From positions 1,648,045 to 1,712,044 of the forward strand of contig SCUJ01000006.1 in assembly GCA_004297165.1 (NCBI GenBank): a stretch of 64,000 nt of DNA, given 5' to 3'. The stretch comes from Gammaproteobacteria bacterium (GTDB taxonomy: Bacteria > Pseudomonadota > Gammaproteobacteria > Eutrophobiales > Eutrophobiaceae). The translations under genes were made by a program, and so were the position numbers. This document shows positions 1-64,000 of the stretch, piece by piece (within the stretch, counting starts at the first letter, position 1; each line of letters opens with the position of its first letter). The notes beneath the pieces were generated by a model. That model did not search any database. It was given only the letters and a program-made list of their open reading frames with translations, and was not told where the DNA came from.

Positions 1-131
1 AGGAGCCTTTCGACACCGCGCATTTCATCGGCTTCACGATCGTCTGGTGCGCGCTGGTCATCTTCGCCTTCGAGAGTTATCACGCGAACCGCGCGCCCTC
101 CCAGCCGATCCCGGAACTGGGAGAGGGTTAG
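1..131 (+). CDS. 3' end of an upstream gene (C-terminal fragment of a hydrophobic membrane protein), stop TAG at 129-131
   Basis: Open frame from the window edge translating ...FIGFTIVWCALVIFAFESYHANRAPSQPIPELGEG*; hydrophobic C-terminus; no start in window. Confidence 0.3.
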   Translation, partial: EPFDTAHFIGFTIVWCALVIFAFESYHANRAPSQPIPELGEG

Positions 132-164
132 AGACCCGGCGCGAGCGACGAGGTTTGACAGACC

Positions 165-875
165 ATGTGCGGCAGATTGGCAGTCCCTGGAGAATCCGCC
201 ATCGCGCAATTCTTTCAGGCCGAACGTCAATCCGCGCAACCGTTCATGCGCCGTTTCAATGTGGCCCCGACCGCCCCGGTACCGATCGTTATCGCCAGGC
301 CTGACGGCCTCAGGGCAGTGCAATCCGCGCGCTGGGGCCTGGTCCCCCATTGGTGGCGGGAATCGAAGCTTCCCGGCCATACCTTCAACGCCCGCAGCGA
401 GGAGGTCCGGGAGAAGCCCATGTGGCGCAATGCCATCCGCAACGCCCGGTGTTTACTTCCGGCGGAGGGTTGGTACGAGTGGCGGATGCTGGAGGTTGTC
501 GATCGCGAGACGGGAGAAGTCACAAACACCAAGCAGCCCTATTTCATCCATGACGCGACCCGGCCGATGATCGCCCTGGCCGGGCTTTACTCCAGGCGGC
601 ATGAACCCGACGCCGGCTTCGAATACTCCAGCGCTGTGCTGACGCGCGCGGCGTCCCCGACCCTGCAAGCGATCCACAACCGGATGCCGGTGGTGCTGCG
701 CGAGGATGACTGGAGGATCTGGCTCGGCGCGCAGGAGTCTCCGGATGCGATCGATGCGGCCATCGCTGGATCCGAAGGCGAACTGGCCTTTCATCCGGTC
801 AGCGCCCGCGTCAACAACGCTCGGATCGATGGCGAATCGCTCATCGCACCGATAGAGATGAAGGAGCCTTGCTGA
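165..875 (+). CDS. yedK: SOS response-associated peptidase (SRAP/YedK family, abasic-site processing protein)
   Basis: 236 aa; begins MCGR (catalytic Cys2 of SRAP), GWYEW motif, length typical of family. Confidence 0.85.
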   Translation: MCGRLAVPGESAIAQFFQAERQSAQPFMRRFNVAPTAPVPIVIARPDGLRAVQSARWGLVPHWWRESKLPGHTFNARSEEVREKPMWRNAIRNARCLLPAEGWYEWRMLEVVDRETGEVTNTKQPYFIHDATRPMIALAGLYSRRHEPDAGFEYSSAVLTRAASPTLQAIHNRMPVVLREDDWRIWLGAQESPDAIDAAIAGSEGELAFHPVSARVNNARIDGESLIAPIEMKEPC

Positions 876-896
876 GCTAACCGTGTCACCTGCCAC

Positions 897-990
897 TATT
901 CCCCTCTCCCCACGCGGGAGAGGGGCAAGGGGAGAGGGGGCAAAGAAATCCACCCTCTCCCCGACCCTCCCCCGTCAAGGGGGAGGGAGA
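897..990. repeat. Cluster of short GC-rich inverted repeats (CCCTCTCCCC / GGGGAGAGGG units in both orientations) forming stacked hairpins between convergent genes; REP-like element or bidirectional terminator
   Basis: Seen directly: ccctctcccc at 902-911 and 953-961, reverse complements at 917-925 and 929-939, ccctccccc/gggggaggg pair at 965-987. Confidence 0.5.
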
Positions 991-1022
991 CTCATGTCAT
1001 CTTGATATTTTCATGCAGTGAA

Positions 1023-3647
1023 TCAGTGGCTCCTTGAATACCACCCGGCAGTGATCTGATACAACAGGCCGCACAGCAGAAATACAAATCCCGCAGAGAA
1101 CAACACCGCCAGTTGCCCGCCATCCAGGGGCACAATCCCGAACGGCGTCGTGAGCGGCGTGTACATCAACATGGCCTGCAACAGCAGGGAGACGACGACC
1201 GAGATCCACACCCAGATGTTGGAGCGGAGCGGGACGGCGTAACCGTGCCGGATGATGAAGACCAGGATGCATTCGTAGAGCACCACGAAATTGAAGACCA
1301 TGGTCTGCGCCAGCATGAGCGAAGACCCGTCCGCGCCGCCGTAGGCGCCAAACAACGATAGAGCGATGCTCATGCCCACCGTGCCCAGGGTCAGGATAGT
1401 GACGATCTGCGCCACGGGCAGGATCGGCTCCGCCCTCGGCTTTGGCTTGCGGCGCATGATGTCCACGCCATAAGGATCCACCGTGAAGGCCAGCGCCGGG
1501 GCGCCGTTGGTCACCATGTTGAGCCAGAGGAGGAGGATTGCGGTCAGCGGCAGATTCATCCCGAACAGCGCGGCCAGAAAGACAATCTGCACCTCGCCGA
1601 CGTTCCCGGACAGCAGCAACATGATCGACTTCTGGATGTTGTCGTAGATGCCGCGACCCTCCTCGATCGCGTTCACGACATGAGTGAAGCTGTCGTCCAG
1701 CAGGACAAAATCCGCCGCCTCCTTCGCCACCTCCGTGCCCGACCCGACCGCCACGCCAATATCGGCCTTTTTGAGGGCCGGGGCGTCGTTCACCCCGTCG
1801 CCCGTCATCGCCACCGTATGGCCCATGGCTTGCAGGCAGGTGACGATCCGCTGTTTGTGTTCCGGCACGACGCGGGCGAAGATCGCCGTGCCCCGCTCCA
1901 GACTGGCGCGTAATGCATCCGCATCCATGCCATCGAGCTCCGCGCCGGTCACCGCGAGATCGTCGATCCCGATCTGTCTGGCGATGGCCCGTGCGGTCTC
2001 GAGATAATCCCCCGTGATCATGATCACCCGGATCCCCGCCTGCCGGGTCCGCAGGATGGATCCCGCGACATCCGGACGCGGCGGATCGATCATCGCCTGC
2101 AAGCCCACGAATATGAGACCGGCCTCCGCGAATGGATCATTCTCATCGAGTTCCCGGTAGGCGAAACCGAGGACGCGCATGGCGGCGGAGGCATAACGTT
2201 TGTTCTGCTCCAGCACCAAGCGCCGCAACGGCTCGTCGAGTGGCGCGGTCTCGCCGTTGATCCGGATCCGGTCACAGCAATCCAGCAAAGCGCCGGGTGC
2301 GCCCTTGCTGTAGATCGTCCGTTTGCCCCCCTGCCCTGCCAGCACGCTCATGCATTTGCGCCGGGAGTCGAAGGGGATCTCGTCCAGGCGCGCGCACCGT
2401 TCATCGAGACCGGCCTTCCGGGCGCTGACCAGCAGGGCGGCCTCGGTGGGATCGCCGGTGATCGCCCAATCGCCTTCGCGCCGATTGAGCGTGCTGTTGT
2501 TGCAATGGAGTCCGATCCGGAGCAACTGCGCATCGGCGACCTCCACGCGGCCGCTGCCGGGGTTGTAGCCATGGCCGGCGAGTTCAAGCTCCTCGTCCGG
2601 GGTCCACAGATGCCGTACGGTCATCTGGTTCTGGGTCAAGGTCCCGGTCTTGTCGGTGCAGATCACATCGCAACTTCCCAGGGTCTCCACCGAGGAGAGA
2701 CGACGCACCAGGGCCTTTCTGCGCAGGAGCCGCTTGACGCCGATGCTGAGCGCGATCGTGACCACCGCCGGCAGGGCGGTCGGCACGGCCGCGACGGCCA
2801 GACTGATGGCGATGAAGGCAAAGGTCAGCAGTTGCTCCGCCGTCAGCCCCGTGGTGTGATAGGCGCGCAGGGAGGTGAGCAGCAACACGCACAGGCAAAT
2901 GCCGATGATCGCCCAGCCGATCAGCCGGCCGAAACGATCCAGCCGCCGTTGCAGCGGCGTGGGTTCCTCCGCGGCCTCCTTGATCAAGGTGGTGATGCGT
3001 CCGATCTCCGTATGCATGCCGGTGGCCGTCACCACTGCGCGGCCGTTGCCGGAGACGATCGCCGTGGAGGAAAACAGCATGTTGTGTCTGTCGGCCAGCG
3101 GCGTTTCGCCGCGAATGACGTCCGGAGTCTTGTCCACCGGGACGGATTCCCCCGTGAGCGCCGATTCGTCCACTTCGAGGCGCACCGCCTCGATGATCCG
3201 GGCATCCGCGGGGGTCTTGTCGCCGCTTTCAACGTAAATCACATCACCAGCGACGAGCTCCACCGCATCGACGACCCGCGCCTGTCCATCCCGGATTACC
3301 GTGGCGCGAATGTTGCCGAGTCGCTTCAGGGCCTCGAGCGATTTGTGCGCGGAGTATTCCTGAAAGAAACCGATCGCGGCGTTCATGATCAGGATGAACA
3401 GGATCACTGCGGAATCGAGATACTCGCCGATGATCACGGAGACCGCGACGGCGAACAGCAGCACGTAAACGATAAAGCTCTTGAACTGCCCGATGAGGAT
3501 CCGCAGCGGATTGACCGCGGACGCCGTATCGAGTTCGTTGCGGCCGTCCTTGATCAGGCGGCGCGCGGCCTCCGTCTCAGCGAGGCCGGCGGGACCGCTC
3601 TCCAGAGCCCGAAACGTCTCGGACGCCGGCATCTGGTGGAAATACAT
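1023..3647 (-). CDS. Cation-transporting P-type ATPase (P2-type, Ca2+/Mg2+-like)
   Basis: 874 aa; DKTGTLT phosphorylation motif, TGDGVNDAPALKKADIGVAVG hinge motif, 10 predicted TM segments. Confidence 0.9.
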   Translation of the reverse strand: MYFHQMPASETFRALESGPAGLAETEAARRLIKDGRNELDTASAVNPLRILIGQFKSFIVYVLLFAVAVSVIIGEYLDSAVILFILIMNAAIGFFQEYSAHKSLEALKRLGNIRATVIRDGQARVVDAVELVAGDVIYVESGDKTPADARIIEAVRLEVDESALTGESVPVDKTPDVIRGETPLADRHNMLFSSTAIVSGNGRAVVTATGMHTEIGRITTLIKEAAEEPTPLQRRLDRFGRLIGWAIIGICLCVLLLTSLRAYHTTGLTAEQLLTFAFIAISLAVAAVPTALPAVVTIALSIGVKRLLRRKALVRRLSSVETLGSCDVICTDKTGTLTQNQMTVRHLWTPDEELELAGHGYNPGSGRVEVADAQLLRIGLHCNNSTLNRREGDWAITGDPTEAALLVSARKAGLDERCARLDEIPFDSRRKCMSVLAGQGGKRTIYSKGAPGALLDCCDRIRINGETAPLDEPLRRLVLEQNKRYASAAMRVLGFAYRELDENDPFAEAGLIFVGLQAMIDPPRPDVAGSILRTRQAGIRVIMITGDYLETARAIARQIGIDDLAVTGAELDGMDADALRASLERGTAIFARVVPEHKQRIVTCLQAMGHTVAMTGDGVNDAPALKKADIGVAVGSGTEVAKEAADFVLLDDSFTHVVNAIEEGRGIYDNIQKSIMLLLSGNVGEVQIVFLAALFGMNLPLTAILLLWLNMVTNGAPALAFTVDPYGVDIMRRKPKPRAEPILPVAQIVTILTLGTVGMSIALSLFGAYGGADGSSLMLAQTMVFNFVVLYECILVFIIRHGYAVPLRSNIWVWISVVVSLLLQAMLMYTPLTTPFGIVPLDGGQLAVLFSAGFVFLLCGLLYQITAGWYSRSH

Positions 3648-3680
3648 GCGCGTTACCGGCGGTGCGGGGAATGTTGTCCG

Positions 3681-4166
3681 TTACTGGTAGTCAGGCATTT
3701 CTCCCGCCGGACCTGGACTGTAAGCCGGCGCCAGCAGGACATAACGGGAGTTGAGGAAGGTGACGATATCGACGAGCTGCTCGACGGTCATCTCGCGGCG
3801 GAACGGCATGGGCGAGTCCGCCCGGCCGCGTTCCCCGCGCGGCAGCCGGGCCAGGTAATCCCCGGATAGAACGTGGTTGGGATTGATGATCGAGGTGAGC
3901 AGTTCACCGTAGGTCTTGACGTGGATCACCTCCCCGCCCAACTCCAGGGCTGCCGGGGAATCCCCCTGCCAGGCAGGCAGTTCCACGCCGTTCACGGTAT
4001 GGCAGCGATTGCAGCCGAGCGCGATGAACGCCTCGCGGCCCTTGGCGATGTCGCCCATGACGATGGGGAAGCGGAAGCCTTCCTCCGTCGTGTTCATGTC
4101 CGTGGCGCAGCCTGCCAACATGGCCGCCGCCATCAATGCCCGCACTGCCGGGAACAGCGATTTCAT
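3681..4166 (-). CDS. Periplasmic c-type cytochrome (monoheme)
   Basis: Start at internal ATG (MKSLFPAVRALMAAAMLAGC signal/lipobox-like N-terminus) inside longer ORF 3681..4274; CNRCH heme-binding motif. Confidence 0.7.
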   Translation of the reverse strand: MKSLFPAVRALMAAAMLAGCATDMNTTEEGFRFPIVMGDIAKGREAFIALGCNRCHTVNGVELPAWQGDSPAALELGGEVIHVKTYGELLTSIINPNHVLSGDYLARLPRGERGRADSPMPFRREMTVEQLVDIVTFLNSRYVLLAPAYSPGPAGEMPDYQ

Positions 4167-4189
4167 GGCTCTCTCTACTCCAGTAGCGT

Positions 4190-4831
4190 TTACTTCTGCA
4201 TCGAGGCGAGCGCCGCCTTCTGCGCCGCGGCGATGGCCAGGGCGTGCTTGCCTTTGGCCATCAGATCGAACCAAGCGGCCAGGCCCTTGACCTCACCCCC
4301 GATATCCGAGCCATAAACCGCCTGCATCATGCTTCTGACGAGCATGAGCGAATGATAGGCGAAGATGTCGGCGTTGGTGAGCGCGGTCCCCGCGATATAA
4401 GGATTGAAACGCGCGACCCGGCCGAGGGCCGCAAGGCCCTTCGCCACGGCCGGCTTAATCTCCTCCCGCATGGCGTCGGACAGGGGCGCCTTGAAGAGCA
4501 CATGGCCCACGAGGCGGTGCGCCGGGGCCTCGATGTAGTGTTCCACGATGCGCATGATCTCGCGGGTCTTCGCCCTGGCCCAGGGGTCCGCGGGATAGAG
4601 TGCAGGAATGGGATGAACATCCTCGAGGTAATCCATGATGACGTTGGTCTCGACCAGAAATCCCGCGGCGGTTTCCAGACAGGGGACCTTCCCCATGGGG
4701 CTCTTCGCGAGATACGCGGGTTCCTGCGACGGGGTCGCCGGCACTTCCTCGAAGGCCACGCCCTTTTCCAGCAGGCAATGTTTGACCATGTTGTAATAGT
4801 TGCTGAGCGCCATACCGTGGAGTTTCAACAT
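4190..4831 (-). CDS. Glutathione S-transferase family protein
   Basis: 213 aa starting MLKLHGMALSNYYNMVKHCLLEKGVAFEE (GST N-terminal thioredoxin-like fold); ORF-track 435 aa ORF is an artefactual upstream extension overlapping the next gene. Confidence 0.8.
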   Translation of the reverse strand: MLKLHGMALSNYYNMVKHCLLEKGVAFEEVPATPSQEPAYLAKSPMGKVPCLETAAGFLVETNVIMDYLEDVHPIPALYPADPWARAKTREIMRIVEHYIEAPAHRLVGHVLFKAPLSDAMREEIKPAVAKGLAALGRVARFNPYIAGTALTNADIFAYHSLMLVRSMMQAVYGSDIGGEVKGLAAWFDLMAKGKHALAIAAAQKAALASMQK

Positions 4832-4887
4832 TGGGTTCACCTCGTTTGATTTGATGCGAAAGGATACCGGATCAACGCGGTCGCCGG

Positions 4888-6411
4888 CTACCAGAGATCC
4901 CGCAGGTAATCGATGATCGCCTTGCGCTTCACTGGATCGGCCACCTTCACCGTGGTCATCGCATTGCCGGGGACCAGCGCTTCCGGGTCGGTCAGAAACC
5001 GATCCAGCAATTCCTCCGTCCACACCCCGTCCAGCCCCCGAAAGGCCTCCGAGTAGACATAATCGGTCCGGTCCGCCTGCCTGCGCCCGACGATCATGAA
5101 CAGCGAGGGCGCGAGTCCGCCCGAGGTGACCCCGGTGGTATGACAGCCCGCGCACTCCTGGAAGAGCAGCGCGCCGCTGTCCTGTGATTTGGCCACCGTG
5201 AGCGAGATCAGATCGCCCCGCTCCCCCCACAGCCAGATCGCGCCATCGGGACCCAGCTCGATATCGCGGATGCGCCGCTCGATCGCCAGCGGTTCGGCAT
5301 AGACCACACGGGTCCCGTCCAGTTTCAGCCGGTGCAGGGACCGGCTCGCGAGCCCCGCCACCAGGATATCGCCCTGCCAGGCATCGAACTCGCTGCCTTC
5401 CACACGGATCAGGTTGGAGGCGCCGATCGAGGGCACGAAGGCATAGATCGGTTGTTCGAAACCCGCATGACTCCCCACTTGCGCGGCCGGGGGCCACTGG
5501 TAGCGGCCGTAGTCGGTGCCGTAGGTTACCCGCGGCCAGCCGTAGTCGCGCCCCTCGCGGACCAGGTTGATCTCGTCGCCGCCCCTGGGACCGTGCTCGC
5601 TCTCCCAGATATTGCCGGCTTTATCGATATACAGGCCCTGGGGATTGCGATGCCCCTTGGAATAGATGCGGCCGCTGTGTTTCTCGACATCGATCAGGAT
5701 GACCTTGCCGTACATGTGCGCAACGCTCCCGGCCATGGCGACGGGCTGGTTCCAGCCGTCGTGCTCCTGATCGCCGGTGGTGAACAGCAATTGTCCCGGC
5801 GCGAGCCAGGCCAGCCGCCCGCCCGATTCATGGCCGGCGAAGATGCGCCCGCGATTGCCCTTGTCGAGCGTCATGCATGGCGTCGTGTCATAGATCGTGG
5901 TCCATTCTCCAACCGGGCGCAGGTCACGGCTGAGCTCGATGGCGGAGACGCGCATGACCAGGCAATTCTGCTCAGTGATCCATTGATGATGCGAGGCGAA
6001 CAATTGCCAGCCGGCCGGGCGCTCCCGCACGTTGAGATCGATCACCCGGAAGAATTGCCGGCTGACCACCGGATCGGCGGCGGCGTCAAAGGCGTCCGGG
6101 TCGTGCGGCGTGTCGATGGGTAGACGCTCGGCAGTGATATTGTCATCGGCCTTGCGCACGAGGAAAAACGCCCCGGCCCCTGTGGCGCCGATGTAATCTT
6201 CGCCCACCCGAATAATCGCCCCGCCGGGCTGTTGGGCCTCCGGCGGCAGGAGATTATCGTAGTAATGGACTTCGACGGGGTGATAGGCCGTGCCGAGGAT
6301 CAGGGGGTTCTCTTTCGGGGCCGTCGCGGGTGGAATGGTCTGCGCCTCCAGCAATAACGGCGCGAGCGTCAGTACGATAAGTGCAACCGGGTTCAGGATT
6401 TTATTCTTCAT
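4888..6411 (-). CDS. PQQ-dependent soluble sugar (aldose/sorbosone) dehydrogenase fused to a C-terminal cytochrome c domain
   Basis: 507 aa; signal peptide; beta-propeller glucose/sorbosone dehydrogenase-like body; C-terminal CAGCH heme motif. Confidence 0.8.
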   Translation of the reverse strand: MKNKILNPVALIVLTLAPLLLEAQTIPPATAPKENPLILGTAYHPVEVHYYDNLLPPEAQQPGGAIIRVGEDYIGATGAGAFFLVRKADDNITAERLPIDTPHDPDAFDAAADPVVSRQFFRVIDLNVRERPAGWQLFASHHQWITEQNCLVMRVSAIELSRDLRPVGEWTTIYDTTPCMTLDKGNRGRIFAGHESGGRLAWLAPGQLLFTTGDQEHDGWNQPVAMAGSVAHMYGKVILIDVEKHSGRIYSKGHRNPQGLYIDKAGNIWESEHGPRGGDEINLVREGRDYGWPRVTYGTDYGRYQWPPAAQVGSHAGFEQPIYAFVPSIGASNLIRVEGSEFDAWQGDILVAGLASRSLHRLKLDGTRVVYAEPLAIERRIRDIELGPDGAIWLWGERGDLISLTVAKSQDSGALLFQECAGCHTTGVTSGGLAPSLFMIVGRRQADRTDYVYSEAFRGLDGVWTEELLDRFLTDPEALVPGNAMTTVKVADPVKRKAIIDYLRDLW

Positions 6412-6521
6412 GTTGAGTCACGGGATTTGCGTGAAGGAAGGAGTCTAGCGCATCCGCGGGTTTTGTTTCATCAAATGATGTTATGATTTCCCATCCATTA
6501 CCACATCCAAGGGGACCGGCG

Positions 6522-8264
6522 ATGCGCGACCAAACCCGAATCTCAAGCCATCTGTGGCGCGGCATGCTAATCATATGCTGCATGCTCTGCGGCCACTCCA
6601 TCCAGGCGCAGGACGCCGCCGAACCCACGTACACGGTGCTGAATCCCACCGGCTTCGCGCCGCCCATCGCCCGCAAATCCATGGCCCCCCGACCCGCCGA
6701 TCTGGCGGGAAAGACCATCTATCTCGTGGACGTCACCTTCGACAACGGCGATATGCTGCTGCTGGAGATGCAGAAATGGCTCGCCGCCAACCGCCCGGAG
6801 ATCAAGACCGAATTCCGGGTGAAAAAGGGCTTCTACGCCGCGGATGACCCGGAACTGTGGCAGGAGATGAAGGCCAACAACGGCCTGATGATCATGGCCA
6901 TCGGCCATTGAAGCACCTGCGCCCCGGCGGTCGTCGGGCATGTCGCGGAAGTGGAAAGCAACTTTGGCGTCCCCGCGGTCGGGGTCATCATCAATGTCCT
7001 GGAAGATCTGGTGCATGACAAGGCGCGGGAGGACGGCATGCCCGGACTCAGGCTCGCCTTTACGCCCACGCCTGTGGGCGGCAAGACGTCAGCGGAACTC
7101 GCGGAGTATGTGGCCGGCAACGATCCTCTCTCCGGCAAGCCGCTGATGGCGGAGATCCTCGATCACCTCACCCGTCCGCTGAACGCGGAGGAATCGCTCA
7201 CCGGGGAGATCGCGCGGCCCCGCCCCGCGAGCTTCGGTCCCTTGAGCATGAAGGACCTGCAACGGCAGTTCGACGATAGATTCTGGACCGATCAGCTCCC
7301 CATCATCCCGCCGACGCAGGAGCGGGTCGCCGCGATGTTGCGGCAGACCTCGCACAAGCCGGACGAGGTCATCGGCAGCATGCGCGTGACCAGCGAGCGG
7401 GAGGCGTGGTCCTATACCGTGGAGACCGTCGCCGTGAACGCCGTCATGGCCGGCGCCGCTCCTGAGCATTTCCCCGCGATCCTCGCGCTCGCCGCCGCGC
7501 GCACCAATGCCAAATCGAGTTCGACCTCCTCCATGGCCGCGATGGCGGTCTTCAACGGCCCCATCGTCGAGGAGTTGCAACTCAATTCCGGGACCGGCGC
7601 GCTCGGCCTCTACAACAAGGCCGGGGCCGTGATCGGTCGCGCCTGGAGCCTGCTCTCCGGCAACGTCACCGGCGGGTCCGTGCCGGGGCACACCTACATG
7701 GGCGTGCAGGGCAACCCGATGAGCGCGGTGCCCGCGGTGTTCGCCGAAAACGTCGCCGGCCTGCCGCCCGGCTGGAACCCCATCCACGTGCAGAAGGGCT
7801 TCAAGGCGGATGAGAGCGTGGTCAGCACCTTCTCCGGCTGCCAGAGCCAGAACACCATGATGATCCTCCAGGACGAGGACTGGGAATGGGTGCTGCAACG
7901 CTTCATCGGCGCGCTCGGCCCGCCCAACCGGGGCGACAAGACGCTGCTGGTGGATCCCGCGGTGACCGATCCGTTTCTCCGCTTCGGCTTCGACACCAAG
8001 GAGAAGCTGATCGCGTGGGTCGAGAAAAACGTCACCGTCCCGAAGAAACATTTCTGGCTGGATCAGGAGGTCATCAATTACAAACTGGGGCCGGCCCGGG
8101 CCGGCGTCGAGCCCTTTGCCTCCTGGTTGAAACTGCCCGATGACGCCCCTATCCCCTTCCTGAACAATGTGGAGGTGGTCGTGGTGGGCGGCAGCGGCAA
8201 CGTGCGCTGGAGCGTGAACGAATGCGGCTACCGGACCAGCGTGCGGCTCGCGGACTGGAAGTAA
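6522..8264 (+). CDS. Putative selenoprotein, uncharacterised family (copy 1): single in-frame TGA at 6909-6911 read as selenocysteine in a U-S-T-C motif; N-terminal signal peptide
   Basis: ORFs 6483..6911 and 6951..8264 are in the same frame, separated only by one TGA; second ORF starts with GTG not ATG; peptide across the stop (IGH-U-STCAPAVVG) conserved with paralog at 25148..26776; hairpin 12 nt after TGA; start chosen at ATG 6522 (RBS aagggga) giving MRDQTRISSHLWRGMLIICCMLCGHSIQAQD signal. Confidence 0.6.
6922..6939 (+). ncRNA. Candidate bacterial SECIS-like hairpin in mRNA (stem CCCGGCG/CGTCGGG, one G-U pair) beginning 12 nt downstream of the in-frame UGA
   Basis: Seen directly; same CCCG(A/G)CGGTCGTCGGG element at the equivalent position of the paralog with a compensatory A-U/G-U difference. 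Confidence 0.45.
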
Positions 8265-8269
8265 TCCCG

Positions 8270-9142
8270 ATGCAGATCACGCGCCGGAGATTCTTGCAGG
8301 CCGCCATCGCGGCGCCCGTCGCGTTGGGTCTGCCGACCATGGTCCGCGCCAACCCCTGGGGCGATGCGGGACATCGGATCATCGTCGGCGGCCCCTGGAC
8401 ACCGGGACTGCCGGCAATGGACTCATTTAGGATCATCTTGGCTCCCGCCCCAAGTCTTCAGGCAGGACATCCGCTCGTTGCGGATTCGATACGCGCCGGG
8501 AATGAGGACCTCGCAGCAACCTGCGCGCGCGATCCGCGACGCCTCGCGGGGCTTGCCGCACTCAGCGGGGACCCAAGGCTGGCGGCGCGCGAGCTGGAAC
8601 ATGCGATTGCGCTTGGTCTCAAAGGCGGCGTGTTGCATACCGGTTCGCCGGACGATCAATCCACTACCCGCTTCGATGCCGCCGCGGCTGAGACAGCGGA
8701 GGCCCTGGCGCTGCCTCTCTATCTGCATCCAGCGCCGGCGGCGGGCGTTCTCTCGAGGATACGGCTGCGCCTCCTCGGATTTATCCATGGCGGCCTGCTC
8801 GATCGCCACCCGCAACTGAACCTGATCATCGCCGGCGGCGCGGACCTCGCGGACTGGATCGCGCGCCTCGCCCGAATTGAAGACTCCGGCGTTCTGACCG
8901 GCATGGAGCACCTGCGCCAGGGCAAACGGCTGGAGCGGCGGATTGCCGAATATCTGCGCGCGCAGGTCCATTTCACCAGCGCAGGCATGACCGGGCGCGA
9001 GTCATTGCACAGCGCGGTGGCGGCGGTGGGACCGGGGCGCGTCATGCTTGGTGAGGACAATCACCCTTGGCTCGATGGATTACGATCCGGACGGGATGAA
9101 CAACTCCTGCGCGGGAATGCCTTGCGCGTCTTCAAGTTGTAG
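8270..9142 (+). CDS. Amidohydrolase-2 (TIM-barrel metal-dependent hydrolase) family protein with Tat-type signal
   Basis: Start at MQITRRRFLQAAIAAPVALGLP (twin-arginine motif) 5 nt after upstream stop; C-terminal LGEDNHPW resembles GSDYP motif of PF04909. Confidence 0.55.
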   Translation: MQITRRRFLQAAIAAPVALGLPTMVRANPWGDAGHRIIVGGPWTPGLPAMDSFRIILAPAPSLQAGHPLVADSIRAGNEDLAATCARDPRRLAGLAALSGDPRLAARELEHAIALGLKGGVLHTGSPDDQSTTRFDAAAAETAEALALPLYLHPAPAAGVLSRIRLRLLGFIHGGLLDRHPQLNLIIAGGADLADWIARLARIEDSGVLTGMEHLRQGKRLERRIAEYLRAQVHFTSAGMTGRESLHSAVAAVGPGRVMLGEDNHPWLDGLRSGRDEQLLRGNALRVFKL

Positions 9143-9247
9143 GGGCGAAAGATTTTTTCGTTTCAGGGAACAGAATTAATTCTGTCTCCAAGCACACCTT
9201 CAACAACGCATCCCAATGGCGATTGGGATCAATCAGGAGAAAACGAG

Positions 9248-10714
9248 ATGAGCGTGAATTTTTCCAGCAACCCGATGTTCAATGGGACCTTCAGCGAACC
9301 CTGCAGGGTCGAGGCGGATGTCTTCGACCTCGAGGTCGAGGGCGAATTGCCCGCCGATCTCGACGGGGCGTTCTACCGCGTCCAACCAGATTTCATCTAC
9401 CCGCCGCGTTATGCGAACGATGTCCCCTTCAACGGTGACGGCCATGTCAGCATGTTTCGTTTCGCAAACAGTCATGTGGATTTCAAGTGCCGCTACGTCA
9501 AGACCCAGCGCTACAAGGCGCAGGTCGCGGCCCGCCAGGCGCTGTACGGCACCTACCGCAACCGCGACACCGACGACCCCTCGGTGCGTAAACTGAGCGG
9601 CGGGACCGCCAACACGAATCTCATTTTCCACGCCGGCAAGTTATTCGCGATGAAGGAGGACAGCCCGCCGGTGCGCATCGACCCGCACACCCTGGAGACC
9701 CTGGATGATTACTACACCTTCAATGGCCGGCTGAAGAGCGAGACCTTCACCGCCCATCCCAAGCTCGACCCGATCTCCGGCGAGATGGTTGCGCTCAACT
9801 ACGAGGCCAGGGGCAACGGCTCGCGCGATGTCGCCATCTATTCCTTCGACAAGACCGGTGCGGTCAACTGGGAGACGTGGGTCAAGGTGCCCTACGCCGG
9901 GATGATCCACGACTTCGCCCTGACGCAGAAACACATCGCCTTCCTGGTCATCCCCATGGCGGTGAACATGGAACAGATGAAACAGGGCGGCGTGCATTTC
10001 GCCTGGGATTCCACGCTGCCCACCTGGCTCGGCGTGCTGGAGCGCGGCGGCGATGGCTCGGACCTGCGCTGGTTCAAGGGGCCGGAGCAGAGCGCCACCC
10101 ACGTGCTGAACGGTTTCTCCGACGGCAGCAAGGTCTATCTCGACATGGATATGTCCACGGGCAACCAGTTTCCCTTCTTCCCCATGCTGCACGAGCCCTA
10201 CGACTTTCAACGCGCCGCCGGCCGTCTGACGCGCCTATCCGTGGATCTCGCCGGCAAGGCGGAGACCTATGACAAAGAGATCCTCTATCCCGAGATCGGC
10301 GTACTGCCCCGCGCCGATGAACGCTACTGGTCCCTGCCCTACAAGGTGGGCTTCATGCCGGTGACGAACCTCGCCCGCCCCATGGACCCGGCGCTCACCG
10401 GCAACACCGGCCTCGTGTTGAACACCTGGACCCGCTTCGATCACGACCGCCGCAAGAGCACCGCCTTTCTGGTGGATAACGTCTCCAGCCTGCAGGAATG
10501 CCAGTTCGTCCCGCGCCGTAGCGACGCGCCCGAAGGCGCGGGCTATCTTATCGGCCTGTGCAACCGCCACGTCGAACGCCGCACCGATCTCCTCATCCTC
10601 GACGCCGAACACCTCGATGCAGGCCCCATCGCCACAGTCAAACTCCCACTGCGCCTGCGCAACGGCGTGCATGGGCATTGGGTGGCGGGGGAGGCGTTGC
10701 GGGGAAAGAAATAA
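9248..10714 (+). CDS. Carotenoid cleavage oxygenase family protein (RPE65/lignostilbene-alpha,beta-dioxygenase-like)
   Basis: 488 aa; family-typical length and conserved His-containing segments (FDGDGHV..., HDFALTQKH, ATHVLNGF, HGHWV). Confidence 0.85.
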   Translation: MSVNFSSNPMFNGTFSEPCRVEADVFDLEVEGELPADLDGAFYRVQPDFIYPPRYANDVPFNGDGHVSMFRFANSHVDFKCRYVKTQRYKAQVAARQALYGTYRNRDTDDPSVRKLSGGTANTNLIFHAGKLFAMKEDSPPVRIDPHTLETLDDYYTFNGRLKSETFTAHPKLDPISGEMVALNYEARGNGSRDVAIYSFDKTGAVNWETWVKVPYAGMIHDFALTQKHIAFLVIPMAVNMEQMKQGGVHFAWDSTLPTWLGVLERGGDGSDLRWFKGPEQSATHVLNGFSDGSKVYLDMDMSTGNQFPFFPMLHEPYDFQRAAGRLTRLSVDLAGKAETYDKEILYPEIGVLPRADERYWSLPYKVGFMPVTNLARPMDPALTGNTGLVLNTWTRFDHDRRKSTAFLVDNVSSLQECQFVPRRSDAPEGAGYLIGLCNRHVERRTDLLILDAEHLDAGPIATVKLPLRLRNGVHGHWVAGEALRGKK

Positions 10715-10731
10715 ATGTGAGGAATGTCCTT

Positions 10732-11415
10732 ATGTACACGCTCTACATCGCCAATAAAAACTATTCCTCCTGGTCGCTGCGGCCGTGGCTGTTGCTGCGG
10801 GAGTTGGGCATCCCGTTCGAGGAGAGGCTGATGCGATTCGAGTCGGCCTCGAACTGGGAGGCCTTTCGCAAGTTTTCGCCCAGCGGGCAGGTGCCTACGC
10901 TGCATGATGGTTCAACGGTGGTGTGGGATTCGCTGGCCATTACCGAATACCTTGCCGAACGACATAAAGGCGTCTGGCCCGAAGATGAAACGGCGCGCGC
11001 CTGGGCCCGTTGCGCGGCCGCGGAGATGCATTCCGGCTTCACAGTCCTGCGCACCCGGTGCTCCAACAGTTGCGGGGTGCGGGTCAGATTGAACGAAATA
11101 CCGGGGGATCTGCAACGCGATATCGGGAGGATCAACGAGTTGTGGAACGAGGGGCTCAAGCGGTTCGGCGGGCCTTTCCTTGCGGAATCAAAATTCACGG
11201 CGGTCGATGCCTTCTACGCGCCGGTGGCGTTCCGTTTCCAGACCTATGGGTTGAAGGCCGAGGGGACCGCGGCCGCTTACCTGGCTCGAATCCTCGCGTT
11301 GCCTTCGATGCGCAGTTGGTACGCGGATGCGTTGCAGGAACCGTGGCGAGAAGAGGCTCACGATGCGCATCTTGCCACCTATGGCACGGTCATCGAGGAT
11401 TTGCGGGCACAATAA
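10732..11415 (+). CDS. Glutathione S-transferase (YfcG/Nu-class-like)
   Basis: Start at ATG 10732 (MYTLYIANKNYSSWSLRPWLLLRELGIPFEE); ORF-track N-terminal extension is Arg/Pro-rich artefact. Confidence 0.8.
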   Translation: MYTLYIANKNYSSWSLRPWLLLRELGIPFEERLMRFESASNWEAFRKFSPSGQVPTLHDGSTVVWDSLAITEYLAERHKGVWPEDETARAWARCAAAEMHSGFTVLRTRCSNSCGVRVRLNEIPGDLQRDIGRINELWNEGLKRFGGPFLAESKFTAVDAFYAPVAFRFQTYGLKAEGTAAAYLARILALPSMRSWYADALQEPWREEAHDAHLATYGTVIEDLRAQ

Positions 11416-11437
11416 CTTGAGCTTGGAGGGAATGCCC

Positions 11438-11977
11438 ATGAAACGTCACACGATAATACCATTCATGGCCCTGGCCTGGTGCCTGGTCACCCCCGCCCCT
11501 GGTTTCACGCAGGACAATCTCGCCGAACCGTTGGAGCCTTTCCGCCCGTATCTCGAGAAAACCTGGAAAGGTCGATTCGAAAACCAGGGGGCGGAAAAAC
11601 CCGTCCATGACGTCTCGCGCTGGGAGCGCGCGCTCAATGGTCAGGCGGTTCGCGTGCTGCACTCCGTCAATGACGGCGAATACGGCGGCGAGTCGATCAT
11701 CTTCTGGGATGCCGAAAAAAAGGGCATCGTCTTTTATTATTTCACCACCGCGGGATATTTCACGACCGGCACCATGATTCTGGAGGACAACAAATTCGTC
11801 AGCCATGAATACGTGAAGGGCGCGACGGACGGCATAACGGAAGTCCGGAGTACAACCGAGATCACCCCCGATGGCAGGATGCTCAGCAAGGCGCGATATT
11901 TCCGGAACGGCCAATGGGAGGTGGGGCATGAGGTGACTTACGTAGAGGATGCCTCGGCACAGGTCGTGTTCAGATAA
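11438..11977 (+). CDS. Hypothetical secreted protein
   Basis: RBS ggaggg then ATG; signal peptide MKRHTIIPFMALAWCLVTPAPG; 3' end duplicated at 13579-13623. Confidence 0.5.
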   Translation: MKRHTIIPFMALAWCLVTPAPGFTQDNLAEPLEPFRPYLEKTWKGRFENQGAEKPVHDVSRWERALNGQAVRVLHSVNDGEYGGESIIFWDAEKKGIVFYYFTTAGYFTTGTMILEDNKFVSHEYVKGATDGITEVRSTTEITPDGRMLSKARYFRNGQWEVGHEVTYVEDASAQVVFR

Positions 11978-12013
11978 CAGGCCGCTTAGGCAAAGCCCGG
12001 GGTCATGGGGTGA

Positions 12014-13378
12014 TTACATAACCCATTGGGTTAACAGACCGGCCCCACCGCAGGCGACGATTACGGGAATGACTCCGATACGATAGCGAAACAGCGCGAC
12101 CGCAGCCGCGATTGCAATAATCGCCGCAGTCCATTCGAAGGGCTGTCCGAACCCTCCCGGCCACACCACGTGATACCCGAAGAACAACGCGAGATTCAAA
12201 ACGACACCGACCACCGCCGCGGTGATGGCCGTCAGCGGCGCGGTGAATTTCAGATCGCCGTAAGTGGATTCCACCAGCGGACCCCCGGCGAGAATAAACA
12301 GAAACGACGGCAGGAAGGTGAACCAGGTCACCAGCGTCGCCGCTGTGGCGCCGGCCAGGAATTGTTGATCAAGACCGAATGACTGCCCCACGTAGGCGCC
12401 AACGAAGCCGACAAAGGCCACCACCATGATCAGCGGTCCGGGCGTGGTCTCGCCAAGCGCGAGTCCGTCAATCATCTGGATCGGAGTCAGCCAGGCGTAG
12501 TAATCAACCGCCCCCTGATAGACATAGGGCAGGACGGCATAGGCGCCGCCGAACGTAAGCAGGGCGGCCTTCGTGAAAAACCAGCCCATCTGCGTCAGGG
12601 TGTCGTCCCACCCGCGGGCTAAGGTCAGCAACAGCATCGGTCCGGCCCACAACAGCGCGAATACGATCAGGATCTCCGCCAGGCGTAAGGGACTGAATCG
12701 GGCATGTGCCGGCGTTGGCGTCGTATCGTCTATCAGCGCGGGGCCGAACGATTGCCCCGCCGCGGCATGACCGCCGCCGATGCGGAAACACTCGGGCAGG
12801 TAGCGCCCTCCGAGCCACCCGGCGAGGGCAGCCGCAATGACGATGGCTGGGAACGGGACCGCGAACACGGCAATCGCGGCAAACGCAGCCGCCGCGATCG
12901 CCCTCAGGATCCAATTTCTCAGGGCGCTCGTCCCGATCCTATGGGCCGCGTGCAGTACGATCGCGGTTACCGCGGGTTTTATGCCGTAGAACAGACCGAC
13001 GATGAACGGCACGTCCCCAAAGACGATGTAGATCCACGACAGGCCGATCATGATGAACAGCGACGGCAGCACGAACAACGCGCCAGCGACCACACCTCCC
13101 CAGGTGCGGTGCATCAGCCAGCCGATGTAGGTCGCGAGCTGCTGGGCCTCCGGGCCCGGCAAGAGCATGCAGTAATTCAGCGCGTGCAGGAAACGCCGTT
13201 CGCTGATCCAGCGTCGGCGTTCGACCAGTTCAGTGTGCATAATCGAGATTTGGCCGGCGGGGCCGCCGAAGCTGATGAATCCCAGCTTCAGCCAGAAACG
13301 AAAGGCCTCCCCGAAGCTCACTTTCGGCGGGGACAACGGGATATTGGCCGGACGGGCTTTGAGATCTGCGGGAGTCAT
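12014..13378 (-). CDS. chrA: Chromate ion transporter (CHR family) ChrA
   Basis: 454 aa polytopic membrane protein; ChrA signature N-terminus FGEAFRFWLKLGFISFGGPAGQISIMHTELVERRRWISERRFLHALNYCMLLPGPEAQQLATYIGW; duplicated two-domain architecture. Confidence 0.9.
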   Translation of the reverse strand: MTPADLKARPANIPLSPPKVSFGEAFRFWLKLGFISFGGPAGQISIMHTELVERRRWISERRFLHALNYCMLLPGPEAQQLATYIGWLMHRTWGGVVAGALFVLPSLFIMIGLSWIYIVFGDVPFIVGLFYGIKPAVTAIVLHAAHRIGTSALRNWILRAIAAAAFAAIAVFAVPFPAIVIAAALAGWLGGRYLPECFRIGGGHAAAGQSFGPALIDDTTPTPAHARFSPLRLAEILIVFALLWAGPMLLLTLARGWDDTLTQMGWFFTKAALLTFGGAYAVLPYVYQGAVDYYAWLTPIQMIDGLALGETTPGPLIMVVAFVGFVGAYVGQSFGLDQQFLAGATAATLVTWFTFLPSFLFILAGGPLVESTYGDLKFTAPLTAITAAVVGVVLNLALFFGYHVVWPGGFGQPFEWTAAIIAIAAAVALFRYRIGVIPVIVACGGAGLLTQWVM

Positions 13379-13578
13379 GCGGGATGGCCCGCCGTAATGA
13401 CGACGATCAGCCCGTCAAACCATGCCGAGTAGTCGATCATCGTCCGTCTCCGAAAGCCGCGTGCCATCCGACAGGCATTCCAGTATCTAATAATACAGGG
13501 GACAGGTCACGATTTTGCAACCCTTGGTCTGCCCCTATTATCTTCTGCTACGGTCATCTAAGATTTGCGGACCAAGAG

Positions 13579-13623
13579 GTGAACTATGTGGAGGATGCCT
13601 CTGCACAAGTCGTGTTCAAATAA
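13579..13623 (+). pseudogene. Orphan remnant: about 45 nt near-copy of the 3' end (…YVEDASAQVVF[K/R]*) of gene 11438..11977
   Basis: Direct nucleotide comparison of 11933-11977 vs 13579-13623 (about 85% identical, same reading frame and stop). Confidence 0.4.
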
Positions 13624-13650
13624 TATTCCGCTGTCCTGAAGGAGGATCCG

Positions 13651-14064
13651 ATGAATAAAAACAAGCTGGTTCGTTCATTATCAAGTCTGCTGATCTTCGC
13701 GCTCGGGCTCGCTGCCGGACTAACCGCGCAGACCCTCACGGATGCGCCGCAGCGTATCGAGCAGCAGCGCACGGACCTGACGGGCGCGCCGGACATGGAG
13801 GTCATCGCCTCGATACTCGAACTCAAGCCCGGAGAAAGCGCCGATCGCCACCTTCACCACGGGGTCGAGGCATTCCATGTTCTGCAAGGGGCCCGGATTC
13901 AGGCGCAGGGACAGGATCCGACCACACTGGCGACCGGCTTCACATCGATGAATCTACGGGATGTCCCACACGCCGGTTTCACCGTCGTCGGCGACACTTC
14001 ATTGAAGCTCTTCACCGTGCATATCGTCGACAAGGGCAAGCCGCTTTACGACTTCGTGAAGTAG
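13651..14064 (+). CDS. Cupin domain-containing secreted protein
   Basis: 137 aa; signal peptide; HLHHGVEAFHVLQG cupin motif-like segment. Confidence 0.55.
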   Translation: MNKNKLVRSLSSLLIFALGLAAGLTAQTLTDAPQRIEQQRTDLTGAPDMEVIASILELKPGESADRHLHHGVEAFHVLQGARIQAQGQDPTTLATGFTSMNLRDVPHAGFTVVGDTSLKLFTVHIVDKGKPLYDFVK

Positions 14065-14066
14065 AG

Positions 14067-15752
14067 TTACTCGTCTCCTATCAGCACGGCGCCTTTGGAC
14101 ATGGGCTGCACATTGCGCTGGTAAATCCCGAGATAACCGCCGCGTTTTTGCAGGATGGGTTCGCCCCGTGCAGCCCGGCGCTGGTTCAGCACTTCGGCGG
14201 GGACGTCGAGATCGAGCCGGCGTTTCTCCACATCGATAACGATGGTGTCGCCTGTCTCCACCAATGATAACGGTCCGCCGATGGCGGCCTCTGGTGAGAC
14301 CTCGGCCACGGTCAGGCCCTTGTTGCAGAGCCCGGACAACTGACCGTCGGTGACGAGTCCGATCTCGGCGGAAAGCCCGAGGGCATCGAGCGCGAAGAGG
14401 ACCCCGCCCGCGCTCCCGCCCATGCCGGGCGAGCCCTTGGGGCCATCGCCACGGACGACGATAATCGAGCCGGATTTAATCTCGCCACGCTTCAACGCCT
14501 CGGTCGCCAGTGCACCATGTTCGAATACCACAGCGGGACCCGTCATGGCCAGGGTACGGTTCCTGCTGGTCCCCAGTTTGACGATGGCGCTCTCCGGCGC
14601 GAGCGTGCCGTGCAGGATGACGATGGGCGGCTTACTGGAGAATGGATTGCCGCGGGGACGAATCACCTCCTCATCGGCAACCTTCACTCCCTTGAGGTTT
14701 TCCCGCAGGGTCCTGCCGGTCACGGTCATCACATCGAGATCGAGCAAGTCCCCAAGCTGAGAGAGGATGGCCCGTGCCCCGCCCGCCGCCTCGAATTCCT
14801 CGATGGTGTTCTCGCCGTTGGGCCGCACGGCAGAGAGGACAGGGATACTGCGAGACAAGTCCTCGAACAGTTTGAAGACATCCAGATCCAGTCCCGTCTC
14901 AACGGCCGTGGCTTGCAAATGTTTGACGGCGTTGATCGAACCCGACACTGCGAGTACCGCGGCGGCGGCATTGTGAAAGGCGCCGGGCGTCAGAATCGTA
15001 CGCGGACGCAGGTCCTCCAGCACCATTTGCACGATACGCCTCGCGGCGGCGCGGGCATCGTCAAACATCTTGGGGCTGTTGGCGAGCACTGGGGCGCTGC
15101 CCGGCAACGCCATACCAATCGCCTCGCAGACGACATGCATGGTGTTGGCGGTGGCCATGCCCTGGCAGACGCCGGGACCGCGAATTGCATTCCCGCTTAT
15201 GCCCTTGAGTTGCTCCTGAGACAGCTTGCCCATCGCGGCATGGGTGGCGCCGAGGAAGACATCCTCGATATCCACATGTTTCCCTTCATAGACGCCGGCC
15301 GGCTGGTAGCCGCAGATCACGATGATGGTGGGGATGTTGAAGCGCCCCGCCGCCATCATGTGCGCGGGCGGGGTCTTGTCGCAGGAGGTCAGGCAGATCA
15401 TCCCGTCAAGCTGGGCGCCCTCCACCGCGATCTCCATGTCGTTGACGATGAGGTCCCGGGCCGAGAGGATGTAGCCGACGCTGCCGGCGCTGACGATGAA
15501 GTCGCTCGGTGCGGTGGTGCGGATCTCGAACGGCAGGCCGCCGGCCTCGCGAATCGTCTCCTTGACGACCTTGGCGATGCCGTCGAGATGGCTGAAACAG
15601 ATGGCGAGTTCCGAAGAGCTGTTGACCACCGCGATCTTGGGTTTTTCCATGTCCGCGTCCGTGAGCCCTAGCGCGGTCCATTGCGCCCTGCGCGTGGCCC
15701 AGCGTGGGGTGCCCGGTTCGAAGTTACTGCGCAATTTGACTGGATTTTTCAT
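14067..15752 (-). CDS. IlvD/EDD family dehydratase (dihydroxy-acid or sugar-acid dehydratase)
   Basis: 561 aa; CDKTPP and Fe-S ligand region, SGS...CPG motifs typical of IlvD/Edd family. Confidence 0.9.
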   Translation of the reverse strand: MKNPVKLRSNFEPGTPRWATRRAQWTALGLTDADMEKPKIAVVNSSSELAICFSHLDGIAKVVKETIREAGGLPFEIRTTAPSDFIVSAGSVGYILSARDLIVNDMEIAVEGAQLDGMICLTSCDKTPPAHMMAAGRFNIPTIIVICGYQPAGVYEGKHVDIEDVFLGATHAAMGKLSQEQLKGISGNAIRGPGVCQGMATANTMHVVCEAIGMALPGSAPVLANSPKMFDDARAAARRIVQMVLEDLRPRTILTPGAFHNAAAAVLAVSGSINAVKHLQATAVETGLDLDVFKLFEDLSRSIPVLSAVRPNGENTIEEFEAAGGARAILSQLGDLLDLDVMTVTGRTLRENLKGVKVADEEVIRPRGNPFSSKPPIVILHGTLAPESAIVKLGTSRNRTLAMTGPAVVFEHGALATEALKRGEIKSGSIIVVRGDGPKGSPGMGGSAGGVLFALDALGLSAEIGLVTDGQLSGLCNKGLTVAEVSPEAAIGGPLSLVETGDTIVIDVEKRRLDLDVPAEVLNQRRAARGEPILQKRGGYLGIYQRNVQPMSKGAVLIGDE

Positions 15753-15837
15753 TCACGCCCCCCATACGGACCAGAATTGGCCGGCTGTCGCAGTATAGGG
15801 ATGGCAGCCGGTGGGTTGAACAAGCGCCGGGGTGCGT

Positions 15838-16683
15838 TCAGCTTTCTCGATTTGTTATGAAATGCGGCTTACGTTCCCAGGGAGGGATCGGCTGCATGTG
15901 CGATTGCAGAAACTGGACCAGATCGTTGATCAGCGGTTTGTGCAGTTTGACGTTCGGGACCAGCGCCTTCAGCCACAAGCGCCGCAACGGAAACTCTTCC
16001 AGCAGGCTCACGAGGCGGCCGCGTTTCAGGTCCGTCTCCACCACGAAGCGCGGCAGTACCGCAACGCCAATACCAAGCAACGTGGCCTCCCGCAGGACGG
16101 TGGCCTCGTTGACATGGAGTTTGGAATGGATCTCCACCGTCAATGGACCGCGCGGTCCTTCGAAGGTCCAGGATTGCCCCAGCAGGATGGAGGTCAGGCA
16201 CTCATGATCCACGAGGTCGCGCGGTTGCAGCGGCCGGCCTTTCCGCGCCAGATAATCCGGCGCGGCGCACAAGACGAGCTGATAGGGGGTGAGCGGGATA
16301 TCCACTACGTTGGCATAGGAAGTGGGCGCGGCGGCAATCACCAGGTCAAAATTCTCGTCCATGGGATTGACGGAACGATCCACCACGGCGATCTCCAGAC
16401 TCACGCCGGGGTGTGCCGCCTGGAATTCGCAGAACAGCCGTCCCAGATATCTGGTGGTGACCGTGGTCGGGGCCTTGATGCGCAGATGGCCGTTGCTCCC
16501 CTTATGCGCGGACCGGTTGTTCTGGATGATGTCCTCCAGTTCCGTGACCAGCCGCTGATAGCGTGGCAGGATCCGCTCCCCCGCCTCGGTCAGTTTCAGG
16601 CCGCGCGTGGAACGCTGGAACAGTTTCTCGCCCATCTGCCGTTCAAGGCTGGTGATGCGCTTGGTGATGACGGAAGGCGCCAC
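15838..16683 (-). CDS. LysR-family transcriptional regulator (as called from GTG; HTH appears to continue upstream to about 16770 without a canonical start)
   Basis: Substrate-binding domain plus partial HTH (…SVITKRITSLERQMGEKLFQRSTRGLKLTEAGE); upstream in-frame translation continues LILNTLQNIKAFIQVARLASFSAAARELGV until a TAG. Confidence 0.75.
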   Translation of the reverse strand: MAPSVITKRITSLERQMGEKLFQRSTRGLKLTEAGERILPRYQRLVTELEDIIQNNRSAHKGSNGHLRIKAPTTVTTRYLGRLFCEFQAAHPGVSLEIAVVDRSVNPMDENFDLVIAAAPTSYANVVDIPLTPYQLVLCAAPDYLARKGRPLQPRDLVDHECLTSILLGQSWTFEGPRGPLTVEIHSKLHVNEATVLREATLLGIGVAVLPRFVVETDLKRGRLVSLLEEFPLRRLWLKALVPNVKLHKPLINDLVQFLQSHMQPIPPWERKPHFITNRES

Positions 16684-16965
16684 TCCAAGTTCACGGGCGG
16701 CGGCCGAGAAACTGGCGAGCCTCGCGACCTGGATGAAGGCCTTGATGTTTTGCAGGGTGTTCAGGATCAGCTACCTCAAAACGAGAAAACTGTTTGCCAA
16801 TTTTGACACGTTCTCGCGCTACGGATACCTGTCTATTATTACACACCCGCTGAAGGGGTTTTGCGACAATGTTGTATTTCGGTCGCGGCATTAAGATCAA
16901 ATCGAGGACATTCCCTCGCGGGGGGATTAATTCCTGACAGGTATATCCAGCATAGGGGGTTTGGT

Positions 16966-19551
16966 ATGTATCACATGTCAACACACAGGGGCATTACGCG
17001 TATCCTGGCAGCAAGCCTCACGCTATCCGGCCTGATCCTTCCTTCCATGACCAGCGCTCAGGGCACGGTCGAGGAGATTGTGGTCACGGCCCAGTTTCGT
17101 GAAGAAAACATCCAGGATGTGCCGCTATCCATCTCGGCGTTATCGGGGGATTCCCTGGAGTCGAAAAACGCCACGAGCGTGCTGGATATCGAAAAGTGGA
17201 CGCCCAACTTGCAGATCGATCAGCTAGGGTCAGGATGGGGGCCAACCATGGCGGTCAATGCGCGCGGCATGGGCCTGAACGATTTCAAGGCGGTCTTTGA
17301 GCCAGCGGTGCCGATTTACGTGGACGATGTCCTGTTGGGCCGGCCCACGGCTGGCAATCTGGATCTCCTGGACCTCGAGCGCGTGGAGGTCCTGCGTGGA
17401 CCCCAGGGAACCCTGTTCGGCAGCAACGCGGCGGGTGGCGTGATCCGACTGATCACCCGCAAGCCCACCGGCGACGGTCCCACGGTACTCGAAGCTACCA
17501 TGGGCAGCTACAACACCTTCAACACCCGTGGCTCCTTCGAAACCGCCCTCGGCGAGAACCTCTTCGGCCGCTTTTCCTTCTCCACCAAACGCCGGGACGG
17601 TTATGTCGATGTCCTGGACTTCACCTGTGAGATGATCCGTCGCGGCACGCCGCAACTGGCGGGTATCGGTGACGGCCTGGGCGCGGATGGCCCCGATGCC
17701 GGAACGGCACCGGATGTGGTTGTAGCGGGCAGTCCCGAGGATAATGCCTTTGGCATCCCCATACAGACCTCGCCCAACGGCACCAACGAAGGTTGCAAGG
17801 TGGACGAGATGGGGGACGAAGGCATCATTTCCGGAAGAGTGCAGGTCCGCTGGGCAGTGAGTGACTCCCTGGAATTCAATCTGGCCGGCGACGTGATGGA
17901 CATGGATCAGAAGAGCCCGCAGGATCATGTCGCCGATACGGCGGACCAAGCGTCGAACGGCGGCTTTGGTCTGGTTAATAGCAGTAACAATCTGGTGAAC
18001 ATCCCGAATTTCGGAGTACGGTACGATGATCGATTCGCGCCAAGCGATCCTTTCGTCAACTATTCCTCCTTCGTGGATCCCGGGATCACATTTGGCATCC
18101 TCGACCAGGCCGGAAACGCCACCGGACAAAAGATGCGCTATCCGGGGGGAATTCTGACACCCAACACCATGCAGGCAAGGCACTGGGGCGTGAGTGGCGC
18201 CATGGACTGGGCCATCAACGAGACCCTGAACGCCAGGGTGATCCTGGCCTACAGGGAGTTCGATTCCTACTTCGGCCGGGATTCCGATGGTTCACCCATT
18301 CCCCTCAATCATACCGTCGATACCTATAACGATGAGCAGTTCACAGTCGAGGGGCGCCTCAGCGGCCAACTCGCATTGGGATACGGATCGAGCAGTTGGA
18401 CCACAGACTGGACGGCGGGTATATTCTGGTATGACGCCTCGGACTACAACTCCAATATCTCGCTCCTGCACATGGGCGTCATCGGCGCGGGAGACATCGA
18501 TCGCATCGACGACCAGACCAACCAGAAACTGGGGATCTTCCTCCACACCATCACGGAGTTGACGGATCAATGGACCCTGACTGCCGGAGTGCGTTATACA
18601 TCTGATGAGAAGGACATCCTGCAGACGCGCATCAAGCGGATCCTGGAGAACAGGGCCTATGTACCGGCTGACTACCTGTTCCTGCCAACACCCCTGTCCC
18701 AGGACGCGGAACGGGTGACGCCCATGGCCAGTCTCTCCTACCAGTGGAACGACGACATCATGACCTACTTCACCTACCAGCAGGGTTTCCGCGGGGGTGG
18801 CTTCAATCCCAGACCGGCGAACCTGCTTACCATCGGCACATTCAACCCCGAGGAAGTGGAGAATTTCGAACTGGGCATAAAAAGCGACTGGCTGGATCAA
18901 CGTCTGCGCGTAAACGCCAATCTGTTCTACATGGATTATACGGACCTGCAATTGCCGGCCGTGGTGCTTGATCCACTCTCGGGGGTTCCCACCTTCCCGA
19001 CCAAAAATGCGGGTGAGGCTGACATGCTGGGCATCGAGATGGATTTCGTGGCCTATCCGACCGAACACATCTCCATCGATGGCACCTTTGGCTGGTTAGG
19101 ATTTTCCTATGTGGATCTCGGCTCCGCCGATCCGGCGGTTATCGCCAGCTTCCCCGGCGGCGGCGGCACCGCCATCGCCAATCCCTGCCTGGACTGCAGG
19201 CCGCTGCGTTCACCCGAGATAAGCGCCTCGCTGGGGGCGGCCTTCACCACCCCGATTAGCGGCGGGGAATGGGGGAATCTCACCCTGCGCGGCGATGTCT
19301 CCTACCAGTCGGAAACCAACTTCACGGCGAACAACTTTACCCGGGCCAACCAGAGCGCTTATTCCGTGTTCAACGCCCGCGCGACCTGGGTCTCGCCGAC
19401 CGAGGACTGGGAGCTGTCGGTCAGCGGCGCCAACCTGACTGACAAACTCTACAAGACCAGCGTGCTGGATTTCATGGACTCCCTGGGCGGCATCCAGTAC
19501 GGCTATGGTCTGCCGCGGATGGTATTTGGCAGCATCAAGAAACGCTTCTAG
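16966..19551 (+). CDS. TonB-dependent outer-membrane receptor
   Basis: Signal peptide, TonB box/plug (TVEEIVVTAQF…), C-terminal beta-barrel ending …KKRF; RBS aggggg before ATG 16966. Confidence 0.85.
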   Translation: MYHMSTHRGITRILAASLTLSGLILPSMTSAQGTVEEIVVTAQFREENIQDVPLSISALSGDSLESKNATSVLDIEKWTPNLQIDQLGSGWGPTMAVNARGMGLNDFKAVFEPAVPIYVDDVLLGRPTAGNLDLLDLERVEVLRGPQGTLFGSNAAGGVIRLITRKPTGDGPTVLEATMGSYNTFNTRGSFETALGENLFGRFSFSTKRRDGYVDVLDFTCEMIRRGTPQLAGIGDGLGADGPDAGTAPDVVVAGSPEDNAFGIPIQTSPNGTNEGCKVDEMGDEGIISGRVQVRWAVSDSLEFNLAGDVMDMDQKSPQDHVADTADQASNGGFGLVNSSNNLVNIPNFGVRYDDRFAPSDPFVNYSSFVDPGITFGILDQAGNATGQKMRYPGGILTPNTMQARHWGVSGAMDWAINETLNARVILAYREFDSYFGRDSDGSPIPLNHTVDTYNDEQFTVEGRLSGQLALGYGSSSWTTDWTAGIFWYDASDYNSNISLLHMGVIGAGDIDRIDDQTNQKLGIFLHTITELTDQWTLTAGVRYTSDEKDILQTRIKRILENRAYVPADYLFLPTPLSQDAERVTPMASLSYQWNDDIMTYFTYQQGFRGGGFNPRPANLLTIGTFNPEEVENFELGIKSDWLDQRLRVNANLFYMDYTDLQLPAVVLDPLSGVPTFPTKNAGEADMLGIEMDFVAYPTEHISIDGTFGWLGFSYVDLGSADPAVIASFPGGGGTAIANPCLDCRPLRSPEISASLGAAFTTPISGGEWGNLTLRGDVSYQSETNFTANNFTRANQSAYSVFNARATWVSPTEDWELSVSGANLTDKLYKTSVLDFMDSLGGIQYGYGLPRMVFGSIKKRF

Positions 19552-19580
19552 ACTGACGTCTTCATTTGGGTTACTTGTGA

Positions 19581-19614
19581 ACCCCCTGATGCGAATCAGG
19601 GGGTTTTTCTTTTA
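19581..19614 (+). terminator. Rho-independent terminator after the TonB receptor gene
   Basis: accccctgatgcgaatcagggggt hairpin followed by tttttctttt. Confidence 0.7.
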
Positions 19615-19647
19615 TCCTAGTAATTCTCCAATTTGAGGTTGCTTGTC

Positions 19648-21003
19648 ATGCGATCAGGTAATGGTGAAACGATAAGGGAGCCGGAACGTTCCATCCCGGT
19701 TTACGGAAGCACTGAGGTCCTCGTGGTCGGCGGGGGACCGGCCGGAGTCTGTGCCGCGATCGCCGCGGCGAGGGCCGGGGCCGAGGTCACGTTGGTGGAA
19801 CGCTATGGCTGTTTAGGCGGGTTGTCCACCGGCGGTCTCGTCATCTGGATCGACCGGATGACCGACTGGGAAGGCCGGTTGGTGGTCGGCGGGATCGGCA
19901 AGGAGATCACGGATGCCTGTGCGGCGGAGAAGGCCCTCATCGGCCCGCCGCCCGAACAATGGGGCTCGAAGGACCCGAAGCTCGCTGCCTACTGGGGCGT
20001 GCGCACCGCGGGTCACCGCGGCATCGTTAATTTTTCCCCCACGATCGATCCGGAAGTGCTGAAGCTGATCCTGAACGACATGGTGCGGGCAGCGAAGGTC
20101 AACGTGTTACTGCACAGTTGGGCGGTCGCCACTCTCTGCCGGGAGAATAAGGTCACCGGCGTCATCTTCGAAAGCAAGGAAGGCCGTTTCGCGATAAAAG
20201 CGGACATCACCATCGACTGTTCGGGTGATGGCGATATCTTCGCCAAGGCCGGGGCTGTATTTGAAAACGATTTTGACGGCGTCTCTGCTCACGCCCGGCT
20301 GAACACCAGTTTTCGCTTCGGCAACGTGGATATGCGCCGCTACCTGGATTTCCGGATGATCCATCCGGAACAGTACAGTACGCTCATGCGGGAGGCCAGC
20401 CACGAGGACGAGTGGCTTACGAATACAGCCTTTGTCACGCCCAATGACACCATCGCCCTTTTCCTGACTCCCAAATTCAGCGGCTATTCGGCCCTCAAGG
20501 TCGACGACCTCACCGAGGTGGAATTTCGCTCGCGGGACGTCATGCGTCAGGTGCTCGCCTGGTACCGAACCAGGATGCCGGGTTTTGAGCGGGCCTGGAT
20601 CCACGATACGGCCTCGCAGGTCGGCACCCGGCACAGCCGGCGTCTGAGAGGGATCGAGTGCGTGAGCAGCAAGGTGTGGCGGACGGACGGTTCCAGCGTG
20701 AACAGTATCGGCCTGTGCCCCGGACTCTCGCCGGAGTTCCCGACACTCGAGATCCCATATGGTGTGCTCTTGCCGGAGCGTATCGACGGCGTGCTGGCGG
20801 CAGGCCGCAATCTATCCTGTGATACGACTTCCCATGCCGCCTTAAGGGAGATCCCGGAATGCTGGGTGATGGGTCATGCTGCTGGAGTCGGAGCGGCGCT
20901 TGCAGTACATTCGAAGCAGACAGTTCGATCCGTGCCAATTGTGGAAATACAAAGTGAACTCGAACGCCAAGGTGCTATCGTCAGGCGGCAGGAGAGGAAA
21001 TAA
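19648..21003 (+). CDS. FAD-dependent oxidoreductase (PF12831-like, GG-x-STGG type)
   Basis: VLVVGGGPAGVCAAIAAARAGAEVTLVE Rossmann FAD motif near N-terminus; start at ATG 19648. Confidence 0.8.
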   Translation: MRSGNGETIREPERSIPVYGSTEVLVVGGGPAGVCAAIAAARAGAEVTLVERYGCLGGLSTGGLVIWIDRMTDWEGRLVVGGIGKEITDACAAEKALIGPPPEQWGSKDPKLAAYWGVRTAGHRGIVNFSPTIDPEVLKLILNDMVRAAKVNVLLHSWAVATLCRENKVTGVIFESKEGRFAIKADITIDCSGDGDIFAKAGAVFENDFDGVSAHARLNTSFRFGNVDMRRYLDFRMIHPEQYSTLMREASHEDEWLTNTAFVTPNDTIALFLTPKFSGYSALKVDDLTEVEFRSRDVMRQVLAWYRTRMPGFERAWIHDTASQVGTRHSRRLRGIECVSSKVWRTDGSSVNSIGLCPGLSPEFPTLEIPYGVLLPERIDGVLAAGRNLSCDTTSHAALREIPECWVMGHAAGVGAALAVHSKQTVRSVPIVEIQSELERQGAIVRRQERK

Positions 21004-21008
21004 AAAAA

Positions 21009-21036
21009 CAACGGCGGGTCGCTGGACCCGCCGTTG
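21009..21036. terminator. Bidirectional terminator hairpin between convergent genes (A-tract on + side gives U-tract for the minus-strand receptor gene)
   Basis: caacggcgggtc-gctg-gacccgccgttg perfect 12-bp stem; near-identical hairpin recurs at 27374-27399. Confidence 0.65.
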
Positions 21037-21062
21037 TTAAAGATACTACTTTTATCTGCTTA

Positions 21063-24000
21063 TTAGTATGATGCCTTGAAGCCCACGAAGAAGCGGCGAC
21101 CGATGGTGTCGTAATACCCACCGCTATATCCGCCCAGCGTAGGCAGGCTATAGACGCCAGCGCCGCGGCAGCCCGGCGCATCGCCACACAGAGCAGTCGT
21201 GCTGATGTCCGAACCGGGCGCATAGCCGGTTGTACTCGCAAAGTGGTTCGGTTCGATATCTAGCACGTTCGTGATTCCGCCGCGCAGCGCGAACGTCTCG
21301 TTGATGCGCCAGTTAAGTGACAGATCGAGGATATCGTAGCTATCGGTCTTGATCTCCGTGCTTGGCACATAGCCCAATGTGACACCCGGTGCGCCCGCGG
21401 TAACCGCTGCGTTATTCTCGATGATCGCCAGTTGTGACGCTTTTCCTGCGGACCATACAGATGGCAAATGGCGCCACCGCAAGGCGACGTTCCAGTCATC
21501 CAGCGAGTAGCTTAGGGAACTGAAAAACCGATATTCATAAGCCCCAGCCTGAGTCCCAGGGAGGTTTGGTCCCAGCGAACCCTTCCATTCGGTCTCTATG
21601 TCAAACGACGCGGGGGACTGCTTGGTGGTGTAGTAGTCCAGGATCGTGCCCTGCACGCCCAAGCCGAGCCGGCCGGGCACATCTACGCCCAGATCCGCGA
21701 TCTCGCTGGACCAGTTCAGCATAATGTCGAAGCCTGAGGTCTCGATCGTAGCCTGGTTATCATACGAGAGCGTGGTGCTCAGCGAGACGCCGGTGCTGGT
21801 CTGGTCGCGCGGCACCAACCGGCAACCCAGCGTCGCCGCCTGCTCCGCCGCCTCCGCCGCGGTGGTAACGGTACGCGAGCCGAAACAACGGTAATTGGCG
21901 TAATCGATCGAATACGTCATGATGGCGTCCTCGATGTTTACCATCCACCAATCAAGCACCAGATTCACACCGGAAAGCCATGGGTTCTCGAATGGCGAAG
22001 AGAGCACAAAACCGGCCGTCCAGGTGTCTGCCTTCTCCGGTCGCAGTTCCGGGTTACCCTGTTGCAGGATCCATGCAAATCCGCCCCCGCCCGCTTGAGC
22101 GACAGCGTTCGTTACGTTGTAGAACTGGTTCTCCGCCACGCTGCCGGGACCGCCCATCATCTGCTGGCAGATCAAATGCGTACTGTCCGCACCGGCTTGC
22201 GTCTGTCCCGGAGCAAGCGCGGGGAGCGACTCGGTTCCGCTAAGTGTCGGGTCGATGCCGCCCGTGAAGCCGCCGGCGCCGAAAGGCGCGTTCGCGCGCA
22301 CCGAACATGGATCCCCGAAACTGCCGCCGCCGGCTATAATCTCCTGCGGGTTCAGGAACAGCTCGCCCAGGTTCGGTGAGCGTGTGGCGCGGTTATATCC
22401 ACCGCGCAACCGCAGCCAGTCCTTGACCTCCCAACTGCCCAAGAGCTTGTACGTCCACTCCGAGTTGTCCGTCTCATCGTAAATCGAGTAACGGGCGCCC
22501 ATCTCAAGCTCGAACTTCTGCACATACGGCAGGTCTGCCGCCACCGGGATCAGCGCCTCTAAGTAGAAATCATCCGCCATCGTACTAGCATTCAGATAGC
22601 CTGTCGGATAAACGCCAATCACCTCGTCAGTAAAGGACCGCTCCGATTGCAGGACGTCGGGATAAAAGATTCCGTTGACCTTGCGGTGCTGGTATCCCAT
22701 GGCGCCACGGGCCTCCCCGGCCGGCAGGTCATAGACACCGCCTTGCAGGTTCACCTCCACGATATCCTGGCGCATCTCTGTACGTGTCTGCAGCACTGCG
22801 TAGATGGCATCGAGACAGTCCTGCGACATCGGCGCATCGCCAAGAAAATACGTGTCATAGAATCCCGACCCGCAAGTAAAATCTCCCGCGCCGAACGCCC
22901 CCCTGGCAGCATTCACATCCCTTCCCGCCGCTGGAGTGGCGGGCAAGTTATAGATCGGGCCGACCGTATAGACGATATTACCCGTGCCTGAAGCGCCGCG
23001 GCCGTAATCGGGAAGGTTGGTCAAGGCGCGATAACGGGCCAGTGACAGGTTGCCCTCGGCGACGTTATAGACGCCTGACTCCCCATGCGAGGCATACAGC
23101 TCGGCGGTCCAATCGCGGAACGGCAATTCGATGTTGACCCCACCTTCGACTTGCCAAGTCTCATTCGTGTTGTAGGTATTGCGCGGTGGCGTGCTGTACG
23201 ACGGATTCCAGTTCGGAATCCAGTCCGCCGCCTGCTGCGAGGCACTCACCGGCTGACCGTTCCACGTTCCAACGAGTGCCGTATTAGTCGTCGCCCGAGG
23301 ATTAGGCGCCCCACCGGGTAATGTTGCAGAACAACCCGACTGCCCTGTGAGGCAATAAGTTGGCCAGCCCCGGCTGTTTAGCAGGATGGCCAACTCTGTC
23401 GGCACCGGATGATAATTGACAGCAGTACCGATGAGAGTATTGCCAGCGGCAAGCGATACGTTCTTATTGGTAAAATTACTGACTCCAGCAGTCGTACTAC
23501 AACCTGTAGTATTGGCTTGGCAATACTTCCAGGCGCCCGAGCCTGTCGGGATGAAATTCGGGTTGGCGTATGCGGAGGGATTCGCCAGAACTGCGGTAAC
23601 CACCGCCGGATCCGCGAAGTTTAATGCCGGGTTCACGGGACTATCGAACGTCGGGTTATAGGGTACCGAGGTCTCCCAACCGAAGGTCACTGAAGTTGTC
23701 TGCAACAGTGTGCGCGTCCGGCTCTCCGCGAATCTCGCCCCGCCGAAAAGTTCGATTCGGTCGGTCAAGTCGAAGTTTCCCGAGGTGAAAATCGAATACC
23801 GATCCTGCGGAGCGCTCGCATATCCCAAAGTACTGTTCCACTTCAGACCATCGAAAACCGTATTGTTGGTCGGGTCCGTGGCATCGAGAGTTTTCTGTAA
23901 TGCGTAAGTCTGCCCGTCCACAGTGATTTTGTGACGGGATTGTCCGCGGGCGCTGCCCAAGGCAAAGATGGTGCTGTCCGGGTTAATATAGTAGGTGCGG

Positions 24001-24935
24001 GAGTTGCCCACACCGGAGCCCGGAGCAACGTCAAAGTATACCGTCGAACCGGATACGGTAGCTGAGGATCTGCCAAAGGGGCTGCCGCCGCCGAACAACA
24101 CGTTAACAGCAGGCTGAGTCGGGCAATTTTGGTTACAGAAATACGCTCCGACGCCCTTAAGGCCGGTCACGGATGCCGAACCGGTTCGATCGGATGCCCA
24201 GAGGTCCGTATAGATGTCCCGCTCGATCTGGGCGGCTTCCTCCCTCTCGTAGCGTTCCAAACCAACCGTGACATTACCTCGGTCATCGGCTAGATTGGCG
24301 CCTAACGAGGCTGAGATGCGGCTTTCCGTGCCATCGCCAGCCTCGGTGATACCATACTGGCCATCGAACTCGAAGCCCTCGTAATCCTTCCTGGTTATGA
24401 AGTTGGTCACGCCACCCACCGCATCCGCGCCATACACGGAAGAGGCGCCCCCGGTAATCGTCTCCACACGCTGAAGCAGGGCTGAAGGGATGCTGTTGGC
24501 ATCCGTCACCATAAGTGGGTTTACCGGGACAGGTCGATGTCCGTCGAGTAACACCAAGCTTCGGTTGGGGCCAAAGCCGCGAAGCGAGATGGAGGCGATA
24601 CCCACTGAATTCGTCGGGGTGATCTGCACATCGCCTTGCGTAGTCACGGGCGAGGCGGCCGGGTTATATTCCGGCAACTGATTCAGATAAGACTCGACGT
24701 TCAAGCCGGTCTGTTGTTCGAACGCCTCGGACTCGATGGTTACGATTGGGCTGTTCGAGACATAGTCGCGGCGGACGATACGGCTACCGGTGACCGTGAC
24801 CTCCTCCAGATCTTCTCCTTCATCCTGCGCCTGGACGACGACGCCCAAGGAAAGCATGACGAAAGAGGATATTAACGCTTGATAGTACAAAAACCGGCAC
24901 TGACGAAGACAGCAGATGTACAAAGACTTGAACAT
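21063..24935 (-). CDS. Giant TonB-dependent receptor (about 1290 aa), tandem paralog A
   Basis: Signal peptide (…VVVQAQDEG), TonB box EEVTVTGSRIV, plug domain about 90% identical to paralog B, long barrel ending …GFKASY; start at second ATG with GGGGG RBS. Confidence 0.85.
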   Translation of the reverse strand: MFKSLYICCLRQCRFLYYQALISSFVMLSLGVVVQAQDEGEDLEEVTVTGSRIVRRDYVSNSPIVTIESEAFEQQTGLNVESYLNQLPEYNPAASPVTTQGDVQITPTNSVGIASISLRGFGPNRSLVLLDGHRPVPVNPLMVTDANSIPSALLQRVETITGGASSVYGADAVGGVTNFITRKDYEGFEFDGQYGITEAGDGTESRISASLGANLADDRGNVTVGLERYEREEAAQIERDIYTDLWASDRTGSASVTGLKGVGAYFCNQNCPTQPAVNVLFGGGSPFGRSSATVSGSTVYFDVAPGSGVGNSRTYYINPDSTIFALGSARGQSRHKITVDGQTYALQKTLDATDPTNNTVFDGLKWNSTLGYASAPQDRYSIFTSGNFDLTDRIELFGGARFAESRTRTLLQTTSVTFGWETSVPYNPTFDSPVNPALNFADPAVVTAVLANPSAYANPNFIPTGSGAWKYCQANTTGCSTTAGVSNFTNKNVSLAAGNTLIGTAVNYHPVPTELAILLNSRGWPTYCLTGQSGCSATLPGGAPNPRATTNTALVGTWNGQPVSASQQAADWIPNWNPSYSTPPRNTYNTNETWQVEGGVNIELPFRDWTAELYASHGESGVYNVAEGNLSLARYRALTNLPDYGRGASGTGNIVYTVGPIYNLPATPAAGRDVNAARGAFGAGDFTCGSGFYDTYFLGDAPMSQDCLDAIYAVLQTRTEMRQDIVEVNLQGGVYDLPAGEARGAMGYQHRKVNGIFYPDVLQSERSFTDEVIGVYPTGYLNASTMADDFYLEALIPVAADLPYVQKFELEMGARYSIYDETDNSEWTYKLLGSWEVKDWLRLRGGYNRATRSPNLGELFLNPQEIIAGGGSFGDPCSVRANAPFGAGGFTGGIDPTLSGTESLPALAPGQTQAGADSTHLICQQMMGGPGSVAENQFYNVTNAVAQAGGGGFAWILQQGNPELRPEKADTWTAGFVLSSPFENPWLSGVNLVLDWWMVNIEDAIMTYSIDYANYRCFGSRTVTTAAEAAEQAATLGCRLVPRDQTSTGVSLSTTLSYDNQATIETSGFDIMLNWSSEIADLGVDVPGRLGLGVQGTILDYYTTKQSPASFDIETEWKGSLGPNLPGTQAGAYEYRFFSSLSYSLDDWNVALRWRHLPSVWSAGKASQLAIIENNAAVTAGAPGVTLGYVPSTEIKTDSYDILDLSLNWRINETFALRGGITNVLDIEPNHFASTTGYAPGSDISTTALCGDAPGCRGAGVYSLPTLGGYSGGYYDTIGRRFFVGFKASY

Positions 24936-25147
24936 TGAAATTCCCCCCATGGATTGGATCCGTCTCAATCCGGCTTCACTGATAAGCCGAACCAAGATTC
25001 TTTATTACTTCTAGGAGGGATACTACAAAATCCAGTGCTCGGTTGTAAAGCGCTCTTAATTAAAGGGGTCGGAGTGGCGAATCTTGTATTCGCCATGGGA
25101 TAGAGGGCGATCACGAGGATCGCCTCTACGGTTCAGTTCGCGATGTA

Positions 25148-26776
25148 TCACCGCCATTCATCCACTGAAATTGTTTTCAAGTAGGTACCGCTCAGGATCT
25201 TCCACATGGCCCCGGTCTCGCCACCGACCACCACCACGCTGATATCCTCGGGTCGGAACATCTTGAGCGGCGTACCCGGTTCTGCCTTGAGAAAACTCGC
25301 ATACGGCTCGATCCCTGCGACCGCCTGCGGCAGTAGCAGGGTTTGTACCCACTGGTTATCCCAATATTCTCGTGCCGGGAGCAGACTGTTCTCCACGCAC
25401 CACTGGATAAGCTTCTGTTTAGTGTCAAAGCCCCTGTCGACAAAGCCTCTTGCAACCAGAGGGTCCAGCGCCAACACCGGACCGCTATAGGGGTCGCAGG
25501 CCGCGAGTGAACGGCGGAATTTTTCCTCCCAGGTCTCGCGGGGGCCTCCACCGAACTGGATATACCAGCCGCCCATGAACAGGCTCACGGCGCTATCTTC
25601 GGCCTTGTGTCCGTGTTGCACATGAAAGGGTTCCCAGGGGCTGCGTTCCTCGTTTTCCGCGAAGACCGCGCTGTAGGAATGCACGTTTCCCTGCGAGCCC
25701 ATGAAGCTCTCGCTTGGAACCGAGCCTCCCTGGAGATTCTGTGACAAGAGACCGTAGGCGCGGCCGATCGTAGCATTGGCGTGGTTGTAGGGCCCCATGG
25801 CCCCGATGCCGGAGTTCATGTTGATCTCGTTGCGCACCGGCCCGTTGACCATGGCAATCGTCGCCTGCGAGGTCGTACTGCTGGAACGCGCCGTGACGCA
25901 GGAGGCGGCCAGCGCCAGGATGACCGGAAAATATTCAGGCCGGGCCCCGGCCATGACCGCGTTCACGGCGACCTTTTCCACGGTGTATTCCCAGAGCTCG
26001 CGAAACCGGGCGGGTTGCAGGCGGCCCACCACTTTATCCGGGGCATGACTCGTGGCCTTGAGCATTGCCTCGACCCTGGCCTCGGTCGGCAGGACGATGG
26101 GCAGGAAATCCGTCCAGCGGTTCTCCTCGAAACGCTGATACAGGTTATCCTCCGTGTCGGGATCCAGCAGCCTTGGCGTGGAGCGATCGAAATCCATTCC
26201 CGCCTCATCCTCCTGCCGCAAAACGTCGGTGAGACCGTCGATCAGGCGTTTGATGAAGGGACCACCCTCGACCGCATCATCTCCTTCAATGTAGGCGCGC
26301 AGCTCCCCGGCGGATCGACCGACGACAGGTTGCGGTACAAAGGCCTGGCGCAGGGTGGGCAGGCCGTTGACCCTGGCGACGGAACGAACGAGCCGGGTGA
26401 AGACGTGGGTATGGACGGAGACCGTGGGTATGCCGTCCGCCTCCAATGCAATTGCTAGCCCGACGACCGTCGGGCTGCAAGAACTTCAAAGCCCCACGCC
26501 GAGGATAGCCGCATCACCCTCCGCCACGATTATTTCACGCATCGCCGGATCGTCGACCCAGCTTTCATGGGGTTTGATTGTCCGTACGATAACCCGCGGC
26601 AGGTGCTGTTCGAACCAGTCACGCAACTGATTCATGAACACCTCTGAATTGTCGAACAAACAATCCACAAGGTACAGGATCTTCCCGTCCAGGGCCTCGA
26701 GTCTGGGGGCAAGTCGTTTGCCAGAGACTTTCGGTGGATACCCTCTCGGGTCATGGACTCGAATTAATGAAGACAT
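25148..26776 (-). CDS. Putative selenoprotein, uncharacterised family (copy 2): single in-frame TGA at 26486-26488 read as selenocysteine in U-S-S-C motif; no signal peptide
   Basis: ORFs 26486..26776 and 25148..26446 are in the same frame separated by one TGA; downstream ORF begins with TTG; conserved peptide VGL-U-SSCSPTVVG; hairpin AGCCCGACG-GT-CGTCGGGCT 10 nt after UGA (+ coords 26457-26476). Confidence 0.6.
26457..26476 (-). ncRNA. Candidate bacterial SECIS-like hairpin downstream of the in-frame UGA of selenoprotein copy 2
   Basis: Perfect 9-bp inverted repeat containing GGTCGTCGGG core shared with copy 1. Confidence 0.45.
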
Positions 26777-26797
26777 AAAACTTGTCCTTTACCTTGG

Positions 26798-27310
26798 TTA
26801 CCTGGCCCGTTTCACATAAATGAACCCGCCTCTGTCCTCGGCTGTCAGTTTGTAGCCGCCACCGAAGATCGTCGGGTAGATTCGCACCCGCTGTCCCACC
26901 GTCAGTTCATAACGCCGGGTGACATGTTGCTGCCAAATTTGGCCGTTCTGCAGAGTAACGATCCAGCCATCCGGACGTTTTTCCAGCGCGGCTATCGTGT
27001 CTACCAATTCAGTCGTTTCTTCAGCTTCCGAATTTCTCTGGCGCGCCATCTCCTGCCGTAGCCTCTGGTTCTCAATCATCAGGCGCTGCGCATCTGCCGC
27101 TTGTGGCTGATTATCTACGAGACTGTCATAACAAGCAGCGCGAGCCGCGATGACCTGGATCGCACGGCACCGATTGAGGGCTTGATCGCTACCTTGTGCG
27201 ACAGCTTCCGTCCAAGTTATTGCAGCAGCGACCAGCAGGAAGGTAGAGGGTATATTCGAACAAAATATTGATGGTTTTTTTTGATGACGTTGTGGTCTTT
27301 GCGGCTTCAT
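26798..27310 (-). CDS. Hypothetical secreted/periplasmic protein with coiled-coil segment
   Basis: 170 aa; hydrophobic signal-like N-region; 21 nt upstream of selenoprotein copy 2 on the same strand. Confidence 0.45.
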   Translation of the reverse strand: MKPQRPQRHQKKPSIFCSNIPSTFLLVAAAITWTEAVAQGSDQALNRCRAIQVIAARAACYDSLVDNQPQAADAQRLMIENQRLRQEMARQRNSEAEETTELVDTIAALEKRPDGWIVTLQNGQIWQQHVTRRYELTVGQRVRIYPTIFGGGYKLTAEDRGGFIYVKRAR

Positions 27311-27373
27311 GTACAGAGAACTCCTGATTCGACAACGGGACGCCTATTTTCATTTTTCTGACGCACAAAGTAA

Positions 27374-27399
27374 AACGGCGGGTCGATTGACCCGCCGTT
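27374..27399 (-). terminator. Terminator hairpin after giant TonB receptor paralog B
   Basis: aacggcgggtc-gatt-gacccgccgtt; T-rich tract follows on minus strand; same stem as 21009-21036. Confidence 0.65.
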
Positions 27400-27425
27400 G
27401 TTACGCTTACTACTTTACTTTGCTA

Positions 27426-30400
27426 TTAGTACGAGACTTTCAACCCTACAAAGAAGCGGCGACCCAGGGTGTCGTAGTAACCACCATTAAAACCACCCTG
27501 TGTATACAGACTGCGTCCGTTCGGGTTTATACAACCAGGCGCTCCGCCACAGACCGCCTGCAGAGAGGCAGAGTCAGGATATTGCTCAGGTGTATAACCC
27601 GCTGTGCTGCCGACATTTTCCGGTTCTGTATCGAGCAGGTTAGTTATACCTGCTCGAAACGTAAACGTCTCGTTGTAATTCCAGTTGGCTGCCAAATCGA
27701 AGATATTGTAACTGTCAGTCTCTATTTCCGTAGTTGGCGTGTAACCCAGCAGTAGACCCGGTGTACCTGCCGAAACAGCAGTATTATTCTCGATGATGGC
27801 CATCTGGGAAGCGTAACCAGCAGTCCAAACCGACGGCAGATGACGCCAGCGCATCGTTACACTCCAGTTGTCCAGGTTATAACTAAGCGCACCGAATATG
27901 CGATAGTCATAGGCCCCGGCGTTGGTTCCGGGCAGAGTCGGGCCCAAGGAGCCGGTCCAATCTGTTTCCACATCGAAGGATGCGACTGATTGCTTCGTGA
28001 TATATTCGTTCAAGATCGTCGTCTGCAGATTGAAACCCAAGCCACCTGGCACATTAATGCCAAGATCCTGGAGCTGAGCCGACCAGTTGAACGCGATATC
28101 AAAACCAGAGGTATCAATCGTGGCCAAATTATCGTAGATCAGCGTGGAAGTAAGACCTGATCCATTGCGTTGGTCGCGGGGAAGGTTTTGACAGGCTGGA
28201 GTACTAGCCTGCGCTGCCGCTTCTGCTGGTGTACTCACGATCGTGCCAAAGCATTGAAAGTTGGCATAATCGACTGACCGCGTCATGATGGCATTATTGA
28301 TTTCCACCATGTACCAGTCGAACGACAGCGTGATGCCTGAAAGCCATGGATTCTCCAACGGCGAGCTAACAACAAACCCGGCTGTCCAGGTGTCCGCCTT
28401 TTCAGGACTCAGGGCAGTGTTCCCTTCCTGCAGTACCCAGGCGAAACCACCTCCAGCCGCAGCAACGGCATCAAGTCCTGAACGATAGAAATAGTCAGCG
28501 CCAGCAGTACCCATCAAAGCTTCACAAATCAATTGAGAGCTATTCGCGCCTGCCAGTGTTTGACCAGGCGCCAGCGTCGGAGCCGTTTCACTGGGATTCG
28601 TCACAATCGGGTCAGTCGCAAGAGATGTTCCGCCGGCACCGAAGGGAGAATTACTGCGGATAGCGCATGGGTCACCGAAGTTACCACCAGCGCCGAATAC
28701 TTCCTGCTTGTTCAGGAATAATTCACCCAGGTTGGGCGACCGAGTGGCCTTGTTGAAGCCACCACGCAGGCGCAACCAGTCTTGTGCCTCCCAGTTGCCC
28801 AGGATCTTCCAAGTCCATGCCGTGTCACCCGTCTCTTCATAATCCGAATAGCGGGCGCCAGTTTCTATTTCGAATTTCTGCATGTATGGCAGATCCGCCA
28901 CCACCGGTATTAATGCCTCGACATAGAAATCGTCGGCCGTTGTGGTTTCATCCAGATATCCGGTGGGATAGACGCCTACCACTTGATCGGTGAAGGAATC
29001 TTCCGACTGAAGGATATCAGGATTGAACTTGCCATTAACATTGCGGTGCTGGAACCCAATCGCGGATCGAAGTTCGCCGGCCGGGAGGTCATACACCCCG
29101 CCCTGGAGGTTCACTTCCACGATATCCTGGGCCATTTCCGTGCGGGTTTGCAGAGTGGCATTGATGGCATTGAAGCAGTCTTCCGACAGCGGTTGATCGC
29201 CCCCAAAGTACGTATCGTAGAAACCTGAAGTACATTCGAAATCACCGACACCGAAGGCCGGTCGGATCGAATTTACTGTTTCGACTCCATTTTCGGAAAC
29301 TACGGTGTAAGTCTGGTTACCAGTACCAACTGCGCCACGACCATAGTCAGGCAGATTGGTCAGGGCACGGTAACGACTCAATGACAGGTTACCGCCAGCG
29401 ACGTTATAGGTGCTGGATTCGCCGTGGGAGAAATAGACTTCACCAGTCCAGTCGCGGAATGGCAACTCGAAATCCACGCCGCCTTCAACCTGCCAAGTCT
29501 GGATAGTGTTGTAGGTGTTACGTGGCGGCAGGCTGGTATCGGGATTCCACTGCGGTTGCCAACGTGCAGCCGGGCCGGTATTAGCAACAGGGGTACCTGC
29601 CAAAGCCGGGTCGCGTGTCACTACTGTGAAATCACCCTGGAACGGCAGCGGGCAGGCAAAGGTGCCATACAGACAGTACGTATGTACGTTCCTGCTGTTC
29701 AGCAACATGGCAAGTTGCGCCGGTACGGGATGCCCTGCGCCGGGACTCCCGGTCGGGATGAAGCCCGGATTTGCGTACGCTGCGGGGTTGGCCGCGACAA
29801 GCTGCATCAGAGCGACATCATCATAATTGAGCGTCGGGTCGATCGGACTGTCTGTCGTTGGATTATAAGGAACACTTGTTTCCCAACCACTGATGGCATT
29901 GGTACCGAACAAAATAGTGCTAGTCTTGCTTTCCGCATAGTTCACTTTAGCAAATACCGAGACCGTATCTGTTACATCAAAGTGGCTCGATGCAAAGGCA
30001 GAATAACGGTCTTGTGGCGCACTGGCGTAAGCCTTGGTGTTATTCCATTTAATTCCATCCATGGTTCTCAAACCGGCCGCATCACTGTTATCCAGAGCGG
30101 TACGGTGGGCATATTGCAAGCCATCGAAAGTGCCTTTGAATTTGGACTGACCCAAAGGTGTCTGGAACGGGAACCCGGCTGTCCAAATGGTGCCATCCGC
30201 ATTGAACTGTATATCAACGTAGGTTGGCATTTCACCTGTAGCAGGGGCGAAACCAGCGAAGAACGCGCTGGGATTCTGGCCACCGAACAAGCCCCTTAGA
30301 GCCGCATTGGATGGGCAATTGGGGTCACAACTGTACGCATTTGTACCCTGGATGAAAATGAAGGAACCTGCTGTATCCGGATCGGCCCAGTAGTCCTTGT

Positions 30401-31127
30401 AAATATCCCTTTCTATCTGCATGGCCTCTTTCCTTTCATAGCGCTCGAGACCAAGAGTTACGTTGCCGCGATCATCAGCAAAATTCGCCCCGAACAAGGC
30501 GGAGATACGGCTTTCCTCGCCGTCTCCTGCCTCCGATATACCGTACTGGCCATCGAACTCGAAGCCCTCGTAATCCTTCCGCAGAATAAAGTTGGTCACG
30601 CCACCCACCGCATCAGCACCATACACAGACGAGGCGCCGCCGGTGATTGTTTCCACACGCTGTATAAGAGCTGAGGGGACGCCGTTGATATCGGTTACCA
30701 TCAGGGCGTTGACCGGGACCGGCCGCTTACCGTCAACCAGGGCCAAACTGCGGTTAGGGCCGAAGCCGCGCAATGAGATGGAGGCGATACCCACTGAATT
30801 CACTGGTGTGATCTGCACATCGCCTTGGGTGGTAACCGGCGAGGCGGCCGGATTGTATTCCGGCAACTGGTTCAGGTAGGACTCAACATTCAGCCCGGTC
30901 TGCTGTTCGAATGCCTCGGACTCGATGGTCACGATCGGGCTGTTCGACACGTAGTCGCGGCGGACGATACGGCTACCGGTAACCGTAACCTCCTCCAATT
31001 CGCCTCCTGCTTGATCCTGCGCCTGGGCACCGCTGCCCAGGGAAAACAACGATAACGCGGATATCAGCGCCGGGCGCGGCAATAACCGGCTCAGACGGAG
31101 TGTGCGAAAGTACAAAGACCTTATCAT
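27426..31127 (-). CDS. Giant TonB-dependent receptor (about 1230 aa), tandem paralog B
   Basis: Signal peptide (…GSGAQAQDQ), TonB box EEVTVTGSRIV, plug and barrel; C-terminus …VGLKVSY. Confidence 0.85.
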   Translation of the reverse strand: MIRSLYFRTLRLSRLLPRPALISALSLFSLGSGAQAQDQAGGELEEVTVTGSRIVRRDYVSNSPIVTIESEAFEQQTGLNVESYLNQLPEYNPAASPVTTQGDVQITPVNSVGIASISLRGFGPNRSLALVDGKRPVPVNALMVTDINGVPSALIQRVETITGGASSVYGADAVGGVTNFILRKDYEGFEFDGQYGISEAGDGEESRISALFGANFADDRGNVTLGLERYERKEAMQIERDIYKDYWADPDTAGSFIFIQGTNAYSCDPNCPSNAALRGLFGGQNPSAFFAGFAPATGEMPTYVDIQFNADGTIWTAGFPFQTPLGQSKFKGTFDGLQYAHRTALDNSDAAGLRTMDGIKWNNTKAYASAPQDRYSAFASSHFDVTDTVSVFAKVNYAESKTSTILFGTNAISGWETSVPYNPTTDSPIDPTLNYDDVALMQLVAANPAAYANPGFIPTGSPGAGHPVPAQLAMLLNSRNVHTYCLYGTFACPLPFQGDFTVVTRDPALAGTPVANTGPAARWQPQWNPDTSLPPRNTYNTIQTWQVEGGVDFELPFRDWTGEVYFSHGESSTYNVAGGNLSLSRYRALTNLPDYGRGAVGTGNQTYTVVSENGVETVNSIRPAFGVGDFECTSGFYDTYFGGDQPLSEDCFNAINATLQTRTEMAQDIVEVNLQGGVYDLPAGELRSAIGFQHRNVNGKFNPDILQSEDSFTDQVVGVYPTGYLDETTTADDFYVEALIPVVADLPYMQKFEIETGARYSDYEETGDTAWTWKILGNWEAQDWLRLRGGFNKATRSPNLGELFLNKQEVFGAGGNFGDPCAIRSNSPFGAGGTSLATDPIVTNPSETAPTLAPGQTLAGANSSQLICEALMGTAGADYFYRSGLDAVAAAGGGFAWVLQEGNTALSPEKADTWTAGFVVSSPLENPWLSGITLSFDWYMVEINNAIMTRSVDYANFQCFGTIVSTPAEAAAQASTPACQNLPRDQRNGSGLTSTLIYDNLATIDTSGFDIAFNWSAQLQDLGINVPGGLGFNLQTTILNEYITKQSVASFDVETDWTGSLGPTLPGTNAGAYDYRIFGALSYNLDNWSVTMRWRHLPSVWTAGYASQMAIIENNTAVSAGTPGLLLGYTPTTEIETDSYNIFDLAANWNYNETFTFRAGITNLLDTEPENVGSTAGYTPEQYPDSASLQAVCGGAPGCINPNGRSLYTQGGFNGGYYDTLGRRFFVGLKVSY

Positions 31128-31323
31128 CTTGTTATCCCCCATGGGTTTGTAGGCAATTCGTGCAGGCTTCGCGTGGAAGCCGGACAACTGTGTTGTAATA
31201 TTATCCCGTCGGATATTACGAAATCAAGCATGTTGATACAACGTGTCTTAAAAACAACACGACATAACACATTGTTACTAGCGATTGTTGCTCAACTTCG
31301 ACCAGTGTGCCACTTTGAGAACA

Positions 31324-32478
31324 TCACCACCATAAATCCTTGGTGGCAAGCTTCGCCCCCGCGACCAGCGCCTCGAATTTGGCCCACATGACCTGGGGAT
31401 GCACACGGGCGATGCGTTGTGCCTGGGCAAAGCCGCAGTCGGCGCCGGCAATGACATTTTCCCGGCCAACAATCCGGGCGAAACGTACAATTCGATCGGC
31501 GACCACCTGGGGGTGTTCAACCGTCGTCGTGTGATGGGTGATGACGCCGGGAATAAGGATTTTCCCCTCCGGCAGCCGTACTTTCTCCCAGACCCGCCAC
31601 TCATGTTCATGTCGGGGATTCGCGGCCTCGATCGAATAGGCCCCGGCCCTAACCTGCAGGATCAATCGCGCCATCTCCGAGAGCGGGGCGTCTGACACGT
31701 GCGGGACATGCCAACTGCCGAAGCAGATATGGTAGCGAATACGATCTTCAGGGATTCCGGACAAGGCGTGATTAAGAGCCTCCACACGCAATTCTGCCCA
31801 TTGCCGGTATTTGTCCGGGCTCTGTTGCACGAGATGATCGTACATATTGGCGAGTACGGCATCGTCCACCTGTACCAGCAGACCGGCGGCATGAATCTGA
31901 AGATATTCCTCCCGCAGGGCCTCGGCCAAGGCATGTATATATTCCCGCTCCGTGGCGTAATGCTCATTTACCCCGTTAAATGCGGCGCTGGCAGGCGCAA
32001 CCGTGGTGAGAAAGGCCTCCGTGACAATTACTTTGGTTAATGCCTTTTTGAATAACTCGATATTTGTGGCGATAGAGCGCTGGTCCACATAACGAATGGG
32101 TCCGGTGCAGGCATCGACGGGCAACCCTTCTACGCCCACGGGCATTTCGAGGGCGAAAAATTCTTTGAAGCGTTCCCGATCCCTGCCCAGCCAGTCGGCG
32201 GGGATCTTTTGTTGCGGCCGGTTTTCGAACCCGCTGATACGCTCCAGGATGTAATTGGCCCAACTGGATTTACCGAATTCACCATCGTTGACGATATCGA
32301 TGCCGATCTCGACCTGACGCTTGACCACATCGTCGATTGCCATCTGCATGGTGGACCGGTAATTCGCATCTTCCAGCGGCGGCTTGCCGGTGTATGCCTT
32401 GGTGAAAGAAACCAGGGATTCCGGCCGGATCAGGCTGCCGACATGAGTGGTGAGAATTCGATCTGTACTACGTTTCAT
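31324..32478 (-). CDS. Cobalamin-independent methionine synthase (MetE C-terminal/UROD-like) family Zn methyltransferase
   Basis: 384 aa; His-x-Cys (IRYHICFGSWH) and downstream Cys (GADCGFAQ) Zn-ligand pattern typical of MetE-like enzymes. Confidence 0.75.
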   Translation of the reverse strand: MKRSTDRILTTHVGSLIRPESLVSFTKAYTGKPPLEDANYRSTMQMAIDDVVKRQVEIGIDIVNDGEFGKSSWANYILERISGFENRPQQKIPADWLGRDRERFKEFFALEMPVGVEGLPVDACTGPIRYVDQRSIATNIELFKKALTKVIVTEAFLTTVAPASAAFNGVNEHYATEREYIHALAEALREEYLQIHAAGLLVQVDDAVLANMYDHLVQQSPDKYRQWAELRVEALNHALSGIPEDRIRYHICFGSWHVPHVSDAPLSEMARLILQVRAGAYSIEAANPRHEHEWRVWEKVRLPEGKILIPGVITHHTTTVEHPQVVADRIVRFARIVGRENVIAGADCGFAQAQRIARVHPQVMWAKFEALVAGAKLATKDLWW

Positions 32479-32503
32479 CTGAATTTATTTCCCTGGATAG
32501 CGG

Positions 32504-33613
32504 TTAACGAAAACTGTCGGCGACCTGTTTATGGACCTCCATGAGCTTAGGGATGGTATCCACCTGCCTGCGCCCCCAACCACACTCCGTAGCGATCCCG
32601 AATCCACCCTGATAATGACGGCGGAAGGACTCCAGGCGTTTCAACGTTCCCGGCACGCCGTCCGTGAGATGAACGAGGCCGATATAGAGTTTGGTGGACC
32701 CTACCGCCAGATCGCGCAACGGTTCGAAATAGGCATCGTCGCTGCGATTCCTCGGGACCGGCATGTGCACATAATCGAAGCGCCTTCCGGCATGTTTAAC
32801 CGCCAGATTCGCCATGCGCACCGCCACGCCCAGGTCTTTTGGTTCTATCAGATGGGAATGTTCCAGATCGCCGTAGCATAAATGCATGCCGAGCGTTACC
32901 TCGGAAGGAATCCCCGGCGACAACTCCGCGAGATAGGCGGCATAGCGCTCATAGGGATCGCCCTCTGCCTTCCAGGCGAGAGGTTCCCGGCCCAGATAAT
33001 CGCCGGTATCGCACGCGAAAACCTCCCAGCAGACATCCCACTGGATGGACAGATCCGTAGCCGGGATCGCGCGCAGCAGTATGGCGACCTCCCTTTTCAA
33101 GACGTCGACGATCGCCTGTGTCATGATCCTAAAATCCCGTTTGTCCCCCGTGCACCAGCGAGTGAAATCCTCGGGAAATGGGAAATTCACCTGATAGCGG
33201 GTATGCCGGGGGATGATGCCGGCATCCCGCAAATTGCGGAAAGTCGCATAACACTCGATGGCGAAATCGGCGTAATGAATGGTATCGAATTGAATCTTGT
33301 CGACGCTGTCCTTGACCTTGCAACGCCACATCTCTTCCCAACTCGTGGGGAGCCAGTCGGGGATATCCTTCTTGAAGACTGTTTTGTCGCGATTCGGTTT
33401 GGGTTTGTTGGTGATGATAATCCCGGGATTGGGTTCGTAGACATGCGGGGCATTAAACACCACCCACATGTTCCGATAGCCGGGTTCGCCGTGGGAGAGA
33501 CCGGCGAGTCGATCGCCCAGCGCCGGGGCGAGCAATCTGAAGGTGTCTTCCGCCGTGGCGCACGGCACGCTGCCCACCATTAAAACGGATCTATCCCGCA
33601 TATAATCATTCAT
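32504..33613 (-). CDS. Second MetE-like/UROD-like putative methyltransferase (paralogous fold)
   Basis: 369 aa; MHLCYGDLEH and ATECGWG motifs mirror the Zn-ligand pattern of the neighbour. Confidence 0.55.
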   Translation of the reverse strand: MNDYMRDRSVLMVGSVPCATAEDTFRLLAPALGDRLAGLSHGEPGYRNMWVVFNAPHVYEPNPGIIITNKPKPNRDKTVFKKDIPDWLPTSWEEMWRCKVKDSVDKIQFDTIHYADFAIECYATFRNLRDAGIIPRHTRYQVNFPFPEDFTRWCTGDKRDFRIMTQAIVDVLKREVAILLRAIPATDLSIQWDVCWEVFACDTGDYLGREPLAWKAEGDPYERYAAYLAELSPGIPSEVTLGMHLCYGDLEHSHLIEPKDLGVAVRMANLAVKHAGRRFDYVHMPVPRNRSDDAYFEPLRDLAVGSTKLYIGLVHLTDGVPGTLKRLESFRRHYQGGFGIATECGWGRRQVDTIPKLMEVHKQVADSFR

Positions 33614-33844
33614 GAACGATTCCTCATCTCAAAGCCGGAACGAAATCCGGCGTAAAGGGCTCGCCTCACCAGGCGGCCCTTCCAAAAGACCTCTACACCG
33701 ATTGCCGGTTTAACATGAAATACCTGGCCTGGCAACAATGCCTCCTTGGCCTTATTTGTGATGACAAAACCTCACTTATACTTGGTATATATTTAGTTGT
33801 ACCTTAACAATACCTTTACCACTCCAACTACAGGAGTTTCAGAG

Positions 33845-35239
33845 ATGAGCAAGAAGAGTCTGGAAGAGTTGTTAAAATCGTTCGGCAACCCGGTGCAGAT
33901 GCTGCGCAATTCCAAGACCGGCCCCAATGTCTACCCTGGCGTACCGCCGGAATTCACCAACTGGCGCGATGAACAGTCGGCCTGGCAGAAGACCTGCGTC
34001 CTCTTCAACCAGTCCTATCACATGGCCGATCTCGCGGTGGAAGGACCGGACGCGCTCAAACTGTTGAGCCATCTCGGGGTAAACACCTTCGCCAATTTCA
34101 GCATCGACAAGGCCAAGCAGTTTGTGCCGTGCAGTTATGACGGCCATATCATCGGCGATGTCATCCTCTTCTACCTTGCCGATAAGAAATTCAACCTGGT
34201 TGGGCGCATCCCCGTACTGAACTGGGTCATGTTCCATGCGGCAACCGGCGGGTATGACGTCAAGGTGGAACTGGACGAGCGCTCCGCCGCCCGGCCCGAC
34301 CCCTTCAACCGCAAGTCCTACCGCTTCCAGATCCAGGGCCCCAACGCCATGAAGACGATTGAAAAGGTCACCGGGAAGAAACCGCCGGAACTGAAATTCT
34401 TCAACATGTGCGGCATGAGCATCGCCGGAAAACAGGTCCGCGCCTTACGCCATGGCATGGCCGGGCAACCCGGATTCGAGCTGTTCGGTCCCTGGGCGGA
34501 TGGCGAGGCGGTGCGGGAGGCCCTGGTCAAGGCCGGCGAGGAATTCGGCCTGCGCCAGGTGGGCGGACGCGCCTATTCCTCCAACACCCTGGAATCCGGC
34601 TGGATCCCTTCTCCGCTTCCCGCCATCTATTCAGGCGCGAAAATGAAACCCTACCGGGAATGGCTCACGGAAGACAGCTACGAGGCCAGGGCCTCGATCG
34701 GCGGCAGTTTCAACTCGGCGAAAATCGAGGATTATTATCTGACACCCTGGGACGTGGGATACGGGCCGTTCGTGAAGTTCGACCACGAGTTCATCGGCCG
34801 GGAGGCGCTCGAACAGATGGCGAAACACCCGCTGCGAACCAAGGTCACGCTGGCGCTAGACAGCGCGGATGTCACCCGCGCCATCAGCAGCCAACTGGAC
34901 AAGGGCGACCGGGCGAAATTCATCGAGTTTCCCTCCGCCGTGTATTCCATGCATCCCTATGACAAGGTCACGGTCAAGGGCAAGACCGTCGGCGTTTCCA
35001 CCTGGATCGGCTACAGTTCCAACGAGCGCAGGATGCTGACGCTCGCCATCCTCGATAATGAATACGCCAAGCCCGGCACGGATGTGACCCTGGTGTGGGG
35101 CGAGGAAGGCGGCGGCACCGCGAAGCCCACCGTGGAGCCGCATGTCCAGACCGAGATCAGGGCGACAGTCAGCCCGGTGCCTTATTCGGAGGTCGCGCGG
35201 AAGGAGTATGCTGAGGGTTGGCGCACAGGGAAATTCTAA
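33845..35239 (+). CDS. Aminomethyltransferase (GcvT) family protein, tetrahydrofolate-dependent demethylase-like (LigM/DmdA-type)
   Basis: 464 aa, RBS aggag; GcvT-family architecture and size closer to LigM-type aryl-O-demethylases than to GcvT. Confidence 0.75.
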   Translation: MSKKSLEELLKSFGNPVQMLRNSKTGPNVYPGVPPEFTNWRDEQSAWQKTCVLFNQSYHMADLAVEGPDALKLLSHLGVNTFANFSIDKAKQFVPCSYDGHIIGDVILFYLADKKFNLVGRIPVLNWVMFHAATGGYDVKVELDERSAARPDPFNRKSYRFQIQGPNAMKTIEKVTGKKPPELKFFNMCGMSIAGKQVRALRHGMAGQPGFELFGPWADGEAVREALVKAGEEFGLRQVGGRAYSSNTLESGWIPSPLPAIYSGAKMKPYREWLTEDSYEARASIGGSFNSAKIEDYYLTPWDVGYGPFVKFDHEFIGREALEQMAKHPLRTKVTLALDSADVTRAISSQLDKGDRAKFIEFPSAVYSMHPYDKVTVKGKTVGVSTWIGYSSNERRMLTLAILDNEYAKPGTDVTLVWGEEGGGTAKPTVEPHVQTEIRATVSPVPYSEVARKEYAEGWRTGKF

Positions 35240-35401
35240 CAGGCAGTTGAATCACTGCTGCGCTAGGCATTACTGCGTTGCGAGCGTGCTCGAAATCCTC
35301 ATTTACCACAGTGTAAACTACGGTTTCTCGCACGCTTGCGCCTTGTCCTGCCGTCGCTCGCGACGTGTTTCAACAGCCTGTTAAGCAAATCTTACGGCAT
35401 T

Positions 35402-36103
35402 CTATCCCGTAAGCCATTCTTGCAGGGCGCGGGAAACTTCTTCCGGCCTCTCCATCGTCACCATATGCCCGGCGTGCTCGATGATGACCAGGTCCGAGTT
35501 CCTGATCTCAGCGGCCATGGCCGCATGCTGCTCCGGCGGCGACCATTCATCCTCCCGACCGCATAATAACAATGTAGGACAGGCGATCATGCGCGGCACT
35601 ATCGTGGCATCCGGACGTTGCAGCAGCGCGTGGATCTGGCCTTCGAATTCCGCAACGGTGGTGCGGGTGATCATCCGTTCGATCGCATCGAGCAACTTCC
35701 GGTCATTCCGGCGATCCGGATGCACCATGGTTGGGATCCAGGCCGCTGCGACCGCTGGCATGCCCTGCCTGGCGGCGATATCCAGGTAGACCTGCCTTTT
35801 GGCCGGTTCCCCAGCCCCGGCTGGGTGTACGCCGGTATCCAGCAATGCGAGCCGCGTGACGCGCTCGGGCGCCAGGCGATAAACCTCCAGCGCCACCCGT
35901 CCGCCCATGGAATGTCCCGCCACGGCGAATTGCGTCGGCGCCAGCGCCAATGACTTCCGCGCCATCTCCACCAGGGAATCGAGGCCGCGAAATTCCGGCA
36001 CGATGATGTCCGCGATATCCCTCAGTGAATCGATCTGGCGCCGCCAGACATCGGCATCGCACATGAGGCCGGGCAAGAGCAATAACGGGATCTTTTTGGG
36101 CAT
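35402..36103 (-). CDS. Alpha/beta hydrolase fold protein
   Basis: GHSMGG nucleophile elbow, catalytic His near C-terminus. Confidence 0.8.
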   Translation of the reverse strand: MPKKIPLLLLPGLMCDADVWRRQIDSLRDIADIIVPEFRGLDSLVEMARKSLALAPTQFAVAGHSMGGRVALEVYRLAPERVTRLALLDTGVHPAGAGEPAKRQVYLDIAARQGMPAVAAAWIPTMVHPDRRNDRKLLDAIERMITRTTVAEFEGQIHALLQRPDATIVPRMIACPTLLLCGREDEWSPPEQHAAMAAEIRNSDLVIIEHAGHMVTMERPEEVSRALQEWLTG

Positions 36104-36106
36104 GAT

Positions 36107-36985
36107 TTACTTGGGATCCGTCTCCATGGGCAATGCGGGATCCTGCGTCCATTCGGAGAGCGAGCCGTCGTAGACCGCGACATTCTTCACGCCGAGCAGG
36201 GTTAGGGCCAGCGCATCGCTGCTGGCCGCGATGCCGCCGCCGCAATAAGTGATCACCCGTTTCGCCGCAAAAGCCCCAGTAGCAGCAAAGCGGTCGCGTA
36301 ATGCCTCGGGTTGCAGATACTCACCGGACTTTTCATCCACCAGCCACTGACAGTAGACATTGCGGCTGCCGGGGATCCGTCCGGCCCTCGGCAGGTTGTT
36401 CAATTTTCCGCTGAAGGACTCCGGCGACAGGGCGTTGATCAGGCAGGTATCCGAATTGGCGATCGAACTCAGGACTTCCCGTCGATCCGCCATCAATCCG
36501 GAGCGCGGCCGGCAGGTGAATCTTTCCGGAGGGTAACGCTCCTCTGCATCACTGACCGGCAATCGCTCCGTCAACCATTTCCGCCACCCCCCGTTCAATA
36601 CGGCGGCATCATCGAATCCGCAGACCCGCAACATCCACCATACCCTCGCGGCCCAGGCGTGATTGCTGCGGTCATACAATACAACCTTCGTTCCGTCTCC
36701 CACCCCCAATTCGGCCATCAGGCGGCTGAACTCCTCGATTGGCGGCATCATCAGTGGGATCGCCTGATTAGGATCGCTTAACTCTTCCAGGACATCGACG
36801 TGGATACTGCCGGGGATATGGCTATGCCGCCACTCACCGCTGCCGCTGGCGAATGAATAGCTGCCATCCTCATGATGTTGTGTGACGACGCCGCAATCCA
36901 GGATTCGGATATTGGGCTCGCCGAGATGGTGCGCGAGCCAGGCGGTATTCACCAGAGGTGGAGTAAAACCTTCAATTCCGGTCAT
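36107..36985 (-). CDS. sseA: 3-mercaptopyruvate/thiosulfate sulfurtransferase (tandem rhodanese domains)
   Basis: 292 aa; two rhodanese domains, active-site Cys in CGGGIAASS-like loop. Confidence 0.85.
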   Translation of the reverse strand: MTGIEGFTPPLVNTAWLAHHLGEPNIRILDCGVVTQHHEDGSYSFASGSGEWRHSHIPGSIHVDVLEELSDPNQAIPLMMPPIEEFSRLMAELGVGDGTKVVLYDRSNHAWAARVWWMLRVCGFDDAAVLNGGWRKWLTERLPVSDAEERYPPERFTCRPRSGLMADRREVLSSIANSDTCLINALSPESFSGKLNNLPRAGRIPGSRNVYCQWLVDEKSGEYLQPEALRDRFAATGAFAAKRVITYCGGGIAASSDALALTLLGVKNVAVYDGSLSEWTQDPALPMETDPK

Positions 36986-37200
36986 GTGCAGTTACCGCTT
37001 TGATCGATACGAGGTTGATGCCTTCGATAATTACTTAAACCCGTCGCGCCTGCAACCCTCATTATTATTGCGACCATAAGCCATGCTGGCGCATCTTGAA
37101 AAATAACCGGCGAATCCTTATTTAACTCTCTGCCGTGAGTCTCAAGCAGATCGCGGCATGACATTACTTATCATTTAATCGCTCAACTGGAGGATTGGAA

Positions 37201-37653
37201 ATGAATACCATCGATTTGACCCCCTTGTACCGCAGCACGATTGGCTTTGACCGCTTCTCGTCCCTGTTGGATAACGCCTTGCGTACCGATCAAGGCCATA
37301 CCGGCTACCCGCCTTACAACATCGAGGTGACCGGGGAAGATGAATACCTGATATCGCTAGCCGTGGCGGGTTTCGAACTCAACGAACTCGAGATCCAGGT
37401 CGAGCGCGATGTGCTGACCATCAAAGGCCGGAAGGCCGTCGAGACGAAAGGGCGCCGCTACCTGCACCAGGGTATTGCGAACCGCTCCTTCGAACGCAAG
37501 TTCAACCTGGCGGACCATGTCAAGGTAACCGGGGCATCCCTGAATAACGGACTACTCAATGTTCATCTGGCGCGGGAGATCCCCGAGTCGATGAAGCCCA
37601 GGACTATTGCCATAAACAGCACGGGTCCGCGCGTTGTGGATCAGGCGGCCTGA
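37201..37653 (+). CDS. ibpA: Small heat-shock protein (Hsp20/IbpA family)
   Basis: N-terminus MNTIDLTPLYRSTIGFDRF matches IbpA-like start; alpha-crystallin domain. Confidence 0.85.
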   Translation: MNTIDLTPLYRSTIGFDRFSSLLDNALRTDQGHTGYPPYNIEVTGEDEYLISLAVAGFELNELEIQVERDVLTIKGRKAVETKGRRYLHQGIANRSFERKFNLADHVKVTGASLNNGLLNVHLAREIPESMKPRTIAINSTGPRVVDQAA

Positions 37654-37758
37654 AGAGCAATCCGATGTAACCGGGTGGCGGCGCTGCCGCCACACCGGTG
37701 TTTTAATTGTGGTATAACTATCATGCAATCGATAATCCCGAACAGGAGTAGAACCCCG

Positions 37759-39114
37759 ATGAACCTGGCTAGAACCGGAATCTTGTTGGCCCTGATCCTT
37801 AGCTCAGTCCTGTCCCACGCGGCCCTGCCGCTCGCGGATTCGCAGGGTCGGGAGTTGCCTTCTCTCTCCCCGATGCTGAAGCAGGTCAATCCGGCCGTGG
37901 TCAACATCGCCACCTACTCCACGCGGCAGGCCTATAATCCGCTGTTGAACGACCCCTTCTTCCGGCGCTTCTTCAACATCCCTGAAGAGGAATTTCAGCA
38001 ACAACCGCAAAAGCGCCAGCAGAGCGCCGGGTCCGGCGTCATCGTGGACGCCGAGAAGGGCATCATCATCACCAACGTCCATGTGATCAAGGACGCCGAT
38101 GAGGTCCAGGTCAGCCTGAACGACGGACGCAGTTTCACGGCGAAGATAAAGGGAACCGATCCGGAACTGGACATCGCCATCCTGGAAATCGATGCCGATA
38201 ATCTTTCAAAAGTGGCTTTGGCGAATTCCGATCTCCTCGAGATCGGCGATTTCGTGGTGGCCATCGGCAATCCCTTTGCCCTGGGGCAGACCGTGACGAC
38301 CGGCGTGGTCAGCGCCCTCGGCCGCTCGGGGCTCGGCATCGAAGGCTACGAGAATTTCATCCAGACCGACGCCTCGATCAATCCCGGCAACTCAGGCGGC
38401 GCTCTGGTCAATCTGCGCGGCGAGTTGATCGGCATCAACACCGCGATCATCTCGCCGGCTGGCGGCAACGTGGGGATCGGTTTTGCCATCCCCATCAACA
38501 TGGCGAAGGCCAGCATGGATCAGATCCTGGACCATGGCGAGGTCCGCCGCGGCCAGATCGGCGTCAACATCCAGGACATCACCCCGGACCTGCGTTCGGC
38601 GTTCGATCTCGATAATGGCCAGCAGGGTGTGCTGATCACAGGGGTCGGAGAGGATTCACCCGCGGAGAAGGCGGGTCTCCAGGCCGGGGATGTAATCGTC
38701 TCCGTGGATGGCGAGGCGACCGCCTCCGTCGGCCAATTGCGCAGCCAGATTGGCATCAAGGGCATTGGCGATGAAGTAAAGCTTGCCTTGATCAGGGACG
38801 GCCGAAAACTGAACGTCGAACTCGAGGTCGGCGAACCGCAAAACATCTCGAGCATCAGCGGGAGATTGCAGGAACTACTGGACGGCACCCGCTTCGAGGA
38901 CAACCCGGATGGCGAGGGCGTCATCGTGGCGAACATTGCGCCCAATTCCCCCGCGGCCTACAGCGGACTGCGGCCCGGCGATGTGATCATCGGCGCCAAC
39001 CGCAGGCAGATCACCGACACCAAGAGCCTGCAGGAGTCGCTCAGCCTCAATCCCGATCAGGCGCTGCTGCGGATTAGACGCGGTGGGGTCACGCTGTTTC
39101 TGGTCTTGAGATAA
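37759..39114 (+). CDS. degQ: Periplasmic serine endoprotease DegQ/DegP (HtrA family) with two PDZ domains
   Basis: Signal peptide, GNSGGAL catalytic Ser motif, two PDZ domains; start at ATG 37759 with aggag RBS. Confidence 0.9.
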   Translation: MNLARTGILLALILSSVLSHAALPLADSQGRELPSLSPMLKQVNPAVVNIATYSTRQAYNPLLNDPFFRRFFNIPEEEFQQQPQKRQQSAGSGVIVDAEKGIIITNVHVIKDADEVQVSLNDGRSFTAKIKGTDPELDIAILEIDADNLSKVALANSDLLEIGDFVVAIGNPFALGQTVTTGVVSALGRSGLGIEGYENFIQTDASINPGNSGGALVNLRGELIGINTAIISPAGGNVGIGFAIPINMAKASMDQILDHGEVRRGQIGVNIQDITPDLRSAFDLDNGQQGVLITGVGEDSPAEKAGLQAGDVIVSVDGEATASVGQLRSQIGIKGIGDEVKLALIRDGRKLNVELEVGEPQNISSISGRLQELLDGTRFEDNPDGEGVIVANIAPNSPAAYSGLRPGDVIIGANRRQITDTKSLQESLSLNPDQALLRIRRGGVTLFLVLR

Positions 39115-39169
39115 CAATCCGTTGAACCACCTCTCGCCGCCTGTCAACGGCGATTTCGTTCGCAGAATT

Positions 39170-39197
39170 GTAGGGGCGAAATATTTTTCGCCCCTAC
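39170..39197. terminator. Perfect 12-bp hairpin gtaggggcgaaa/tttcgcccctac between convergent degQ and cysS
   Basis: Seen directly; related half-motif TTGTAGGGGCGAAAG at 9137-9151. Confidence 0.5.
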
Positions 39198-39330
39198 AGA
39201 ATCGATAACCTTCACGACCCTCACATCCCACTCATGCTAATCCTGATCAGCCATCCGGTGTAGGCGACGAAACGGACCAGGATCACGACGCGCACATGAC
39301 CATAAACACGGTCAATATCACCATTATAAA

Positions 39331-40710
39331 TCAGCGCCGGGAGCGCTGTACCCGGCTCCCGGAAGGGGTATCCTCAAGAGTATAGCCGGCTGCCGCAATC
39401 TCACCGCGCAGGGCATCGGCGTCCTGCCAGCGCTTCTCCCCCCGCGCCAGGTCGCGCGCGAGGATGAGGGCCTGTATCGCCTCGGGGATGATCTCTTCCA
39501 CGGGCTGCCATTCCGCGAGTTTCAAGCCGAGGACCTGATCGAAGTGCAGCAGGGTCGCCTTGCGTGTGGACTCAGAGATCTGCGAGTGTACCAGTTCCCA
39601 GACGAGCGCCACGGCGCGCGGTGTATTGAGGTCATCGTTGATCAGGTCGAGAAACCGCCCGAGCCATTCCGGGTCCGGCACGCCTGGCGCCGCCCAGTCA
39701 TGACAGGCATTGCGCAATCGCGCTAGCGCGGTCGTCGCGCCGTCCAGGCTTTCCCAGGTGAACTTCAGGTCGCCGCGATAATGCGCGGTGAGGCAGAGAT
39801 AGCGATACGCGAGGGGGTCGTAGCCCCGGTCGCTGAGGCTTTGCAGCCGCAGAAATTCGCCGGCGGATTTCGCCATCTTGCCCTGATCGAGTTCGAGGAA
39901 ATAACCGTGCAGCCAGTAGTTCGCGAGCCGGGTGCCGTAGCAGGCCTCGGCCTGCGCGATCTCGTTGCTGTGATGCACGGGGATGTGATCCTTGCCGCCG
40001 CAATGGATATCGAACTGTTCACCCAGATATTTCGCCGACATCGCGGAACACTCGATGTGCCAGCCGGGGAAACCCTTGCCCCAGGGGCTGTCCCATTCCA
40101 TCTGCCGGATGCTGTCCGGTGGGCTGAACTTCCAGAGCGCGAAATCGGTGGGATGCCGTTTCTCGCCCTGCTCCACCCGGGCGCCTGCCTGCAAACCCGC
40201 GGCGTCCAGTCGCGCGAGATGGCCGTAGTCCGGCAGCCGCGAGGTATCGAAATAGATCCCGTCCGCCGTCCGGTAGGTAAAGCCCTTCTGTTCCATCGTC
40301 TCGATGTCGCGGATCTGTTCGGGGATGTGATCGGTGGCCCGGCACCAGATCGTGGGTTCCAGAATATTCAACGCCTTGATGTCGGACTGAAAGGCCTCCG
40401 TGTAGCGCCGCGCAATCTCCCAGGCGCTGAGGCCCGTGCGCTTGGCCCCTTTCTCCATCTTGTCCTCGCCGGTATCGGCGTCGGAGACCAGATGCCCCAC
40501 ATCGGTGATGTTCATGACGTGCCGCACCGCGAAGCCGTTGTATTCCAGGACGCGGCGCAGAATGTCCTCGAAGATATAGGTGCGCAGGTTGCCAATGTGC
40601 GCGTAATCGTAGACGGTCGGTCCGCAGGCATACATACCCGCCGCGCCGGGCCGGATGGGGATAAACTCGCGCACCGCGCGGGTATAGGTGTCGAACAGAT
40701 GAAGTTTCAT
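39331..40710 (-). CDS. cysS: Cysteine--tRNA ligase
   Basis: 459 aa; HIGN(L) and KMAKS class-I motifs; Zn-binding Cys. Confidence 0.95.
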   Translation of the reverse strand: MKLHLFDTYTRAVREFIPIRPGAAGMYACGPTVYDYAHIGNLRTYIFEDILRRVLEYNGFAVRHVMNITDVGHLVSDADTGEDKMEKGAKRTGLSAWEIARRYTEAFQSDIKALNILEPTIWCRATDHIPEQIRDIETMEQKGFTYRTADGIYFDTSRLPDYGHLARLDAAGLQAGARVEQGEKRHPTDFALWKFSPPDSIRQMEWDSPWGKGFPGWHIECSAMSAKYLGEQFDIHCGGKDHIPVHHSNEIAQAEACYGTRLANYWLHGYFLELDQGKMAKSAGEFLRLQSLSDRGYDPLAYRYLCLTAHYRGDLKFTWESLDGATTALARLRNACHDWAAPGVPDPEWLGRFLDLINDDLNTPRAVALVWELVHSQISESTRKATLLHFDQVLGLKLAEWQPVEEIIPEAIQALILARDLARGEKRWQDADALRGEIAAAGYTLEDTPSGSRVQRSRR

Positions 40711-40861
40711 TGTGTCAGTATCAAGGGGAATCTGTGACCTGCAAGCGGTTGGATATCAGGCCGGTGCGAAAAGTATACCGTGCGCCTGTCCGTACTCACA
40801 CCGTCTTTTCATGTACGTTACGCAGGGCTACCATGTCCGGAATGCCTTCCTGCGCCAACCC

Positions 40862-42343
40862 ATGAATTCATCCGCCGCTGACTATTCAGTAAGGAAACAC
40901 CATTACGCGTCCGAACTCGCCACCTTCCTGCCGCGAGAGGCGATCATCGACTCGCCCGAGGAACTTGCACCGTACGAATCCGACGCCCTCACCGTATACC
41001 GATCGCTGCCGCTGCTCGCGGTGCTGCCGGAGACCGTCGAACAGGTGCAACGGATTATGCGCTGGTGCCGGGACAACCGCGTGCCGGTCGTCGCTCGTGG
41101 TGCGGGGACAGGTCTCTCCGGCGGGGCCTTGCCGCACCGCGACGGCATCCTGCTGGTGCTCACCCGCCTCAATCGAATCCTCGATCTGGATCCGGAACGC
41201 GGCATCGCGCGGGTGCAGCCGGGCGTGGCGAACCTCGCGATCTCCGAGGCCGCGCAGCCCTTTGGTCTGTATTACGCACCCGATCCTTCCTCGCAGGTTG
41301 CCTGCACCATCGGCGGCAACGTGGCGGAGAACTCCGGCGGGGTGCACTGTCTCAAGTACGGGCTGACGGTGCACAACGTGCTGGAGATCAAGGTTGTCAC
41401 CATCGATGGGGATCTGATCACCATCGGTTCGCAATCCCTGGAGACGCCGGGCTACGACCTGCTCGCCCTGCTGATCGGCTCCGAAGGCATGCTCGCCGTC
41501 ACCGTGGAGATCACGGTGCGATTGCTGCCGCTGCCGGAGACCGCGCGTCTCGTCGTGGCGAGTTTCGCCGCCATCCGGGACGCCGGCAATGCCGTGTCCC
41601 GCCTCATCGCCCGTGGCGTCATCCCGGCCGGATTGGAATTGATGGATCGCCGCGCGATTGAAGCCGCCGAGGCGTATGCCCGGTGCGGTTATCCGCTGGA
41701 CGCGGAGGCCTTGCTGCTCTGCGAAGTGGATGGCTGTCCGGAGGATGTGGAACGGCAGATCGCGCTCGCACGGGAGGTCTTCACGGGATGTGGCGCGGCC
41801 GAAATCCGGATTGCGTGCGATGAGAGCGAGCGCCTGCTGCTCTGGAAAGGCCGCAAATCGGCCTTCCCTGCGGTAGGCCGGCTCGCGCCGGACTACTACT
41901 GCATGGACGGTACGATACCCCGCCGCCGGCTGGCTGAGGTCCTGGAACGGATCTCCGGGTTCTCGGTGGAGTATGGACTGCCGGTCGCCAATGTCTTCCA
42001 CGCGGGCGACGGCAATCTTCACCCGCTGATATTGTTTGACGCCAATAATCCCGGCGAACTGGAACGCACACTTGAGATGGGTTCGCGCATCCTGCGCCTG
42101 TGCGTGGAGGTGGGCGGCACGATCACGGGTGAACACGGCGTCGGCGTGGAAAAGATCAACGATATGTGCGCGCAGTTCAACGCCGCGGAGCTGCGGCAGT
42201 TTCACGCCCTGAAGGCCGCCTTCGATCCCGACGGCCTCATGAACCCCGGCAAGGCGGTGCCGACCCTGGAACGCTGCGCCGAATTCGGGGCGATGCACGT
42301 CCACGGGAATGAGGCGCCACATCCGGGGCTGGAGCGGTTCTAA
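40862..42343 (+). CDS. glcD: Glycolate oxidase FAD-linked subunit GlcD
   Basis: 493 aa FAD-binding PCMH domain plus C-terminal FAD-oxidase domain; ORF-track N-terminal extension rejected. Confidence 0.9.
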   Translation: MNSSAADYSVRKHHYASELATFLPREAIIDSPEELAPYESDALTVYRSLPLLAVLPETVEQVQRIMRWCRDNRVPVVARGAGTGLSGGALPHRDGILLVLTRLNRILDLDPERGIARVQPGVANLAISEAAQPFGLYYAPDPSSQVACTIGGNVAENSGGVHCLKYGLTVHNVLEIKVVTIDGDLITIGSQSLETPGYDLLALLIGSEGMLAVTVEITVRLLPLPETARLVVASFAAIRDAGNAVSRLIARGVIPAGLELMDRRAIEAAEAYARCGYPLDAEALLLCEVDGCPEDVERQIALAREVFTGCGAAEIRIACDESERLLLWKGRKSAFPAVGRLAPDYYCMDGTIPRRRLAEVLERISGFSVEYGLPVANVFHAGDGNLHPLILFDANNPGELERTLEMGSRILRLCVEVGGTITGEHGVGVEKINDMCAQFNAAELRQFHALKAAFDPDGLMNPGKAVPTLERCAEFGAMHVHGNEAPHPGLERF

Positions 42344-42351
42344 CTCATCGG

Positions 42352-42858
42352 TCAGGATGCCGCAAGCAACGCCGTTCGGCGGGCCAGACTCTCCCTGGGC
42401 CAGTAGACCTCGCGGTCGTAATACTCGGGGACTGCCGGGGTTTCCGGCGGCAGGATAACCCAGGGCTGTTTGGTAGAAGTAAAGATATGGATATCCGGCG
42501 GCAGTTTATCCGGATCATCCAGGGTACCCACCCGCACGAAACTCACCCTGGGACCGGCCCCGGCATAATGGCTCCATACCGCGACCCAACAGCGCGGACA
42601 GCGTGCGATCTGCTGCCCCTTGCCGCTTGCCGAGGGTGTGAGGATTATCTCCGGCGCGGCGCCAAGGAGCGTTACCCGATCCGCCTCAATCATGGCGTTC
42701 AAGGCGAACGCAGCGCCGCTCTCGCGCTGGCACCAGCGGCAGTGGCAGCAGTGGACGAACAAAGGCGGGGTTTCCAGTTGGTAGCGGACCTCGCGGCAGT
42801 CGCAACCGCCGGGGAGAGGGTAAATTAAAGTGGTCGAAGTCACGATTGCATCCTCCAT
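42352..42858 (-). CDS. GFA (glutathione-dependent formaldehyde-activating/CENP-V) family Zn protein
   Basis: Cys clusters GGCDCREVRY … CCHCRWCQRESG … CPRC typical of GFA family. Confidence 0.65.
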   Translation of the reverse strand: MEDAIVTSTTLIYPLPGGCDCREVRYQLETPPLFVHCCHCRWCQRESGAAFALNAMIEADRVTLLGAAPEIILTPSASGKGQQIARCPRCWVAVWSHYAGAGPRVSFVRVGTLDDPDKLPPDIHIFTSTKQPWVILPPETPAVPEYYDREVYWPRESLARRTALLAAS

Positions 42859-43026
42859 TCCGACTGATCCGCGCCAGCATTCTGTGTCTTTCACACAGTG
42901 TCGATAAACAAACACACGCCCACAATGCCGAACCGTCACATGTCCGATTGAAGAACCTAAAATAAGAGAGCGCGTTATTTTAAGATCCTGACTTTACATA
43001 AATCCATGCTGGGGTTGTTAGATTAA

Positions 43027-45093
43027 TTATTCTTCCAGCCCCAGTTGCGAAAGGATAAAGGCATAATCGAAGGCTACCTCGCGCAGGGCGTCGTAGCGGC
43101 CGCTGGATCCGCCGTGGCCGGAGTGCATGTCGATCTGGAACAGGAGCGGGTTGGAGTCCGTCTTCAGGGTCCGGAGTTTCGCCACGTATTTCGCCGGTTC
43201 CCAGTACATCACCTGGCTGTCGTTCAGGGACGTGCGCACCAGCATGGCGGGGTAATCCCGCGCCGCAAGATTGCTGTAAGGACAATAACGGCGCATGACC
43301 CGATACTCGTCCTCCACCTGGGGATTGCCCCACTCCTCCCATTCGCCCGCGGTGAGTGGCAGATCGGCATCCAGCATGGTGTTGATGACGTCGACGAAGG
43401 GCACCACGGCGACCACAGCGCGAAAGAGGTTCGGCCGCAGGTTGACGACCGCGCCCATCAACAACCCGCCCGCGCTGCGCCCAGTGATGGCGAGGCGATT
43501 GGGTGTCGTGTAGCGTTCCCGGATGAGATGTTCCGCGACGTCGATGAAGTCGGTAAAGGTGTTCATCTTCCTCGCCATCCTGCCCGCGTCATGCCACGGC
43601 TTGCCCATTTCCCCGCCGCCGCGGATGTGGGCGATGGCGAAGGTCATGCCGCGATCCAGCAGGGAGAGCCGATTCGAGGAAAAGAAGATCGGGAACGGGA
43701 TGCCGTAGGCCCCATAGCCGGAAAGCAGCATGGGCGCGCCGTTTTCATGTCCGGCATCCGTTCGGGAAACCAGGGAAACCGGGACCCGTGCGCCGTCGCG
43801 GGCGGTGACATGAATGCGCTCCGAGCGGTAGTCGGCAGGATTGTAACCGCCGAGGACCTCGGTCTGTTTCAGCAGCGTGCGCTCGCGCGTTTGCATGTCG
43901 TAATCGTAGATGGATCGCGGTTTGATCAGCGATTCGTAGGCGAAGCGAAAGAGACGCGAATCGAACTCCGCGTTGATCTCCGGATGTGCGTCGTAGACCG
44001 GTTCCGGCAGTTCGATACGATGCCTCGCGCCGTTGCTCAGATCCATGATCGTGAAATGCGGCAGGCCGTCCTCCCGTTCGCAGAGCACGATGTAGTCGCG
44101 AAAGCACTCCACGTCCTCCAGCATCACCGTCTCGCGCTGCGGCAGGACTTCCTCCCAGTGCTCCCGATCGGGATGCGTTACCGGCGCGCGCGCCAGGCGG
44201 AAATTCAATCCTTTATCGTTCGTCCGGAGATAGAAATGATCGCCATGATGCTCGGGATAATATTCCTCCCGGTGGCGGCGCGGGGCGATCAGGCGCCATT
44301 CGCCCTCGGGATCGTCGGCGCGCAGGTAACGGGCCTCGCTGGTGGTCAGGCTGGTGCAGAGCAGAAACAAATAGGCGCGGCTGCAGCTTGGCGTGACATG
44401 GACGCTGAATAGATCGTCCGTTTCCTCATACAGCAACTCTGCCTGTTCGGAAGGATTGCCCGCGATCTGGCGATACAACCGGTAACTGCGTTTGGCGTCG
44501 TTCTCGATCGTGAAAAAGATGGTCCGATGATCCGCGGCCCAGGCGACAGAGGTCACCCTGTCCTGAAAACCTGGCAGGATTGCGTTACTCGCGAGGTCCT
44601 TCACCTGCAACCGGTATTGACGGAAACCCGTGTTGTCGGTGGAGTAGGCCAGCAGCCGGCCGTCATGGCTCGGTTCGAAATCCCCAAGCGCCATATACGC
44701 CTCGCCTTCGGCCATGACGTTCAGATCGAGCAACACGACCTCCGCGGCATCCGGTTGAATGGCCTTGCGGCAATGGATCGGATATTGGCGGCCCGCCTCG
44801 GTGCGGGTGTAATAAAGCCAGGCCCCATCCCGCCACGGCACGCCGAGATCGGTCTGCTTGATGCGGGCGAGCATCTCCTGATACAGGCGTTCGCGGAACC
44901 CCGCAGTATCCTCAAGACAGTTTTCGGTGTAGGCATTTTCCGCTTCGAGGTAACGGATCGTCTCGGGGTTGTCCTGCTCCCGCAAATAAAAATAATCGTC
45001 AACGAAACGCTCGCCATGGAGCGTATATTCCCGCGGGATTTTTCGGGCTACAGGCTGTGTGGTCATCGGCAGAATATTGGATTGTGAATTCAA
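43027..45093 (-). CDS. ptrB: Oligopeptidase B (S9A prolyl oligopeptidase family)
   Basis: 688 aa; beta-propeller plus peptidase domain with GRSAGG nucleophile motif. Confidence 0.9.
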   Translation of the reverse strand: MNSQSNILPMTTQPVARKIPREYTLHGERFVDDYFYLREQDNPETIRYLEAENAYTENCLEDTAGFRERLYQEMLARIKQTDLGVPWRDGAWLYYTRTEAGRQYPIHCRKAIQPDAAEVVLLDLNVMAEGEAYMALGDFEPSHDGRLLAYSTDNTGFRQYRLQVKDLASNAILPGFQDRVTSVAWAADHRTIFFTIENDAKRSYRLYRQIAGNPSEQAELLYEETDDLFSVHVTPSCSRAYLFLLCTSLTTSEARYLRADDPEGEWRLIAPRRHREEYYPEHHGDHFYLRTNDKGLNFRLARAPVTHPDREHWEEVLPQRETVMLEDVECFRDYIVLCEREDGLPHFTIMDLSNGARHRIELPEPVYDAHPEINAEFDSRLFRFAYESLIKPRSIYDYDMQTRERTLLKQTEVLGGYNPADYRSERIHVTARDGARVPVSLVSRTDAGHENGAPMLLSGYGAYGIPFPIFFSSNRLSLLDRGMTFAIAHIRGGGEMGKPWHDAGRMARKMNTFTDFIDVAEHLIRERYTTPNRLAITGRSAGGLLMGAVVNLRPNLFRAVVAVVPFVDVINTMLDADLPLTAGEWEEWGNPQVEDEYRVMRRYCPYSNLAARDYPAMLVRTSLNDSQVMYWEPAKYVAKLRTLKTDSNPLLFQIDMHSGHGGSSGRYDALREVAFDYAFILSQLGLEE

Positions 45094-45171
45094 TGTGCAA
45101 GATGGCTGTGATTTGGGGCAATCGAGTATACTCGAACCTCGTTTTCAATGAACCTGTAAGGAGCCTTTGCG

Positions 45172-45789
45172 ATGTTCACCAGATCTGTGCGACTGTTTAT
45201 TTCCCTGCTGTTGGTAATGTTCTCCGGGATGGGCATGGTCATGGCCCAGGGTCAAGGCCCAGGTCCAGGTCCCGGTCCGGGCAGACCCGGCGGAGGCGGT
45301 GGTGGTGGCGGATTCTTTCTCCCGCCCTTGCTGATGGAAACGACTGCCTTCGAGGACGGCGGCATCATTCCTCCCAAATACGTCAGCCGCGGCGAGAACG
45401 TCCAACCTGGTTTCACGTTCAAGAACGCCCCGGAAGGGACGGTAAGTTATGCCATCGTCCTGCGTGACTTGGACGTCGCCTTCATGGGCGGACCGACGGG
45501 CATCCTGCATTGGCTGGCCTGGAACATCCCGGCCGAGGCGGGCGGCATTCCGGAAGGCAGTCTGCCGGAAGGCTCGGTGACCGGGGCGAACCTGATGCGC
45601 CAGAATACCTACATGGGACCGGGCGCTCCCAACGGCCCCCGCTATCACCATTATGTATTCGAGCTCTACGCCCTGAACGCCAAGCTGGACCTGCCGGCGA
45701 CGGCCAGCGTGGATGAGTTGATGGCCGCCCTGCAGGGCAAGGTCGTCGCGAAAGCTGCCTACGTCGGCCGCTTCCGTAGTGGCGAGTAA
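45172..45789 (+). CDS. YbhB/YbcL (PEBP/Raf-kinase-inhibitor-like) family protein with signal peptide and Gly/Pro low-complexity linker
   Basis: PEBP core (…GILHWLAWNIPAE…YHHYVFELYALN…); N-terminal QGQGPGPGPGPGRPGGGGGGGG. Confidence 0.8.
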   Translation: MFTRSVRLFISLLLVMFSGMGMVMAQGQGPGPGPGPGRPGGGGGGGGFFLPPLLMETTAFEDGGIIPPKYVSRGENVQPGFTFKNAPEGTVSYAIVLRDLDVAFMGGPTGILHWLAWNIPAEAGGIPEGSLPEGSVTGANLMRQNTYMGPGAPNGPRYHHYVFELYALNAKLDLPATASVDELMAALQGKVVAKAAYVGRFRSGE

Positions 45790-45878
45790 CTTCCGTAACC
45801 TGACTGATATCACCTCCGGCTGTTCTTCGGAGGCGGCACGCGCCGCCTCCGAAGGGCGCCATAAAATCTTCTGACGAC

Positions 45879-46937
45879 GTGGCGGGCGACGCCACTCTTG
45901 AACTTCAAGCCTTGGTGTCCGGGGCAATCCGGCGCCATTCCCCGCTGAACATCCAGGGCGGCGGCACGAAACAATTTCTGCGTCCGCCCGGGTCTGGCGA
46001 GACGCTGGACGTTACGCCCCACCACGGCATCATCAACTACGAACCTTCCGAACTGGTCATCACCGCCCGCGCGGGCACGCCCCTGCGGGAAATGGAAAAC
46101 GCGCTGGCCGGCGAATCCCAGATGCTCGCCTTCGAACCGCCGCATTTCGGCGAGGGCGCGACCCTGGGCGGGACGCTTGCCTGCGGGTTATCCGGTCCAC
46201 GCCGCGCCCATTGCGGTGGGGCGCGGGATTTCATCCTAGGAATGCGGATCATCAACGGCCATGGCGAGGTCATGCGTTTCGGCGGCGAGGTGCTGAAGAA
46301 CGTGGCCGGCTACGATGTCTCGCGTCTGATGGTGGGGGCCTACGGCAGTCTGGGCCTGATCCTCGATGCCTCGCTCAAGGTGCTGCCCCGGCCGGAGACG
46401 GAGATTACTGTGGTACTGACCTATTCCCAAACTGCCGGACTGGCATTTGTTTCCAGTCTCGCACGGAGATCATTACCGGTCTCCGCCACGCTAGTGGAAC
46501 GGGACAAGGTCTACCTCCGTCTATCCGGCAGCGCGGCCGCCATCACCGCCGCTCATAAACAATTGGGCGGAGAATCGCATGAGACGGCCGCATTCTGGAA
46601 TGCAGTCAAAGAACACCAGCACAATTTCTTCCGGATCGAAAGACCCCTGTGGCGGCTGACCCTGCCGGCGCATGCGCCGCTCGCCGATCTTGGCGGGGAA
46701 TATCTCATCGAGTGGGCGGGCGCATTGCGCTGGCTAAAGAGCGATGCGGATCCCACGCGGATCAAAAAATACGTCAGAGAATACGGTGGACATGCCCGGC
46801 GCATTGATGGGGCGGACACGGCGGTGCTTGAGCATGCGGATCTGCCGGAACCGCTCATGCGGCTCCATGCCCGCACACGCGCTGCATTCGATCCCCTGCG
46901 CATCTTCAATCCCGGCTGCCTGCATCCCCTGCTCTGA
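45879..46937 (+). CDS. glcE: Glycolate oxidase FAD-binding subunit GlcE
   Basis: Collinear similarity to E. coli GlcE (…IINYEPSELVITARAGTPL…NVAGYDVSRLMVGAYGSLG…WAGALRWLKS…); GTG start. Confidence 0.85.
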   Translation: MAGDATLELQALVSGAIRRHSPLNIQGGGTKQFLRPPGSGETLDVTPHHGIINYEPSELVITARAGTPLREMENALAGESQMLAFEPPHFGEGATLGGTLACGLSGPRRAHCGGARDFILGMRIINGHGEVMRFGGEVLKNVAGYDVSRLMVGAYGSLGLILDASLKVLPRPETEITVVLTYSQTAGLAFVSSLARRSLPVSATLVERDKVYLRLSGSAAAITAAHKQLGGESHETAAFWNAVKEHQHNFFRIERPLWRLTLPAHAPLADLGGEYLIEWAGALRWLKSDADPTRIKKYVREYGGHARRIDGADTAVLEHADLPEPLMRLHARTRAAFDPLRIFNPGCLHPLL

Positions 46938-46954
46938 TAAAATCAGCGCCCATC

Positions 46955-48175
46955 ATGCAGACCAGGATTGAAGCGCGCCATCTCAAGGCCCCTGCCGGCG
47001 TCGAGGCCGATCGGATCCTGCGCTCCTGCGTCCATTGCGGATTCTGTCTGTCGGCCTGCCCGACCTACCGATTGCTTGGCAACGAGACGGACAGCCCGCG
47101 GGGACGGATCTATCTGATCAAGCAACTGCTGGAAGGCGCGGGCGCGAGCGACCTTACCCGTCTGCATCTCGACCGCTGCCTGACCTGCCTCGCCTGCGAG
47201 AGCGCCTGCCCATCGGGGGTGAATTACCATCGCCTCGTCAGCACCGGCCGGCTGCTGGTGGAACAACAGACCGTGCGTCCGTTGCGGGAGCGTTTCCTGC
47301 GCGTCTTGCTGCGTCTCGTTCTGCCCTATTCCTATCGCGTAAGGTTGTTGCTCCAGCCTGTTAAGTGGTTGCGCCCGATCCTGCCCGCGGCCTTGCGCCG
47401 CAGGATCCCCGAGAATTTGGCAGCCGGGGAATGGCCGCCAAAAAGGCACAAACGCGCGATGCTCGCGCTCGCCGGTTGCGTCCAGACCGCCGCCAGGCCG
47501 CGTATCGACGCCGCCGCGGCGCGGGTGCTGGACCGGCTCGGCATCAGCCTCATCACCGCGAAAGACAGCGGGTGTTGCGGCGCGCTGAGCTACCACCTGA
47601 ACGCCCACGCGGAGGCAGAGACCTTTATGCGCCGCAACATCGACGCGTGGTGGCCCCATATCGAACAGGGCGCCGAGGCCATTGTGATCACGGCCAGCGG
47701 CTGCGGTGTGCAGGTCAAGGACTACGGCAAGCTGCTGGCCCATGACCCTGACTACGCGGAAAAGGCTGCACGGGTGGCGAGTCTTGCGCGCGACCTCTGC
47801 GAGGTCCTCGAAGGGGAGGATCTGGATCCGCTCCGCACTAATGCGGCAGGCGCAACCAGGCTGGCATTCCATTCGCCCTGCTCCCTTCAACACGGACAGC
47901 GCCTGGACGGAAAGACCGAGCAGGTCCTGCGGCGGCTGGGATACGAACCTGGCATTGTCCCCGACCGGCAGATCTGTTGCGGCTCGGCGGGGAGTTACTC
48001 CCTGTTGCAGCCGGAGATCTCCCAACGCCTGTTACAGGACAAGATCGCCGCGCTGGAAAAATCCCGGCCGGACCTCATCGCCACCGCCAACATCGGCTGC
48101 CTGCTGCACCTGCAATCCGCCACGACGATCCCGGTGATTCACTGGATCGAACTTCTCGATCCGCTGCGTCACTGA
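46955..48175 (+). CDS. glcF: Glycolate oxidase iron-sulfur subunit GlcF
   Basis: Two CxxCxxCxxxCP ferredoxin motifs plus two CCG domains. Confidence 0.9.
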   Translation: MQTRIEARHLKAPAGVEADRILRSCVHCGFCLSACPTYRLLGNETDSPRGRIYLIKQLLEGAGASDLTRLHLDRCLTCLACESACPSGVNYHRLVSTGRLLVEQQTVRPLRERFLRVLLRLVLPYSYRVRLLLQPVKWLRPILPAALRRRIPENLAAGEWPPKRHKRAMLALAGCVQTAARPRIDAAAARVLDRLGISLITAKDSGCCGALSYHLNAHAEAETFMRRNIDAWWPHIEQGAEAIVITASGCGVQVKDYGKLLAHDPDYAEKAARVASLARDLCEVLEGEDLDPLRTNAAGATRLAFHSPCSLQHGQRLDGKTEQVLRRLGYEPGIVPDRQICCGSAGSYSLLQPEISQRLLQDKIAALEKSRPDLIATANIGCLLHLQSATTIPVIHWIELLDPLRH

Positions 48176-48271
48176 CCGAGTTCATGCCGCCGCCCGCCGA
48201 AATGGACATGACAGGCGGTGACGGCTCTTCTATGCTCTCCTCATGTTTCATTGCAACCGAGGAGCGAATCC

Positions 48272-48643
48272 ATGAACAGCGAAACCATGAACGAAGCGGC
48301 GAAATCCGGCGAAATGAAGAACAATCTCACCTCCCCCGAACATTGGCAGCGGCTGGTCTTCATGCTGCTCTTCGCGATCATGCTGCATGTCGCGAGCATC
48401 GCCATGTGGGTGCTGGTGGCCCTCCAATTCATCTTCACCCTGCTGACCGGCAAGGACAACCGCAACCTGCGCGACCTGGGCAAATCCATGACCCTGTTTA
48501 TCAGCCAGGCGCTGGACTACCTCACCTTCAATACGGAAACGAAGCCCTTTCCCTTCGCCGACTGGCCGCGAGCCGCAAGCGCCGACGCCCAGAATCAGGC
48601 CATGACCGCGCCTGCCGAAACCAAACCCGAAGAGCATTCATAA
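48272..48643 (+). CDS. DUF4389-like small membrane protein
   Basis: RBS gaggag then ATG; two TM helices; immediately upstream of LiaF-like gene. Confidence 0.5.
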   Translation: MNSETMNEAAKSGEMKNNLTSPEHWQRLVFMLLFAIMLHVASIAMWVLVALQFIFTLLTGKDNRNLRDLGKSMTLFISQALDYLTFNTETKPFPFADWPRAASADAQNQAMTAPAETKPEEHS

Positions 48644-48658
48644 CCCGGACGCTGCGTC

Positions 48659-49354
48659 ATGGCTAAACTGAAAGAACTGTTGCATCCGCGCTCCATGGTC
48701 GGGCTGGTCATCATCCTCATCGCGCTCGTTGTCTTTTTCGATGTGCTGGGCATCAACATCTTCAACAAGATCCTCAGCAATTGGCCGCTGGGACTCATGA
48801 TCATCGGCATCGCCATGCTCTATGGCCCGGAAAAACCCGCGAACCGGACGCTGCCCTATATCCTGATCGTCGTCGGCGCGCTCTTCTTTCTGGGACAGCT
48901 CCACTGGTTTAACTTTCGCATGGGCCGGTTGATCTTCCCGCTGATCCTGCTGGCCATCGGCGTTTATATCCTCATGCCGCAATTTGGCCGCGCGGGGCCG
49001 GGAGCGTTTCCGGAAAACCGGATCTCCATCTTCACGGTGCTGGGCGGCGGCGAATACAACACCCGCTCTGCGAATCTCACCGGCGGCCATATCGTCTCCA
49101 TCCTTGGCGGCGCCGACGTGGATATCCGCGATGCGGATATCGAGGGCGAGAGTATGGAAATCAACATCCTCGCCCTGATGGGCGGCGTCGAGATCCGCGT
49201 GCCCCTGCACTGGCAGGTGAGCATGCGCGCGGTGCCGTTCCTGGGCGGGGTCTCCAACCAGACCACCTTCCTCGCGGATAAATTGCAAATGCCGAAAAAG
49301 ACCCTGGTCATCCGCGGCCTTGCGCTGATGGGCGGGATCGACGTCCGTAACTGA
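48659..49354 (+). CDS. LiaF-like (cell-wall-active-antibiotic response, DUF2154) membrane protein
   Basis: N-terminal TM segments followed by beta-rich repeat domain (…GGADVDIRDADIEG…MGGVEIRVP…MGGIDVR). Confidence 0.6.
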   Translation: MAKLKELLHPRSMVGLVIILIALVVFFDVLGINIFNKILSNWPLGLMIIGIAMLYGPEKPANRTLPYILIVVGALFFLGQLHWFNFRMGRLIFPLILLAIGVYILMPQFGRAGPGAFPENRISIFTVLGGGEYNTRSANLTGGHIVSILGGADVDIRDADIEGESMEINILALMGGVEIRVPLHWQVSMRAVPFLGGVSNQTTFLADKLQMPKKTLVIRGLALMGGIDVRN

Positions 49355-50421
49355 TGCACCCGCTCTTCACGCAGGGCAGATATCTGCTGGCGGGGGCGGC
49401 CTTGTGGCTGGTCCTGTCCGGGCTGGCCAGTCATCTCCTCTACCGTATGCAGGAGATCGGGCTGCATGTCGCGATTGCGCTCTATTTCCCGCTGTTGTTC
49501 CTGTTCTTCTTTTTCTGCCTCGCCAATTACTACGTGTGTTTGGAATTCCCGATCCGCCGAACCCCCTTCCTGCGACTGATTGCGACACAGGTCGTCGCCA
49601 ATGGCGCAACCGTGGCGCTGTGGCTGCTGGCCGGGTATCTCCATGTCTGGTTTCTCAACCGCATCTACCCGGACCATTGGTTCAAACTCTACCAGGATTC
49701 GCTCGCGAGCCTCGGCGGGATTGGCGCCCTGCTCTACTGCTTCTGGATCCTGGCCCATTACATCTTTCTCATGGCGCGCCAGCACGAGGCCATCGAGCGC
49801 GAGGCCCTGCAAAAGCGACTGCTGATCAGCGAGACCGAACTGCAAGCGGTCAAGACCGCCGTCCATCCGCATTTTCTTTATAACAGTCTGAACACTGTAG
49901 CCAATCTGGCTTTGGTGGAACCGGGGAAGATCCACAACCTCTGCCTGCAGATCTCGGATTTCCTGCGTTACAGCGTAAGTTATGGCCGGAAGGCCATGGC
50001 GACCGTCGGCGACGAACTCGCGCACATCCAGAATTATCTCGGGATCGAGCGGGAACGCTTCGGCAAGCGTCTCCAGGTCCAGTTCGAGATCGACGAGACC
50101 GCACGCCAGGAACCCTTGCCGCCGTTGCTGCTTTTCCCCCTGGTCGAAAACAGCATCAAACACGGCATCGACAGTCTGCTGGAGGGTGGAACCGTCACCA
50201 TCCGGATTCATTATGCGGGCGATGACCTCTGCATCGACGTCGATAATCCCTATGATGAACTGGGCATGAAACAAAACGGCGCCGGCATTGGCCTCGAGGC
50301 CGTCATTAAAAGAGTGCAGGCGCAATACGGTCGACAGGGTCAGGTCACGAGCGAACGCGGCAACGGCCGGTTCCGCATCGAACTCCGGCTGCCCCGGCAA
50401 CGCGCCCTGCCGGCTCCATGA
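49354..50421 (+). CDS. Sensor histidine kinase, LytS/YehU (His_kinase PF06580) type
   Basis: Multi-TM N-terminus; HPHFLYNSLNTV H-box; start overlaps upstream stop; stop overlaps regulator start. Confidence 0.85.
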   Translation: MHPLFTQGRYLLAGAALWLVLSGLASHLLYRMQEIGLHVAIALYFPLLFLFFFFCLANYYVCLEFPIRRTPFLRLIATQVVANGATVALWLLAGYLHVWFLNRIYPDHWFKLYQDSLASLGGIGALLYCFWILAHYIFLMARQHEAIEREALQKRLLISETELQAVKTAVHPHFLYNSLNTVANLALVEPGKIHNLCLQISDFLRYSVSYGRKAMATVGDELAHIQNYLGIERERFGKRLQVQFEIDETARQEPLPPLLLFPLVENSIKHGIDSLLEGGTVTIRIHYAGDDLCIDVDNPYDELGMKQNGAGIGLEAVIKRVQAQYGRQGQVTSERGNGRFRIELRLPRQRALPAP

Positions 50422-51170
50422 CCATCTCGGCCATCGTCGTCGATGATGAGCAGCATGCCCGGCAGGGGTTGATCGCCGCCCTGCGCGTGCATCCTGGAAT
50501 TACGATCATTGCCGAATGCGGGAACGGCCAGGAGGCCGTACAGGCGGTCCATGTATTACGTCCCGATCTGATGTTCCTCGACATACAGATGCCGAGGCTG
50601 GATGGGTTCGATGTCCTGGAACTCCTCGGCCGCGAGACCCCGGTCGTCGTCTTCGTAACGGCCCATGATGAATACGCCATCCGGGCCTTCGACAGCAACG
50701 CGCTGGATTACCTGCTGAAACCCATCAATCCGGCGCGGCTCGCCCGGACAGTCGATCGGATCGAACAGCGATTGCAGCAGGACGAAAGAGATCGTTATGT
50801 GGGGATCACAACCGGGCGGCAGGAGTTACAGGCGCCCTTGCGGCGGATCCTGGTGCGGGATGGAGGCGATGTCCATGTCATCCCGACAGACGAGGTGATC
50901 TATTTCGAGGCCGCTGACGATTATGTCGCGATCCACCTGCCGGACCGTACTCTGATCAAGCAGGACCGTCTGCAACGCCTGGCGGATCTCGTCGATCCGG
51001 GCTGTTTCTGCCGCGTCCATCGCGGCTATCTCATCAATCTCTCCCAGCTAAAGGGGATCGAGTCGGAAACGAAGGATCAGCGGGTTGCGGTTCTCAAAAC
51101 GGGACAGCGGCTCCCCATCAGCCGCAGTGGGTATAATCGTTTGAGATCCGCACTCCAATCCTCCAGATAA
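50418..51170 (+). CDS. LytTR-family two-component response regulator (AlgR/LytR-like)
   Basis: REC domain (VVDDEQ…LDIQMP) plus C-terminal LytTR DNA-binding domain. Confidence 0.9.
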   Translation: MTISAIVVDDEQHARQGLIAALRVHPGITIIAECGNGQEAVQAVHVLRPDLMFLDIQMPRLDGFDVLELLGRETPVVVFVTAHDEYAIRAFDSNALDYLLKPINPARLARTVDRIEQRLQQDERDRYVGITTGRQELQAPLRRILVRDGGDVHVIPTDEVIYFEAADDYVAIHLPDRTLIKQDRLQRLADLVDPGCFCRVHRGYLINLSQLKGIESETKDQRVAVLKTGQRLPISRSGYNRLRSALQSSR

Positions 51171-51464
51171 TCACAGTATTCAAAATCAAAATACTCCCCG
51201 TAAAAAACCCGTACCTGTCGGTCTGGTTTACATCCCTATATACCTCAAAACAGGTATGAATTACCTTGAGAATCAATGAGGAAAGCTCGTAAACCTGCGT
51301 TACAAACACGACCAGTTGTCGGATTTGTTTACATGACTCAATTCGTATGTCCAATAACTCATTGAATATTCTAATATTTATATATTGGCATAATACGTGC
51401 TGGTCTTAAGATTATGGTGGTGAATATTTTTCACTTTGAAACAATTCTTAAGAGGAATTCATAC

Positions 51465-52283
51465 ATGAAGATTAAGGCCTTACTTTCCAGCGTCCTGCTT
51501 CTCTCTGGTACGGCGCAAGTGGCCCACGCCACGCTGCTCTCCGATCCAAATGACTCTCGTAGTTGGCAAGGAGCAACCGTTGGCACTTTCGCGGCACTGT
51601 ATTACGGTTCCAACACGCTTGCTACCCGAACGGCCGTTGTCACCAACAGTTTGCTGGATGACGGCGTTTTCAACCCAACCGGTTATACGGCTGGCACCAT
51701 GATGAGCACACCCTGGCTGACCGGCGGCGGTGGAGGTTGCTTGGGTATCTCCAGCGACCTTACAGGCACCGGGAGTTATGACTATTCCTGCTCCGGTAGT
51801 TCCGCCGCCACGCACGGCAACGCCATAGATAACTTGTGGTTCCAGACCAGCGGAGCCGTCGGTGAGACTGTGTTCGATCTGGGTTTCTCCGCCTCCAAGG
51901 CGGCTGTATTCAACTCCATTGACCATGGACCTCTGCCAGGTGAGGCCATTGAATCCACGGTCTACCTCTCCAACGATCTGTCGACTTGGACCGTGGCCGT
52001 AGTTGAAAGAGTCTGGCTGGAGGGCTTCATGTCCAATACGGGGATTCTTTGGGATGGCTTTACCTATGCCGTGGGCACCGGCACCAGTGCTACATTCCGC
52101 TATGCTTCAATAATCCACGGTGGATCTGGCGCGCTGGTCCATGATGGTGACAATGAAATCAATGGCATCATGGGTCTGAAGTCGGATTACACACCTGTCA
52201 GTGTTCCTGAACCTGCGAGCCTCGTCATTCTTGCCATGGGCCTCTTGGGCTTGGGATTCTCCGGACGCAACAGGAAAAAATAA
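51465..52283 (+). CDS. PEP-CTERM sorting-domain secreted protein
   Basis: Signal peptide; C-terminal VPEPASLVILAMGLLGLGFSGRNRKK (PEP motif, TM helix, basic tail). Confidence 0.8.
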   Translation: MKIKALLSSVLLLSGTAQVAHATLLSDPNDSRSWQGATVGTFAALYYGSNTLATRTAVVTNSLLDDGVFNPTGYTAGTMMSTPWLTGGGGGCLGISSDLTGTGSYDYSCSGSSAATHGNAIDNLWFQTSGAVGETVFDLGFSASKAAVFNSIDHGPLPGEAIESTVYLSNDLSTWTVAVVERVWLEGFMSNTGILWDGFTYAVGTGTSATFRYASIIHGGSGALVHDGDNEINGIMGLKSDYTPVSVPEPASLVILAMGLLGLGFSGRNRKK

Positions 52284-52388
52284 AATCATTATCATAATGA
52301 CACACTACTACGCCCTCTCCGGAGGGCGTAATAGTTTCTGTCTTCAGCGAAAATGTCTGAATAAATAGCAGAAACGCGTGATCATCGG

Positions 52389-52901
52389 TCAGGGTTTGAG
52401 CAGTGATTCGCTGAATTTGTAGCGTGTTCCAGTCTCCCGAAACTCGACATGGGCCGCGCCCGTGACACGCAGCAACTTGATCCTCCAGCCAGCGGCAGTT
52501 CTCTCAAAGGTATCCTCGTAGATACTGTAACTGGTCCCGGCGCCCTTCGGCGTCCGGTAATGCAGTATGGCGTGCCACTGACCTGTGGCGTTATCGCCAT
52601 CAATGGCGATAACCGGGTTCATGACATTGTGAATGATGAAGGGGAAGGTATCGCGAAATCCCTGCATCATTATAAGAATCGCCTCCCGTCCTTCGGCGAG
52701 CGGAAGCGTCGGGCGTCCGTCCCATACAGCGTCCTCGGTAAAGAGTTCACCGAGGATTTTCAAATCATGCGTGGTGCGATCCCACCCGCCGTCGCAGGCA
52801 TTACAGTAGCGGGACTTCAGCTCGATTATCGCGCGATAGTCTTCCATTTCCAGCAGACGTCCCTGCATATCCGCCTCCTCCATCCCAGAAACCACTGTCA
52901 T
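52389..52901 (-). CDS. Nuclear transport factor 2 (SnoaL-like) family protein
   Basis: 170 aa; SnoaL/NTF2-like fold pattern. Confidence 0.55.
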   Translation of the reverse strand: MTVVSGMEEADMQGRLLEMEDYRAIIELKSRYCNACDGGWDRTTHDLKILGELFTEDAVWDGRPTLPLAEGREAILIMMQGFRDTFPFIIHNVMNPVIAIDGDNATGQWHAILHYRTPKGAGTSYSIYEDTFERTAAGWRIKLLRVTGAAHVEFRETGTRYKFSESLLKP

Positions 52902-53929
52902 CAGCCTCGTCGTCGGATTTTCTTGTCCGTTCCATCCGGCTGATCGCGCGGGGGATTGATGCTGCTGCCTGGGGGGACAAGCGTATCGATGCGATCCAGG
53001 ACACTGGCTTCGAGCCGCAGGTCCCCAGCCGGTAACAGACCTTCCAGATGCGCCATGGTTCGCGGGCCGATGATGGCGGAGGTGACAGCGGGGTGTTCAA
53101 GGACGAAGGCCACCGCGAGTTGCGCCAGGGTTATCCCGGCGGCGTCCGCCAGTTTGCCAAGCTCCGCGGCCAGATGCAGCTTGCGTTGATAGAGCTCCGC
53201 CTCCGGGTCGAAACCGCCATAGAAACGCTGCGCGAAACGGCTGATGCGATTATCCGTTTTAAGATCGGCGATCAGTTTGTACTTGCCGCTCAGGAATCCG
53301 CCGTCCAGCGGGCTGAAGGTGATCACCCCCATGCCATAGCGCTGGCAGGCCGGCAGAACGAAGCGCTCGATGTCGCGGGAGAAGATGGAATACCAGGGCT
53401 GTTCGCAACGAAACCGCAAGAAACCACGCCGTTCTGCGAGCCAGTGGGATTCGACGATGCGATCAGGGGGAAACATCGATGAACCGAAATGGCGGATCTT
53501 GCCCTGGCGCACCAGCTCCGTCAGGGTAAACAGGATCTCTTCGAGATCAGTCTGTTCATCGTAACGGTGGATCTGATAAAGGTCGATGTAATCGGTGCCG
53601 AGGCGTTGCATGCTGTTCTCCACCTCCCGGACAATCCATTTCCGGGAGCCGCCATGTTCGTTCGCGCCCTCGCCCATGGGGAAGAAAAACTTGGTCGCGA
53701 GCACTGCCTTTTCACGCCGTCCCGCAAGCGCCTTGCCAACTATGCGCTCCGATTCCCCCGCAGAGTAGACATCCGCGGTGTCGATGAAATTGATGCCCGA
53801 ATCCAATGCCTTGTGAATGATGCGAACACAATCCTCGTGATCCGGATTACCGATGGCACCGAACATCATACTGCCGAGACACAGCCGGCTGACCTGTATG
53901 CCGGTACCGCCCAATGTGGTTGTCTGCAT
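52901..53929 (-). CDS. Aldo/keto reductase
   Basis: 342 aa; AKR catalytic tetrad context (IDTADVYS…). Confidence 0.9.
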   Translation of the reverse strand: MQTTTLGGTGIQVSRLCLGSMMFGAIGNPDHEDCVRIIHKALDSGINFIDTADVYSAGESERIVGKALAGRREKAVLATKFFFPMGEGANEHGGSRKWIVREVENSMQRLGTDYIDLYQIHRYDEQTDLEEILFTLTELVRQGKIRHFGSSMFPPDRIVESHWLAERRGFLRFRCEQPWYSIFSRDIERFVLPACQRYGMGVITFSPLDGGFLSGKYKLIADLKTDNRISRFAQRFYGGFDPEAELYQRKLHLAAELGKLADAAGITLAQLAVAFVLEHPAVTSAIIGPRTMAHLEGLLPAGDLRLEASVLDRIDTLVPPGSSINPPRDQPDGTDKKIRRRG

Positions 53930-54100
53930 GGCTATTCTTCCCCTGTAGTTGGCGGGCGGGATTGCGTGATAAGAGTCGAATCGGACGTCGAGGTGATGCG
54001 CCTTCTGCGCATTTAACCATCACACTCTCGCACTGGCAACGACTGCGAAAAATCAGGGACCTGCTGCACGGGGGTGAGTGCGCCCCCTGCCGGGAGCATC

Positions 54101-54124
54101 AAAAAAAACCCCGCCGAAGCGGGG
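54101..54124 (-). terminator. Rho-independent terminator of PEP-CTERM gene
   Basis: ccccgc-cgaa-gcgggg hairpin, 8-nt U tract on minus strand. Confidence 0.8.
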
Positions 54125-54145
54125 TTTGTGTGGCTAATGCTGTGA

Positions 54146-54973
54146 TTACGCTTTCTTACGCCTTGCGAAACCGAAGCCTGCCAAGCCAAGGCCAAGAAGG
54201 ACCAGGGAGGCGGGTTCGGGAACGTTTTCGTCTCCGGTGATGGTCCGGCCACTCGATAACAGGCCCGAAAATCCTGTACCACCCATACCCGGTGCCGCAT
54301 CGTAAAAGTTATGGGTGAAACCGAGCGTTGCAAAGTAAGCCATGTCATAACCCTGGTGCTCCCAGCAACCGAGATCTATTGCCGGCTGGGTGAACCCATT
54401 GGCCAGACCCTCAGCCGTGACTCTCTCGCCGTCGTCGCATGTGGTACCCGAACCAAGGCCGCCGCCCACGCCAATAACGTGCGAATTGCCAAACCCACCG
54501 GTACCCACCGCAAAATCCCAAGCAGCGCTACCTGTGTAGTCTGCAATCATAATCGTACCGCCAGCCCCAAGGTATGCGAGGATGTCCGCCTCATGACCCA
54601 CCTGTTTGGTGTCTTCGATGCAACAACCGCCAGCTGCAAGGAAGTACAATGCTGAATAACCACTAAGGGGACCCATCGTGGTCATGTCCGCAAAGGTCGT
54701 GATGCTATGACTGCCCGAAGTGACCCCGCCAAAGGTTCCGGCGCCAATGACGGCAATGGGTCGCGGATCAGATCCACCAATAGCGCTGAACGCCTGGTCC
54801 CTGTAAGTTACAGCTGCCGAGTTGGGAAAGGACCCCGTTGTATGGTATCCAATCGCGTCGCTGCCTTCCAAAATGATGGTCCCCGCCCCAGCCTGACCTG
54901 CGAGCAATCCGACTGTCAGAATAAAGCCCAGTACCAACGCACTAAATGTCTTGCTACATGTCATTTTACTCAT
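54146..54973 (-). CDS. PEP-CTERM sorting-domain secreted protein
   Basis: Signal peptide; C-terminal VPEPASLVLLGLGLAGFGFARRKKA. Confidence 0.8.
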   Translation of the reverse strand: MSKMTCSKTFSALVLGFILTVGLLAGQAGAGTIILEGSDAIGYHTTGSFPNSAAVTYRDQAFSAIGGSDPRPIAVIGAGTFGGVTSGSHSITTFADMTTMGPLSGYSALYFLAAGGCCIEDTKQVGHEADILAYLGAGGTIMIADYTGSAAWDFAVGTGGFGNSHVIGVGGGLGSGTTCDDGERVTAEGLANGFTQPAIDLGCWEHQGYDMAYFATLGFTHNFYDAAPGMGGTGFSGLLSSGRTITGDENVPEPASLVLLGLGLAGFGFARRKKA

Positions 54974-55549
54974 GGTTCTGCTCCTTTATAACGTCATTAG
55001 TTACAGAATTGACAGCGATTACAGATGAAGACTGGTGATCTACTATACAATTCTTATGCCAAAATAATTTAATACAATTTAATCAATAAGTTATTATTAA
55101 CTCTCTTTATTGTGGGGTGTAAGATTTGTAAACTTATTCGACACTACTCGCTTATCATTAACTAGCCCTTTATCAATAAAATTTCATTTGAAATAGCCAG
55201 TTAACAGGGAATCTTCTGATTTAGAATTGGTGTAAATTAATTCGACAAACATCTGAAGGAATTTAAAGATAACAGACACCGTAAATATTGGGACGAGATT
55301 TCGCGCTTTAAACAAATGAACCTGTAATCGTCGTGGCGCCTGTGGGAAGGCCGCTTTTAGTGCAATGTTTACGAGTCGCAGGCTTATCTGCTGTAGAGCA
55401 AATACTAATGTGGGTTTCACCGTGTCGAGGCAGACCAAAGAAGGAACAGGAAATATCGAGGCTACCCGAAGTAATTCGATATTCGAAATCAACTATCGAT
55501 AAATAACGTTAGTACAAATTAGTGCATGTTGGCGGTGATCTTAGGCAGG

Positions 55550-56185
55550 CTACGACTGGATGCGACGACGCATACCAAGCAGGACAATGCATCCCGAGAG
55601 CAGTAGTGCTATGCCAGCGGGTTCGGGCACGTTCACGATGTTGAAAGTAAAGTCATCCATAACAAAATAGTTTCCGTCACCAACGTCTTCATCATCCGCA
55701 TCCGTACCGCCGTATGGGGTAAACAACAGCTCATCAATTCCTTCGTAGTCGAATGTGAAGAAAACCGGGGCTGTGTTATCGACAACAACTGTCGAGCTAT
55801 ATAGCGTGTTGCCCGCCGTCTTTCCGATCACATCAATACTCATATCTGTACTCCAAGCAGCCGTAAGATATGTGCCGACAAAATCGAAAAGCCCAACAGT
55901 TACGGAAACAATCGATTGCTCGGTCTCGTAGCTATTGAAAACAGCAGTTTCCCCCATCGTTCCATTGTCGTAACCCGATCCTGGCCACAAGGCATGGCCC
56001 TTAACAAGGGCGAAGTTGCTGTTCCAGACAAACCCGCCATAAGCCCCAACCGAATCGCAACAATCGATGACAGTAAGCCCCTCAAAATCCAGGACAATGG
56101 CACGCACTTCAGTTGGACCGGATATTACGAGAACGCTGAGTATTACAGCGAAGAACTTTCTGACTACTTGATAAAGCATATTCAT
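55550..56185 (-). CDS. PEP-CTERM sorting-domain secreted protein
   Basis: Signal peptide; C-terminal VPEPAGIALLLSGCIVLLGMRRR. Confidence 0.75.
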   Translation of the reverse strand: MNMLYQVVRKFFAVILSVLVISGPTEVRAIVLDFEGLTVIDCCDSVGAYGGFVWNSNFALVKGHALWPGSGYDNGTMGETAVFNSYETEQSIVSVTVGLFDFVGTYLTAAWSTDMSIDVIGKTAGNTLYSSTVVVDNTAPVFFTFDYEGIDELLFTPYGGTDADDEDVGDGNYFVMDDFTFNIVNVPEPAGIALLLSGCIVLLGMRRRIQS

Positions 56186-56384
56186 TAACTCGACCGAGCT
56201 GCAATAACTGCGCCAGAGACTGGATTATTCCAATAATTCATATAGTTAGAATTTACTCGTTCATTGGTATGCGTATGTTTGTAAAGAGATTCGACAGGCA
56301 ATATATGAATCACATAAATAAATTTCACTAATGATCAATAGGTTAGATATTTCTATCTATACGTAACGACTGTAAAAGTTTCCG

Positions 56385-57794
56385 TCAATGATCGTGTTCG
56401 TCACCGCTCGATTCATACCACGCAAGCTTCTTATTCAACTGTACCACCTCCCCGATGATAAGCATGGCCGGGGCCTTGAGCCCCGCACCCTGAACCATCT
56501 CCGCCATCGCTCCGACACTGGAAATCAACACCCGCTGGTCAGGCAGGGTCCCGCGTTCGATGATGGCCGCCGGCATCGCGAGCGACATGCCGTGCCCGAC
56601 CAGTCCTTGTGCAATCTCATTGAGTCCATGGACTCCCATATAAATCGCGAGCGTCTGACGCGGCCGCACCAGGGCCTCCCAGTCAAGATCCAGACGGCCG
56701 TCCTGCAAATGTCCGGTGACAAACAGGCAGGACTGCGCATAATCGCGGTGGGTCAGGGGGATGCCGGCATAACTCGCGCAGCCGGTGGCAGCGGTGATTC
56801 CCGGCACCACCTGGAAGGGGATCCCGGCCTCGGCCAAGCCATCGATCTCCTCGCCGCCGCGGCCGAAGATGAAGGGATCGCCGCCCTTGAGCCGCAGCAC
56901 CCGTTGCCCCTCCCGCGCCAGGCGTATCAATAAAGAATTGATCTCCTCTTGCGGCAGGGCATGCCGATCCCGCTCCTTGCCGACATAGATGCGTTCGGCG
57001 TCCCGCCGCACGAGGTCCAACACCGCAGGCGCGACCAGGCGATCATGCAGGACGACATCCGCCTGCTGCATGAGCCGCAAGGCGCGAAAGGTGAGCAGAT
57101 CCGGGTCGCCGGGCCCGGCCCCCACGAGGTACACGGCGCCACGGTTCAGGTCCTGATCGGAGTCATCGAGTAAACGCCGTGACAACAGCCGCCGGGCTTC
57201 CTCTTCCTGGCCGCCGAAGAGCAACTCGGCCACCGGTCCTTGAATAATCGTCTCCCAGAAACGCCGCCGCAAGTGCATGGCGGGGAATTTCCGCCGCGCC
57301 TGTTCGCGAAACTCCCCGAGCAGCCGCGCCAGGCGGCCGTAACCCGCGGGGATGAAGCTCTCCAGGCGCGCACGCAGCAGGCGCGCCAGCACCGGCGATT
57401 CACCCCCGGTGGAAACGGCGACGATGACCGGGGCGCGATCAATAACCGAGGGCATGATGAAGGTGCAGAGCGCAGGATCGTCCACCACATTGACGGGGAT
57501 CGATCTGTCTCTGGCTAATTCGGCGACTTCACCGTTGAGCCGTCGATCATCCGTCGCGGCAATGACCAGCGCCTGGCCATCGAGATGCACTGTCTCGAAC
57601 TCCCTAGCGAGATGACTGATCCTTTGACTGGCGGCAAGGTCTTGCAGTTGGACGCACAAGGCGCGCGCCACCACCTGCACGCGGGCATCCGCGCGCAGTA
57701 ACTGTTCAATCTTGCGCAGGGCAACCTCACCGCCACCCACAACCAGGCAGGAATGGTCCGTTAAATTCAGAAAAATGGGGAATCCGTGAGCCAT
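56385..57794 (-). CDS. cysG: Siroheme synthase (precorrin-2 dehydrogenase/ferrochelatase plus uroporphyrinogen-III C-methyltransferase)
   Basis: 469 aa; N-terminal NAD-binding VVGGGEVALRK, C-terminal SAM methyltransferase (VYLVGAGPGDPDLLT). Confidence 0.9.
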   Translation of the reverse strand: MAHGFPIFLNLTDHSCLVVGGGEVALRKIEQLLRADARVQVVARALCVQLQDLAASQRISHLAREFETVHLDGQALVIAATDDRRLNGEVAELARDRSIPVNVVDDPALCTFIMPSVIDRAPVIVAVSTGGESPVLARLLRARLESFIPAGYGRLARLLGEFREQARRKFPAMHLRRRFWETIIQGPVAELLFGGQEEEARRLLSRRLLDDSDQDLNRGAVYLVGAGPGDPDLLTFRALRLMQQADVVLHDRLVAPAVLDLVRRDAERIYVGKERDRHALPQEEINSLLIRLAREGQRVLRLKGGDPFIFGRGGEEIDGLAEAGIPFQVVPGITAATGCASYAGIPLTHRDYAQSCLFVTGHLQDGRLDLDWEALVRPRQTLAIYMGVHGLNEIAQGLVGHGMSLAMPAAIIERGTLPDQRVLISSVGAMAEMVQGAGLKAPAMLIIGEVVQLNKKLAWYESSGDEHDH

Positions 57795-57802
57795 GACAAT
57801 AC

Positions 57803-59110
57803 TTAAACAGATTCGCGCCTGCGATTTAACAGCAGATACACCGCCACACCGGACAGGATCGTCAGCAAGGCGGCCAGCATCTGCACCGGCGTGCGCAACG
57901 CCGCGAGCGCCACAAACAGCAGGGTGAATGATACATAGATCATGGGCGCCCAGGGATAACCAGGCAGCGAAGCGCCGGACCCTGGCGTCCTTTTAACCAG
58001 GATGAAGAGGCTGCCGACAGTGACCGCAGCGCTGATGGACAAGGTCATGCCGAGGTAGGACAGGAGTTCCCGCAGGCTGCTGATCCAGACGACCACAATC
58101 GCGAGCAGTGCCTGCAACGCAGTCGCCAACCCGGGCGCGGCGGATTCGCGCAGACCCAGGCAGCGCGGCAGTAATCCGTCATCGGCCATCCGCGCATAGA
58201 CCCTCGGTCCGGCCATGATCATGGCGGAGACCGAGGTGGCAAGCGCCAGGATGATGATCGCGCGCACCAAGCCAGCGAGCGCATCCCCGCCGAGATACGC
58301 GGCGGCGACCGCGGCGACGTCGCCGCGGCCCGCGATGGTCTCTGCCTCGGGAGCGAGCACGAAGAACGCATTCAACAGCAGATACAGCGCCATCACAATG
58401 ACCGTGGCGATGAGCATCGCCCGGGGCACCGTGCTCACCGGATCCCGCGCCTCGCCCGCGATGTAGGTTGCGGCGTTGAATCCGGAGTAGCTGAAGGAGA
58501 CCCACATCAGGGTGACCGCGAAGGCGCTGAGCGAGAATGCACTTATGCCGGTTGGGTTCTCCGGCAAGCCGGACAGAGCGACCTTGTGCAGTCCGATAAT
58601 CAGACCTCCGATGACAATGAACCCCACGATGAGAACCAGCTTGAGGATGACGACGCCATTCTGCACCAGTGCACCCTGCCCGACCTGCCGTCCGTGCAAC
58701 AGGGCGACGAGACAGATGGCCAGAGTCGCGAGCACATTTTCCGGCAATGCATCCACTGGCAACAGGGGGAGCAGATAGACCTCAAGGCCGAGCGCGGCGG
58801 CTGCAATGGCGCCGGTAAATCCGGCAACGAGGGAGATCCAGCCGGCGATGAAACCCGCCAGTGGATGGATGTTCCGCGAGAGGTAGAGATACTCCCCGCC
58901 CGACAAGGGCCGCAGGCGCGCCAGTGCCCCATAACTCATGGCGCCGCAGACGGCGAGAATCCCACCCGCCAGCCAGGCACAGAGCACTAGAATGGGATCG
59001 CCGAGATCCGCCATGGCATATCCGGATGTTGTGAATACCCCGGCCCCGATCATATTTGCCACCACCAGGCAGATCAGGGTAAACAGCCCCAGCGAGTGTC
59101 TGCCTGTCAT
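57803..59110 (-). CDS. Amino acid permease (APC family)
   Basis: Start at internal ATG MTGRHSLGLFTLICLVVANMIGAGVF; 12 TM; upstream extension in ORF track is low complexity. Confidence 0.8.
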   Translation of the reverse strand: MTGRHSLGLFTLICLVVANMIGAGVFTTSGYAMADLGDPILVLCAWLAGGILAVCGAMSYGALARLRPLSGGEYLYLSRNIHPLAGFIAGWISLVAGFTGAIAAAALGLEVYLLPLLPVDALPENVLATLAICLVALLHGRQVGQGALVQNGVVILKLVLIVGFIVIGGLIIGLHKVALSGLPENPTGISAFSLSAFAVTLMWVSFSYSGFNAATYIAGEARDPVSTVPRAMLIATVIVMALYLLLNAFFVLAPEAETIAGRGDVAAVAAAYLGGDALAGLVRAIIILALATSVSAMIMAGPRVYARMADDGLLPRCLGLRESAAPGLATALQALLAIVVVWISSLRELLSYLGMTLSISAAVTVGSLFILVKRTPGSGASLPGYPWAPMIYVSFTLLFVALAALRTPVQMLAALLTILSGVAVYLLLNRRRESV

Positions 59111-59141
59111 CCGCGCTGCGCCGGAAGCGGCCCTTGAGGCA

Positions 59142-59708
59142 TCAGGTCCTGGGCAGGGTAACGCCGGTCTGGCCTTGATACTTGCCGCCACGGTCCTTGT
59201 AGGAGGTCTCGCAGACCTCGTCGGATTCGAGGAAGATGACCTGCGCCACACCCTCGTTGGCGTAGATCCTGGCCGGCAGTGGCGTGGTGTTGGAGAATTC
59301 CAGGGTGACGTGCCCTTCCCACTCCGGCTCGAGCGGGGTGACGTTGACGATGATCCCGCAGCGGGCGTAGGTGGATTTGCCGAGGCAGATGGTCAGGATG
59401 TTCCGCGGGATGCGGAAATACTCCACGGTGCGCGCCAGGGCAAAGGAGTTGGGCGGGATGATGCACACCTCCGCGTTCACATTGACGAAGCTGCTGGAAT
59501 CGAAGGCCTTGGGATCGACAACCGCGGAATTGATGTTGGTGAAGATGCGGAATTCCGGGGCGCAGCGGACATCGTAGCCGTAGCTCGAAGTCCCGTAGGA
59601 GATCAGCCGGCGGTCGCCATTCTGCTTGACCTGGCGCGGCTCAAACGGATCGATGAGGCCGTGTTGCTCCGCCATGCGGCGGATCCACTTGTCGGATTTG
59701 ACCGTCAT
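59142..59708 (-). CDS. dcd: dCTP deaminase
   Basis: 188 aa; conserved Dcd sequence throughout. Confidence 0.95.
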
Positions 59709-60793
59709 CAGTTGTTCTGGATCACGATCTTGGGGAACCGCGCGCTGTAGTCCTTCGCGCGCATCGAGAGTTTCGCCGCCGTCCGGCGGGCCATCCGCCG
59801 GTAGATGGAGGCGATGTGCGAATCCGGCGCGATGGCGACTGTGGGCCGGCCGTTATCCGCGCCCTCGCGGATGCTGACATCCAGCGGCAACTGGCCGAGG
59901 AGGTCCACGCCATACTGTTCGGACATCTGCTGGCCGCCGCCCGATCCGAAGATCGCCTCTTCGTGCCCGCACTTGCTGCAGATGTGAATGCTCATGTTCT
60001 CGACGATCCCGAGCACCGGCACATTGACCTCCTGGAACATCCGCAGACCCTTCTTTGCGTCCAGCAGGGCGATGTCCTGCGGGGTGGTGACGATGACCGC
60101 GCCGCTGACCGGGATCTTCTGGCACAGCGTCAACTGGATGTCGCCCGTGCCCGGCGGGAGGTCGATCACCAGGTAATCGAGGTCGCTCCAGCGGGTCTGG
60201 GTCAGGAGTTGTTCAAGTGCAGAAGTCACCATTGGTCCGCGCCAGATCATCGGGTCTTCCTCGTTGATCAGATAACCGATGGACATGGATTGCAGCTTGT
60301 AACTGATGTTCGGCGCCATGGTTTTGCCGTCGCTGCTATCGGGCCGGGCCCGGCAGCCCAGCATGCGCGGCTGGCTCGGTCCGTAGATGTCGGCATCGAG
60401 TATGCCCACATTCGCGCCCTCTGCCTGCAGGGCCAGCGCGAGATTGACGGCGGTGGTGGATTTGCCCACGCCGCCCTTGCCTGAGGCGACAGCGATGGTG
60501 TTCTTGATCCCGGCCAGGGGTTTCACGCCCTGTTGTACCGCGTGGGAGATGATCTTCGAGGTGATCTTGACCTCGACCGTGCCCGCGATCGGTTCGAGCT
60601 TTTGCCGGATGGCCTGGGCCAGTTCCTCCCGATAGCCGTTGGCGGGATATCCCAGTTCGATATTGACGGTGACGCGATCCTTGCCGATATCGATATCCTT
60701 CACGGCCCCGGCGGCGACCAGGTCCGAATCGAGATTCTGATCGCGCACCTCTTTAAGGGCGGCCTTGATTTGTGCTTGGGTGACTTCAGACAT
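59708..60793 (-). CDS. apbC: Iron-sulfur cluster carrier ATPase ApbC/Mrp
   Basis: Walker [10 protein letters not shown], Mrp signature, CxxC near C-terminus; divergent from metG as in enterobacteria. Confidence 0.9.
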
Positions 60794-60945
60794 GAGTGGG
60801 ACCATCCAACGGAAAACAGGGCAGGTATTCTACCGATTCCGCCGCCGTGCTTCACGCAAAACTTCCCGCGGGATTTTCCCTCCCGCCCTTCAAGCCCCAC
60901 GTCATTAGTGATAACTTACCCGCTCGAATTTTCGGACTGCGAGTC

Positions 60946-63018
60946 ATGCCCCCAAAGAAGCGAAGGATTCTGGTCACCAGCGCCCTGCCCTATGCCAACG
61001 GACCGATCCACATCGGCCACCTGGTCGAATACATCCAGACGGACATCTGGGTGCGGTTCCTCAAGATGCGCTATCCGGAGCGGGACGGCCACAAGGTCCA
61101 TTATGTCTGCGCCGACGACACCCACGGCACGCCCGTCATGCTGCGCGCAGAGAAGGAAGGGGTTACACCGGAGGCGTTGATCCAGCGCATGCAGGTGGAA
61201 CACCTGCGCGACTTCCAGGGTTTCCACATCGAGTTCGACAACTATTACTCGACGCATTCGGCCGAGAATCGTCATTTCGCGGAGTTTATCTACGCCAGCC
61301 TGCGGGACAAGGACCTGATCGATAAGCGCACCATCGAACAGCTCTACGATCCGGTCAAGCAGATGTTCCTGCCGGACCGTTTCGTCAAGGGTGAATGCCC
61401 GAAGTGCGGCGCGAGGGATCAATACGGCGATTCCTGCGAGGCATGCAGTTCCACCTATTCTCCGGCGGACCTGATCAACCCCTATTCGGCGGTGTCCGGC
61501 GCGACCCCGGTAAAAAAACAATCCGAGCATTACTTCTTCAAACTCTCCGACCTACGCTGTGTGGAATTTCTGCGGGAATGGACCCGGCGCGCGCTGCAAA
61601 CAGAGGCGGCCAACAAACTGGACGAGTGGTTCAAGATCGGGCTGTCGGACTGGGACATCTCGCGCGATGCCCCCTATTTCGGCTTCGAGATCCCGGACGC
61701 GCCGGGCAAATATTTTTACGTGTGGCTGGATGCCCCGATCGGCTACATGGCGAGTTTCAGGGACCTGTGCAATAAACAAGGGCTGGATTTCGACGCCTAC
61801 TGGAAAGGCAAGGAGACCGAGCTCTATCACTTCATCGGCAAGGACATCCTTTATTTCCATGCCTTATTCTGGCCGGCCATGTTGCACTTCGCCGACTTTC
61901 GCGCACCGAATGGAATCTTCACCCACGGCTTCCTGACCGTGAACGGCGAGAAGATGTCCAAGTCGCGCGGCACCTTCATCAACGCCGCGAGCTATCTGGA
62001 GCACGGCCTAAACCCGGAATATCTGCGTTACTACTACGCCGCGAAACTCAACGGCACGATGGAGGATGTGGACCTCAGCTTTGATGACTTCGTCGCCAGG
62101 GTGAACAGCGATCTGGTTGGGAAGTTCGTCAATATCGCGGCGCGGGCCGCCGGTTTCATCCAGAAGCAATTCGGAGGCGCCCTCGCCGACTGCGCGGGGC
62201 ACATCAAGATCGACGAACGACAGGTCGGTGACATCGGAGTTTTATTAGAGTCGCGCGAATTCGGCAAGGCCATCCGCGAGATCATGGCAGCAGCTGATCG
62301 CGTCAACAAATACGTCGATGACAAGCGGCCTTGGGAACTGGCTAAAGATCCTGCCATGAAGTCTGAACTGCATCAGGTGTGCAGCGTCGCCATTAACGAA
62401 TTCCGCCGGATCGCCATATTTTTAAAACCCGTGCTGCCGGAACTGGCAAGAGCGACGGAGTCATTCCTCAATACCCGACCTTTCCAATGGTCTGACGCTC
62501 TGCAACTCTTGCCCGCCGGTCATCGCATCAATGACTATAAACACCTGATGACCCGCGTCGATCCAAAAAAGATTACCGCGCTGGTAGAAGCCAACCAGGA
62601 GACTCTCAAACCTACAGCCCCGCCGCCGCATTCGCAGCTAAGGCATGCACTGCACCAGGAGAATATCGTGGAAACTGTCAATCAAACTCCCGCCATCAGT
62701 ATCGACGACTTCGGCAAGGTCGATCTGCGCGTCGCCCGGATCGCGAATGCTGAACACGTCGACGGCGCGGACAAACTTTTGAAACTGACGCTGGACGCTG
62801 GCGAACTCGGCACGCGCCAGGTCTTCGCCGGCATCAAGTCGGCCTATGACCCGGAACAGTTAAAAGGACGCCTCACGGTCATGGTCGCCAACCTCGCACC
62901 CCGCAAGATGAAGTTCGGCGTCTCCGAGGGCATGGTGCTCGCCGCGAGCGGTAAGACGCCGGGCATCTACCTGCTCACGCCAGATTCCGGCGCCGAACCG
63001 GGGATGCGGATCAAATAA
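60946..63018 (+). CDS. metG: Methionine--tRNA ligase
   Basis: 690 aa; HIGH (HIGHLVEY) and KMSKS motifs; Zn knuckle CPKCG…CEAC; C-terminal tRNA-binding domain. Confidence 0.95.
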
Positions 63019-63036
63019 GGGCGGCTGGGACGCGCG

Positions 63037-63624
63037 GTGAACATGTCCGAATCGGCCGCCATTCTGTTCAGCGCCTGCCTGCTCAACAACCTGATCCTGA
63101 CACATGGTCTCGGCATCCTGCCGGGACTCTCTCCCGCCGGGAACTGGTCAGCCGCAACCGGGCTCGCCCGCGTGATGCTGATCCTGCTGCCGCTTTGCAC
63201 CCTATCGGCGAACCTGCTGACGAATCACATCCTCGCGCCATTGGGGCTGGAATACCTGCAACTCATCTGCCTCGTGCTGGCGCTGCCCATCATCGTCCTT
63301 GCGCTGCTTGCACTCTTGCGACGGTGGGCCCCGGACATCGTCCGCAGATACTCGGTGTTTGTGCCGATTGCGCTGTTCAACACCGCGGTAATCGGCGCGG
63401 CCCTGCTCGATGAACGCGCTGGGCACGGCGCCTTCGCAGCGTTGCTGTTCGGCCTCGGTGCGGGTGCGGGTTACGGTCTGGTCATTTTGCTGCTCACCGA
63501 ATTGCAACAGCGTCTCGTCCCGGCTGAGATCCCGGCCAGCTTTCGCGGCCTGCCGATCCAGCTCATCACCCTCGGCCTTCTCGCCATGGCCTTCACCGGG
63601 CTTTCCGGCCCCGGCTCGCCTTGA
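63037..63624 (+). CDS. rnfA: Rnf/Rsx electron transport complex subunit A
   Basis: 195 aa, 6 TM, RnfA-typical sequence. Confidence 0.9.
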   Translation: MNMSESAAILFSACLLNNLILTHGLGILPGLSPAGNWSAATGLARVMLILLPLCTLSANLLTNHILAPLGLEYLQLICLVLALPIIVLALLALLRRWAPDIVRRYSVFVPIALFNTAVIGAALLDERAGHGAFAALLFGLGAGAGYGLVILLLTELQQRLVPAEIPASFRGLPIQLITLGLLAMAFTGLSGPGSP

Positions 63625-64000
63625 TCGCCTCCCTTCCGGCCGCTTTCCTTATCATCCTGCCGCTGCTCCTCATCCTTGCCCGGCTGCTGAAGTTTTTGCC
63701 CGAAAATAATAATGACGCGATCACTCGATTGACAGAGGACCTCGATCGCATCCTCCCGCAGACCCAATGCCGCCAATGCGGCTATGACGGTTGTGAACCG
63801 TATGCGCGGGCCGTCGCGAAAGGCACAGTCGCGCTAAATCTATGCGTCCCCGGCGGGTCTGCGACTGAGAGAGGGATCGCCCGGATCCTGGGACGCGAAC
63901 CAGCCACAAGCACAAATAAGGAGGCGCACGATGCGGATCCACAGATCGCTGTAATCGACGCGGCGAGATGCATCGGCTGCGTCAAGTGCATCCGCGCCTG
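63621..64000 (+). CDS. rnfB: Rnf/Rsx electron transport complex subunit B (5' partial in window; TTG start overlapping rnfA stop)
   Basis: N-terminal membrane anchor then CRQCGYDGCEPYA and CIGCVKCI ferredoxin-like Cys motifs; runs off window end. Confidence 0.75.
   Translation, partial: MIASLPAAFLIILPLLLILARLLKFLPENNNDAITRLTEDLDRILPQTQCRQCGYDGCEPYARAVAKGTVALNLCVPGGSATERGIARILGREPATSTNKEAHDADPQIAVIDAARCIGCVKCIRA

What the first reader, a model, noticed from the sequence alone, without database searches (positions are those of the whole stretch)
6483..8264. Gene split by one in-frame TGA inside a conserved U-S-T-C peptide: candidate new selenoprotein family (copy 1)
The two ORF-track ORFs 6483..6911 and 6951..8264 share one frame and are separated only by a TGA at 6909-6911. 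The peptide across the stop (…MAIGH-U-STCAPAVVGHVAEVESNFGVPAVGV…) is conserved residue-by-residue with a paralog 17 kb away that has its TGA at the identical position. The downstream half has no ATG, only GTG. A hairpin (6923-6938, CCCGGCG-GT-CGTCGGG) starts 12 nt after the UGA, as expected for a bacterial SECIS element. UxxC is a classic selenol/thiol redox motif. Gene callers would mis-annotate this as two genes or a pseudogene. I could not assign the 140 aa N-terminal domain or the 437 aa C-terminal domain to any known family. This copy carries a predicted signal peptide.
Basis: partly seen in the sequence, partly recalled or inferred. Interest (0 to 1): 0.9.

Follow-up and report, generated by a model that had tools for sequence, protein, structure and literature searches.

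The report
Mis-split UGSC-family selenoprotein fusion gene
The TGA almost certainly encodes selenocysteine in one 580-residue exported protein that public annotation splits into two "hypothetical proteins", but its selenium-bearing domain belongs to the already known UGSC selenoprotein family, so it is not a new family; only its fused C-terminal domain is uncharacterised.

Summary
6522..8264 (+) is one reading frame with a single TGA at 6909-6911, and a 41%-identical paralogue at 25148..26776 (-) has its TGA at the same column. Of 94 homologous loci (the two window copies included), 86 have TGA there and 8 have TGC (Cys). Full-length Cys homologues exist, such as P0002 with GHCSTC.

The hairpin after the TGA (6 bp, GGUC tetraloop, 11 nt after UGA) fits the published bSECIS model. 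Its synonymous sites are frozen and it shows compensatory changes. It occurs in 81/86 TGA loci and 0/8 TGC loci. In one homologous locus the gene lies beside selA-selB-tRNA-Sec.

The "new family" reading fails. Residues 51-211, spanning the TGA, match Pfam PF24696 (UGSC family; 86 bits, threshold 25). NCBI already names some homologous fragments "UGSC family (seleno)protein", and a UGSC fusion selenoprotein was reported in 2008.

Verdict: a real selenoprotein and a new member of a known kind.

The parts
6522..8264 (+). Complete gene, copy 1: 580 codons including Sec, plus the TAA stop. The likely start is ATG 6522, with AGGGGA at 6510-6515.
   Evidence: Single frame with one TGA. NCBI calls the N-piece from 6522 (TAJ94492.1). 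The full-length Cys homologue P0002 is 76% identical.
6522..6608 (+). Probable Sec-type signal peptide (MRDQTRISSHLWRGMLIICCMLCGHSIQA|QD).
   Evidence: Read from the sequence; no predictor was run. All 14 copy-1-clade orthologues listed carry an equivalent N-terminal extension with a ...AMACAGTAAA|AE-type signal. Copy 2 starts directly at the domain.
6633..7115 (+). UGSC-family domain (Pfam PF24696), which spans the TGA. The model shows a (beta-alpha)5 flavodoxin-like fold, with Sec between strand 3 and helix 3.
6909..6911 (+). Sec-encoding UGA.
   Evidence: TGA in 86 and TGC in 8 of 94 aligned loci. Cys at this column in full-length homologues.
6909..6920 (+). U-S-T-C (UxxC) redox motif.
   Evidence: Motif variants in relatives include USTC, USSC, UGGC, UPGC, CSTC and CGSC.
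6923..6938 (+). bSECIS hairpin: stem 6923-6928 / 6933-6938, GGUC tetraloop 6929-6932, 11 nt after the UGA.
   Evidence: Fold. Codons +4..+9 are synonymously invariant in 17 orthologues, with the window copy showing a compensatory G-C to C-G swap. Covariation. Present in 81/86 TGA loci and 0/8 TGC loci. Meets the published bSECIS constraints (PMC13188914).
7233..8261 (+). C-terminal domain of 343 residues with no family assignment. Conserved motifs include WTDxLPIxxPT, VNAVMAG, NGP, IGRA and FAENE.
25148..26776 (-). Paralogue (copy 2): 542 codons including Sec, no signal peptide, 41% identical to copy 1.
   Evidence: Split in the public record into TAJ94505.1 + TAJ94504.1. PF24696 at 94 bits.
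26486..26488 (-). Sec-encoding UGA of copy 2 (U-S-S-C).
26457..26476 (-). bSECIS hairpin of copy 2: 8-bp stem, GGUC tetraloop at 26465-26468.
   Evidence: The hairpin segment alone (26457-26478) folds at -14.8 kcal/mol, z = -3.45, 0/200 shuffles as stable; the full 42-nt segment after the UGA gives -21.1 kcal/mol, z = -4.17. Copy-2-type loci show CCG..GTC / CCC..GTG / CCT..GTA compensatory synonymous changes.

Best explanation
6522..8264 is a single gene for an exported selenoprotein of about 580 residues.

Recoding. During translation the UGA at 6909-6911 is read as selenocysteine. The mRNA hairpin 6923-6938 (6 bp, GGUC tetraloop, 11 nt after the UGA) acts as a bacterial SECIS that recruits SelB.GTP.Sec-tRNASec. 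The in-frame UGA, the hairpin, its conservation and the Cys/Sec alternation are shown. SelB dependence and selenium incorporation are inferred.

Protein. It consists of a signal peptide, a UGSC-family domain of flavodoxin-like (beta-alpha)5 fold with a U-x-x-C motif after strand 3, and a 343-residue C-terminal domain of unknown fold class.

Most likely mechanism (inferred). The Sec/Cys pair cycles between selenol/thiol and selenenylsulfide. It passes reducing equivalents between a thioredoxin-system partner and a substrate bound by the C-terminal domain, whose conserved D, T, R, N and E residues look catalytic. The partners seen elsewhere are a TlpA-like periplasmic thioredoxin beside the exported forms and a TrxB-like flavoprotein beside the cytoplasmic forms. 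The substrate is unknown.

Copy 2 (25148..26776, minus strand) is the cytoplasmic paralogue and works the same way.
For: One frame, one TGA:
- for copy 1; for copy 2.
- The Pfam UGSC domain spans the TGA, so a stop there would cut a domain in half.

Cys/Sec pairing:
- 86 TGA against 8 TGC at the aligned column in 94 loci.
- P0002 (593 aa, 76% identical) reads GHCSTC.
- Among the 150 best 50%-identity cluster representatives, 63 start just after the column, 20 cover it with Cys and 21 cover it with another residue.
- 119 of the 120 best hits to copy 1, and all 120 to copy 2, are N-truncated pieces of 404-445 aa.

SECIS:
- The geometry meets the published constraints: loop of 3-9 nt, stem of 4-16 bp, G in the first two loop positions, 16-37 nt spacing (here 17), MFE <= -7.5 (for the criteria; for -10.2 and -14.8 kcal/mol).
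- The GGUC tetraloop is the same as in the E. coli fdhF SECIS and sits one nt closer to the UGA.
- Codons +4 to +9 are synonymously frozen in 17 orthologues, while fourfold-degenerate codons just downstream have 1.4-1.8 bits of third-position entropy. The window copy differs at exactly the two paired positions.
- Five of 8 pairs show changes on both sides, and 0/500 shuffles reach the observed covariation score.
- The hairpin is present in 81/86 TGA loci and 0/8 TGC loci.

Sec machinery and the code:
- tRNA-SeC, selB and selA lie directly downstream of the homologue in L081, and selA lies near it in L075.
- TGA is an ordinary stop for 9 of 28 window genes, so there is no global reassignment.

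Redox context:
- A TrxB-like Pyr_redox_2 gene lies within 150 nt downstream on the same strand in L029, L032, L036, L043 and L078, and nearby in 4 more loci.
- An exported WCPPC redoxin, a rhodanese and a CxxC protein flank the exported clade in 14-16 loci.
Against: - No selA, selB, selC or selD lies in the 64-kb window. A SelA search did not return a protein from the host's 1.78-Mb contig. The host's Sec trait is therefore unverified.
- Copy 1's hairpin is not more stable than shuffled sequence (z = -0.02).
- The covariation alignment was pre-selected for at least 4 bp, and its sequences are related, so the shuffle statistics overstate significance.
- The redox-relay function is inferred from neighbours in other genomes. 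The window's own neighbours differ: a PQQ sugar dehydrogenase, a TAT-exported amidohydrolase, a carotenoid oxygenase and a GST.
- 21 of the 41 representatives that cover the column have no Cys or Sec there, so the C-domain's activity cannot universally need the motif.
- N-domain model confidence is modest (pLDDT 55-85).
Confidence: 0.85

Rival explanations
1. This is a new selenoprotein family. Both domains are unrelated to anything described.
For: The C-terminal 343 residues have no Pfam family and no solved structural relative. The window proteins score below the NCBIfam UGSC equivalog cut-off (60 against 125 bits). The motif is USTC/USSC rather than UGSC.
Against: The Sec-bearing domain matches Pfam PF24696 UGSC at 86-94 bits against a threshold of 25. 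More distant full-length relatives carry literal CGSC and score 115-127 bits. NCBI names homologous pieces 'UGSC family (seleno)protein'. A UGSC/Unknown_1 fusion selenoprotein is in the literature.
Confidence: 0.05
2. The TGA is a true stop, and two separate polypeptides are made: a 129-aa exported piece and a 437-aa piece started at GTG 6951. This is how the public record annotates the locus.
For: Databases list the halves separately. The host's Sec machinery is unverified.
Against: The stop would bisect a single Pfam domain. The downstream piece would lack the signal peptide its partner has. The two halves are adjacent, in frame and separated by exactly one TGA in 86 loci, and are fused through Cys in 8 loci and in 20 representative clusters. 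Gene callers choose inconsistent downstream starts, giving products of 408 to 445 aa. The conserved hairpin and frozen synonymous sites have no role under this model.
Confidence: 0.03
3. The UGA is read through, but not as Sec. Either near-cognate Trp/Cys/Arg is inserted, or the hairpin stimulates SelB-independent read-through.
For: No sel genes are visible in the window. One representative cluster shows W at the column (WSTC).
Against: The alternation is specifically with Cys codons (TGC 8; no TGG or CGA among 94 loci). The hairpin matches the SelB-binding GGUC loop type of E. coli fdhF. selA-selB-selC lie next to the homologue in L081. The domain family is an established selenoprotein family.
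Confidence: 0.05
4. It is a pseudogene or an assembly/sequencing error that created a nonsense codon.
For: MAG assemblies contain errors. L013, for example, shows a frameshift shortly after the motif.
Against: Two paralogues in the window and 84 independent loci from other assemblies carry the same TGA at the same column. There are no other disruptions in 580 codons. Purifying selection is evident, with 69-77% amino-acid identity across orthologues.
Confidence: 0.01

Closest known systems
UGSC family (seleno)proteins (Pfam PF24696; NCBIfam NF041046; 'UGSC-containing protein' of Zhang & Gladyshev, e.g. Hyphomonas neptunium ABI76733.1)
   Same: The Sec-bearing domain is homologous (PF24696 at 86-94 bits). 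The UxxC motif sits at the same place. Sec forms greatly outnumber Cys forms, as reported for GOS (255 Sec against 21 Cys). Function is unknown in both.
   Different: The canonical members modelled by NCBIfam are short (the NF041046 profile is 147 positions) and carry literal U-G-S-C. Here the motif is U-S-T-C or U-S-S-C, the score is below the NCBIfam equivalog cut-off (60 against 125 bits), and the domain is fused to a 343-residue C-terminal domain. Copy 1 is also exported.
UGSC/Unknown_1 fusion selenoprotein described from the Global Ocean Sampling metagenome (PMC2398784, Fig. S1A)
   Same: [quoted passage not shown]
   Different: I could not establish whether 'Unknown_1' is this C-domain. 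The figure panel is an image and the sequence supplement is truncated before the UGSC section. The paper suggested a thioredoxin-like fold for UGSC, whereas the model here is flavodoxin-like.
E. coli fdhF SECIS (the type bacterial SECIS)
   Same: Both are hairpins inside the coding sequence just after the UGA, with a GGUC apical tetraloop. The loop is at nt 21-24 here and nt 22-25 in fdhF, counted from the U of UGA. From general knowledge, not tested here: the minimal fdhF element starts 11 nt after the UGA, as this one does.
   Different: The stem here is fully paired and more GC-rich. fdhF has a bulged U in the upper stem and a longer lower helix. Binding by the host's SelB is untested.
Thioredoxin-fold UxxC/CxxU selenoproteins (Trx-like, Prx-like, DsbA-like)
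   Same: They share a UxxC redox motif at the start of a helix, and thioredoxin-system genes are their neighbours.

Membership tests
Bacterial selenoprotein gene (Sec-UGA recoding) | In-frame UGA inside an otherwise uninterrupted, conserved coding frame | tested here: met
   Homology continues on both sides of the TGA.
Bacterial selenoprotein gene (Sec-UGA recoding) | Homologues with Cys aligned to the UGA, and UGA conserved in orthologues of other organisms | tested here: met
   86 TGA and 8 TGC among 94 loci. P0002 reads GHCSTC. 20 representative clusters have Cys at the column.
Bacterial selenoprotein gene (Sec-UGA recoding) | bSECIS consensus: apical loop 3-9 nt, upper stem 4-16 bp, G in the first two loop positions, 16-37 nt between UGA and loop, MFE <= -7.5 kcal/mol (PMC13188914) | tested here: met
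   Loop GGUC; stem 6 bp (copy 1) and 8 bp (copy 2); spacing 17 nt; -10.2 and -14.8 kcal/mol for the hairpin segments. Comparative support.
Bacterial selenoprotein gene (Sec-UGA recoding) | selA, selB, selC and selD present in the same genome | not testable with these tools
   None lies in the window. The rest of the 1.78-Mb contig is out of reach, and the SelA search did not recover it. Indirect support: selA-selB-tRNA-SeC lie next to the homologue in L081.
Bacterial selenoprotein gene (Sec-UGA recoding) | Selenium actually incorporated at the site | not testable with these tools
   Needs 75Se labelling or mass spectrometry.
UGSC family (Pfam PF24696) | Score above the Pfam gathering threshold over most of the model | tested here: met
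   86 bits against 25, model positions 1-160 of 172. Isolated N-domains score 89.7 and 94.2 bits.
UGSC family (seleno)protein, NCBIfam NF041046 (equivalog) | Score above the curated cut-off of 125 bits | tested here: not met
   60.5 bits for copy 1. The downstream pieces alone score 15.7 and 25.3 bits. The gene is a domain-level relative, not an equivalog of the stand-alone protein.
UGSC family (seleno)protein, NCBIfam NF041046 (equivalog) | Literal U/C-G-S-C motif | tested here: not met
   U-S-T-C and U-S-S-C here. UxxC spacing is kept. More distant fused relatives carry CGSC.
UGSC/Unknown_1 fusion selenoprotein (PMC2398784) | The fused domain is the published 'Unknown_1' domain | not testable with these tools
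   The alignment is only an image and the sequence file is cut before the UGSC entries.
Thioredoxin-fold UxxC oxidoreductases | Thioredoxin fold with the motif at the N-terminus of helix 1 | tested here: not met
GrdB/PrdB reductase selenoproteins (PF07355) | Sequence match to the GRDB family | tested here: not met
   No PF07355 hit at E<=10. The only trace is an E=0.064 match of a distant relative (P0302) to TIGR01917 around its Sec site.

The most novel reading that the evidence does not exclude
The 343-residue C-terminal domain is a new enzyme fold. Together with the flavodoxin-like U-x-x-C domain it forms a previously uncharacterised, very widespread class of soil and freshwater selenoenzymes. 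The Sec/Cys pair, recharged by a dedicated TrxB-like or TlpA-like partner, would drive reduction of a still unknown substrate. That substrate may be sulfur-containing, given the rhodanese neighbours. Exported and cytoplasmic paralogues coexist in one genome.
Probability: 0.3. Interest if true: 0.6.

Novelty: new member of a known kind. Interest (0 to 1): 0.33.

Why it matters
Annotation. Two genes of this MAG, and more than 200 listed homologues out of roughly 10,000 database matches, are recorded as pairs of truncated "hypothetical proteins". Joining them at the Sec codon recovers the true 540-590-residue products. It also shows that the UGSC domain mostly occurs here fused to a large conserved domain that no family library or solved structure covers.

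Biology. The family is abundant in Acidobacteria and Gammaproteobacteria from soil and groundwater. About 90% of sampled members use Sec rather than Cys. It has a cleanly defined SECIS and recurrent thioredoxin-system neighbours. That makes it a tractable entry point for assigning a function to one of the most common selenoprotein families still of unknown function. It does not change any concept of Sec decoding.

Tried and rejected
1. Rfam. There were no hits at gathering score in the window. A relaxed scan of 6860-7010 gave only a chance flpD match at E 8.6. Nothing in Rfam reached threshold for this hairpin.
2. Thermodynamic z-scores as a SECIS test. They were uninformative for copy 1 (z = -0.02), and mean MFE did not separate TGA from TGC loci (-13.3 against -12.6). 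The genuine fdhF SECIS also scores only z = -1.33. I therefore relied on position-specific hairpin presence, synonymous-site conservation and covariation.
3. Host Sec machinery. I found no tRNA or sel genes in the window. A SelA protein search returned 120 hits, none on the 1,783,802-bp contig.
4. Identity of 'Unknown_1' from the 2008 paper. It could not be read.
5. The AFDB fold library was unavailable, so the only structural comparison is with the PDB.
6. A PDB sequence search with the family profile found nothing better than E 0.6.
7. A GrdB/PrdB relationship was considered and not supported.
8. I screened the window for further Sec candidates. Of 65 TGAs with open frames on both sides, only the two known sites have a conserved UxxC context with homology across the stop.
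9. The window's own neighbours (GSDH, amidohydrolase, RPE65, GST, TonB receptors) are not conserved next to homologues, apart from a weak GSDH match in L001.
Full report
**What is in the sequence.**
- Translation of 6483-8264 gives 594 codons with one internal stop, the TGA at 6909-6911, in the context MAIGH-*-STCAPAVVGH.
- The most likely start is ATG 6522. AGGGGA lies 6 nt upstream, and NCBI's own call for the upstream fragment starts there. That makes the product 580 residues.
- A second gene on the minus strand, 25148..26776, has an in-frame TGA at 26486-26488 in ILGVGL-*-SSCSPTVVGL.
- The two proteins are 41% identical over 549 residues.
- ORF geometry alone proves nothing. 65 TGAs in this 59%-GC window have at least 60 open codons on both sides in some frame.

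**The TGA column alternates only with Cys.**
- I collected 14 loci from species-representative genomes (13 Acidobacteria MAGs and one 5.3-Mb contig) and 80 metagenomic loci.
- Each was aligned to the segment around the motif. Of 94 resolvable loci, the two window copies included, 86 carry TGA and 8 carry TGC.
- P0002 is a full-length 593-residue homologue, 76% identical, and reads GHCSTC.
- Among the 120 best database hits to copy 1, 119 are pieces of 408-445 residues that begin shortly after the column. All 120 best hits to copy 2 are such pieces.
- Among the 150 best representatives of 50%-identity clusters, 63 start just after the column, 20 cover it with Cys and 21 cover it with another residue.
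- The window organism uses TGA as an ordinary stop in 9 of 28 genes, so the codon is not globally reassigned.

**The hairpin behaves as a SECIS.**
- In copy 1 the fold is a 6-bp stem (6923-6928 / 6933-6938) closed by a GGUC tetraloop.
- Eleven nt separate the UGA from the stem, and 17 nt separate it from the loop.
- This meets all four constraints of the published bSECIS model: loop 3-9 nt, stem 4-16 bp, G in the first two loop positions, and 16-37 nt spacing with MFE <= -7.5 (PMC13188914).
- The E. coli fdhF SECIS has the same GGUC tetraloop one nt further from the UGA. I confirmed its sequence in 5419 genomes.
- Stability alone is not evidence. Copy 1 scores z = -0.02 against shuffles, copy 2 scores z = -4.17, and fdhF itself only -1.33.

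**The comparative evidence for the hairpin is what carries the case.**
- In 17 orthologues of copy 1 (69-77% protein identity), the six fourfold-degenerate codons +4 to +9 are synonymously invariant. Comparable codons a few positions downstream have 1.4-1.8 bits of third-position entropy.
- The only exception is the window copy. It changes GCG to GCC at +4 and GGC to GGG at +9, turning a G-C pair into C-G.
- Across subfamilies, pair 18-27 is GC:51, CG:7, UA:1. Pair 15-30 is CG:21, GC:20. Pair 19-26 is GC:21, GU:20, AU:18. None of 500 shuffles reaches the observed covariation score.
- Two caveats apply to that test. The alignment was pre-selected for at least 4 bp, and the sequences are related.
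- A hairpin of at least 4 bp in one of two registers is present in 81 of 86 TGA loci and in none of the 8 TGC loci.

**Sec machinery.**
- The window has no tRNA genes, no Rfam hits and no sel genes.
- The window comes from a MAG labelled Gammaproteobacteria bacterium, on a 1,783,802-bp contig. I could not reach the rest of that contig, and a SelA search did not recover it. This refutation test therefore remains open.
- Indirectly, in locus L081 the TGA-containing homologue is followed immediately by tRNA-SeC, selB and selA. L075 also has selA nearby.

**What the protein is.**
- Residues 51-211, numbered from 6483 and spanning the Sec, match Pfam PF24696 "UGSC family" at 86 bits against a threshold of 25. 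The isolated N-domains of the two copies score 89.7 and 94.2 bits.
- NCBIfam NF041046 "UGSC family (seleno)protein", an equivalog model 147 positions long, is matched only at 60 bits against a cut-off of 125. The gene is thus a domain-level relative, not an equivalog.
- UGSC-containing proteins are one of the most abundant selenoprotein families in ocean metagenomes (255 Sec against 21 Cys forms), and their function is unknown. The same paper reports a "UGSC/Unknown_1" fusion selenoprotein (PMC2398784). I could not verify that Unknown_1 is the present C-domain.
- NCBI already names some homologous fragments "UGSC family (seleno)protein". The window's own four fragments are "hypothetical protein".
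- The claim of a new selenoprotein family is therefore not supported.

**Structure.**
- The full-length model of P0002 has mean pLDDT 76. It gives the N-domain a (beta-alpha)5 order, with the motif between strand 3 and helix 3.
- The C-domain has no Pfam hit at E<=10, and the family profile has no PDB sequence relative at E<=0.6.
- Across 26 diverse full-length relatives, the invariant or near-invariant C-domain residues include D270, T278, N381, R386 and E422. They sit in the motifs WTDxLP, PT, NATIGRA and AENE.

**Localisation and context.**
- Copy 1 and the 14 orthologues listed carry an N-terminal extension with signal-peptide features. Copy 2 starts directly at the domain. No signal-peptide predictor was available.
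- In the Acidobacterial orthologues the gene is flanked in 14-16 loci by three exported proteins: a TlpA/AhpC-type redoxin (WCPPC), a rhodanese, and a 182-residue protein with a CYVC motif.
- In other subfamilies, both Sec and Cys forms, a thioredoxin-reductase-like gene (Pyr_redox_2, 310-340 residues) follows within 150 nt on the same strand in five loci and lies nearby in four more.
- Tandem paralogues occur in eight loci.
- The window's own neighbours differ. Upstream and divergent lies a PQQ sugar dehydrogenase. Downstream there are a TAT-signal amidohydrolase starting 6 nt after the stop, a carotenoid oxygenase and a GST. Copy 2 lies between two very large TonB-dependent receptors.

**Mechanism.**
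- Shown: there is one gene, a Sec/Cys column, a conserved and covarying hairpin of SECIS type, and a UGSC-family domain fused to an unassigned domain.
- Inferred: SelB-dependent Sec insertion.
- Also inferred: a selenol/selenenylsulfide relay between a thioredoxin-system partner and a substrate handled by the C-domain.
- Against the universality of that relay, about half of the representatives that cover the column lack Cys or Sec there.

**Verdict.** This is a real selenoprotein gene, mis-annotated and present in two copies. It is a new member, in fused architecture, of the known UGSC kind. The remaining interest lies in the uncharacterised C-terminal domain and in the unknown function of the family.

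Noticed in passing
L081:6731-9744 (minus strand); L075:9192-10115: tRNA-SeC (anticodon TCA), selB (670 aa) and selA lie immediately downstream of a TGA-containing homologue of copy 2. A second locus has selA nearby. A selenoprotein gene placed beside the Sec machinery is unusual and supports Sec decoding.
   Followed up: yes
L029:2086-3027, L032:4787-5719, L036:6647-7642, L043:4301-5287, L078:6625-7653: A thioredoxin-reductase-like gene (Pyr_redox_2, with a CASC motif in L029) follows the fusion gene within 150 nt on the same strand, in both Sec and Cys forms. This looks like a two-gene redox module.
   Followed up: partly
L001:3770-5340 (minus); L095:5601-7214 (minus); L003-L014 at about 7750-9300 (plus): The Acidobacterial orthologues of copy 1 share conserved synteny with three exported proteins: a WCPPC redoxin, a rhodanese with an unusual YCACNDHED active-site region, and a family-less 182-aa protein with ICYVCEF.
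   Followed up: partly
window 21063-24995 (-) and 27426-31187 (-): Copy 2 sits between two very large TonB-dependent receptors (1310 and 1253 aa). A third receptor (896 aa) is at 16861-19551. The 170-aa ORF 26798-27310 (-) directly upstream of copy 2 has no family.
   Followed up: no
window 8270-9142 (+): An Amidohydro_2 protein with a twin-arginine-type signal (MQITRRRFLQAAIAAP...) starts 6 nt after the stop of copy 1, so the two are probably co-transcribed. An Amidohydro_2 gene also lies next to the copy-2-type gene in L096. It shows no detectable similarity to the window's amidohydrolase at E<=1e-8, and it matches L002 and L026 only weakly (24-30% identity).
   Followed up: partly
window 16804-16806: The 324-aa ORF 15832-16806 (no Pfam family) ends in TGA, in the context KTVCQF*, and is in frame with the TonB receptor ORF that starts at 16861. 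This is most likely two adjacent genes sharing a frame, not a Sec site.
   Followed up: no
L013, at about 6298-6400: The orthologue in MAG CAVXGM010000010 loses the frame about 20 codons after the Sec codon (...GIPAVGRHHQCS). This is either a frameshift error in the assembly or a decaying copy.
   Followed up: no
One of representatives P0241-P0390: One 50%-identity cluster representative has W at the Sec column (WSTC). This could be a TGA translated with a Trp-reading code by the source pipeline, or a real TGG.
   Followed up: no
L039, L045, L048, L050, L074, L082, L083, L094: A second member of the same fusion family lies within a few kb of the first, so tandem or nearby paralogues occur. Having several copies per genome, as in this window, is therefore common.
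   Followed up: no
window 51414-52283 (+) and 54146-54973 (-): There are two PEP-CTERM-anchored proteins, and a LytTR two-component system lies at 49354-51170.
   Followed up: no

What the first reader, a model, noticed from the sequence alone, without database searches (positions are those of the whole stretch)
16861..31187. Selenoprotein embedded in a TonB-receptor uptake locus with LysR regulator and FAD oxidoreductase
Selenoprotein copy 2 sits on the same strand between two giant TonB-dependent receptors, 21 nt downstream of a small secreted protein. The locus also contains a third TonB receptor, a LysR regulator, an IlvD/EDD dehydratase and an FAD-dependent oxidoreductase. This architecture resembles a substrate uptake-and-catabolism island. 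It suggests the UxxC selenoprotein acts on an imported compound, possibly as a reductase. The substrate is unknown.
Basis: inference. Interest (0 to 1): 0.6.

Follow-up and report, generated by a model that had tools for sequence, protein, structure and literature searches.

The report
Known selenoprotein family beside inserted receptors
The gene is a real selenocysteine-containing enzyme of a widespread family whose function is unknown, but the two giant outer-membrane receptor genes beside it were inserted recently in this lineage, and the family's usual partner is a thioredoxin-reductase-like gene.

Summary
Window 25148-26776 (-) encodes a 542-aa protein with an in-frame UGA (26488-26486, motif U-S-S-C). 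A hairpin with a GGUC loop follows it, of the kind that directs selenocysteine insertion (SECIS). The gene lies 21 nt after a 170-aa secreted protein and between two TonB-dependent receptors (TBDRs) of 1253 and 1310 aa.

The protein has an N-terminal UGSC redox domain (Pfam PF24696) fused to a conserved ~380-aa domain. That domain has no Pfam family and no PDB fold match. UGSC selenoproteins have been known since 2005-2008, but their function is not.

In 161 homologous loci outside the close clade, TBDRs occur once per 212 kb, an unremarkable density. A thioredoxin-reductase-like gene is next to the selenoprotein in 41 of 167 loci.

Close relatives (75-86% DNA identity) have an uninterrupted operon: MetE-fold protein, MetE-like protein, selenoprotein. 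It sits opposite a syringate O-demethylase (DesA) gene and near an FAD oxidoreductase and an ordinary TBDR, mostly with an IlvD-like dehydratase and an MFS transporter. The two giant TBDRs are 62%-identical paralogs, each with its own promoter-like site and terminator hairpin. They are present only in the window's closest relatives.

Best reading: a cytoplasmic reductase that depends on the selenol/thiol pair, recruited into an aromatic or organic-acid catabolic island.

The parts
25148..26776 (-). Selenoprotein copy 2. UGSC redox domain (aa ~7-161, Sec97-S-S-Cys100) fused to a conserved ~380-aa C-terminal domain of unknown family. No signal peptide.
   Evidence: AF2 model of the Cys homolog P0122 has pLDDT 93.8. 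No PDB fold or sequence match.
26486..26488 (-). In-frame UGA read as selenocysteine.
   Evidence: In homologs this column is TGA 161 times and Cys 25 times.
26452..26480 (-). Bacterial SECIS hairpin. Core stem 26476-26469 pairs with 26464-26457; GGUC loop at 26468-26465, 18-21 nt after the UGA.
   Evidence: MFE -33.6 kcal/mol, z -3.85. Loop in register in 144/145 unique Sec homologs. Pair 3 is G-C 121, C-G 12, A-U 5, U-A 4. Lost in Cys forms.
26798..27310 (-). 170-aa protein with a signal-peptide-like N-terminus, 21 nt upstream of the selenoprotein. Restricted to this lineage and linked to giant TBDRs.
   Evidence: Only 7 homologs in 5.8 billion proteins. Found in L171 and L169 next to the selenoprotein, and in L172 between two giant TBDRs with no selenoprotein.
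27426..31187 (-). Giant TBDR (1253 aa). Inserted with the 170-aa gene between the MetE-like gene and the selenoprotein gene.
   Evidence: Plug and barrel domains. Absent from L001, L005 and L088, where the MetE-like gene abuts the selenoprotein. Promoter-like site at 31227-31200.
27374..27399 (-). Terminator-like hairpin (11 bp) right after TBDR1253 and before the 170-aa gene.
   Evidence: Same core (AACGGCGGGTC…GACCCGCCGTT) as the hairpin after TBDR1310.
21063..24995 (-). Giant TBDR (1310 aa), a 62%-identical paralog of TBDR1253. Most of the first ~250 aa are nearly identical.
   Evidence: Absent from L169, where the selenoprotein is followed directly by the FAD oxidoreductase. Promoter-like site at 25049-25020.
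21007..21038 (-). Terminator-like hairpin (14 bp plus a T run) after TBDR1310.
31324..32478 (-). MetE-like protein (Meth_synt_2, 384 aa) with conserved His250, Cys252 and Cys348. In relatives it is the gene immediately upstream of the selenoprotein.
32504..33613 (-). 369-aa protein of an unannotated family with a MetE-like TIM-barrel fold. His244, Cys246, Glu343 and Cys344 are invariant. First gene of the conserved operon.
   Evidence: No Pfam or PDB sequence hit. AF2 pLDDT 94.1. Top 11 Foldseek hits are all MetE, E 1.5e-8, TM ~0.6. 1618 homologs.
33797..35239 (+). Syringate O-demethylase DesA (tetrahydrofolate-dependent, LigM/DesA type), divergent from the operon. The gene call in L168 corresponds to 33845-35239.
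   Evidence: NF047633 873 bits against a cut-off of 800. PDB LigM 5x1i, E 4.7e-162.
19633..21003 (+). FAD-dependent oxidoreductase (PF12831), convergent with the selenoprotein unit. Conserved near the selenoprotein in the clade and in L029, L034 and L071.
16861..19551 (+). Ordinary TBDR (896 aa). This is the TBDR that is conserved in the close clade (77-86% identical orthologs).
15838..16767 (-). LysR-type regulator, divergent from TBDR896. It has no canonical start codon.
   Evidence: Ortholog beside the TBDR in L005.
14067..15752 (-). IlvD/EDD-family dehydratase, below every NCBIfam equivalog cut-off. Directly downstream of the selenoprotein in L001-L004, L088 and L029; upstream of it in L097.
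6522..8264 (+). Selenoprotein copy 1. Paralog, 42% identical, UGA at 6909-6911, motif U-S-T-C, own SECIS. Start codon uncertain.

Best explanation
**What the gene is (shown).** Window 25148-26776 (-) encodes a cytoplasmic two-domain selenoenzyme. It belongs to the UGSC family in its long form, a UGSC domain plus a ~380-aa C-terminal domain. Sec97 is inserted at UGA under the direction of a GGUC-loop SECIS hairpin inside the coding sequence.

**How it most likely works (inferred).** The Sec97-x-x-Cys100 pair cycles between a selenenylsulfide and a selenol/thiol. Electrons come from NAD(P)H through a thioredoxin-reductase-type flavoprotein. In many genomes that flavoprotein is encoded next door. 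In this 64-kb window none is present, so it would have to be encoded elsewhere in the genome. The reduced centre then delivers electrons to a small molecule held by the conserved C-terminal domain. The protein would therefore be a reductase, or a redox-dependent lyase or isomerase.

**Local context (shown).** In this gammaproteobacterial clade the gene is the third gene of an operon behind two MetE-fold proteins that have the residues expected for zinc binding. The operon is divergent from the syringate O-demethylase gene desA. Nearby are a PF12831 flavoprotein, an IlvD-like dehydratase and transporters. This is a catabolic island for an imported organic acid.

**Likely substrate class (inferred).** A lignin-derived methoxylated aromatic acid is the most probable class.

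**The giant TBDRs (shown).** The two giant TBDR genes and the 170-aa secreted-protein gene are a lineage-specific outer-membrane cassette. It was inserted into this operon recently and partly duplicated. These genes are not conserved partners of the selenoprotein family.
For: **Sec decoding.**
- TGA aligns with Cys in 25 homologs.
- The hairpin has z -3.85.
- 144/145 unique Sec forms have the GGUC loop in register and 135/145 have the four pairs next to the loop intact. In Cys forms the figures are 5/23 and 0/23.

**Family and architecture.**
- PF24696, E 1.5e-25.
- More than 7600 homologs, mostly gene calls truncated at the UGA.
- Full-length Cys forms of 545-570 aa exist.
- The AF2 model has pLDDT 93.8, with the CxxC at the N-terminus of the helix after strand 3 of a Rossmann-like domain.

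**Redox partner.**
- A TrxR-like gene (CATC motif, TIGR01292 283-312 bits) is in 41/167 loci, or 1 per 41 kb of flank. 31 are within 300 bp and 39/41 are on the same strand. The loci come from several phyla.

**Catabolic context.**
- DesA passes its equivalog cut-off, 873 against 800, and matches LigM at E 4.7e-162.
- The 369-aa protein has the MetE fold. Its homologs sit beside Rieske, LigB or ring-hydroxylase genes.
- The operon of the 369-aa protein, the MetE-like protein and the selenoprotein is kept in L001-L005, L088 and L171. In L001-L004 and L088 an IlvD-like gene follows.
- The combination of the selenoprotein with IlvD, the FAD oxidoreductase, MFS and sometimes a TBDR recurs in L029, L034, L071 and L097.

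**Insertion of the giant TBDRs.**
- Synteny breaks at 31330/26758 and at 25073/20988.
- The two are 62%-identical paralogs.
- Both have a promoter-like site and share the same terminator hairpin core.
- L172 has a giant TBDR, the small protein and a second giant TBDR with no selenoprotein.
Against: - No biochemical datum exists for any family member.
- The C-terminal domain has no Pfam, PDB-sequence or Foldseek-PDB match, so the substrate and chemistry are guesses.
- No TrxR-like gene and no selA, selB or selD lies in this window.
- Some family members have lost both redox residues (for example P0126 LGGAT and P0139 HMDTL). The C-terminal domain can therefore work without the U/CxxC centre.
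- The gene order giant TBDR, small protein, selenoprotein, giant TBDR is kept in a second genome (L171). The small-protein gene overlaps the selenoprotein start in L169. In this lineage the cassette could therefore be functionally coupled rather than a neutral insertion.
- The aromatic or lignin reading rests on neighbours only.
Confidence: 0.6

Rival explanations
1. The selenoprotein and the flanking TBDRs form one functional unit. The giant TBDRs import a specific compound, the 170-aa periplasmic protein assists, and the selenoprotein reduces that compound in the cell.
For: - All four genes are on the same strand. The small-protein and selenoprotein genes are 21 nt apart and overlap in L169.
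- The order is kept in L171.
- Unrelated lineages have a TBDR adjacent (L034 at 216 bp, L057, L035, L094) or about 3.5 kb upstream on the same strand (L097: TBDR, IlvD, MFS, selenoprotein).
- TBDRs are known to import lignin-derived aromatics (DdvT, PMC6874591).
Against: - TBDR density near the family is 1 per 212 kb, an unremarkable density.
- The giant TBDRs are missing from the 75-86% relatives. TBDR1310 is missing from a relative with 90% DNA identity.
- A terminator hairpin separates TBDR1253 from the small-protein and selenoprotein genes, and each TBDR has its own promoter-like site.
- The cassette exists without the selenoprotein in L172.
- The first giant-TBDR slot is only 62% identical between the window and L171, while the selenoprotein is 94% identical.
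Confidence: 0.2
2. A general thiol-redox or antioxidant protein, analogous to the AhpF/AhpC pair, working with its TrxR-like reductase. It would have no pathway link to the surrounding catabolic genes, and the local context would be an accident of rearrangement.
For: - The TrxR-like neighbour also resembles AhpF homologs.
- Most loci at 50-72% identity share no other context.
- The gene often sits next to selA, selB or selD, as if it were a main user of selenium in those genomes.
Against: - The large, strongly conserved C-terminal domain has invariant polar residues (WTD, PTE, VNGP, IGRA, GN, AENEE). This argues for a specific substrate.
- Catabolic neighbours recur: MetE-like in 12 loci, MFS 16, Amidohydro_2 9, the FAD oxidoreductase 8, IlvD 6 and luciferase-like monooxygenase 14.
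- The operon position is stable in the close clade.
Confidence: 0.15
3. A one-carbon or methyl-handling role. The two MetE-fold proteins, which have the residues expected for zinc binding, move the methyl group released by DesA (as 5-methyl-tetrahydrofolate) onto a thiol or selenol acceptor. The selenoprotein is that acceptor or regenerates it.
For: - The operon runs MetE-fold protein, MetE-like protein, selenoprotein, and is divergent from desA.
- MetE-like genes recur near the selenoprotein in distant phyla (L040, L045, L046, L082, L112, L120).
- MetE chemistry is methyl transfer to a zinc-activated thiolate (established knowledge).
Against: - MetE-like neighbours occur in only 12/167 loci.
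- No link to tetrahydrofolate or homocysteine was shown.
- The TrxR-like partner fits disulfide or selenenylsulfide cycling better than methyl transfer.
Confidence: 0.08
4. The UGA is an ordinary stop, so there are two separate genes (96 aa and 432 aa) or a pseudogene.
For: Gene callers split it this way in nearly all database entries.
Against: - The reading frame and its conservation continue across the UGA.
- Cys codons occupy the same column in 25 homologs.
- The SECIS hairpin covaries in Sec forms only.
Confidence: 0.01

Closest known systems
UGSC-containing selenoprotein family (Zhang & Gladyshev; PF24696, NCBIfam NF041046), including the 'UGSC/Unknown_1' fusion reported from the Global Ocean Sampling metagenomes (PMC2398784)
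   Same: - The N-terminal domain matches PF24696 above its threshold.
- The UxxC motif is in the same place, with Sec/Cys interchange.
- NCBI names close homologs 'UGSC family (seleno)protein'.
- The function is unknown in the literature.
   Different: - The motif is U-S-S-C, not U-G-S-C.
- The score is below the NF041046 cut-off (64.6 against 125).
- The protein is 542 aa with a ~380-aa extra domain, against ~150 aa for the model.
- Whether that extra domain is the published 'Unknown_1' could not be checked, because the figure is held only as an image.
AhpF/AhpC and TrxB/thioredoxin-type two-component disulfide reductase systems
   Same: A TrxR-family flavoprotein with a CxxC motif is encoded next to a protein with a redox-active U/CxxC pair, on the same strand.
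   Different: - The acceptor is not a thioredoxin or peroxiredoxin fold. It is a Rossmann-like domain fused to a large unknown domain.
- The partner is absent from this window.
Lignin-derived aromatic uptake and catabolism loci of Sphingobium sp. SYK-6 (DesA/LigM O-demethylases; TBDR DdvT with an MFS transporter, PMC6874591)
   Same: - A DesA equivalog is present, and the gene near copy 1 is lignostilbene-dioxygenase-like.
- The locus combines a TBDR, an MFS transporter (in relatives) and catabolic genes.
   Different: - No selenoprotein, MetE-fold pair, IlvD-like dehydratase or PF12831 flavoprotein is part of the described SYK-6 pathways (own knowledge).
- The substrate here is not identified.
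Cobalamin-independent methionine synthase MetE and 'core-MetE' single-barrel relatives
   Same: - The 384-aa protein hits Meth_synt_2.
- The 369-aa protein has the MetE barrel fold, with His-x-Cys and Glu-Cys motifs at the positions expected for the zinc ligands.
   Different: - Both are far below the methionine-synthase equivalog cut-offs.
- The 369-aa family has no Pfam model.
- Their substrates are unknown.

Membership tests
UGSC family (seleno)protein | Match to the Pfam UGSC domain model above its gathering score | tested here: met
   PF24696: 90.7 bits against 25, residues 7-161.
UGSC family (seleno)protein | Match to the NCBIfam NF041046 equivalog above its curated cut-off | tested here: not met
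   64.6 bits against 125. This is a divergent, fused subfamily.
UGSC family (seleno)protein | U/C-G-S-C redox motif | tested here: inconclusive
   The UxxC spacing and position are kept, but the motif is U-S-S-C here. It is U-S-T-C in copy 1 and in most homologs.
UGSC family (seleno)protein | Small stand-alone protein of about 150 aa | tested here: not met
   542 aa with a ~380-aa conserved C-terminal domain. This probably corresponds to the 'UGSC/Unknown_1 fusion' of PMC2398784, but that was not verifiable.
Bacterial SelB-dependent selenoprotein | In-frame UGA aligned with Cys in homologs | tested here: met
   161 TGA and 25 Cys codons at the column.
Bacterial SelB-dependent selenoprotein | SECIS stem-loop shortly downstream of the UGA, with a conserved G-containing loop at its tip | tested here: met
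   8-bp stem and GGUC loop 18-21 nt after the UGA. Covariation is seen in Sec forms only. Rfam gave no match at gathering threshold in the window.
Bacterial SelB-dependent selenoprotein | selA, selB, selC and selD present in the genome | not testable with these tools
   None lies in the 64-kb window. selA, selB or selD are adjacent to homologs in 10-12 other loci.
TonB-dependent receptor | N-terminal Plug domain plus C-terminal beta-barrel | tested here: met
   PF07715 and PF00593 in all three.
   8 TBDRs in 1.70 Mb of flanks from 161 non-clade loci. The giant TBDRs are absent from L001, L005 and L088, and TBDR1310 is absent from L169. Only a TBDR896 ortholog is kept, at 4-9 kb, in the close clade.
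Syringate O-demethylase DesA (gene at 33797-35239) | NCBIfam equivalog NF047633 above its cut-off | tested here: met
   873.2 bits against 800. LigM structures match at E 4.7e-162.
MetE (cobalamin-independent methionine synthase) superfamily, for the 369-aa protein | MetE-type TIM barrel with His-x-Cys … Cys zinc site | tested here: met
   The top 11 Foldseek hits are MetE, E 1.5e-8, TM ~0.6. H244, C246, E343 and C344 are invariant in 47 sequences. There is no Pfam hit and hhalign gives only 8%, so membership is at fold level only.
Thioredoxin-disulfide reductase TrxB (for the recurrent neighbour in other loci) | TIGR01292 equivalog above its cut-off | tested here: not met
   283-312 bits against 343. 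It is a TrxR-like paralog with a CATC motif.
Dihydroxy-acid dehydratase IlvD (gene at 14067-15752) | NCBIfam equivalog cut-off | tested here: not met
   TIGR00110: 464.6 against 618; NF002068: 495 against 644. It is an IlvD/EDD family member of unknown specificity.

The most novel reading that the evidence does not exclude
The long UGSC selenoproteins are a widespread family of reductases of unknown function that depend on a TrxR-like flavoprotein. In this clade the enzyme would work with two MetE-fold zinc enzymes next to DesA, in an undescribed step of methoxylated (lignin-derived) aromatic catabolism. Outer-membrane import would be supplied by a fast-evolving cassette of a giant TBDR plus a small periplasmic protein.
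Probability: 0.15. Interest if true: 0.75.

Novelty: new member of a known kind. Interest (0 to 1): 0.4.

Why it matters

This locus does not show that they act on TBDR-imported compounds. The comparison of 167 loci does give concrete leads:
- a dedicated TrxR-like electron donor;
- recurrent MetE-fold, IlvD-like, PF12831 and Amidohydro_2 partners;
- a link to DesA-type aromatic O-demethylation in one clade.

Cultured carriers exist for experiments: Hyphococcus luteus, Rhizobium puerariae, Neorhizobium sp. T6_25 and Pseudonocardia acaciae.

The locus is also a clean example of self-contained TBDR cassettes inserting into, and duplicating within, a cytoplasmic operon.

Tried and rejected
- **Domain fusions as clues.** Longer family members carry only UGSC, apart from one Cu_amine_oxidN1 and one weak CD225 match below its cut-off.
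- **Rfam scan of the window.** No hits, so no riboswitch lies ahead of the TBDRs.
- **tRNA-Sec.** No tRNA gene lies in the window.
- **Machinery and partner genes in the window.** No TrxR-like, SelA, SelB or SelD homolog, and none of the relatives' MFS, AraC or 381-aa genes.
- **The + strand ORF 15832-16806 as LysR.** It has no Pfam hit; the regulator is on the minus strand.
- **hhalign of the 369-aa family against the MetE-like family.** Only 8% probability with shallow alignments. The relationship was settled by structure instead.
- **The 432-aa gene next to a 369-aa-protein homolog in L173.** It is not a selenoprotein relative.
- **Check of 'Unknown_1' in PMC2398784.** The figure is held as an image and the sequence files are cut.
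- **Handing in the full-length protein with Cys in place of Sec.** The part after the UGA and the Cys homolog P0122 were used instead.

Full report

| Gene | Coordinates | Notes |
|---|---|---|
| Giant TBDR | 27426-31187 (-) | 1253 aa, Plug + barrel |
| Small protein | 26798-27310 (-) | 170 aa, signal-peptide-like N-terminus |
| Selenoprotein | 25148-26776 (-) | 543 codons, one in-frame TGA at 26488-26486 |
| Giant TBDR | 21063-24995 (-) | 1310 aa |
| PF12831 FAD oxidoreductase | 19633-21003 (+) | |
| TBDR | 16861-19551 (+) | 896 aa |
| LysR regulator | 15838-16683 (-) | not the overlapping + strand ORF |
| IlvD/EDD dehydratase | 14067-15752 (-) | |

The gap between the small gene's stop and the selenoprotein ATG is exactly 21 nt. 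The stated span misses the genes that turn out to be the conserved partners. These are a MetE-like gene (31324-32478), a 369-aa gene (32504-33613) and a divergent gene at 33797-35239.

**The UGA is a selenocysteine codon.**
- The sequence around it reads GVGL-U-SSC-SP.
- The N-terminal 160 residues match Pfam UGSC (PF24696, E 1.5e-25).
- Nine nucleotides after the UGA an 8-bp stem carries a GGUC loop (z -3.85).
- Across the window and 167 homologous loci, tblastn reads through this position. The codon is TGA in 161 matches and TGC or TGT in 25.
- Among 145 unique TGA sequences, 144 have GGUC in the same register and 135 keep all four pairs next to the loop.
- One stem pair occurs as G-C 121, C-G 12, A-U 5 and U-A 4. 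These are compensatory changes at synonymous codon positions.
- Among 23 unique Cys-form sequences, none keeps those four pairs and only 5 have GGTC.

This is as good as comparative evidence for a bacterial SECIS gets. The window holds a second copy: about 6522/6636 to 8264 (+), 42% identical, UGA at 6909-6911, motif U-S-T-C, with its own hairpin.

**What the protein is.**
- It has more than 7600 relatives in the 5.8-billion-protein set. Nearly all are called as ~435-aa fragments that start after the UGA. A few are named 'UGSC family (seleno)protein' by NCBI.
- An exhaustive search found 4186 representatives, including full-length Cys or non-Cys forms of 545-570 aa.
- The alignment shows a strongly conserved C-terminal domain with the motifs WTDxLPIVLPTE, AVNAVMAG, VNGP, ANAxIGRA, GN and AENEE-SPW. 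It has no conserved Cys.
- Some members have lost the redox motif altogether.
- An AlphaFold model of the Cys homolog P0122 (53% identical) is confident, with pLDDT 93.8 and pTM 0.92. It shows a Rossmann-like N-terminal domain with the CxxC at a helix N-terminus, followed by a mixed alpha/beta C-terminal domain.
- The family itself is known. [quoted passage not shown]
- A 2026 review still lists the function as uncharacterised (PMC13188914).

I collected 167 loci:
- relatives found by exact protein look-up;
- 80 species-representative genomes;
- 80 metagenome contigs.

They span Gamma-, Alpha- and Betaproteobacteria, Acidobacteriota, Chloroflexota, Actinomycetes, Rokubacteria, Binatia and Latescibacterota. 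A TBDR profile built from the TBDRs at hand found receptors only in the close clade (L001-L005) and in L007, L032, L034, L035, L057, L094 and L097. That is 8 genes in 1.70 Mb of flanking DNA from 161 non-clade loci, or one per 212 kb. By my own estimate this is about a genome-average density.

Unbiased clustering of all neighbouring ORFs gave a different top partner. It is a ~314-aa thioredoxin-reductase-like flavoprotein:
- Pyr_redox_2 family, CATC motif;
- TIGR01292 score of 283-312 bits, just under the TrxB cut-off of 343;
- present in 41 loci, 31 within 300 bp of the selenoprotein, 39 on the same strand;
- one per 41 kb of flank.

The other recurrent neighbours were:

| Neighbour | Loci |
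|---|---|
| MFS transporter | 16 |
| Luciferase-like monooxygenase | 14 |
| MetE-like | 12 |
| SelA | 12 |
| SelB | 10 |
| Amidohydro_2 | 9 |
| PF12831 oxidoreductase | 8 |
| IlvD-like | 6 |

**The local history.**
- Relatives at 75-86% DNA identity (L001-L005, L088) carry an uninterrupted operon of the 369-aa protein, the MetE-like protein and the selenoprotein. In L001-L004 and L088 an IlvD-like gene follows.
- The operon is divergent from a GcvT-family gene. It is convergent with the PF12831 oxidoreductase, an MFS transporter and an ortholog of TBDR896.
- Against these relatives the window has a 4.6-kb insertion between 31330 and 26758, holding TBDR1253 and the 170-aa gene.
- Against L169 (90% DNA identity, selenoprotein 94%) the window has a 4.1-kb insertion between 25073 and 20988, holding TBDR1310.
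- The two giant TBDRs are 62% identical overall, and most of the first ~250 residues are nearly identical.
- Each is preceded by a promoter-like site and followed by a strong hairpin with the same core sequence, at 27374-27399 and 21007-21038.
- The 170-aa protein has only seven homologs in the whole protein collection. One lies between two giant TBDRs with no selenoprotein (L172).
- A second genome (L171) has the window's full order, but its identity to the window is mosaic:

| Gene | Identity, L171 vs window |
|---|---|
| TBDR896 | 99.7% |
| TBDR1310 | 99% |
| Selenoprotein | 94% |
| MetE-like | 95% |
| Small protein | 83% |
| First giant-TBDR slot | 62% |

The giant TBDRs and the small protein therefore behave as a mobile, fast-evolving outer-membrane cassette that landed in the operon. 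The arrangement is real: Logan contigs L168 and L170 are 100% identical to the window.

**What the conserved neighbours say.**
- The divergent gene at 33797-35239 is a syringate O-demethylase. DesA equivalog NF047633 scores 873 bits against a cut-off of 800, and LigM structures match at E 4.7e-162.
- The 384-aa protein is a distant MetE relative with His250, Cys252 and Cys348 conserved.
- The 369-aa protein has no Pfam or PDB sequence match. Its model (pLDDT 94.1) hits only MetE structures at the top (E 1.5e-8, TM ~0.6), and His244, Cys246, Glu343 and Cys344 are invariant.
- Homologs of the 369-aa protein lie beside Rieske oxygenase, LigB and ring-hydroxylase genes.
- Copy 1 of the selenoprotein sits next to an Amidohydro_2 gene, a lignostilbene-dioxygenase-like gene and GSTs.
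- The combination of the selenoprotein with IlvD-like, PF12831 and MFS genes recurs in L029, L034, L071 and L097. In L097 the order is TBDR, IlvD, MFS, selenoprotein on one strand.

The 'uptake and catabolism island' idea is therefore reasonable for this clade. The most probable substrate class is an aromatic or organic acid, probably lignin-derived and methoxylated. This rests on neighbours only.

**Mechanism proposed.**
- Shown: UGA recoding by a SECIS; the two-domain architecture; cytoplasmic location, judged from the absence of a signal peptide; and the neighbour statistics.
- Inferred: the Sec-x-x-Cys centre is reduced by a TrxR-type flavoprotein using NAD(P)H, and passes electrons to a substrate bound by the C-terminal domain.
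- Rivals: a functional unit coupled to the TBDRs (0.2); a general redox-defence pair (0.15); a methyl-handling role with the MetE-fold proteins and DesA (0.08); an ordinary stop codon (0.01).

**Verdict.**
A redox enzyme in a catabolic island is plausible. A conserved link to TBDRs is not supported.
- The gene is a new member of a known, uncharacterised selenoprotein family.
- The useful by-products are the TrxR-like partner, the unannotated MetE-fold family and the TBDR cassette insertions.

Noticed in passing
window 6522-8264 (+), UGA at 6909-6911: Selenoprotein copy 1 (42% identical, U-S-T-C, own GGUC hairpin). In-frame upstream ATGs at 6522, 6564 and 6582 would add a signal-peptide-like segment (MLIICCMLCGHSIQA|QD). 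A GTG at 6636 would give a cytoplasmic protein like its relatives. The start and the location of the protein are unresolved.
   Followed up: partly
window 4888-11415: The genes around copy 1 look like lignin-fragment catabolism. They are a PQQ glucose/sorbosone dehydrogenase (4888-6411), Amidohydro_2 (8222-9142, overlapping the end of copy 1), a lignostilbene-alpha,beta-dioxygenase-like gene (9248-10714; 573 bits, below the 800 cut-off) and a GST (10558-11415). Amidohydro_2 is a recurrent neighbour of the family (9 loci).
   Followed up: partly
window 15838-16767 (-): The LysR gene has no canonical start. Where the L005 ortholog reads ATG-ACA-ATG, the window reads CTG-ATC-CTG, directly after a TAG. 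The first ATG/GTG/TTG start cuts off 24 positions of the HTH domain. This means either a CTG or ATC start, or an inactivated regulator.
   Followed up: partly
window 32504-33613 (-), and loci L173-L176: The 369-aa protein represents a large unannotated family (1618 hits, all 'hypothetical', no Pfam). It has a MetE-type barrel and conserved His-x-Cys and Glu-Cys motifs. In other genomes it lies beside Rieske oxygenase, LigB and ring-hydroxylase genes.
   Followed up: yes
L171 compared with window 16798-33323: Identity between two genomes with the same gene order is mosaic. TBDR896, the FAD oxidoreductase and TBDR1310 are 98-99.7% identical. The selenoprotein, MetE-like protein and 369-aa protein are 94-96%. 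The small protein is 83%. The first giant-TBDR slot is only 62%. This suggests recombination or allele replacement at the receptor slot.
   Followed up: partly
window 21007-21038 and 27374-27399 (-); 24362-24955 vs 30551-31147: Both giant TBDR genes end with hairpins that share the core AACGGCGGGTC…GACCCGCCGTT. Their 5' ~600 nt are 79.5% identical at DNA level, against ~66% for the rest of the genes. This points to duplication followed by gene conversion. The short-read assemblies (L168, L170) break exactly at this repeat.
   Followed up: partly
loci L007, L009, L017, L026, L030, L032, L041, L057, L069 and others: Family members often lie within a few kb of selA, selB or selD (SelA in 12 loci, SelB in 10, SelD in about 5). 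In those genomes this protein may be a principal user of the selenocysteine machinery.
   Followed up: partly
L063 and L018: One homologous locus is filed under an archaeal MAG (Candidatus Nitrosocosmicus) and one under a 'Klebsiella pneumoniae' MAG. Both look like binning contamination rather than real hosts.
   Followed up: no
window 26001-34000: G+C drops to 0.54-0.55 across the stretch from the selenoprotein to the 369-aa gene, against 0.60-0.64 for most of the window. This is compatible with horizontal acquisition of the whole operon, not only of the TBDR cassette.
   Followed up: no
window 51414-52283 (+) and 54146-54973 (-); 54001-56000: Two PEP-CTERM proteins flank the lowest-G+C stretch of the window (0.49). 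A LytTR response regulator lies nearby (50418-51170). These are unrelated to the finding.
   Followed up: no
protein P0271: The 170-aa protein is 100% identical to 'hypothetical protein EPO31_10180' of an uncultured Gammaproteobacteria MAG (1.78-Mb contig). The nearest named relatives are unclassified Gammaproteobacteria and Steroidobacteraceae.
   Followed up: partly

What the first reader, a model, noticed from the sequence alone, without database searches (positions are those of the whole stretch)
25148..26776. Paralogous second copy with TGA at the same aligned position and a compensatory-variant hairpin
On the minus strand, ORFs 26486..26776 and 25148..26446 are again in the same frame with a single TGA (26486-26488) between them. 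The readthrough gives …AILGVGL-U-SSCSPTVVGLAIALEADGIPTV…. The downstream ORF begins with TTG. Ten nt after the UGA lies a perfect inverted repeat AGCCCGACG-GT-CGTCGGGCT. The shared core CCCG(A/G)CGGTCGTCGGG differs from copy 1 by an A-U versus G-U pair, consistent with selection on RNA structure as well as on the P-x-V-V-G peptide. Chance coincidence of frame, TGA identity, motif and hairpin in two diverged paralogs (about 45-50% protein identity) is very unlikely. This copy lacks a signal peptide, so it is cytoplasmic whereas copy 1 is exported.
Basis: seen in the sequence. Interest (0 to 1): 0.85.

Follow-up and report, generated by a model that had tools for sequence, protein, structure and literature searches.

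The report
Known UGSC-family selenoprotein gene, second copy

Summary
On the minus strand, 26776..25148 is one 542-codon frame broken only by TGA 26488..26486. Nine nt later comes an 8-bp stem with a GGUC tetraloop (26476..26457). Copy 1 (6522..8264, +) is a 42%-identical paralogue with TGA at the same aligned position.

All 137 relatives read from public contigs have TGA there: 96 copy-2-like sites in 80 genome loci and 41 copy-1-like sites in 44 metagenome loci. In 120 full-length homologues from Pseudonocardia, Microbacterium, Phaeobacter and metagenomes the position is the first Cys of C-S-T-C. The GGUC loop is invariant. A stem pair made of two synonymous third-codon positions occurs as G-C, C-G, A-U and U-A and is never unpaired. 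TGA also ends 10 of 29 ordinary genes in the window, including this one.

The N-terminal 160 aa match Pfam UGSC (PF24696), a selenoprotein family described in 2007-2008 and named by NCBI. The C-terminal 345 aa have no Pfam match and no solved structural relative.

Cytoplasmic copies usually sit next to a thioredoxin-reductase-like gene. Exported copies usually sit next to a secreted TlpA-like thioredoxin. This points to a recyclable Sec-x-x-Cys reductase centre.

Verdict: correct, well supported, already known; function still open.

The parts
25148..26776 (-). Copy 2: complete long-form UGSC-family selenoprotein gene. It has 542 codons including Sec, predicts a product of about 60 kDa, and ends at a TGA stop at 25150..25148.
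   Evidence: Single frame. tblastn of the readthrough product matches residues 1-542 in one frame in 80 genome loci. Pfam PF24696 scores 90.7 bits.
26486..26488 (-). Selenocysteine codon UGA (residue 97), first residue of the U-S-S-C redox motif.
   Evidence: TGA at 96 of 96 copy-2-like sites. It aligns with the first Cys of CSTC in 120 of 120 Cys-clade proteins.
26457..26476 (-). Bacterial SECIS hairpin: an 8-bp stem (26476..26469 pairing with 26464..26457) and a GGUC apical loop (26468..26465). In this copy the stem extends by 3 pairs, with a bulged A, to 26479..26453.
   Evidence: Fold results. Loop invariant in 137 of 137 sites, and 93.7% of cells paired against 25-50% for slid controls. 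Pair 30-39 occurs as GC 36, CG 9, AU 2, UA 2, unpaired 0.
26294..26758 (-). N-terminal UGSC domain (residues 7-161), carrying the Sec-x-x-Cys centre after a beta-strand and at the start of a helix.
   Evidence: Pfam PF24696, E = 1.5e-25. In the AF2 model of the Cys homologue P0122 this domain is flavodoxin-like.
25151..26185 (-). C-terminal conserved domain of about 345 aa (residues 198-542), with motifs WTDxLPIxxPT, VAVNAVMAG, NGP, ANxxIGRA and ENExSPWxPxHV. Function unknown.
6522..8264 (+). Copy 1: paralogous long-form UGSC selenoprotein gene (580 codons), the exported form.
   Evidence: Translation. 42% identity to copy 2. 44 metagenome relatives, and 41 of 41 readable sites have TGA.
6522..6608 (+). 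Signal-peptide-like N-terminus of copy 1 (MRDQTRISSHLWRGMLIICCMLCGHSIQA | QD...).
   Evidence: A positively charged n-region, a hydrophobic core and an A-x-A-like end. Equivalent segments precede the conserved YTVLNPTG motif in almost all complete copy-1-like loci. No signal-peptide predictor was available, so this was judged by eye.
6909..6911 (+). Selenocysteine codon UGA of copy 1 (U-S-T-C motif).
6923..6938 (+). SECIS hairpin of copy 1: a 6-bp stem including one G-U pair, with a GGUC loop at 6929..6932.
   Evidence: -9.6 kcal/mol. In 39 of the 41 metagenome relatives pair 27-42 is G-C; only the closest relative, L081, has the C-G seen in window copy 1, so this is a compensatory change.

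Best explanation
Window 26776..25148 (minus strand) is one gene for a selenoprotein of about 60 kDa. The UGA at 26488..26486 is decoded as selenocysteine. A bacterial SECIS hairpin lies 9 nt downstream, with an 8-bp stem and a GGUC apical loop. By analogy with E. coli, SelB carrying Sec-tRNA(Sec) would bind that loop and deliver Sec to the ribosome. That delivery step is inferred, not shown.

The protein is a long-form member of the known UGSC selenoprotein family. An N-terminal flavodoxin-like UGSC domain carries a Sec-x-x-Cys centre. It is fused to a conserved C-terminal domain of about 345 aa with unknown function and no solved structural relative. Copy 1 (6522..8264) is an exported paralogue with the same recoding device.

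The function is inferred from gene neighbourhoods, with roughly 50% confidence. The Sec-x-x-Cys centre would cycle between selenenylsulfide and selenol/thiol. It would be re-reduced by a dedicated thioredoxin-reductase-like flavoprotein in the cytoplasm, or by a TlpA-like thioredoxin in the periplasm. That would make the protein the substrate-facing half of a small reductase system whose substrate, bound by the C-terminal domain, is unknown.
For: Recoding:
- One continuous frame with a single TGA.
- TGA at 96 of 96 copy-2-like sites from Gammaproteobacteria, Alphaproteobacteria, Burkholderiales, Acidobacteriota and bins labelled Actinomycetes or Planctomycetales, and at 41 of 41 copy-1-like sites.
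- The site is the first Cys of CSTC in 120 of 120 full-length Cys homologues.
- Gene callers truncate all 120 closest database proteins just after the TGA.
- TGA is an ordinary stop for 10 of 29 Pfam-supported genes in the window, including this gene itself.

SECIS:
- The GGUC loop is invariant although two of its bases are synonymous third positions.
- Pair 30-39 (Pro third position with Val third position) takes all four Watson-Crick forms and is never mispaired. 93.7% of cells are paired, against 25-50% for slid controls, and 0 of 500 shuffles reach the observed covariation score.
- L080 and the copy-1 clade show further double changes.
- All four constraints of the published bSECIS model are met: a 3-9 nt loop, G in the first two loop positions, 16-37 nt spacing, and MFE <= -7.5 kcal/mol (PMC13188914, read). 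The values here are a 4-nt loop, GG, 17 nt, and -14.5 and -9.6 kcal/mol.
- The two distinct Cys-form loci whose DNA was read have no such hairpin, and none of the 120 Cys-clade proteins has the V-G residues that encode its 3' arm.

Family:
- Pfam UGSC scores 90.7 bits against a cut-off of 25.
- NCBI names relatives 'UGSC family (seleno)protein'.

Function:
- A TrxB-like gene (TIGR01292, 272 bits) is adjacent on the same strand in 49 of 80 cytoplasmic-type loci and in 0 of 44 exported-type loci.
- A secreted WCPPC thioredoxin (AhpC-TSA/Redoxin) and a secreted rhodanese are each found in 28 of 44 exported-type loci and in 0 of 80 cytoplasmic-type loci.
- Cys-form genes in Pseudonocardia and Phaeobacter are also directly adjacent to TrxR-like genes; in Pseudonocardia the stop and start codons overlap.
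Against: No selA, selB, selD or tRNA-Sec lies in the 64-kb window, and the rest of the genome cannot be read. Nothing here is experimental.

In the window itself, neither copy has a TrxR-like or TlpA-like neighbour. Copy 2 sits between two TonB-dependent receptor genes, and this context is not shared even by its closest relative.

Several clades of the wider family have lost both redox residues. The C-terminal domain can therefore work without the redox centre, which weakens the reductase reading.

Copy 1's 71-nt context does not fold better than shuffled sequence (z = +1.59). Only the short hairpin is stable.
Confidence: 0.9

Rival explanations
1. The TGA is a real stop. The locus would then be a split or decaying gene, giving a 96-aa N-terminal fragment plus a separately initiated 432-aa protein from TTG 26446.
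For: Gene callers in public data annotate exactly this: all 120 closest proteins start after the TGA. TGA is a normal stop elsewhere in the window.
Against: The TGA is kept at 137 of 137 sites across phyla, and both flanks stay conserved in frame. A decaying gene would not do this. The position aligns with a catalytic-type Cys in fused Cys homologues. No Shine-Dalgarno precedes TTG 26446. The split would cut the UGSC domain in the middle of its fold.
Confidence: 0.03
2. The hairpin is only a by-product of a conserved peptide (S-P-T-V-V-G) and is not itself selected. Sec insertion, if any, would use another signal.
For: Most stem bases are first or second codon positions of conserved residues. 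Three of 11 pairs never vary.
Against: Synonymous third positions covary in Watson-Crick fashion: pair 30-39 has four pair types and no mismatch, and pair 27-42 shows C-G, U-A, U-G and, in the copy-1 clade, G-C. Synonymous loop positions are invariant. Cys-clade homologues vary freely at the V-G positions, and the two distinct Cys-form loci read have no hairpin, so the peptide follows the RNA rather than the reverse.
Confidence: 0.03
3. UGA is read by a non-Sec route, either through genome-wide reassignment to Trp or Gly, or through near-cognate readthrough.
For: None specific. It cannot be excluded formally without the Sec machinery genes in hand.
Against: 10 of 29 confident genes in the window terminate at TGA, including this gene. 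The site is a Cys in homologues, not Trp or Gly. A SECIS-type hairpin with a G-rich apical loop lies at the canonical distance.
Confidence: 0.02

Closest known systems
UGSC-containing / UGSC family (seleno)protein (Pfam PF24696, NCBIfam NF041046). Reported in the Olavius symbiont work (PMC1976440, 2007) and the GOS selenoproteome study (PMC2398784, 2008), and listed in the 2026 review PMC13188914.
   Same: The N-terminal domain matches the Pfam model well above its cut-off. It has a UxxC motif after a beta-strand. It is overwhelmingly Sec rather than Cys in environmental bacteria. Its function is unknown.
   Different: The classic family is a protein of about 150 aa with U-G-S-C. These genes are 542 and 580 aa, have U-S-S-C and U-S-T-C, and score below the NCBIfam equivalog cut-off (64.6 against 125). 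The AF2 model gives a flavodoxin-like fold, not the Trx-like fold suggested in 2008.
'UGSC/Unknown_1' fusion selenoprotein noted in the GOS study (PMC2398784, Fig. S1A).
   Same: A UGSC domain fused to a conserved domain of unknown function, found in aquatic organisms.
   Different: The figure is held only as an image, so I could not verify that Unknown_1 is this C-terminal domain. The identity is likely but untested.
Bacterial SECIS elements, of the E. coli fdhF type and the bSECISearch consensus.
   Same: A stem-loop inside the coding region just 3' of UGA, with a small apical loop whose first positions are G and G/U, a 17-nt spacer and a stable upper stem. From my own memory, the fdhF apical loop is also GGUC, with G23 and U24 contacting SelB.
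   Different: No bulged U on the 5' arm. No Rfam family matches. The stem sequence is specific to this protein family because it doubles as codons for S-P-T-V-V-G.
Thioredoxin-reductase-dependent Sec reductases such as glycine reductase or D-proline reductase selenoprotein B (GrdB/PrdB, UxxC).
   Same: This concerns how it may work, not family membership. Both have a UxxC selenoprotein genetically coupled to a TrxB-type flavoprotein. The UxxC motif of PrdB is listed in PMC2398784.
   Different: No sequence match to the GRDB Pfam family even at E <= 10. No GrdA, GrdE or PrdA partners are present. Homology was not tested at profile-profile level.

Membership tests
Bacterial selenoprotein gene (Sec-UGA plus bSECIS) | In-frame UGA aligned with Cys in homologues, with conserved coding sequence on both sides | tested here: met
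   137 of 137 sites have TGA. CSTC occupies the site in 120 of 120 Cys homologues. tblastn covers residues 1-542 in one frame.
Bacterial selenoprotein gene (Sec-UGA plus bSECIS) | Stem-loop meeting the bSECIS model: loop of 3-9 nt, G in the first two loop positions, 16-37 nt from UGA, MFE <= -7.5 kcal/mol | tested here: met
   Model taken from PMC13188914. Here: GGUC loop, 17-nt spacer, -14.5 kcal/mol for copy 2 and -9.6 kcal/mol for copy 1.
Bacterial selenoprotein gene (Sec-UGA plus bSECIS) | Structure conserved with compensatory changes in orthologues | tested here: met
   pair 30-39 is GC 36, CG 9, AU 2, UA 2 with none unpaired, and the covariation score exceeds all 500 shuffles and all slid controls. 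Further double changes.
Bacterial selenoprotein gene (Sec-UGA plus bSECIS) | Genome encodes selA, selB, selC (tRNA-Sec) and selD | not testable with these tools
   No tRNA in the window and no sel genes among the annotated ORFs. The rest of the genome is not available.
Bacterial selenoprotein gene (Sec-UGA plus bSECIS) | Selenium demonstrated in the protein (75Se labelling or mass spectrometry) | not testable with these tools
   Requires an experiment.
UGSC family (Pfam PF24696) | Match above the Pfam gathering score | tested here: met
   90.7 bits against a cut-off of 25, residues 7-161.
UGSC family (seleno)protein, NCBIfam NF041046 equivalog (short form, profile of 147 positions) | Score at or above the curated cut-off of 125 bits | tested here: not met
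   64.6 bits for copy 2. The copy 1 N-terminal fragment scores 22.3 bits. These genes are therefore a diverged long-form subfamily, not the equivalog. NCBI nevertheless gives relatives this name.
UGSC family | Literal U-G-S-C motif | tested here: not met
   The motif is U-S-S-C in copy 2 and U-S-T-C in copy 1 and most orthologues. The UxxC spacing is kept.
Thioredoxin-fold oxidoreductases (the fold proposed for UGSC proteins in 2008) | Thioredoxin fold | tested here: not met
   [not shown]

The most novel reading that the evidence does not exclude
Long-form UGSC proteins would be the catalytic subunit of an undescribed, widespread two-component reductase. More than 7,600 relatives were scored in the 90%-identity cluster database, and 4,186 representatives at 50% identity match the part of the protein downstream of the Sec codon. 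The substrate-binding C-terminal domain would have a fold with no solved relative. The Sec-x-x-Cys centre would be recharged by a dedicated TrxB-like flavoprotein in the cytoplasm, or by a TlpA-like thioredoxin in the periplasm. A second point: the SECIS dictates the V-G dipeptide, a clean case of an RNA element shaping a protein sequence.
Probability: 0.4. Interest if true: 0.5.

Novelty: already known. Interest (0 to 1): 0.25.

Why it matters
For genome annotation, both genes are split by standard gene callers, and all 120 closest database entries are truncated after the TGA. Each should be annotated as a single selenoprotein gene.

Biologically, the family is abundant in soil and aquatic bacteria and still has no known function.
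- The partner genes divide by compartment: TrxR-like with cytoplasmic forms, TlpA-like thioredoxin plus rhodanese with exported forms.
- The UGSC domain is predicted to be flavodoxin-like.
- The C-terminal domain has no solved structural relative.
- Cultivable hosts carry Cys forms (Phaeobacter italicus, Pseudonocardia, Microbacterium), which allows genetics.

None of this changes the verdict that the finding itself, a Sec codon plus SECIS in a second paralogue, is a correct identification of a known kind.

Tried and rejected
- Rfam at gathering threshold on the whole window, and at E <= 10 on 26380..26560, found no SECIS or other credible family.
- ARAGORN found no tRNA or tRNA-Sec in the window.
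- A PDB sequence search with the post-TGA part found only a chance hit at E = 0.59.
- Pfam at E <= 10 found nothing for the C-terminal domain and no weak GRDB or thioredoxin hits for the N-terminal domain.
I used the post-TGA part and the natural Cys homologue P0122 as a proxy for the full-length fold.
- The AFDB fold libraries were unavailable. The claim of no structural relative therefore covers solved structures only.
- Foldseek's best hits to the C-terminal domain, the Toblerone-fold cyclic amide hydrolases, have E = 0.02 and TM of about 0.2. I rejected them as insignificant.
- Fig. S1A of PMC2398784 is held only as an image, so 'Unknown_1' could not be matched.
- A search for the conserved partner genes in the window found no TrxR-like or TlpA-like gene, only a weak match to the rhodanese gene at 36107..36985.
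- The window neighbours of copy 2 (the 170-aa secreted protein and the TonB-dependent receptors) are not found near any relative. I rejected them as functional partners.
- I decided against building a covariance model of the hairpin. Its sequence is largely fixed by the family's codons, so the model would only find the same genes again.

Full report
**1. The observation**

An ATG at 26776 is preceded by an AAGGA Shine-Dalgarno. After 96 sense codons comes a single TGA at 26488..26486, then 445 more sense codons in the same frame, ending at a TGA stop at 25150..25148. The readthrough peptide is ...AILGVGL-U-SSCSPTVVGLAIALEADGIPTV....

A two-base loop cannot form, so RNAfold gives an 8-bp stem closed by a GGUC tetraloop. 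The hairpin alone folds at -14.5 kcal/mol. In this copy the stem extends by three more pairs. The 71-nt context folds at -33.6 kcal/mol, with z = -3.85 against dinucleotide shuffles.

The 16-nt core CCCGRCGGTCGTCGGG occurs exactly twice in the window, against 0.02 expected by chance. The second site, 6923..6938 (+), lies just after another in-frame TGA (6909..6911) in a 580-codon frame, 6522..8264. The two readthrough products are 42% identical over 511 residues (E = 5e-125), and the TGAs align.

**2. Is the TGA a selenocysteine codon?**

A scan of one genome per species returned 80 loci in which the 542-aa readthrough product matches in a single frame. They come from Gammaproteobacteria, Alphaproteobacteria, Burkholderiales, Acidobacteriota (Vicinamibacterales) and a few bins labelled Actinomycetes or Planctomycetales. 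Counting tandem paralogues, these give 96 sites, and all 96 have TGA at the aligned position. A metagenome scan with copy 1 gave 44 loci, and all 41 readable sites have TGA.

An exhaustive HMMER search of 1.84 billion representatives, run with the part of copy 2 that lies downstream of the TGA, found full-length relatives of 545-570 aa with Cys at the site. P0122, P0128 and P0154 have CSTC, and P0124 has CPGC. Other relatives have lost the motif altogether. A further search seeded with P0122 returned 120 full-length proteins, and all 120 have C-S-T-C where the window has U-S-S-C or U-S-T-C. Those with a named source come from Pseudonocardia, Microbacterium, Agromyces, Georgenia, Phaeobacter, Pararhodobacter, Pseudoruegeria and Aquamicrobium; the rest are from metagenomes.

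By contrast, the 120 closest database proteins to copy 2 are all truncated and start just after the TGA. This is the usual gene-caller artefact for selenoproteins. TGA is not reassigned in this genome. It terminates 10 of 29 Pfam-supported genes in the window, including this gene.

**3. Is the hairpin selected as RNA?**

- The GGUC loop is identical in all 137 sites, although its first and last bases are synonymous third positions of Thr/Ala and Val codons.
- The stem pair formed by the third base of the Pro codon and the third base of the second Val codon takes every Watson-Crick form and is never mispaired. Across 92 distinct sequences the counts are G-C 76, C-G 12, A-U 2 and U-A 2.
- On a 49-sequence alignment, 93.7% of cells pair, against 25-50% when the 3' partners are slid by 1-3 columns. 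None of 500 column shuffles reaches the observed covariation score.
- L080 carries a non-synonymous double change, A-U to G-C, which changes Thr to Ala and Val to Ala.
- The copy-1 clade swaps pair 27-42 between C-G (window copy 1 and L081) and G-C (the other 39).
- The element meets all four constraints of the published bacterial SECIS consensus, read in PMC13188914: a 4-nt loop, G in the first two loop positions, a 17-nt spacer, and an MFE below -7.5 kcal/mol.
- As a control, the DNA of two distinct Cys-form genes has no comparable hairpin. The residues encoded by the 3' arm, V-G in every Sec form, are variable in the 120 Cys-form proteins (S/A/T followed by T/A/K) and are never V-G.

The conserved 'V-V-G' is therefore better explained as a footprint of the RNA stem than as a protein requirement. 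The one difference between the two window copies (A-U versus G-U) is a single-sided change that preserves pairing. It is not a compensatory pair.

**4. What the protein is**

Residues 7-161 match Pfam PF24696 'UGSC family' (90.7 bits against a cut-off of 25). The NCBIfam equivalog NF041046, which models the short form, is hit below its cut-off (64.6 against 125).

The UGSC-containing protein is a known selenoprotein family of unknown function:
- It is mentioned in 2007 (PMC1976440).
- In 2008 it was among the most abundant selenoprotein families in the GOS metagenomes, with 255 Sec forms and 21 Cys forms. A 'UGSC/Unknown_1' fusion was noted there (PMC2398784).
- It is listed in a 2026 review (PMC13188914).
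- NCBI already names long relatives 'UGSC family (seleno)protein'.

No paper in the searchable library assigns a function.

**5. How it probably works**

The gene neighbourhoods divide cleanly by compartment.

| Neighbour gene | Copy-2-like loci (no signal peptide) | Copy-1-like loci (signal peptide) |
|---|---|---|
| Thioredoxin-reductase-like (TIGR01292, 272 bits, CASC motif) | 49 of 80 | 0 of 44 |
| Secreted WCPPC thioredoxin (AhpC-TSA/Redoxin) | 0 of 80 | 28 of 44 |
| Secreted rhodanese | 0 of 80 | 28 of 44 |
| Unknown secreted protein of 196 aa | 0 of 80 | 21 of 44 |

In the copy-2-like loci the TrxR-like gene usually lies immediately upstream on the same strand. Many of the remaining copy-1-like contigs end before the downstream region. 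All copy-1-like relatives carry a conserved signal peptide. Cys-form genes in Pseudonocardia (flanked by two TrxR-like genes with overlapping stops and starts) and in Phaeobacter show the same link.

I infer that the Sec-x-x-Cys centre is a redox-cycling selenenylsulfide. A compartment-appropriate disulfide reductant would re-reduce it, and the C-terminal domain would bind the unknown substrate. I hold this at about 50%, for two reasons. Several clades have lost both redox residues. And the window's own two copies lack these partner genes.

Copy 2 sits between two 62%-identical TonB-dependent receptor genes and next to a 170-aa secreted protein. This context is not shared by any relative. Copy 1 keeps its GSDH and Amidohydro_2 neighbours only in its closest relative, L081.

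**6. Verdict**

The thing found is a member of an already described and database-named selenoprotein family, so it is not novel.

What remains open is the family's function and the nature of its C-terminal domain. The Sec machinery cannot be checked from this window, and nothing here is experimental.

Noticed in passing
L012, L013, L014, L016, L018, L020, L021, L025, L028, L029, L030, L038, L039, L044, L053, L073 (for example L014 3289 and 4996): In many Vicinamibacterales (Acidobacteriota) and Hyphomicrobiales/Xanthobacteraceae genomes, two Sec-containing long-form UGSC genes lie in tandem on the same strand. Each has its own TGA and GGUC hairpin. In the window, by contrast, the two paralogues are 18 kb apart on opposite strands.
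   Followed up: partly
L001-L080 versus L081-L124; L125-L128: Partner genes divide by compartment. A TrxB-like flavoprotein is adjacent in 49 of 80 cytoplasmic-type loci and in 0 of 44 exported-type loci. A secreted WCPPC thioredoxin and a secreted rhodanese are each found in 28 of 44 exported-type loci and in 0 of 80 cytoplasmic-type loci. I did not find this described in the searchable literature.
   Followed up: yes
[not shown]
   Followed up: partly
window 26457..26464 (-), the codons for V-G; Cys clade P0271-P0389: The V-G dipeptide after the Sec motif is invariant in Sec forms. It is never present in the 120 Cys-form homologues, which have S/A/T followed by T/A/K. The SECIS 3' arm appears to dictate these two residues.
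   Followed up: yes
window 21063..24995 (-) and 27426..31187 (-): Two unusually large TonB-dependent receptor genes (1310 and 1253 aa) flank copy 2. They are 62% identical overall and nearly identical over the plug domain (residues about 60-250). This suggests a duplication, with the selenoprotein gene and a 170-aa secreted-protein gene (26798..27310) lying between the copies.
   Followed up: partly
window 31324..35239: A cluster of a MetE-like methyltransferase (Meth_synt_2, 31324..32478), an unannotated 369-aa ORF (32504..33613) and a GcvT-like aminomethyltransferase (33797..35239), next to an FAD_oxidored gene at 19633..21003. It may be a methyl-group or C1 catabolic module.
   Followed up: no
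window 8222..9142 (+) and 9248..10714 (+): Copy 1 is followed by an Amidohydro_2 gene, whose longest ORF overlaps the end of copy 1 by 43 nt, and by an RPE65-family carotenoid/stilbene oxygenase gene. Amidohydro_2 genes also precede the Cys-form gene in Phaeobacter (L125), together with Rieske and GFA genes. This may hint at a shared pathway.
   Followed up: partly
window 25095..25135 (-): An inverted repeat (AGAGGCGATC...GATCGCCCTCT) lies just after the stop of copy 2, with no T-run. The terminator scan did not call it.
   Followed up: no
window 51414..52283 (+) and 54146..54973 (-): Two PEP-CTERM proteins. They imply an exosortase system in this organism.
   Followed up: no
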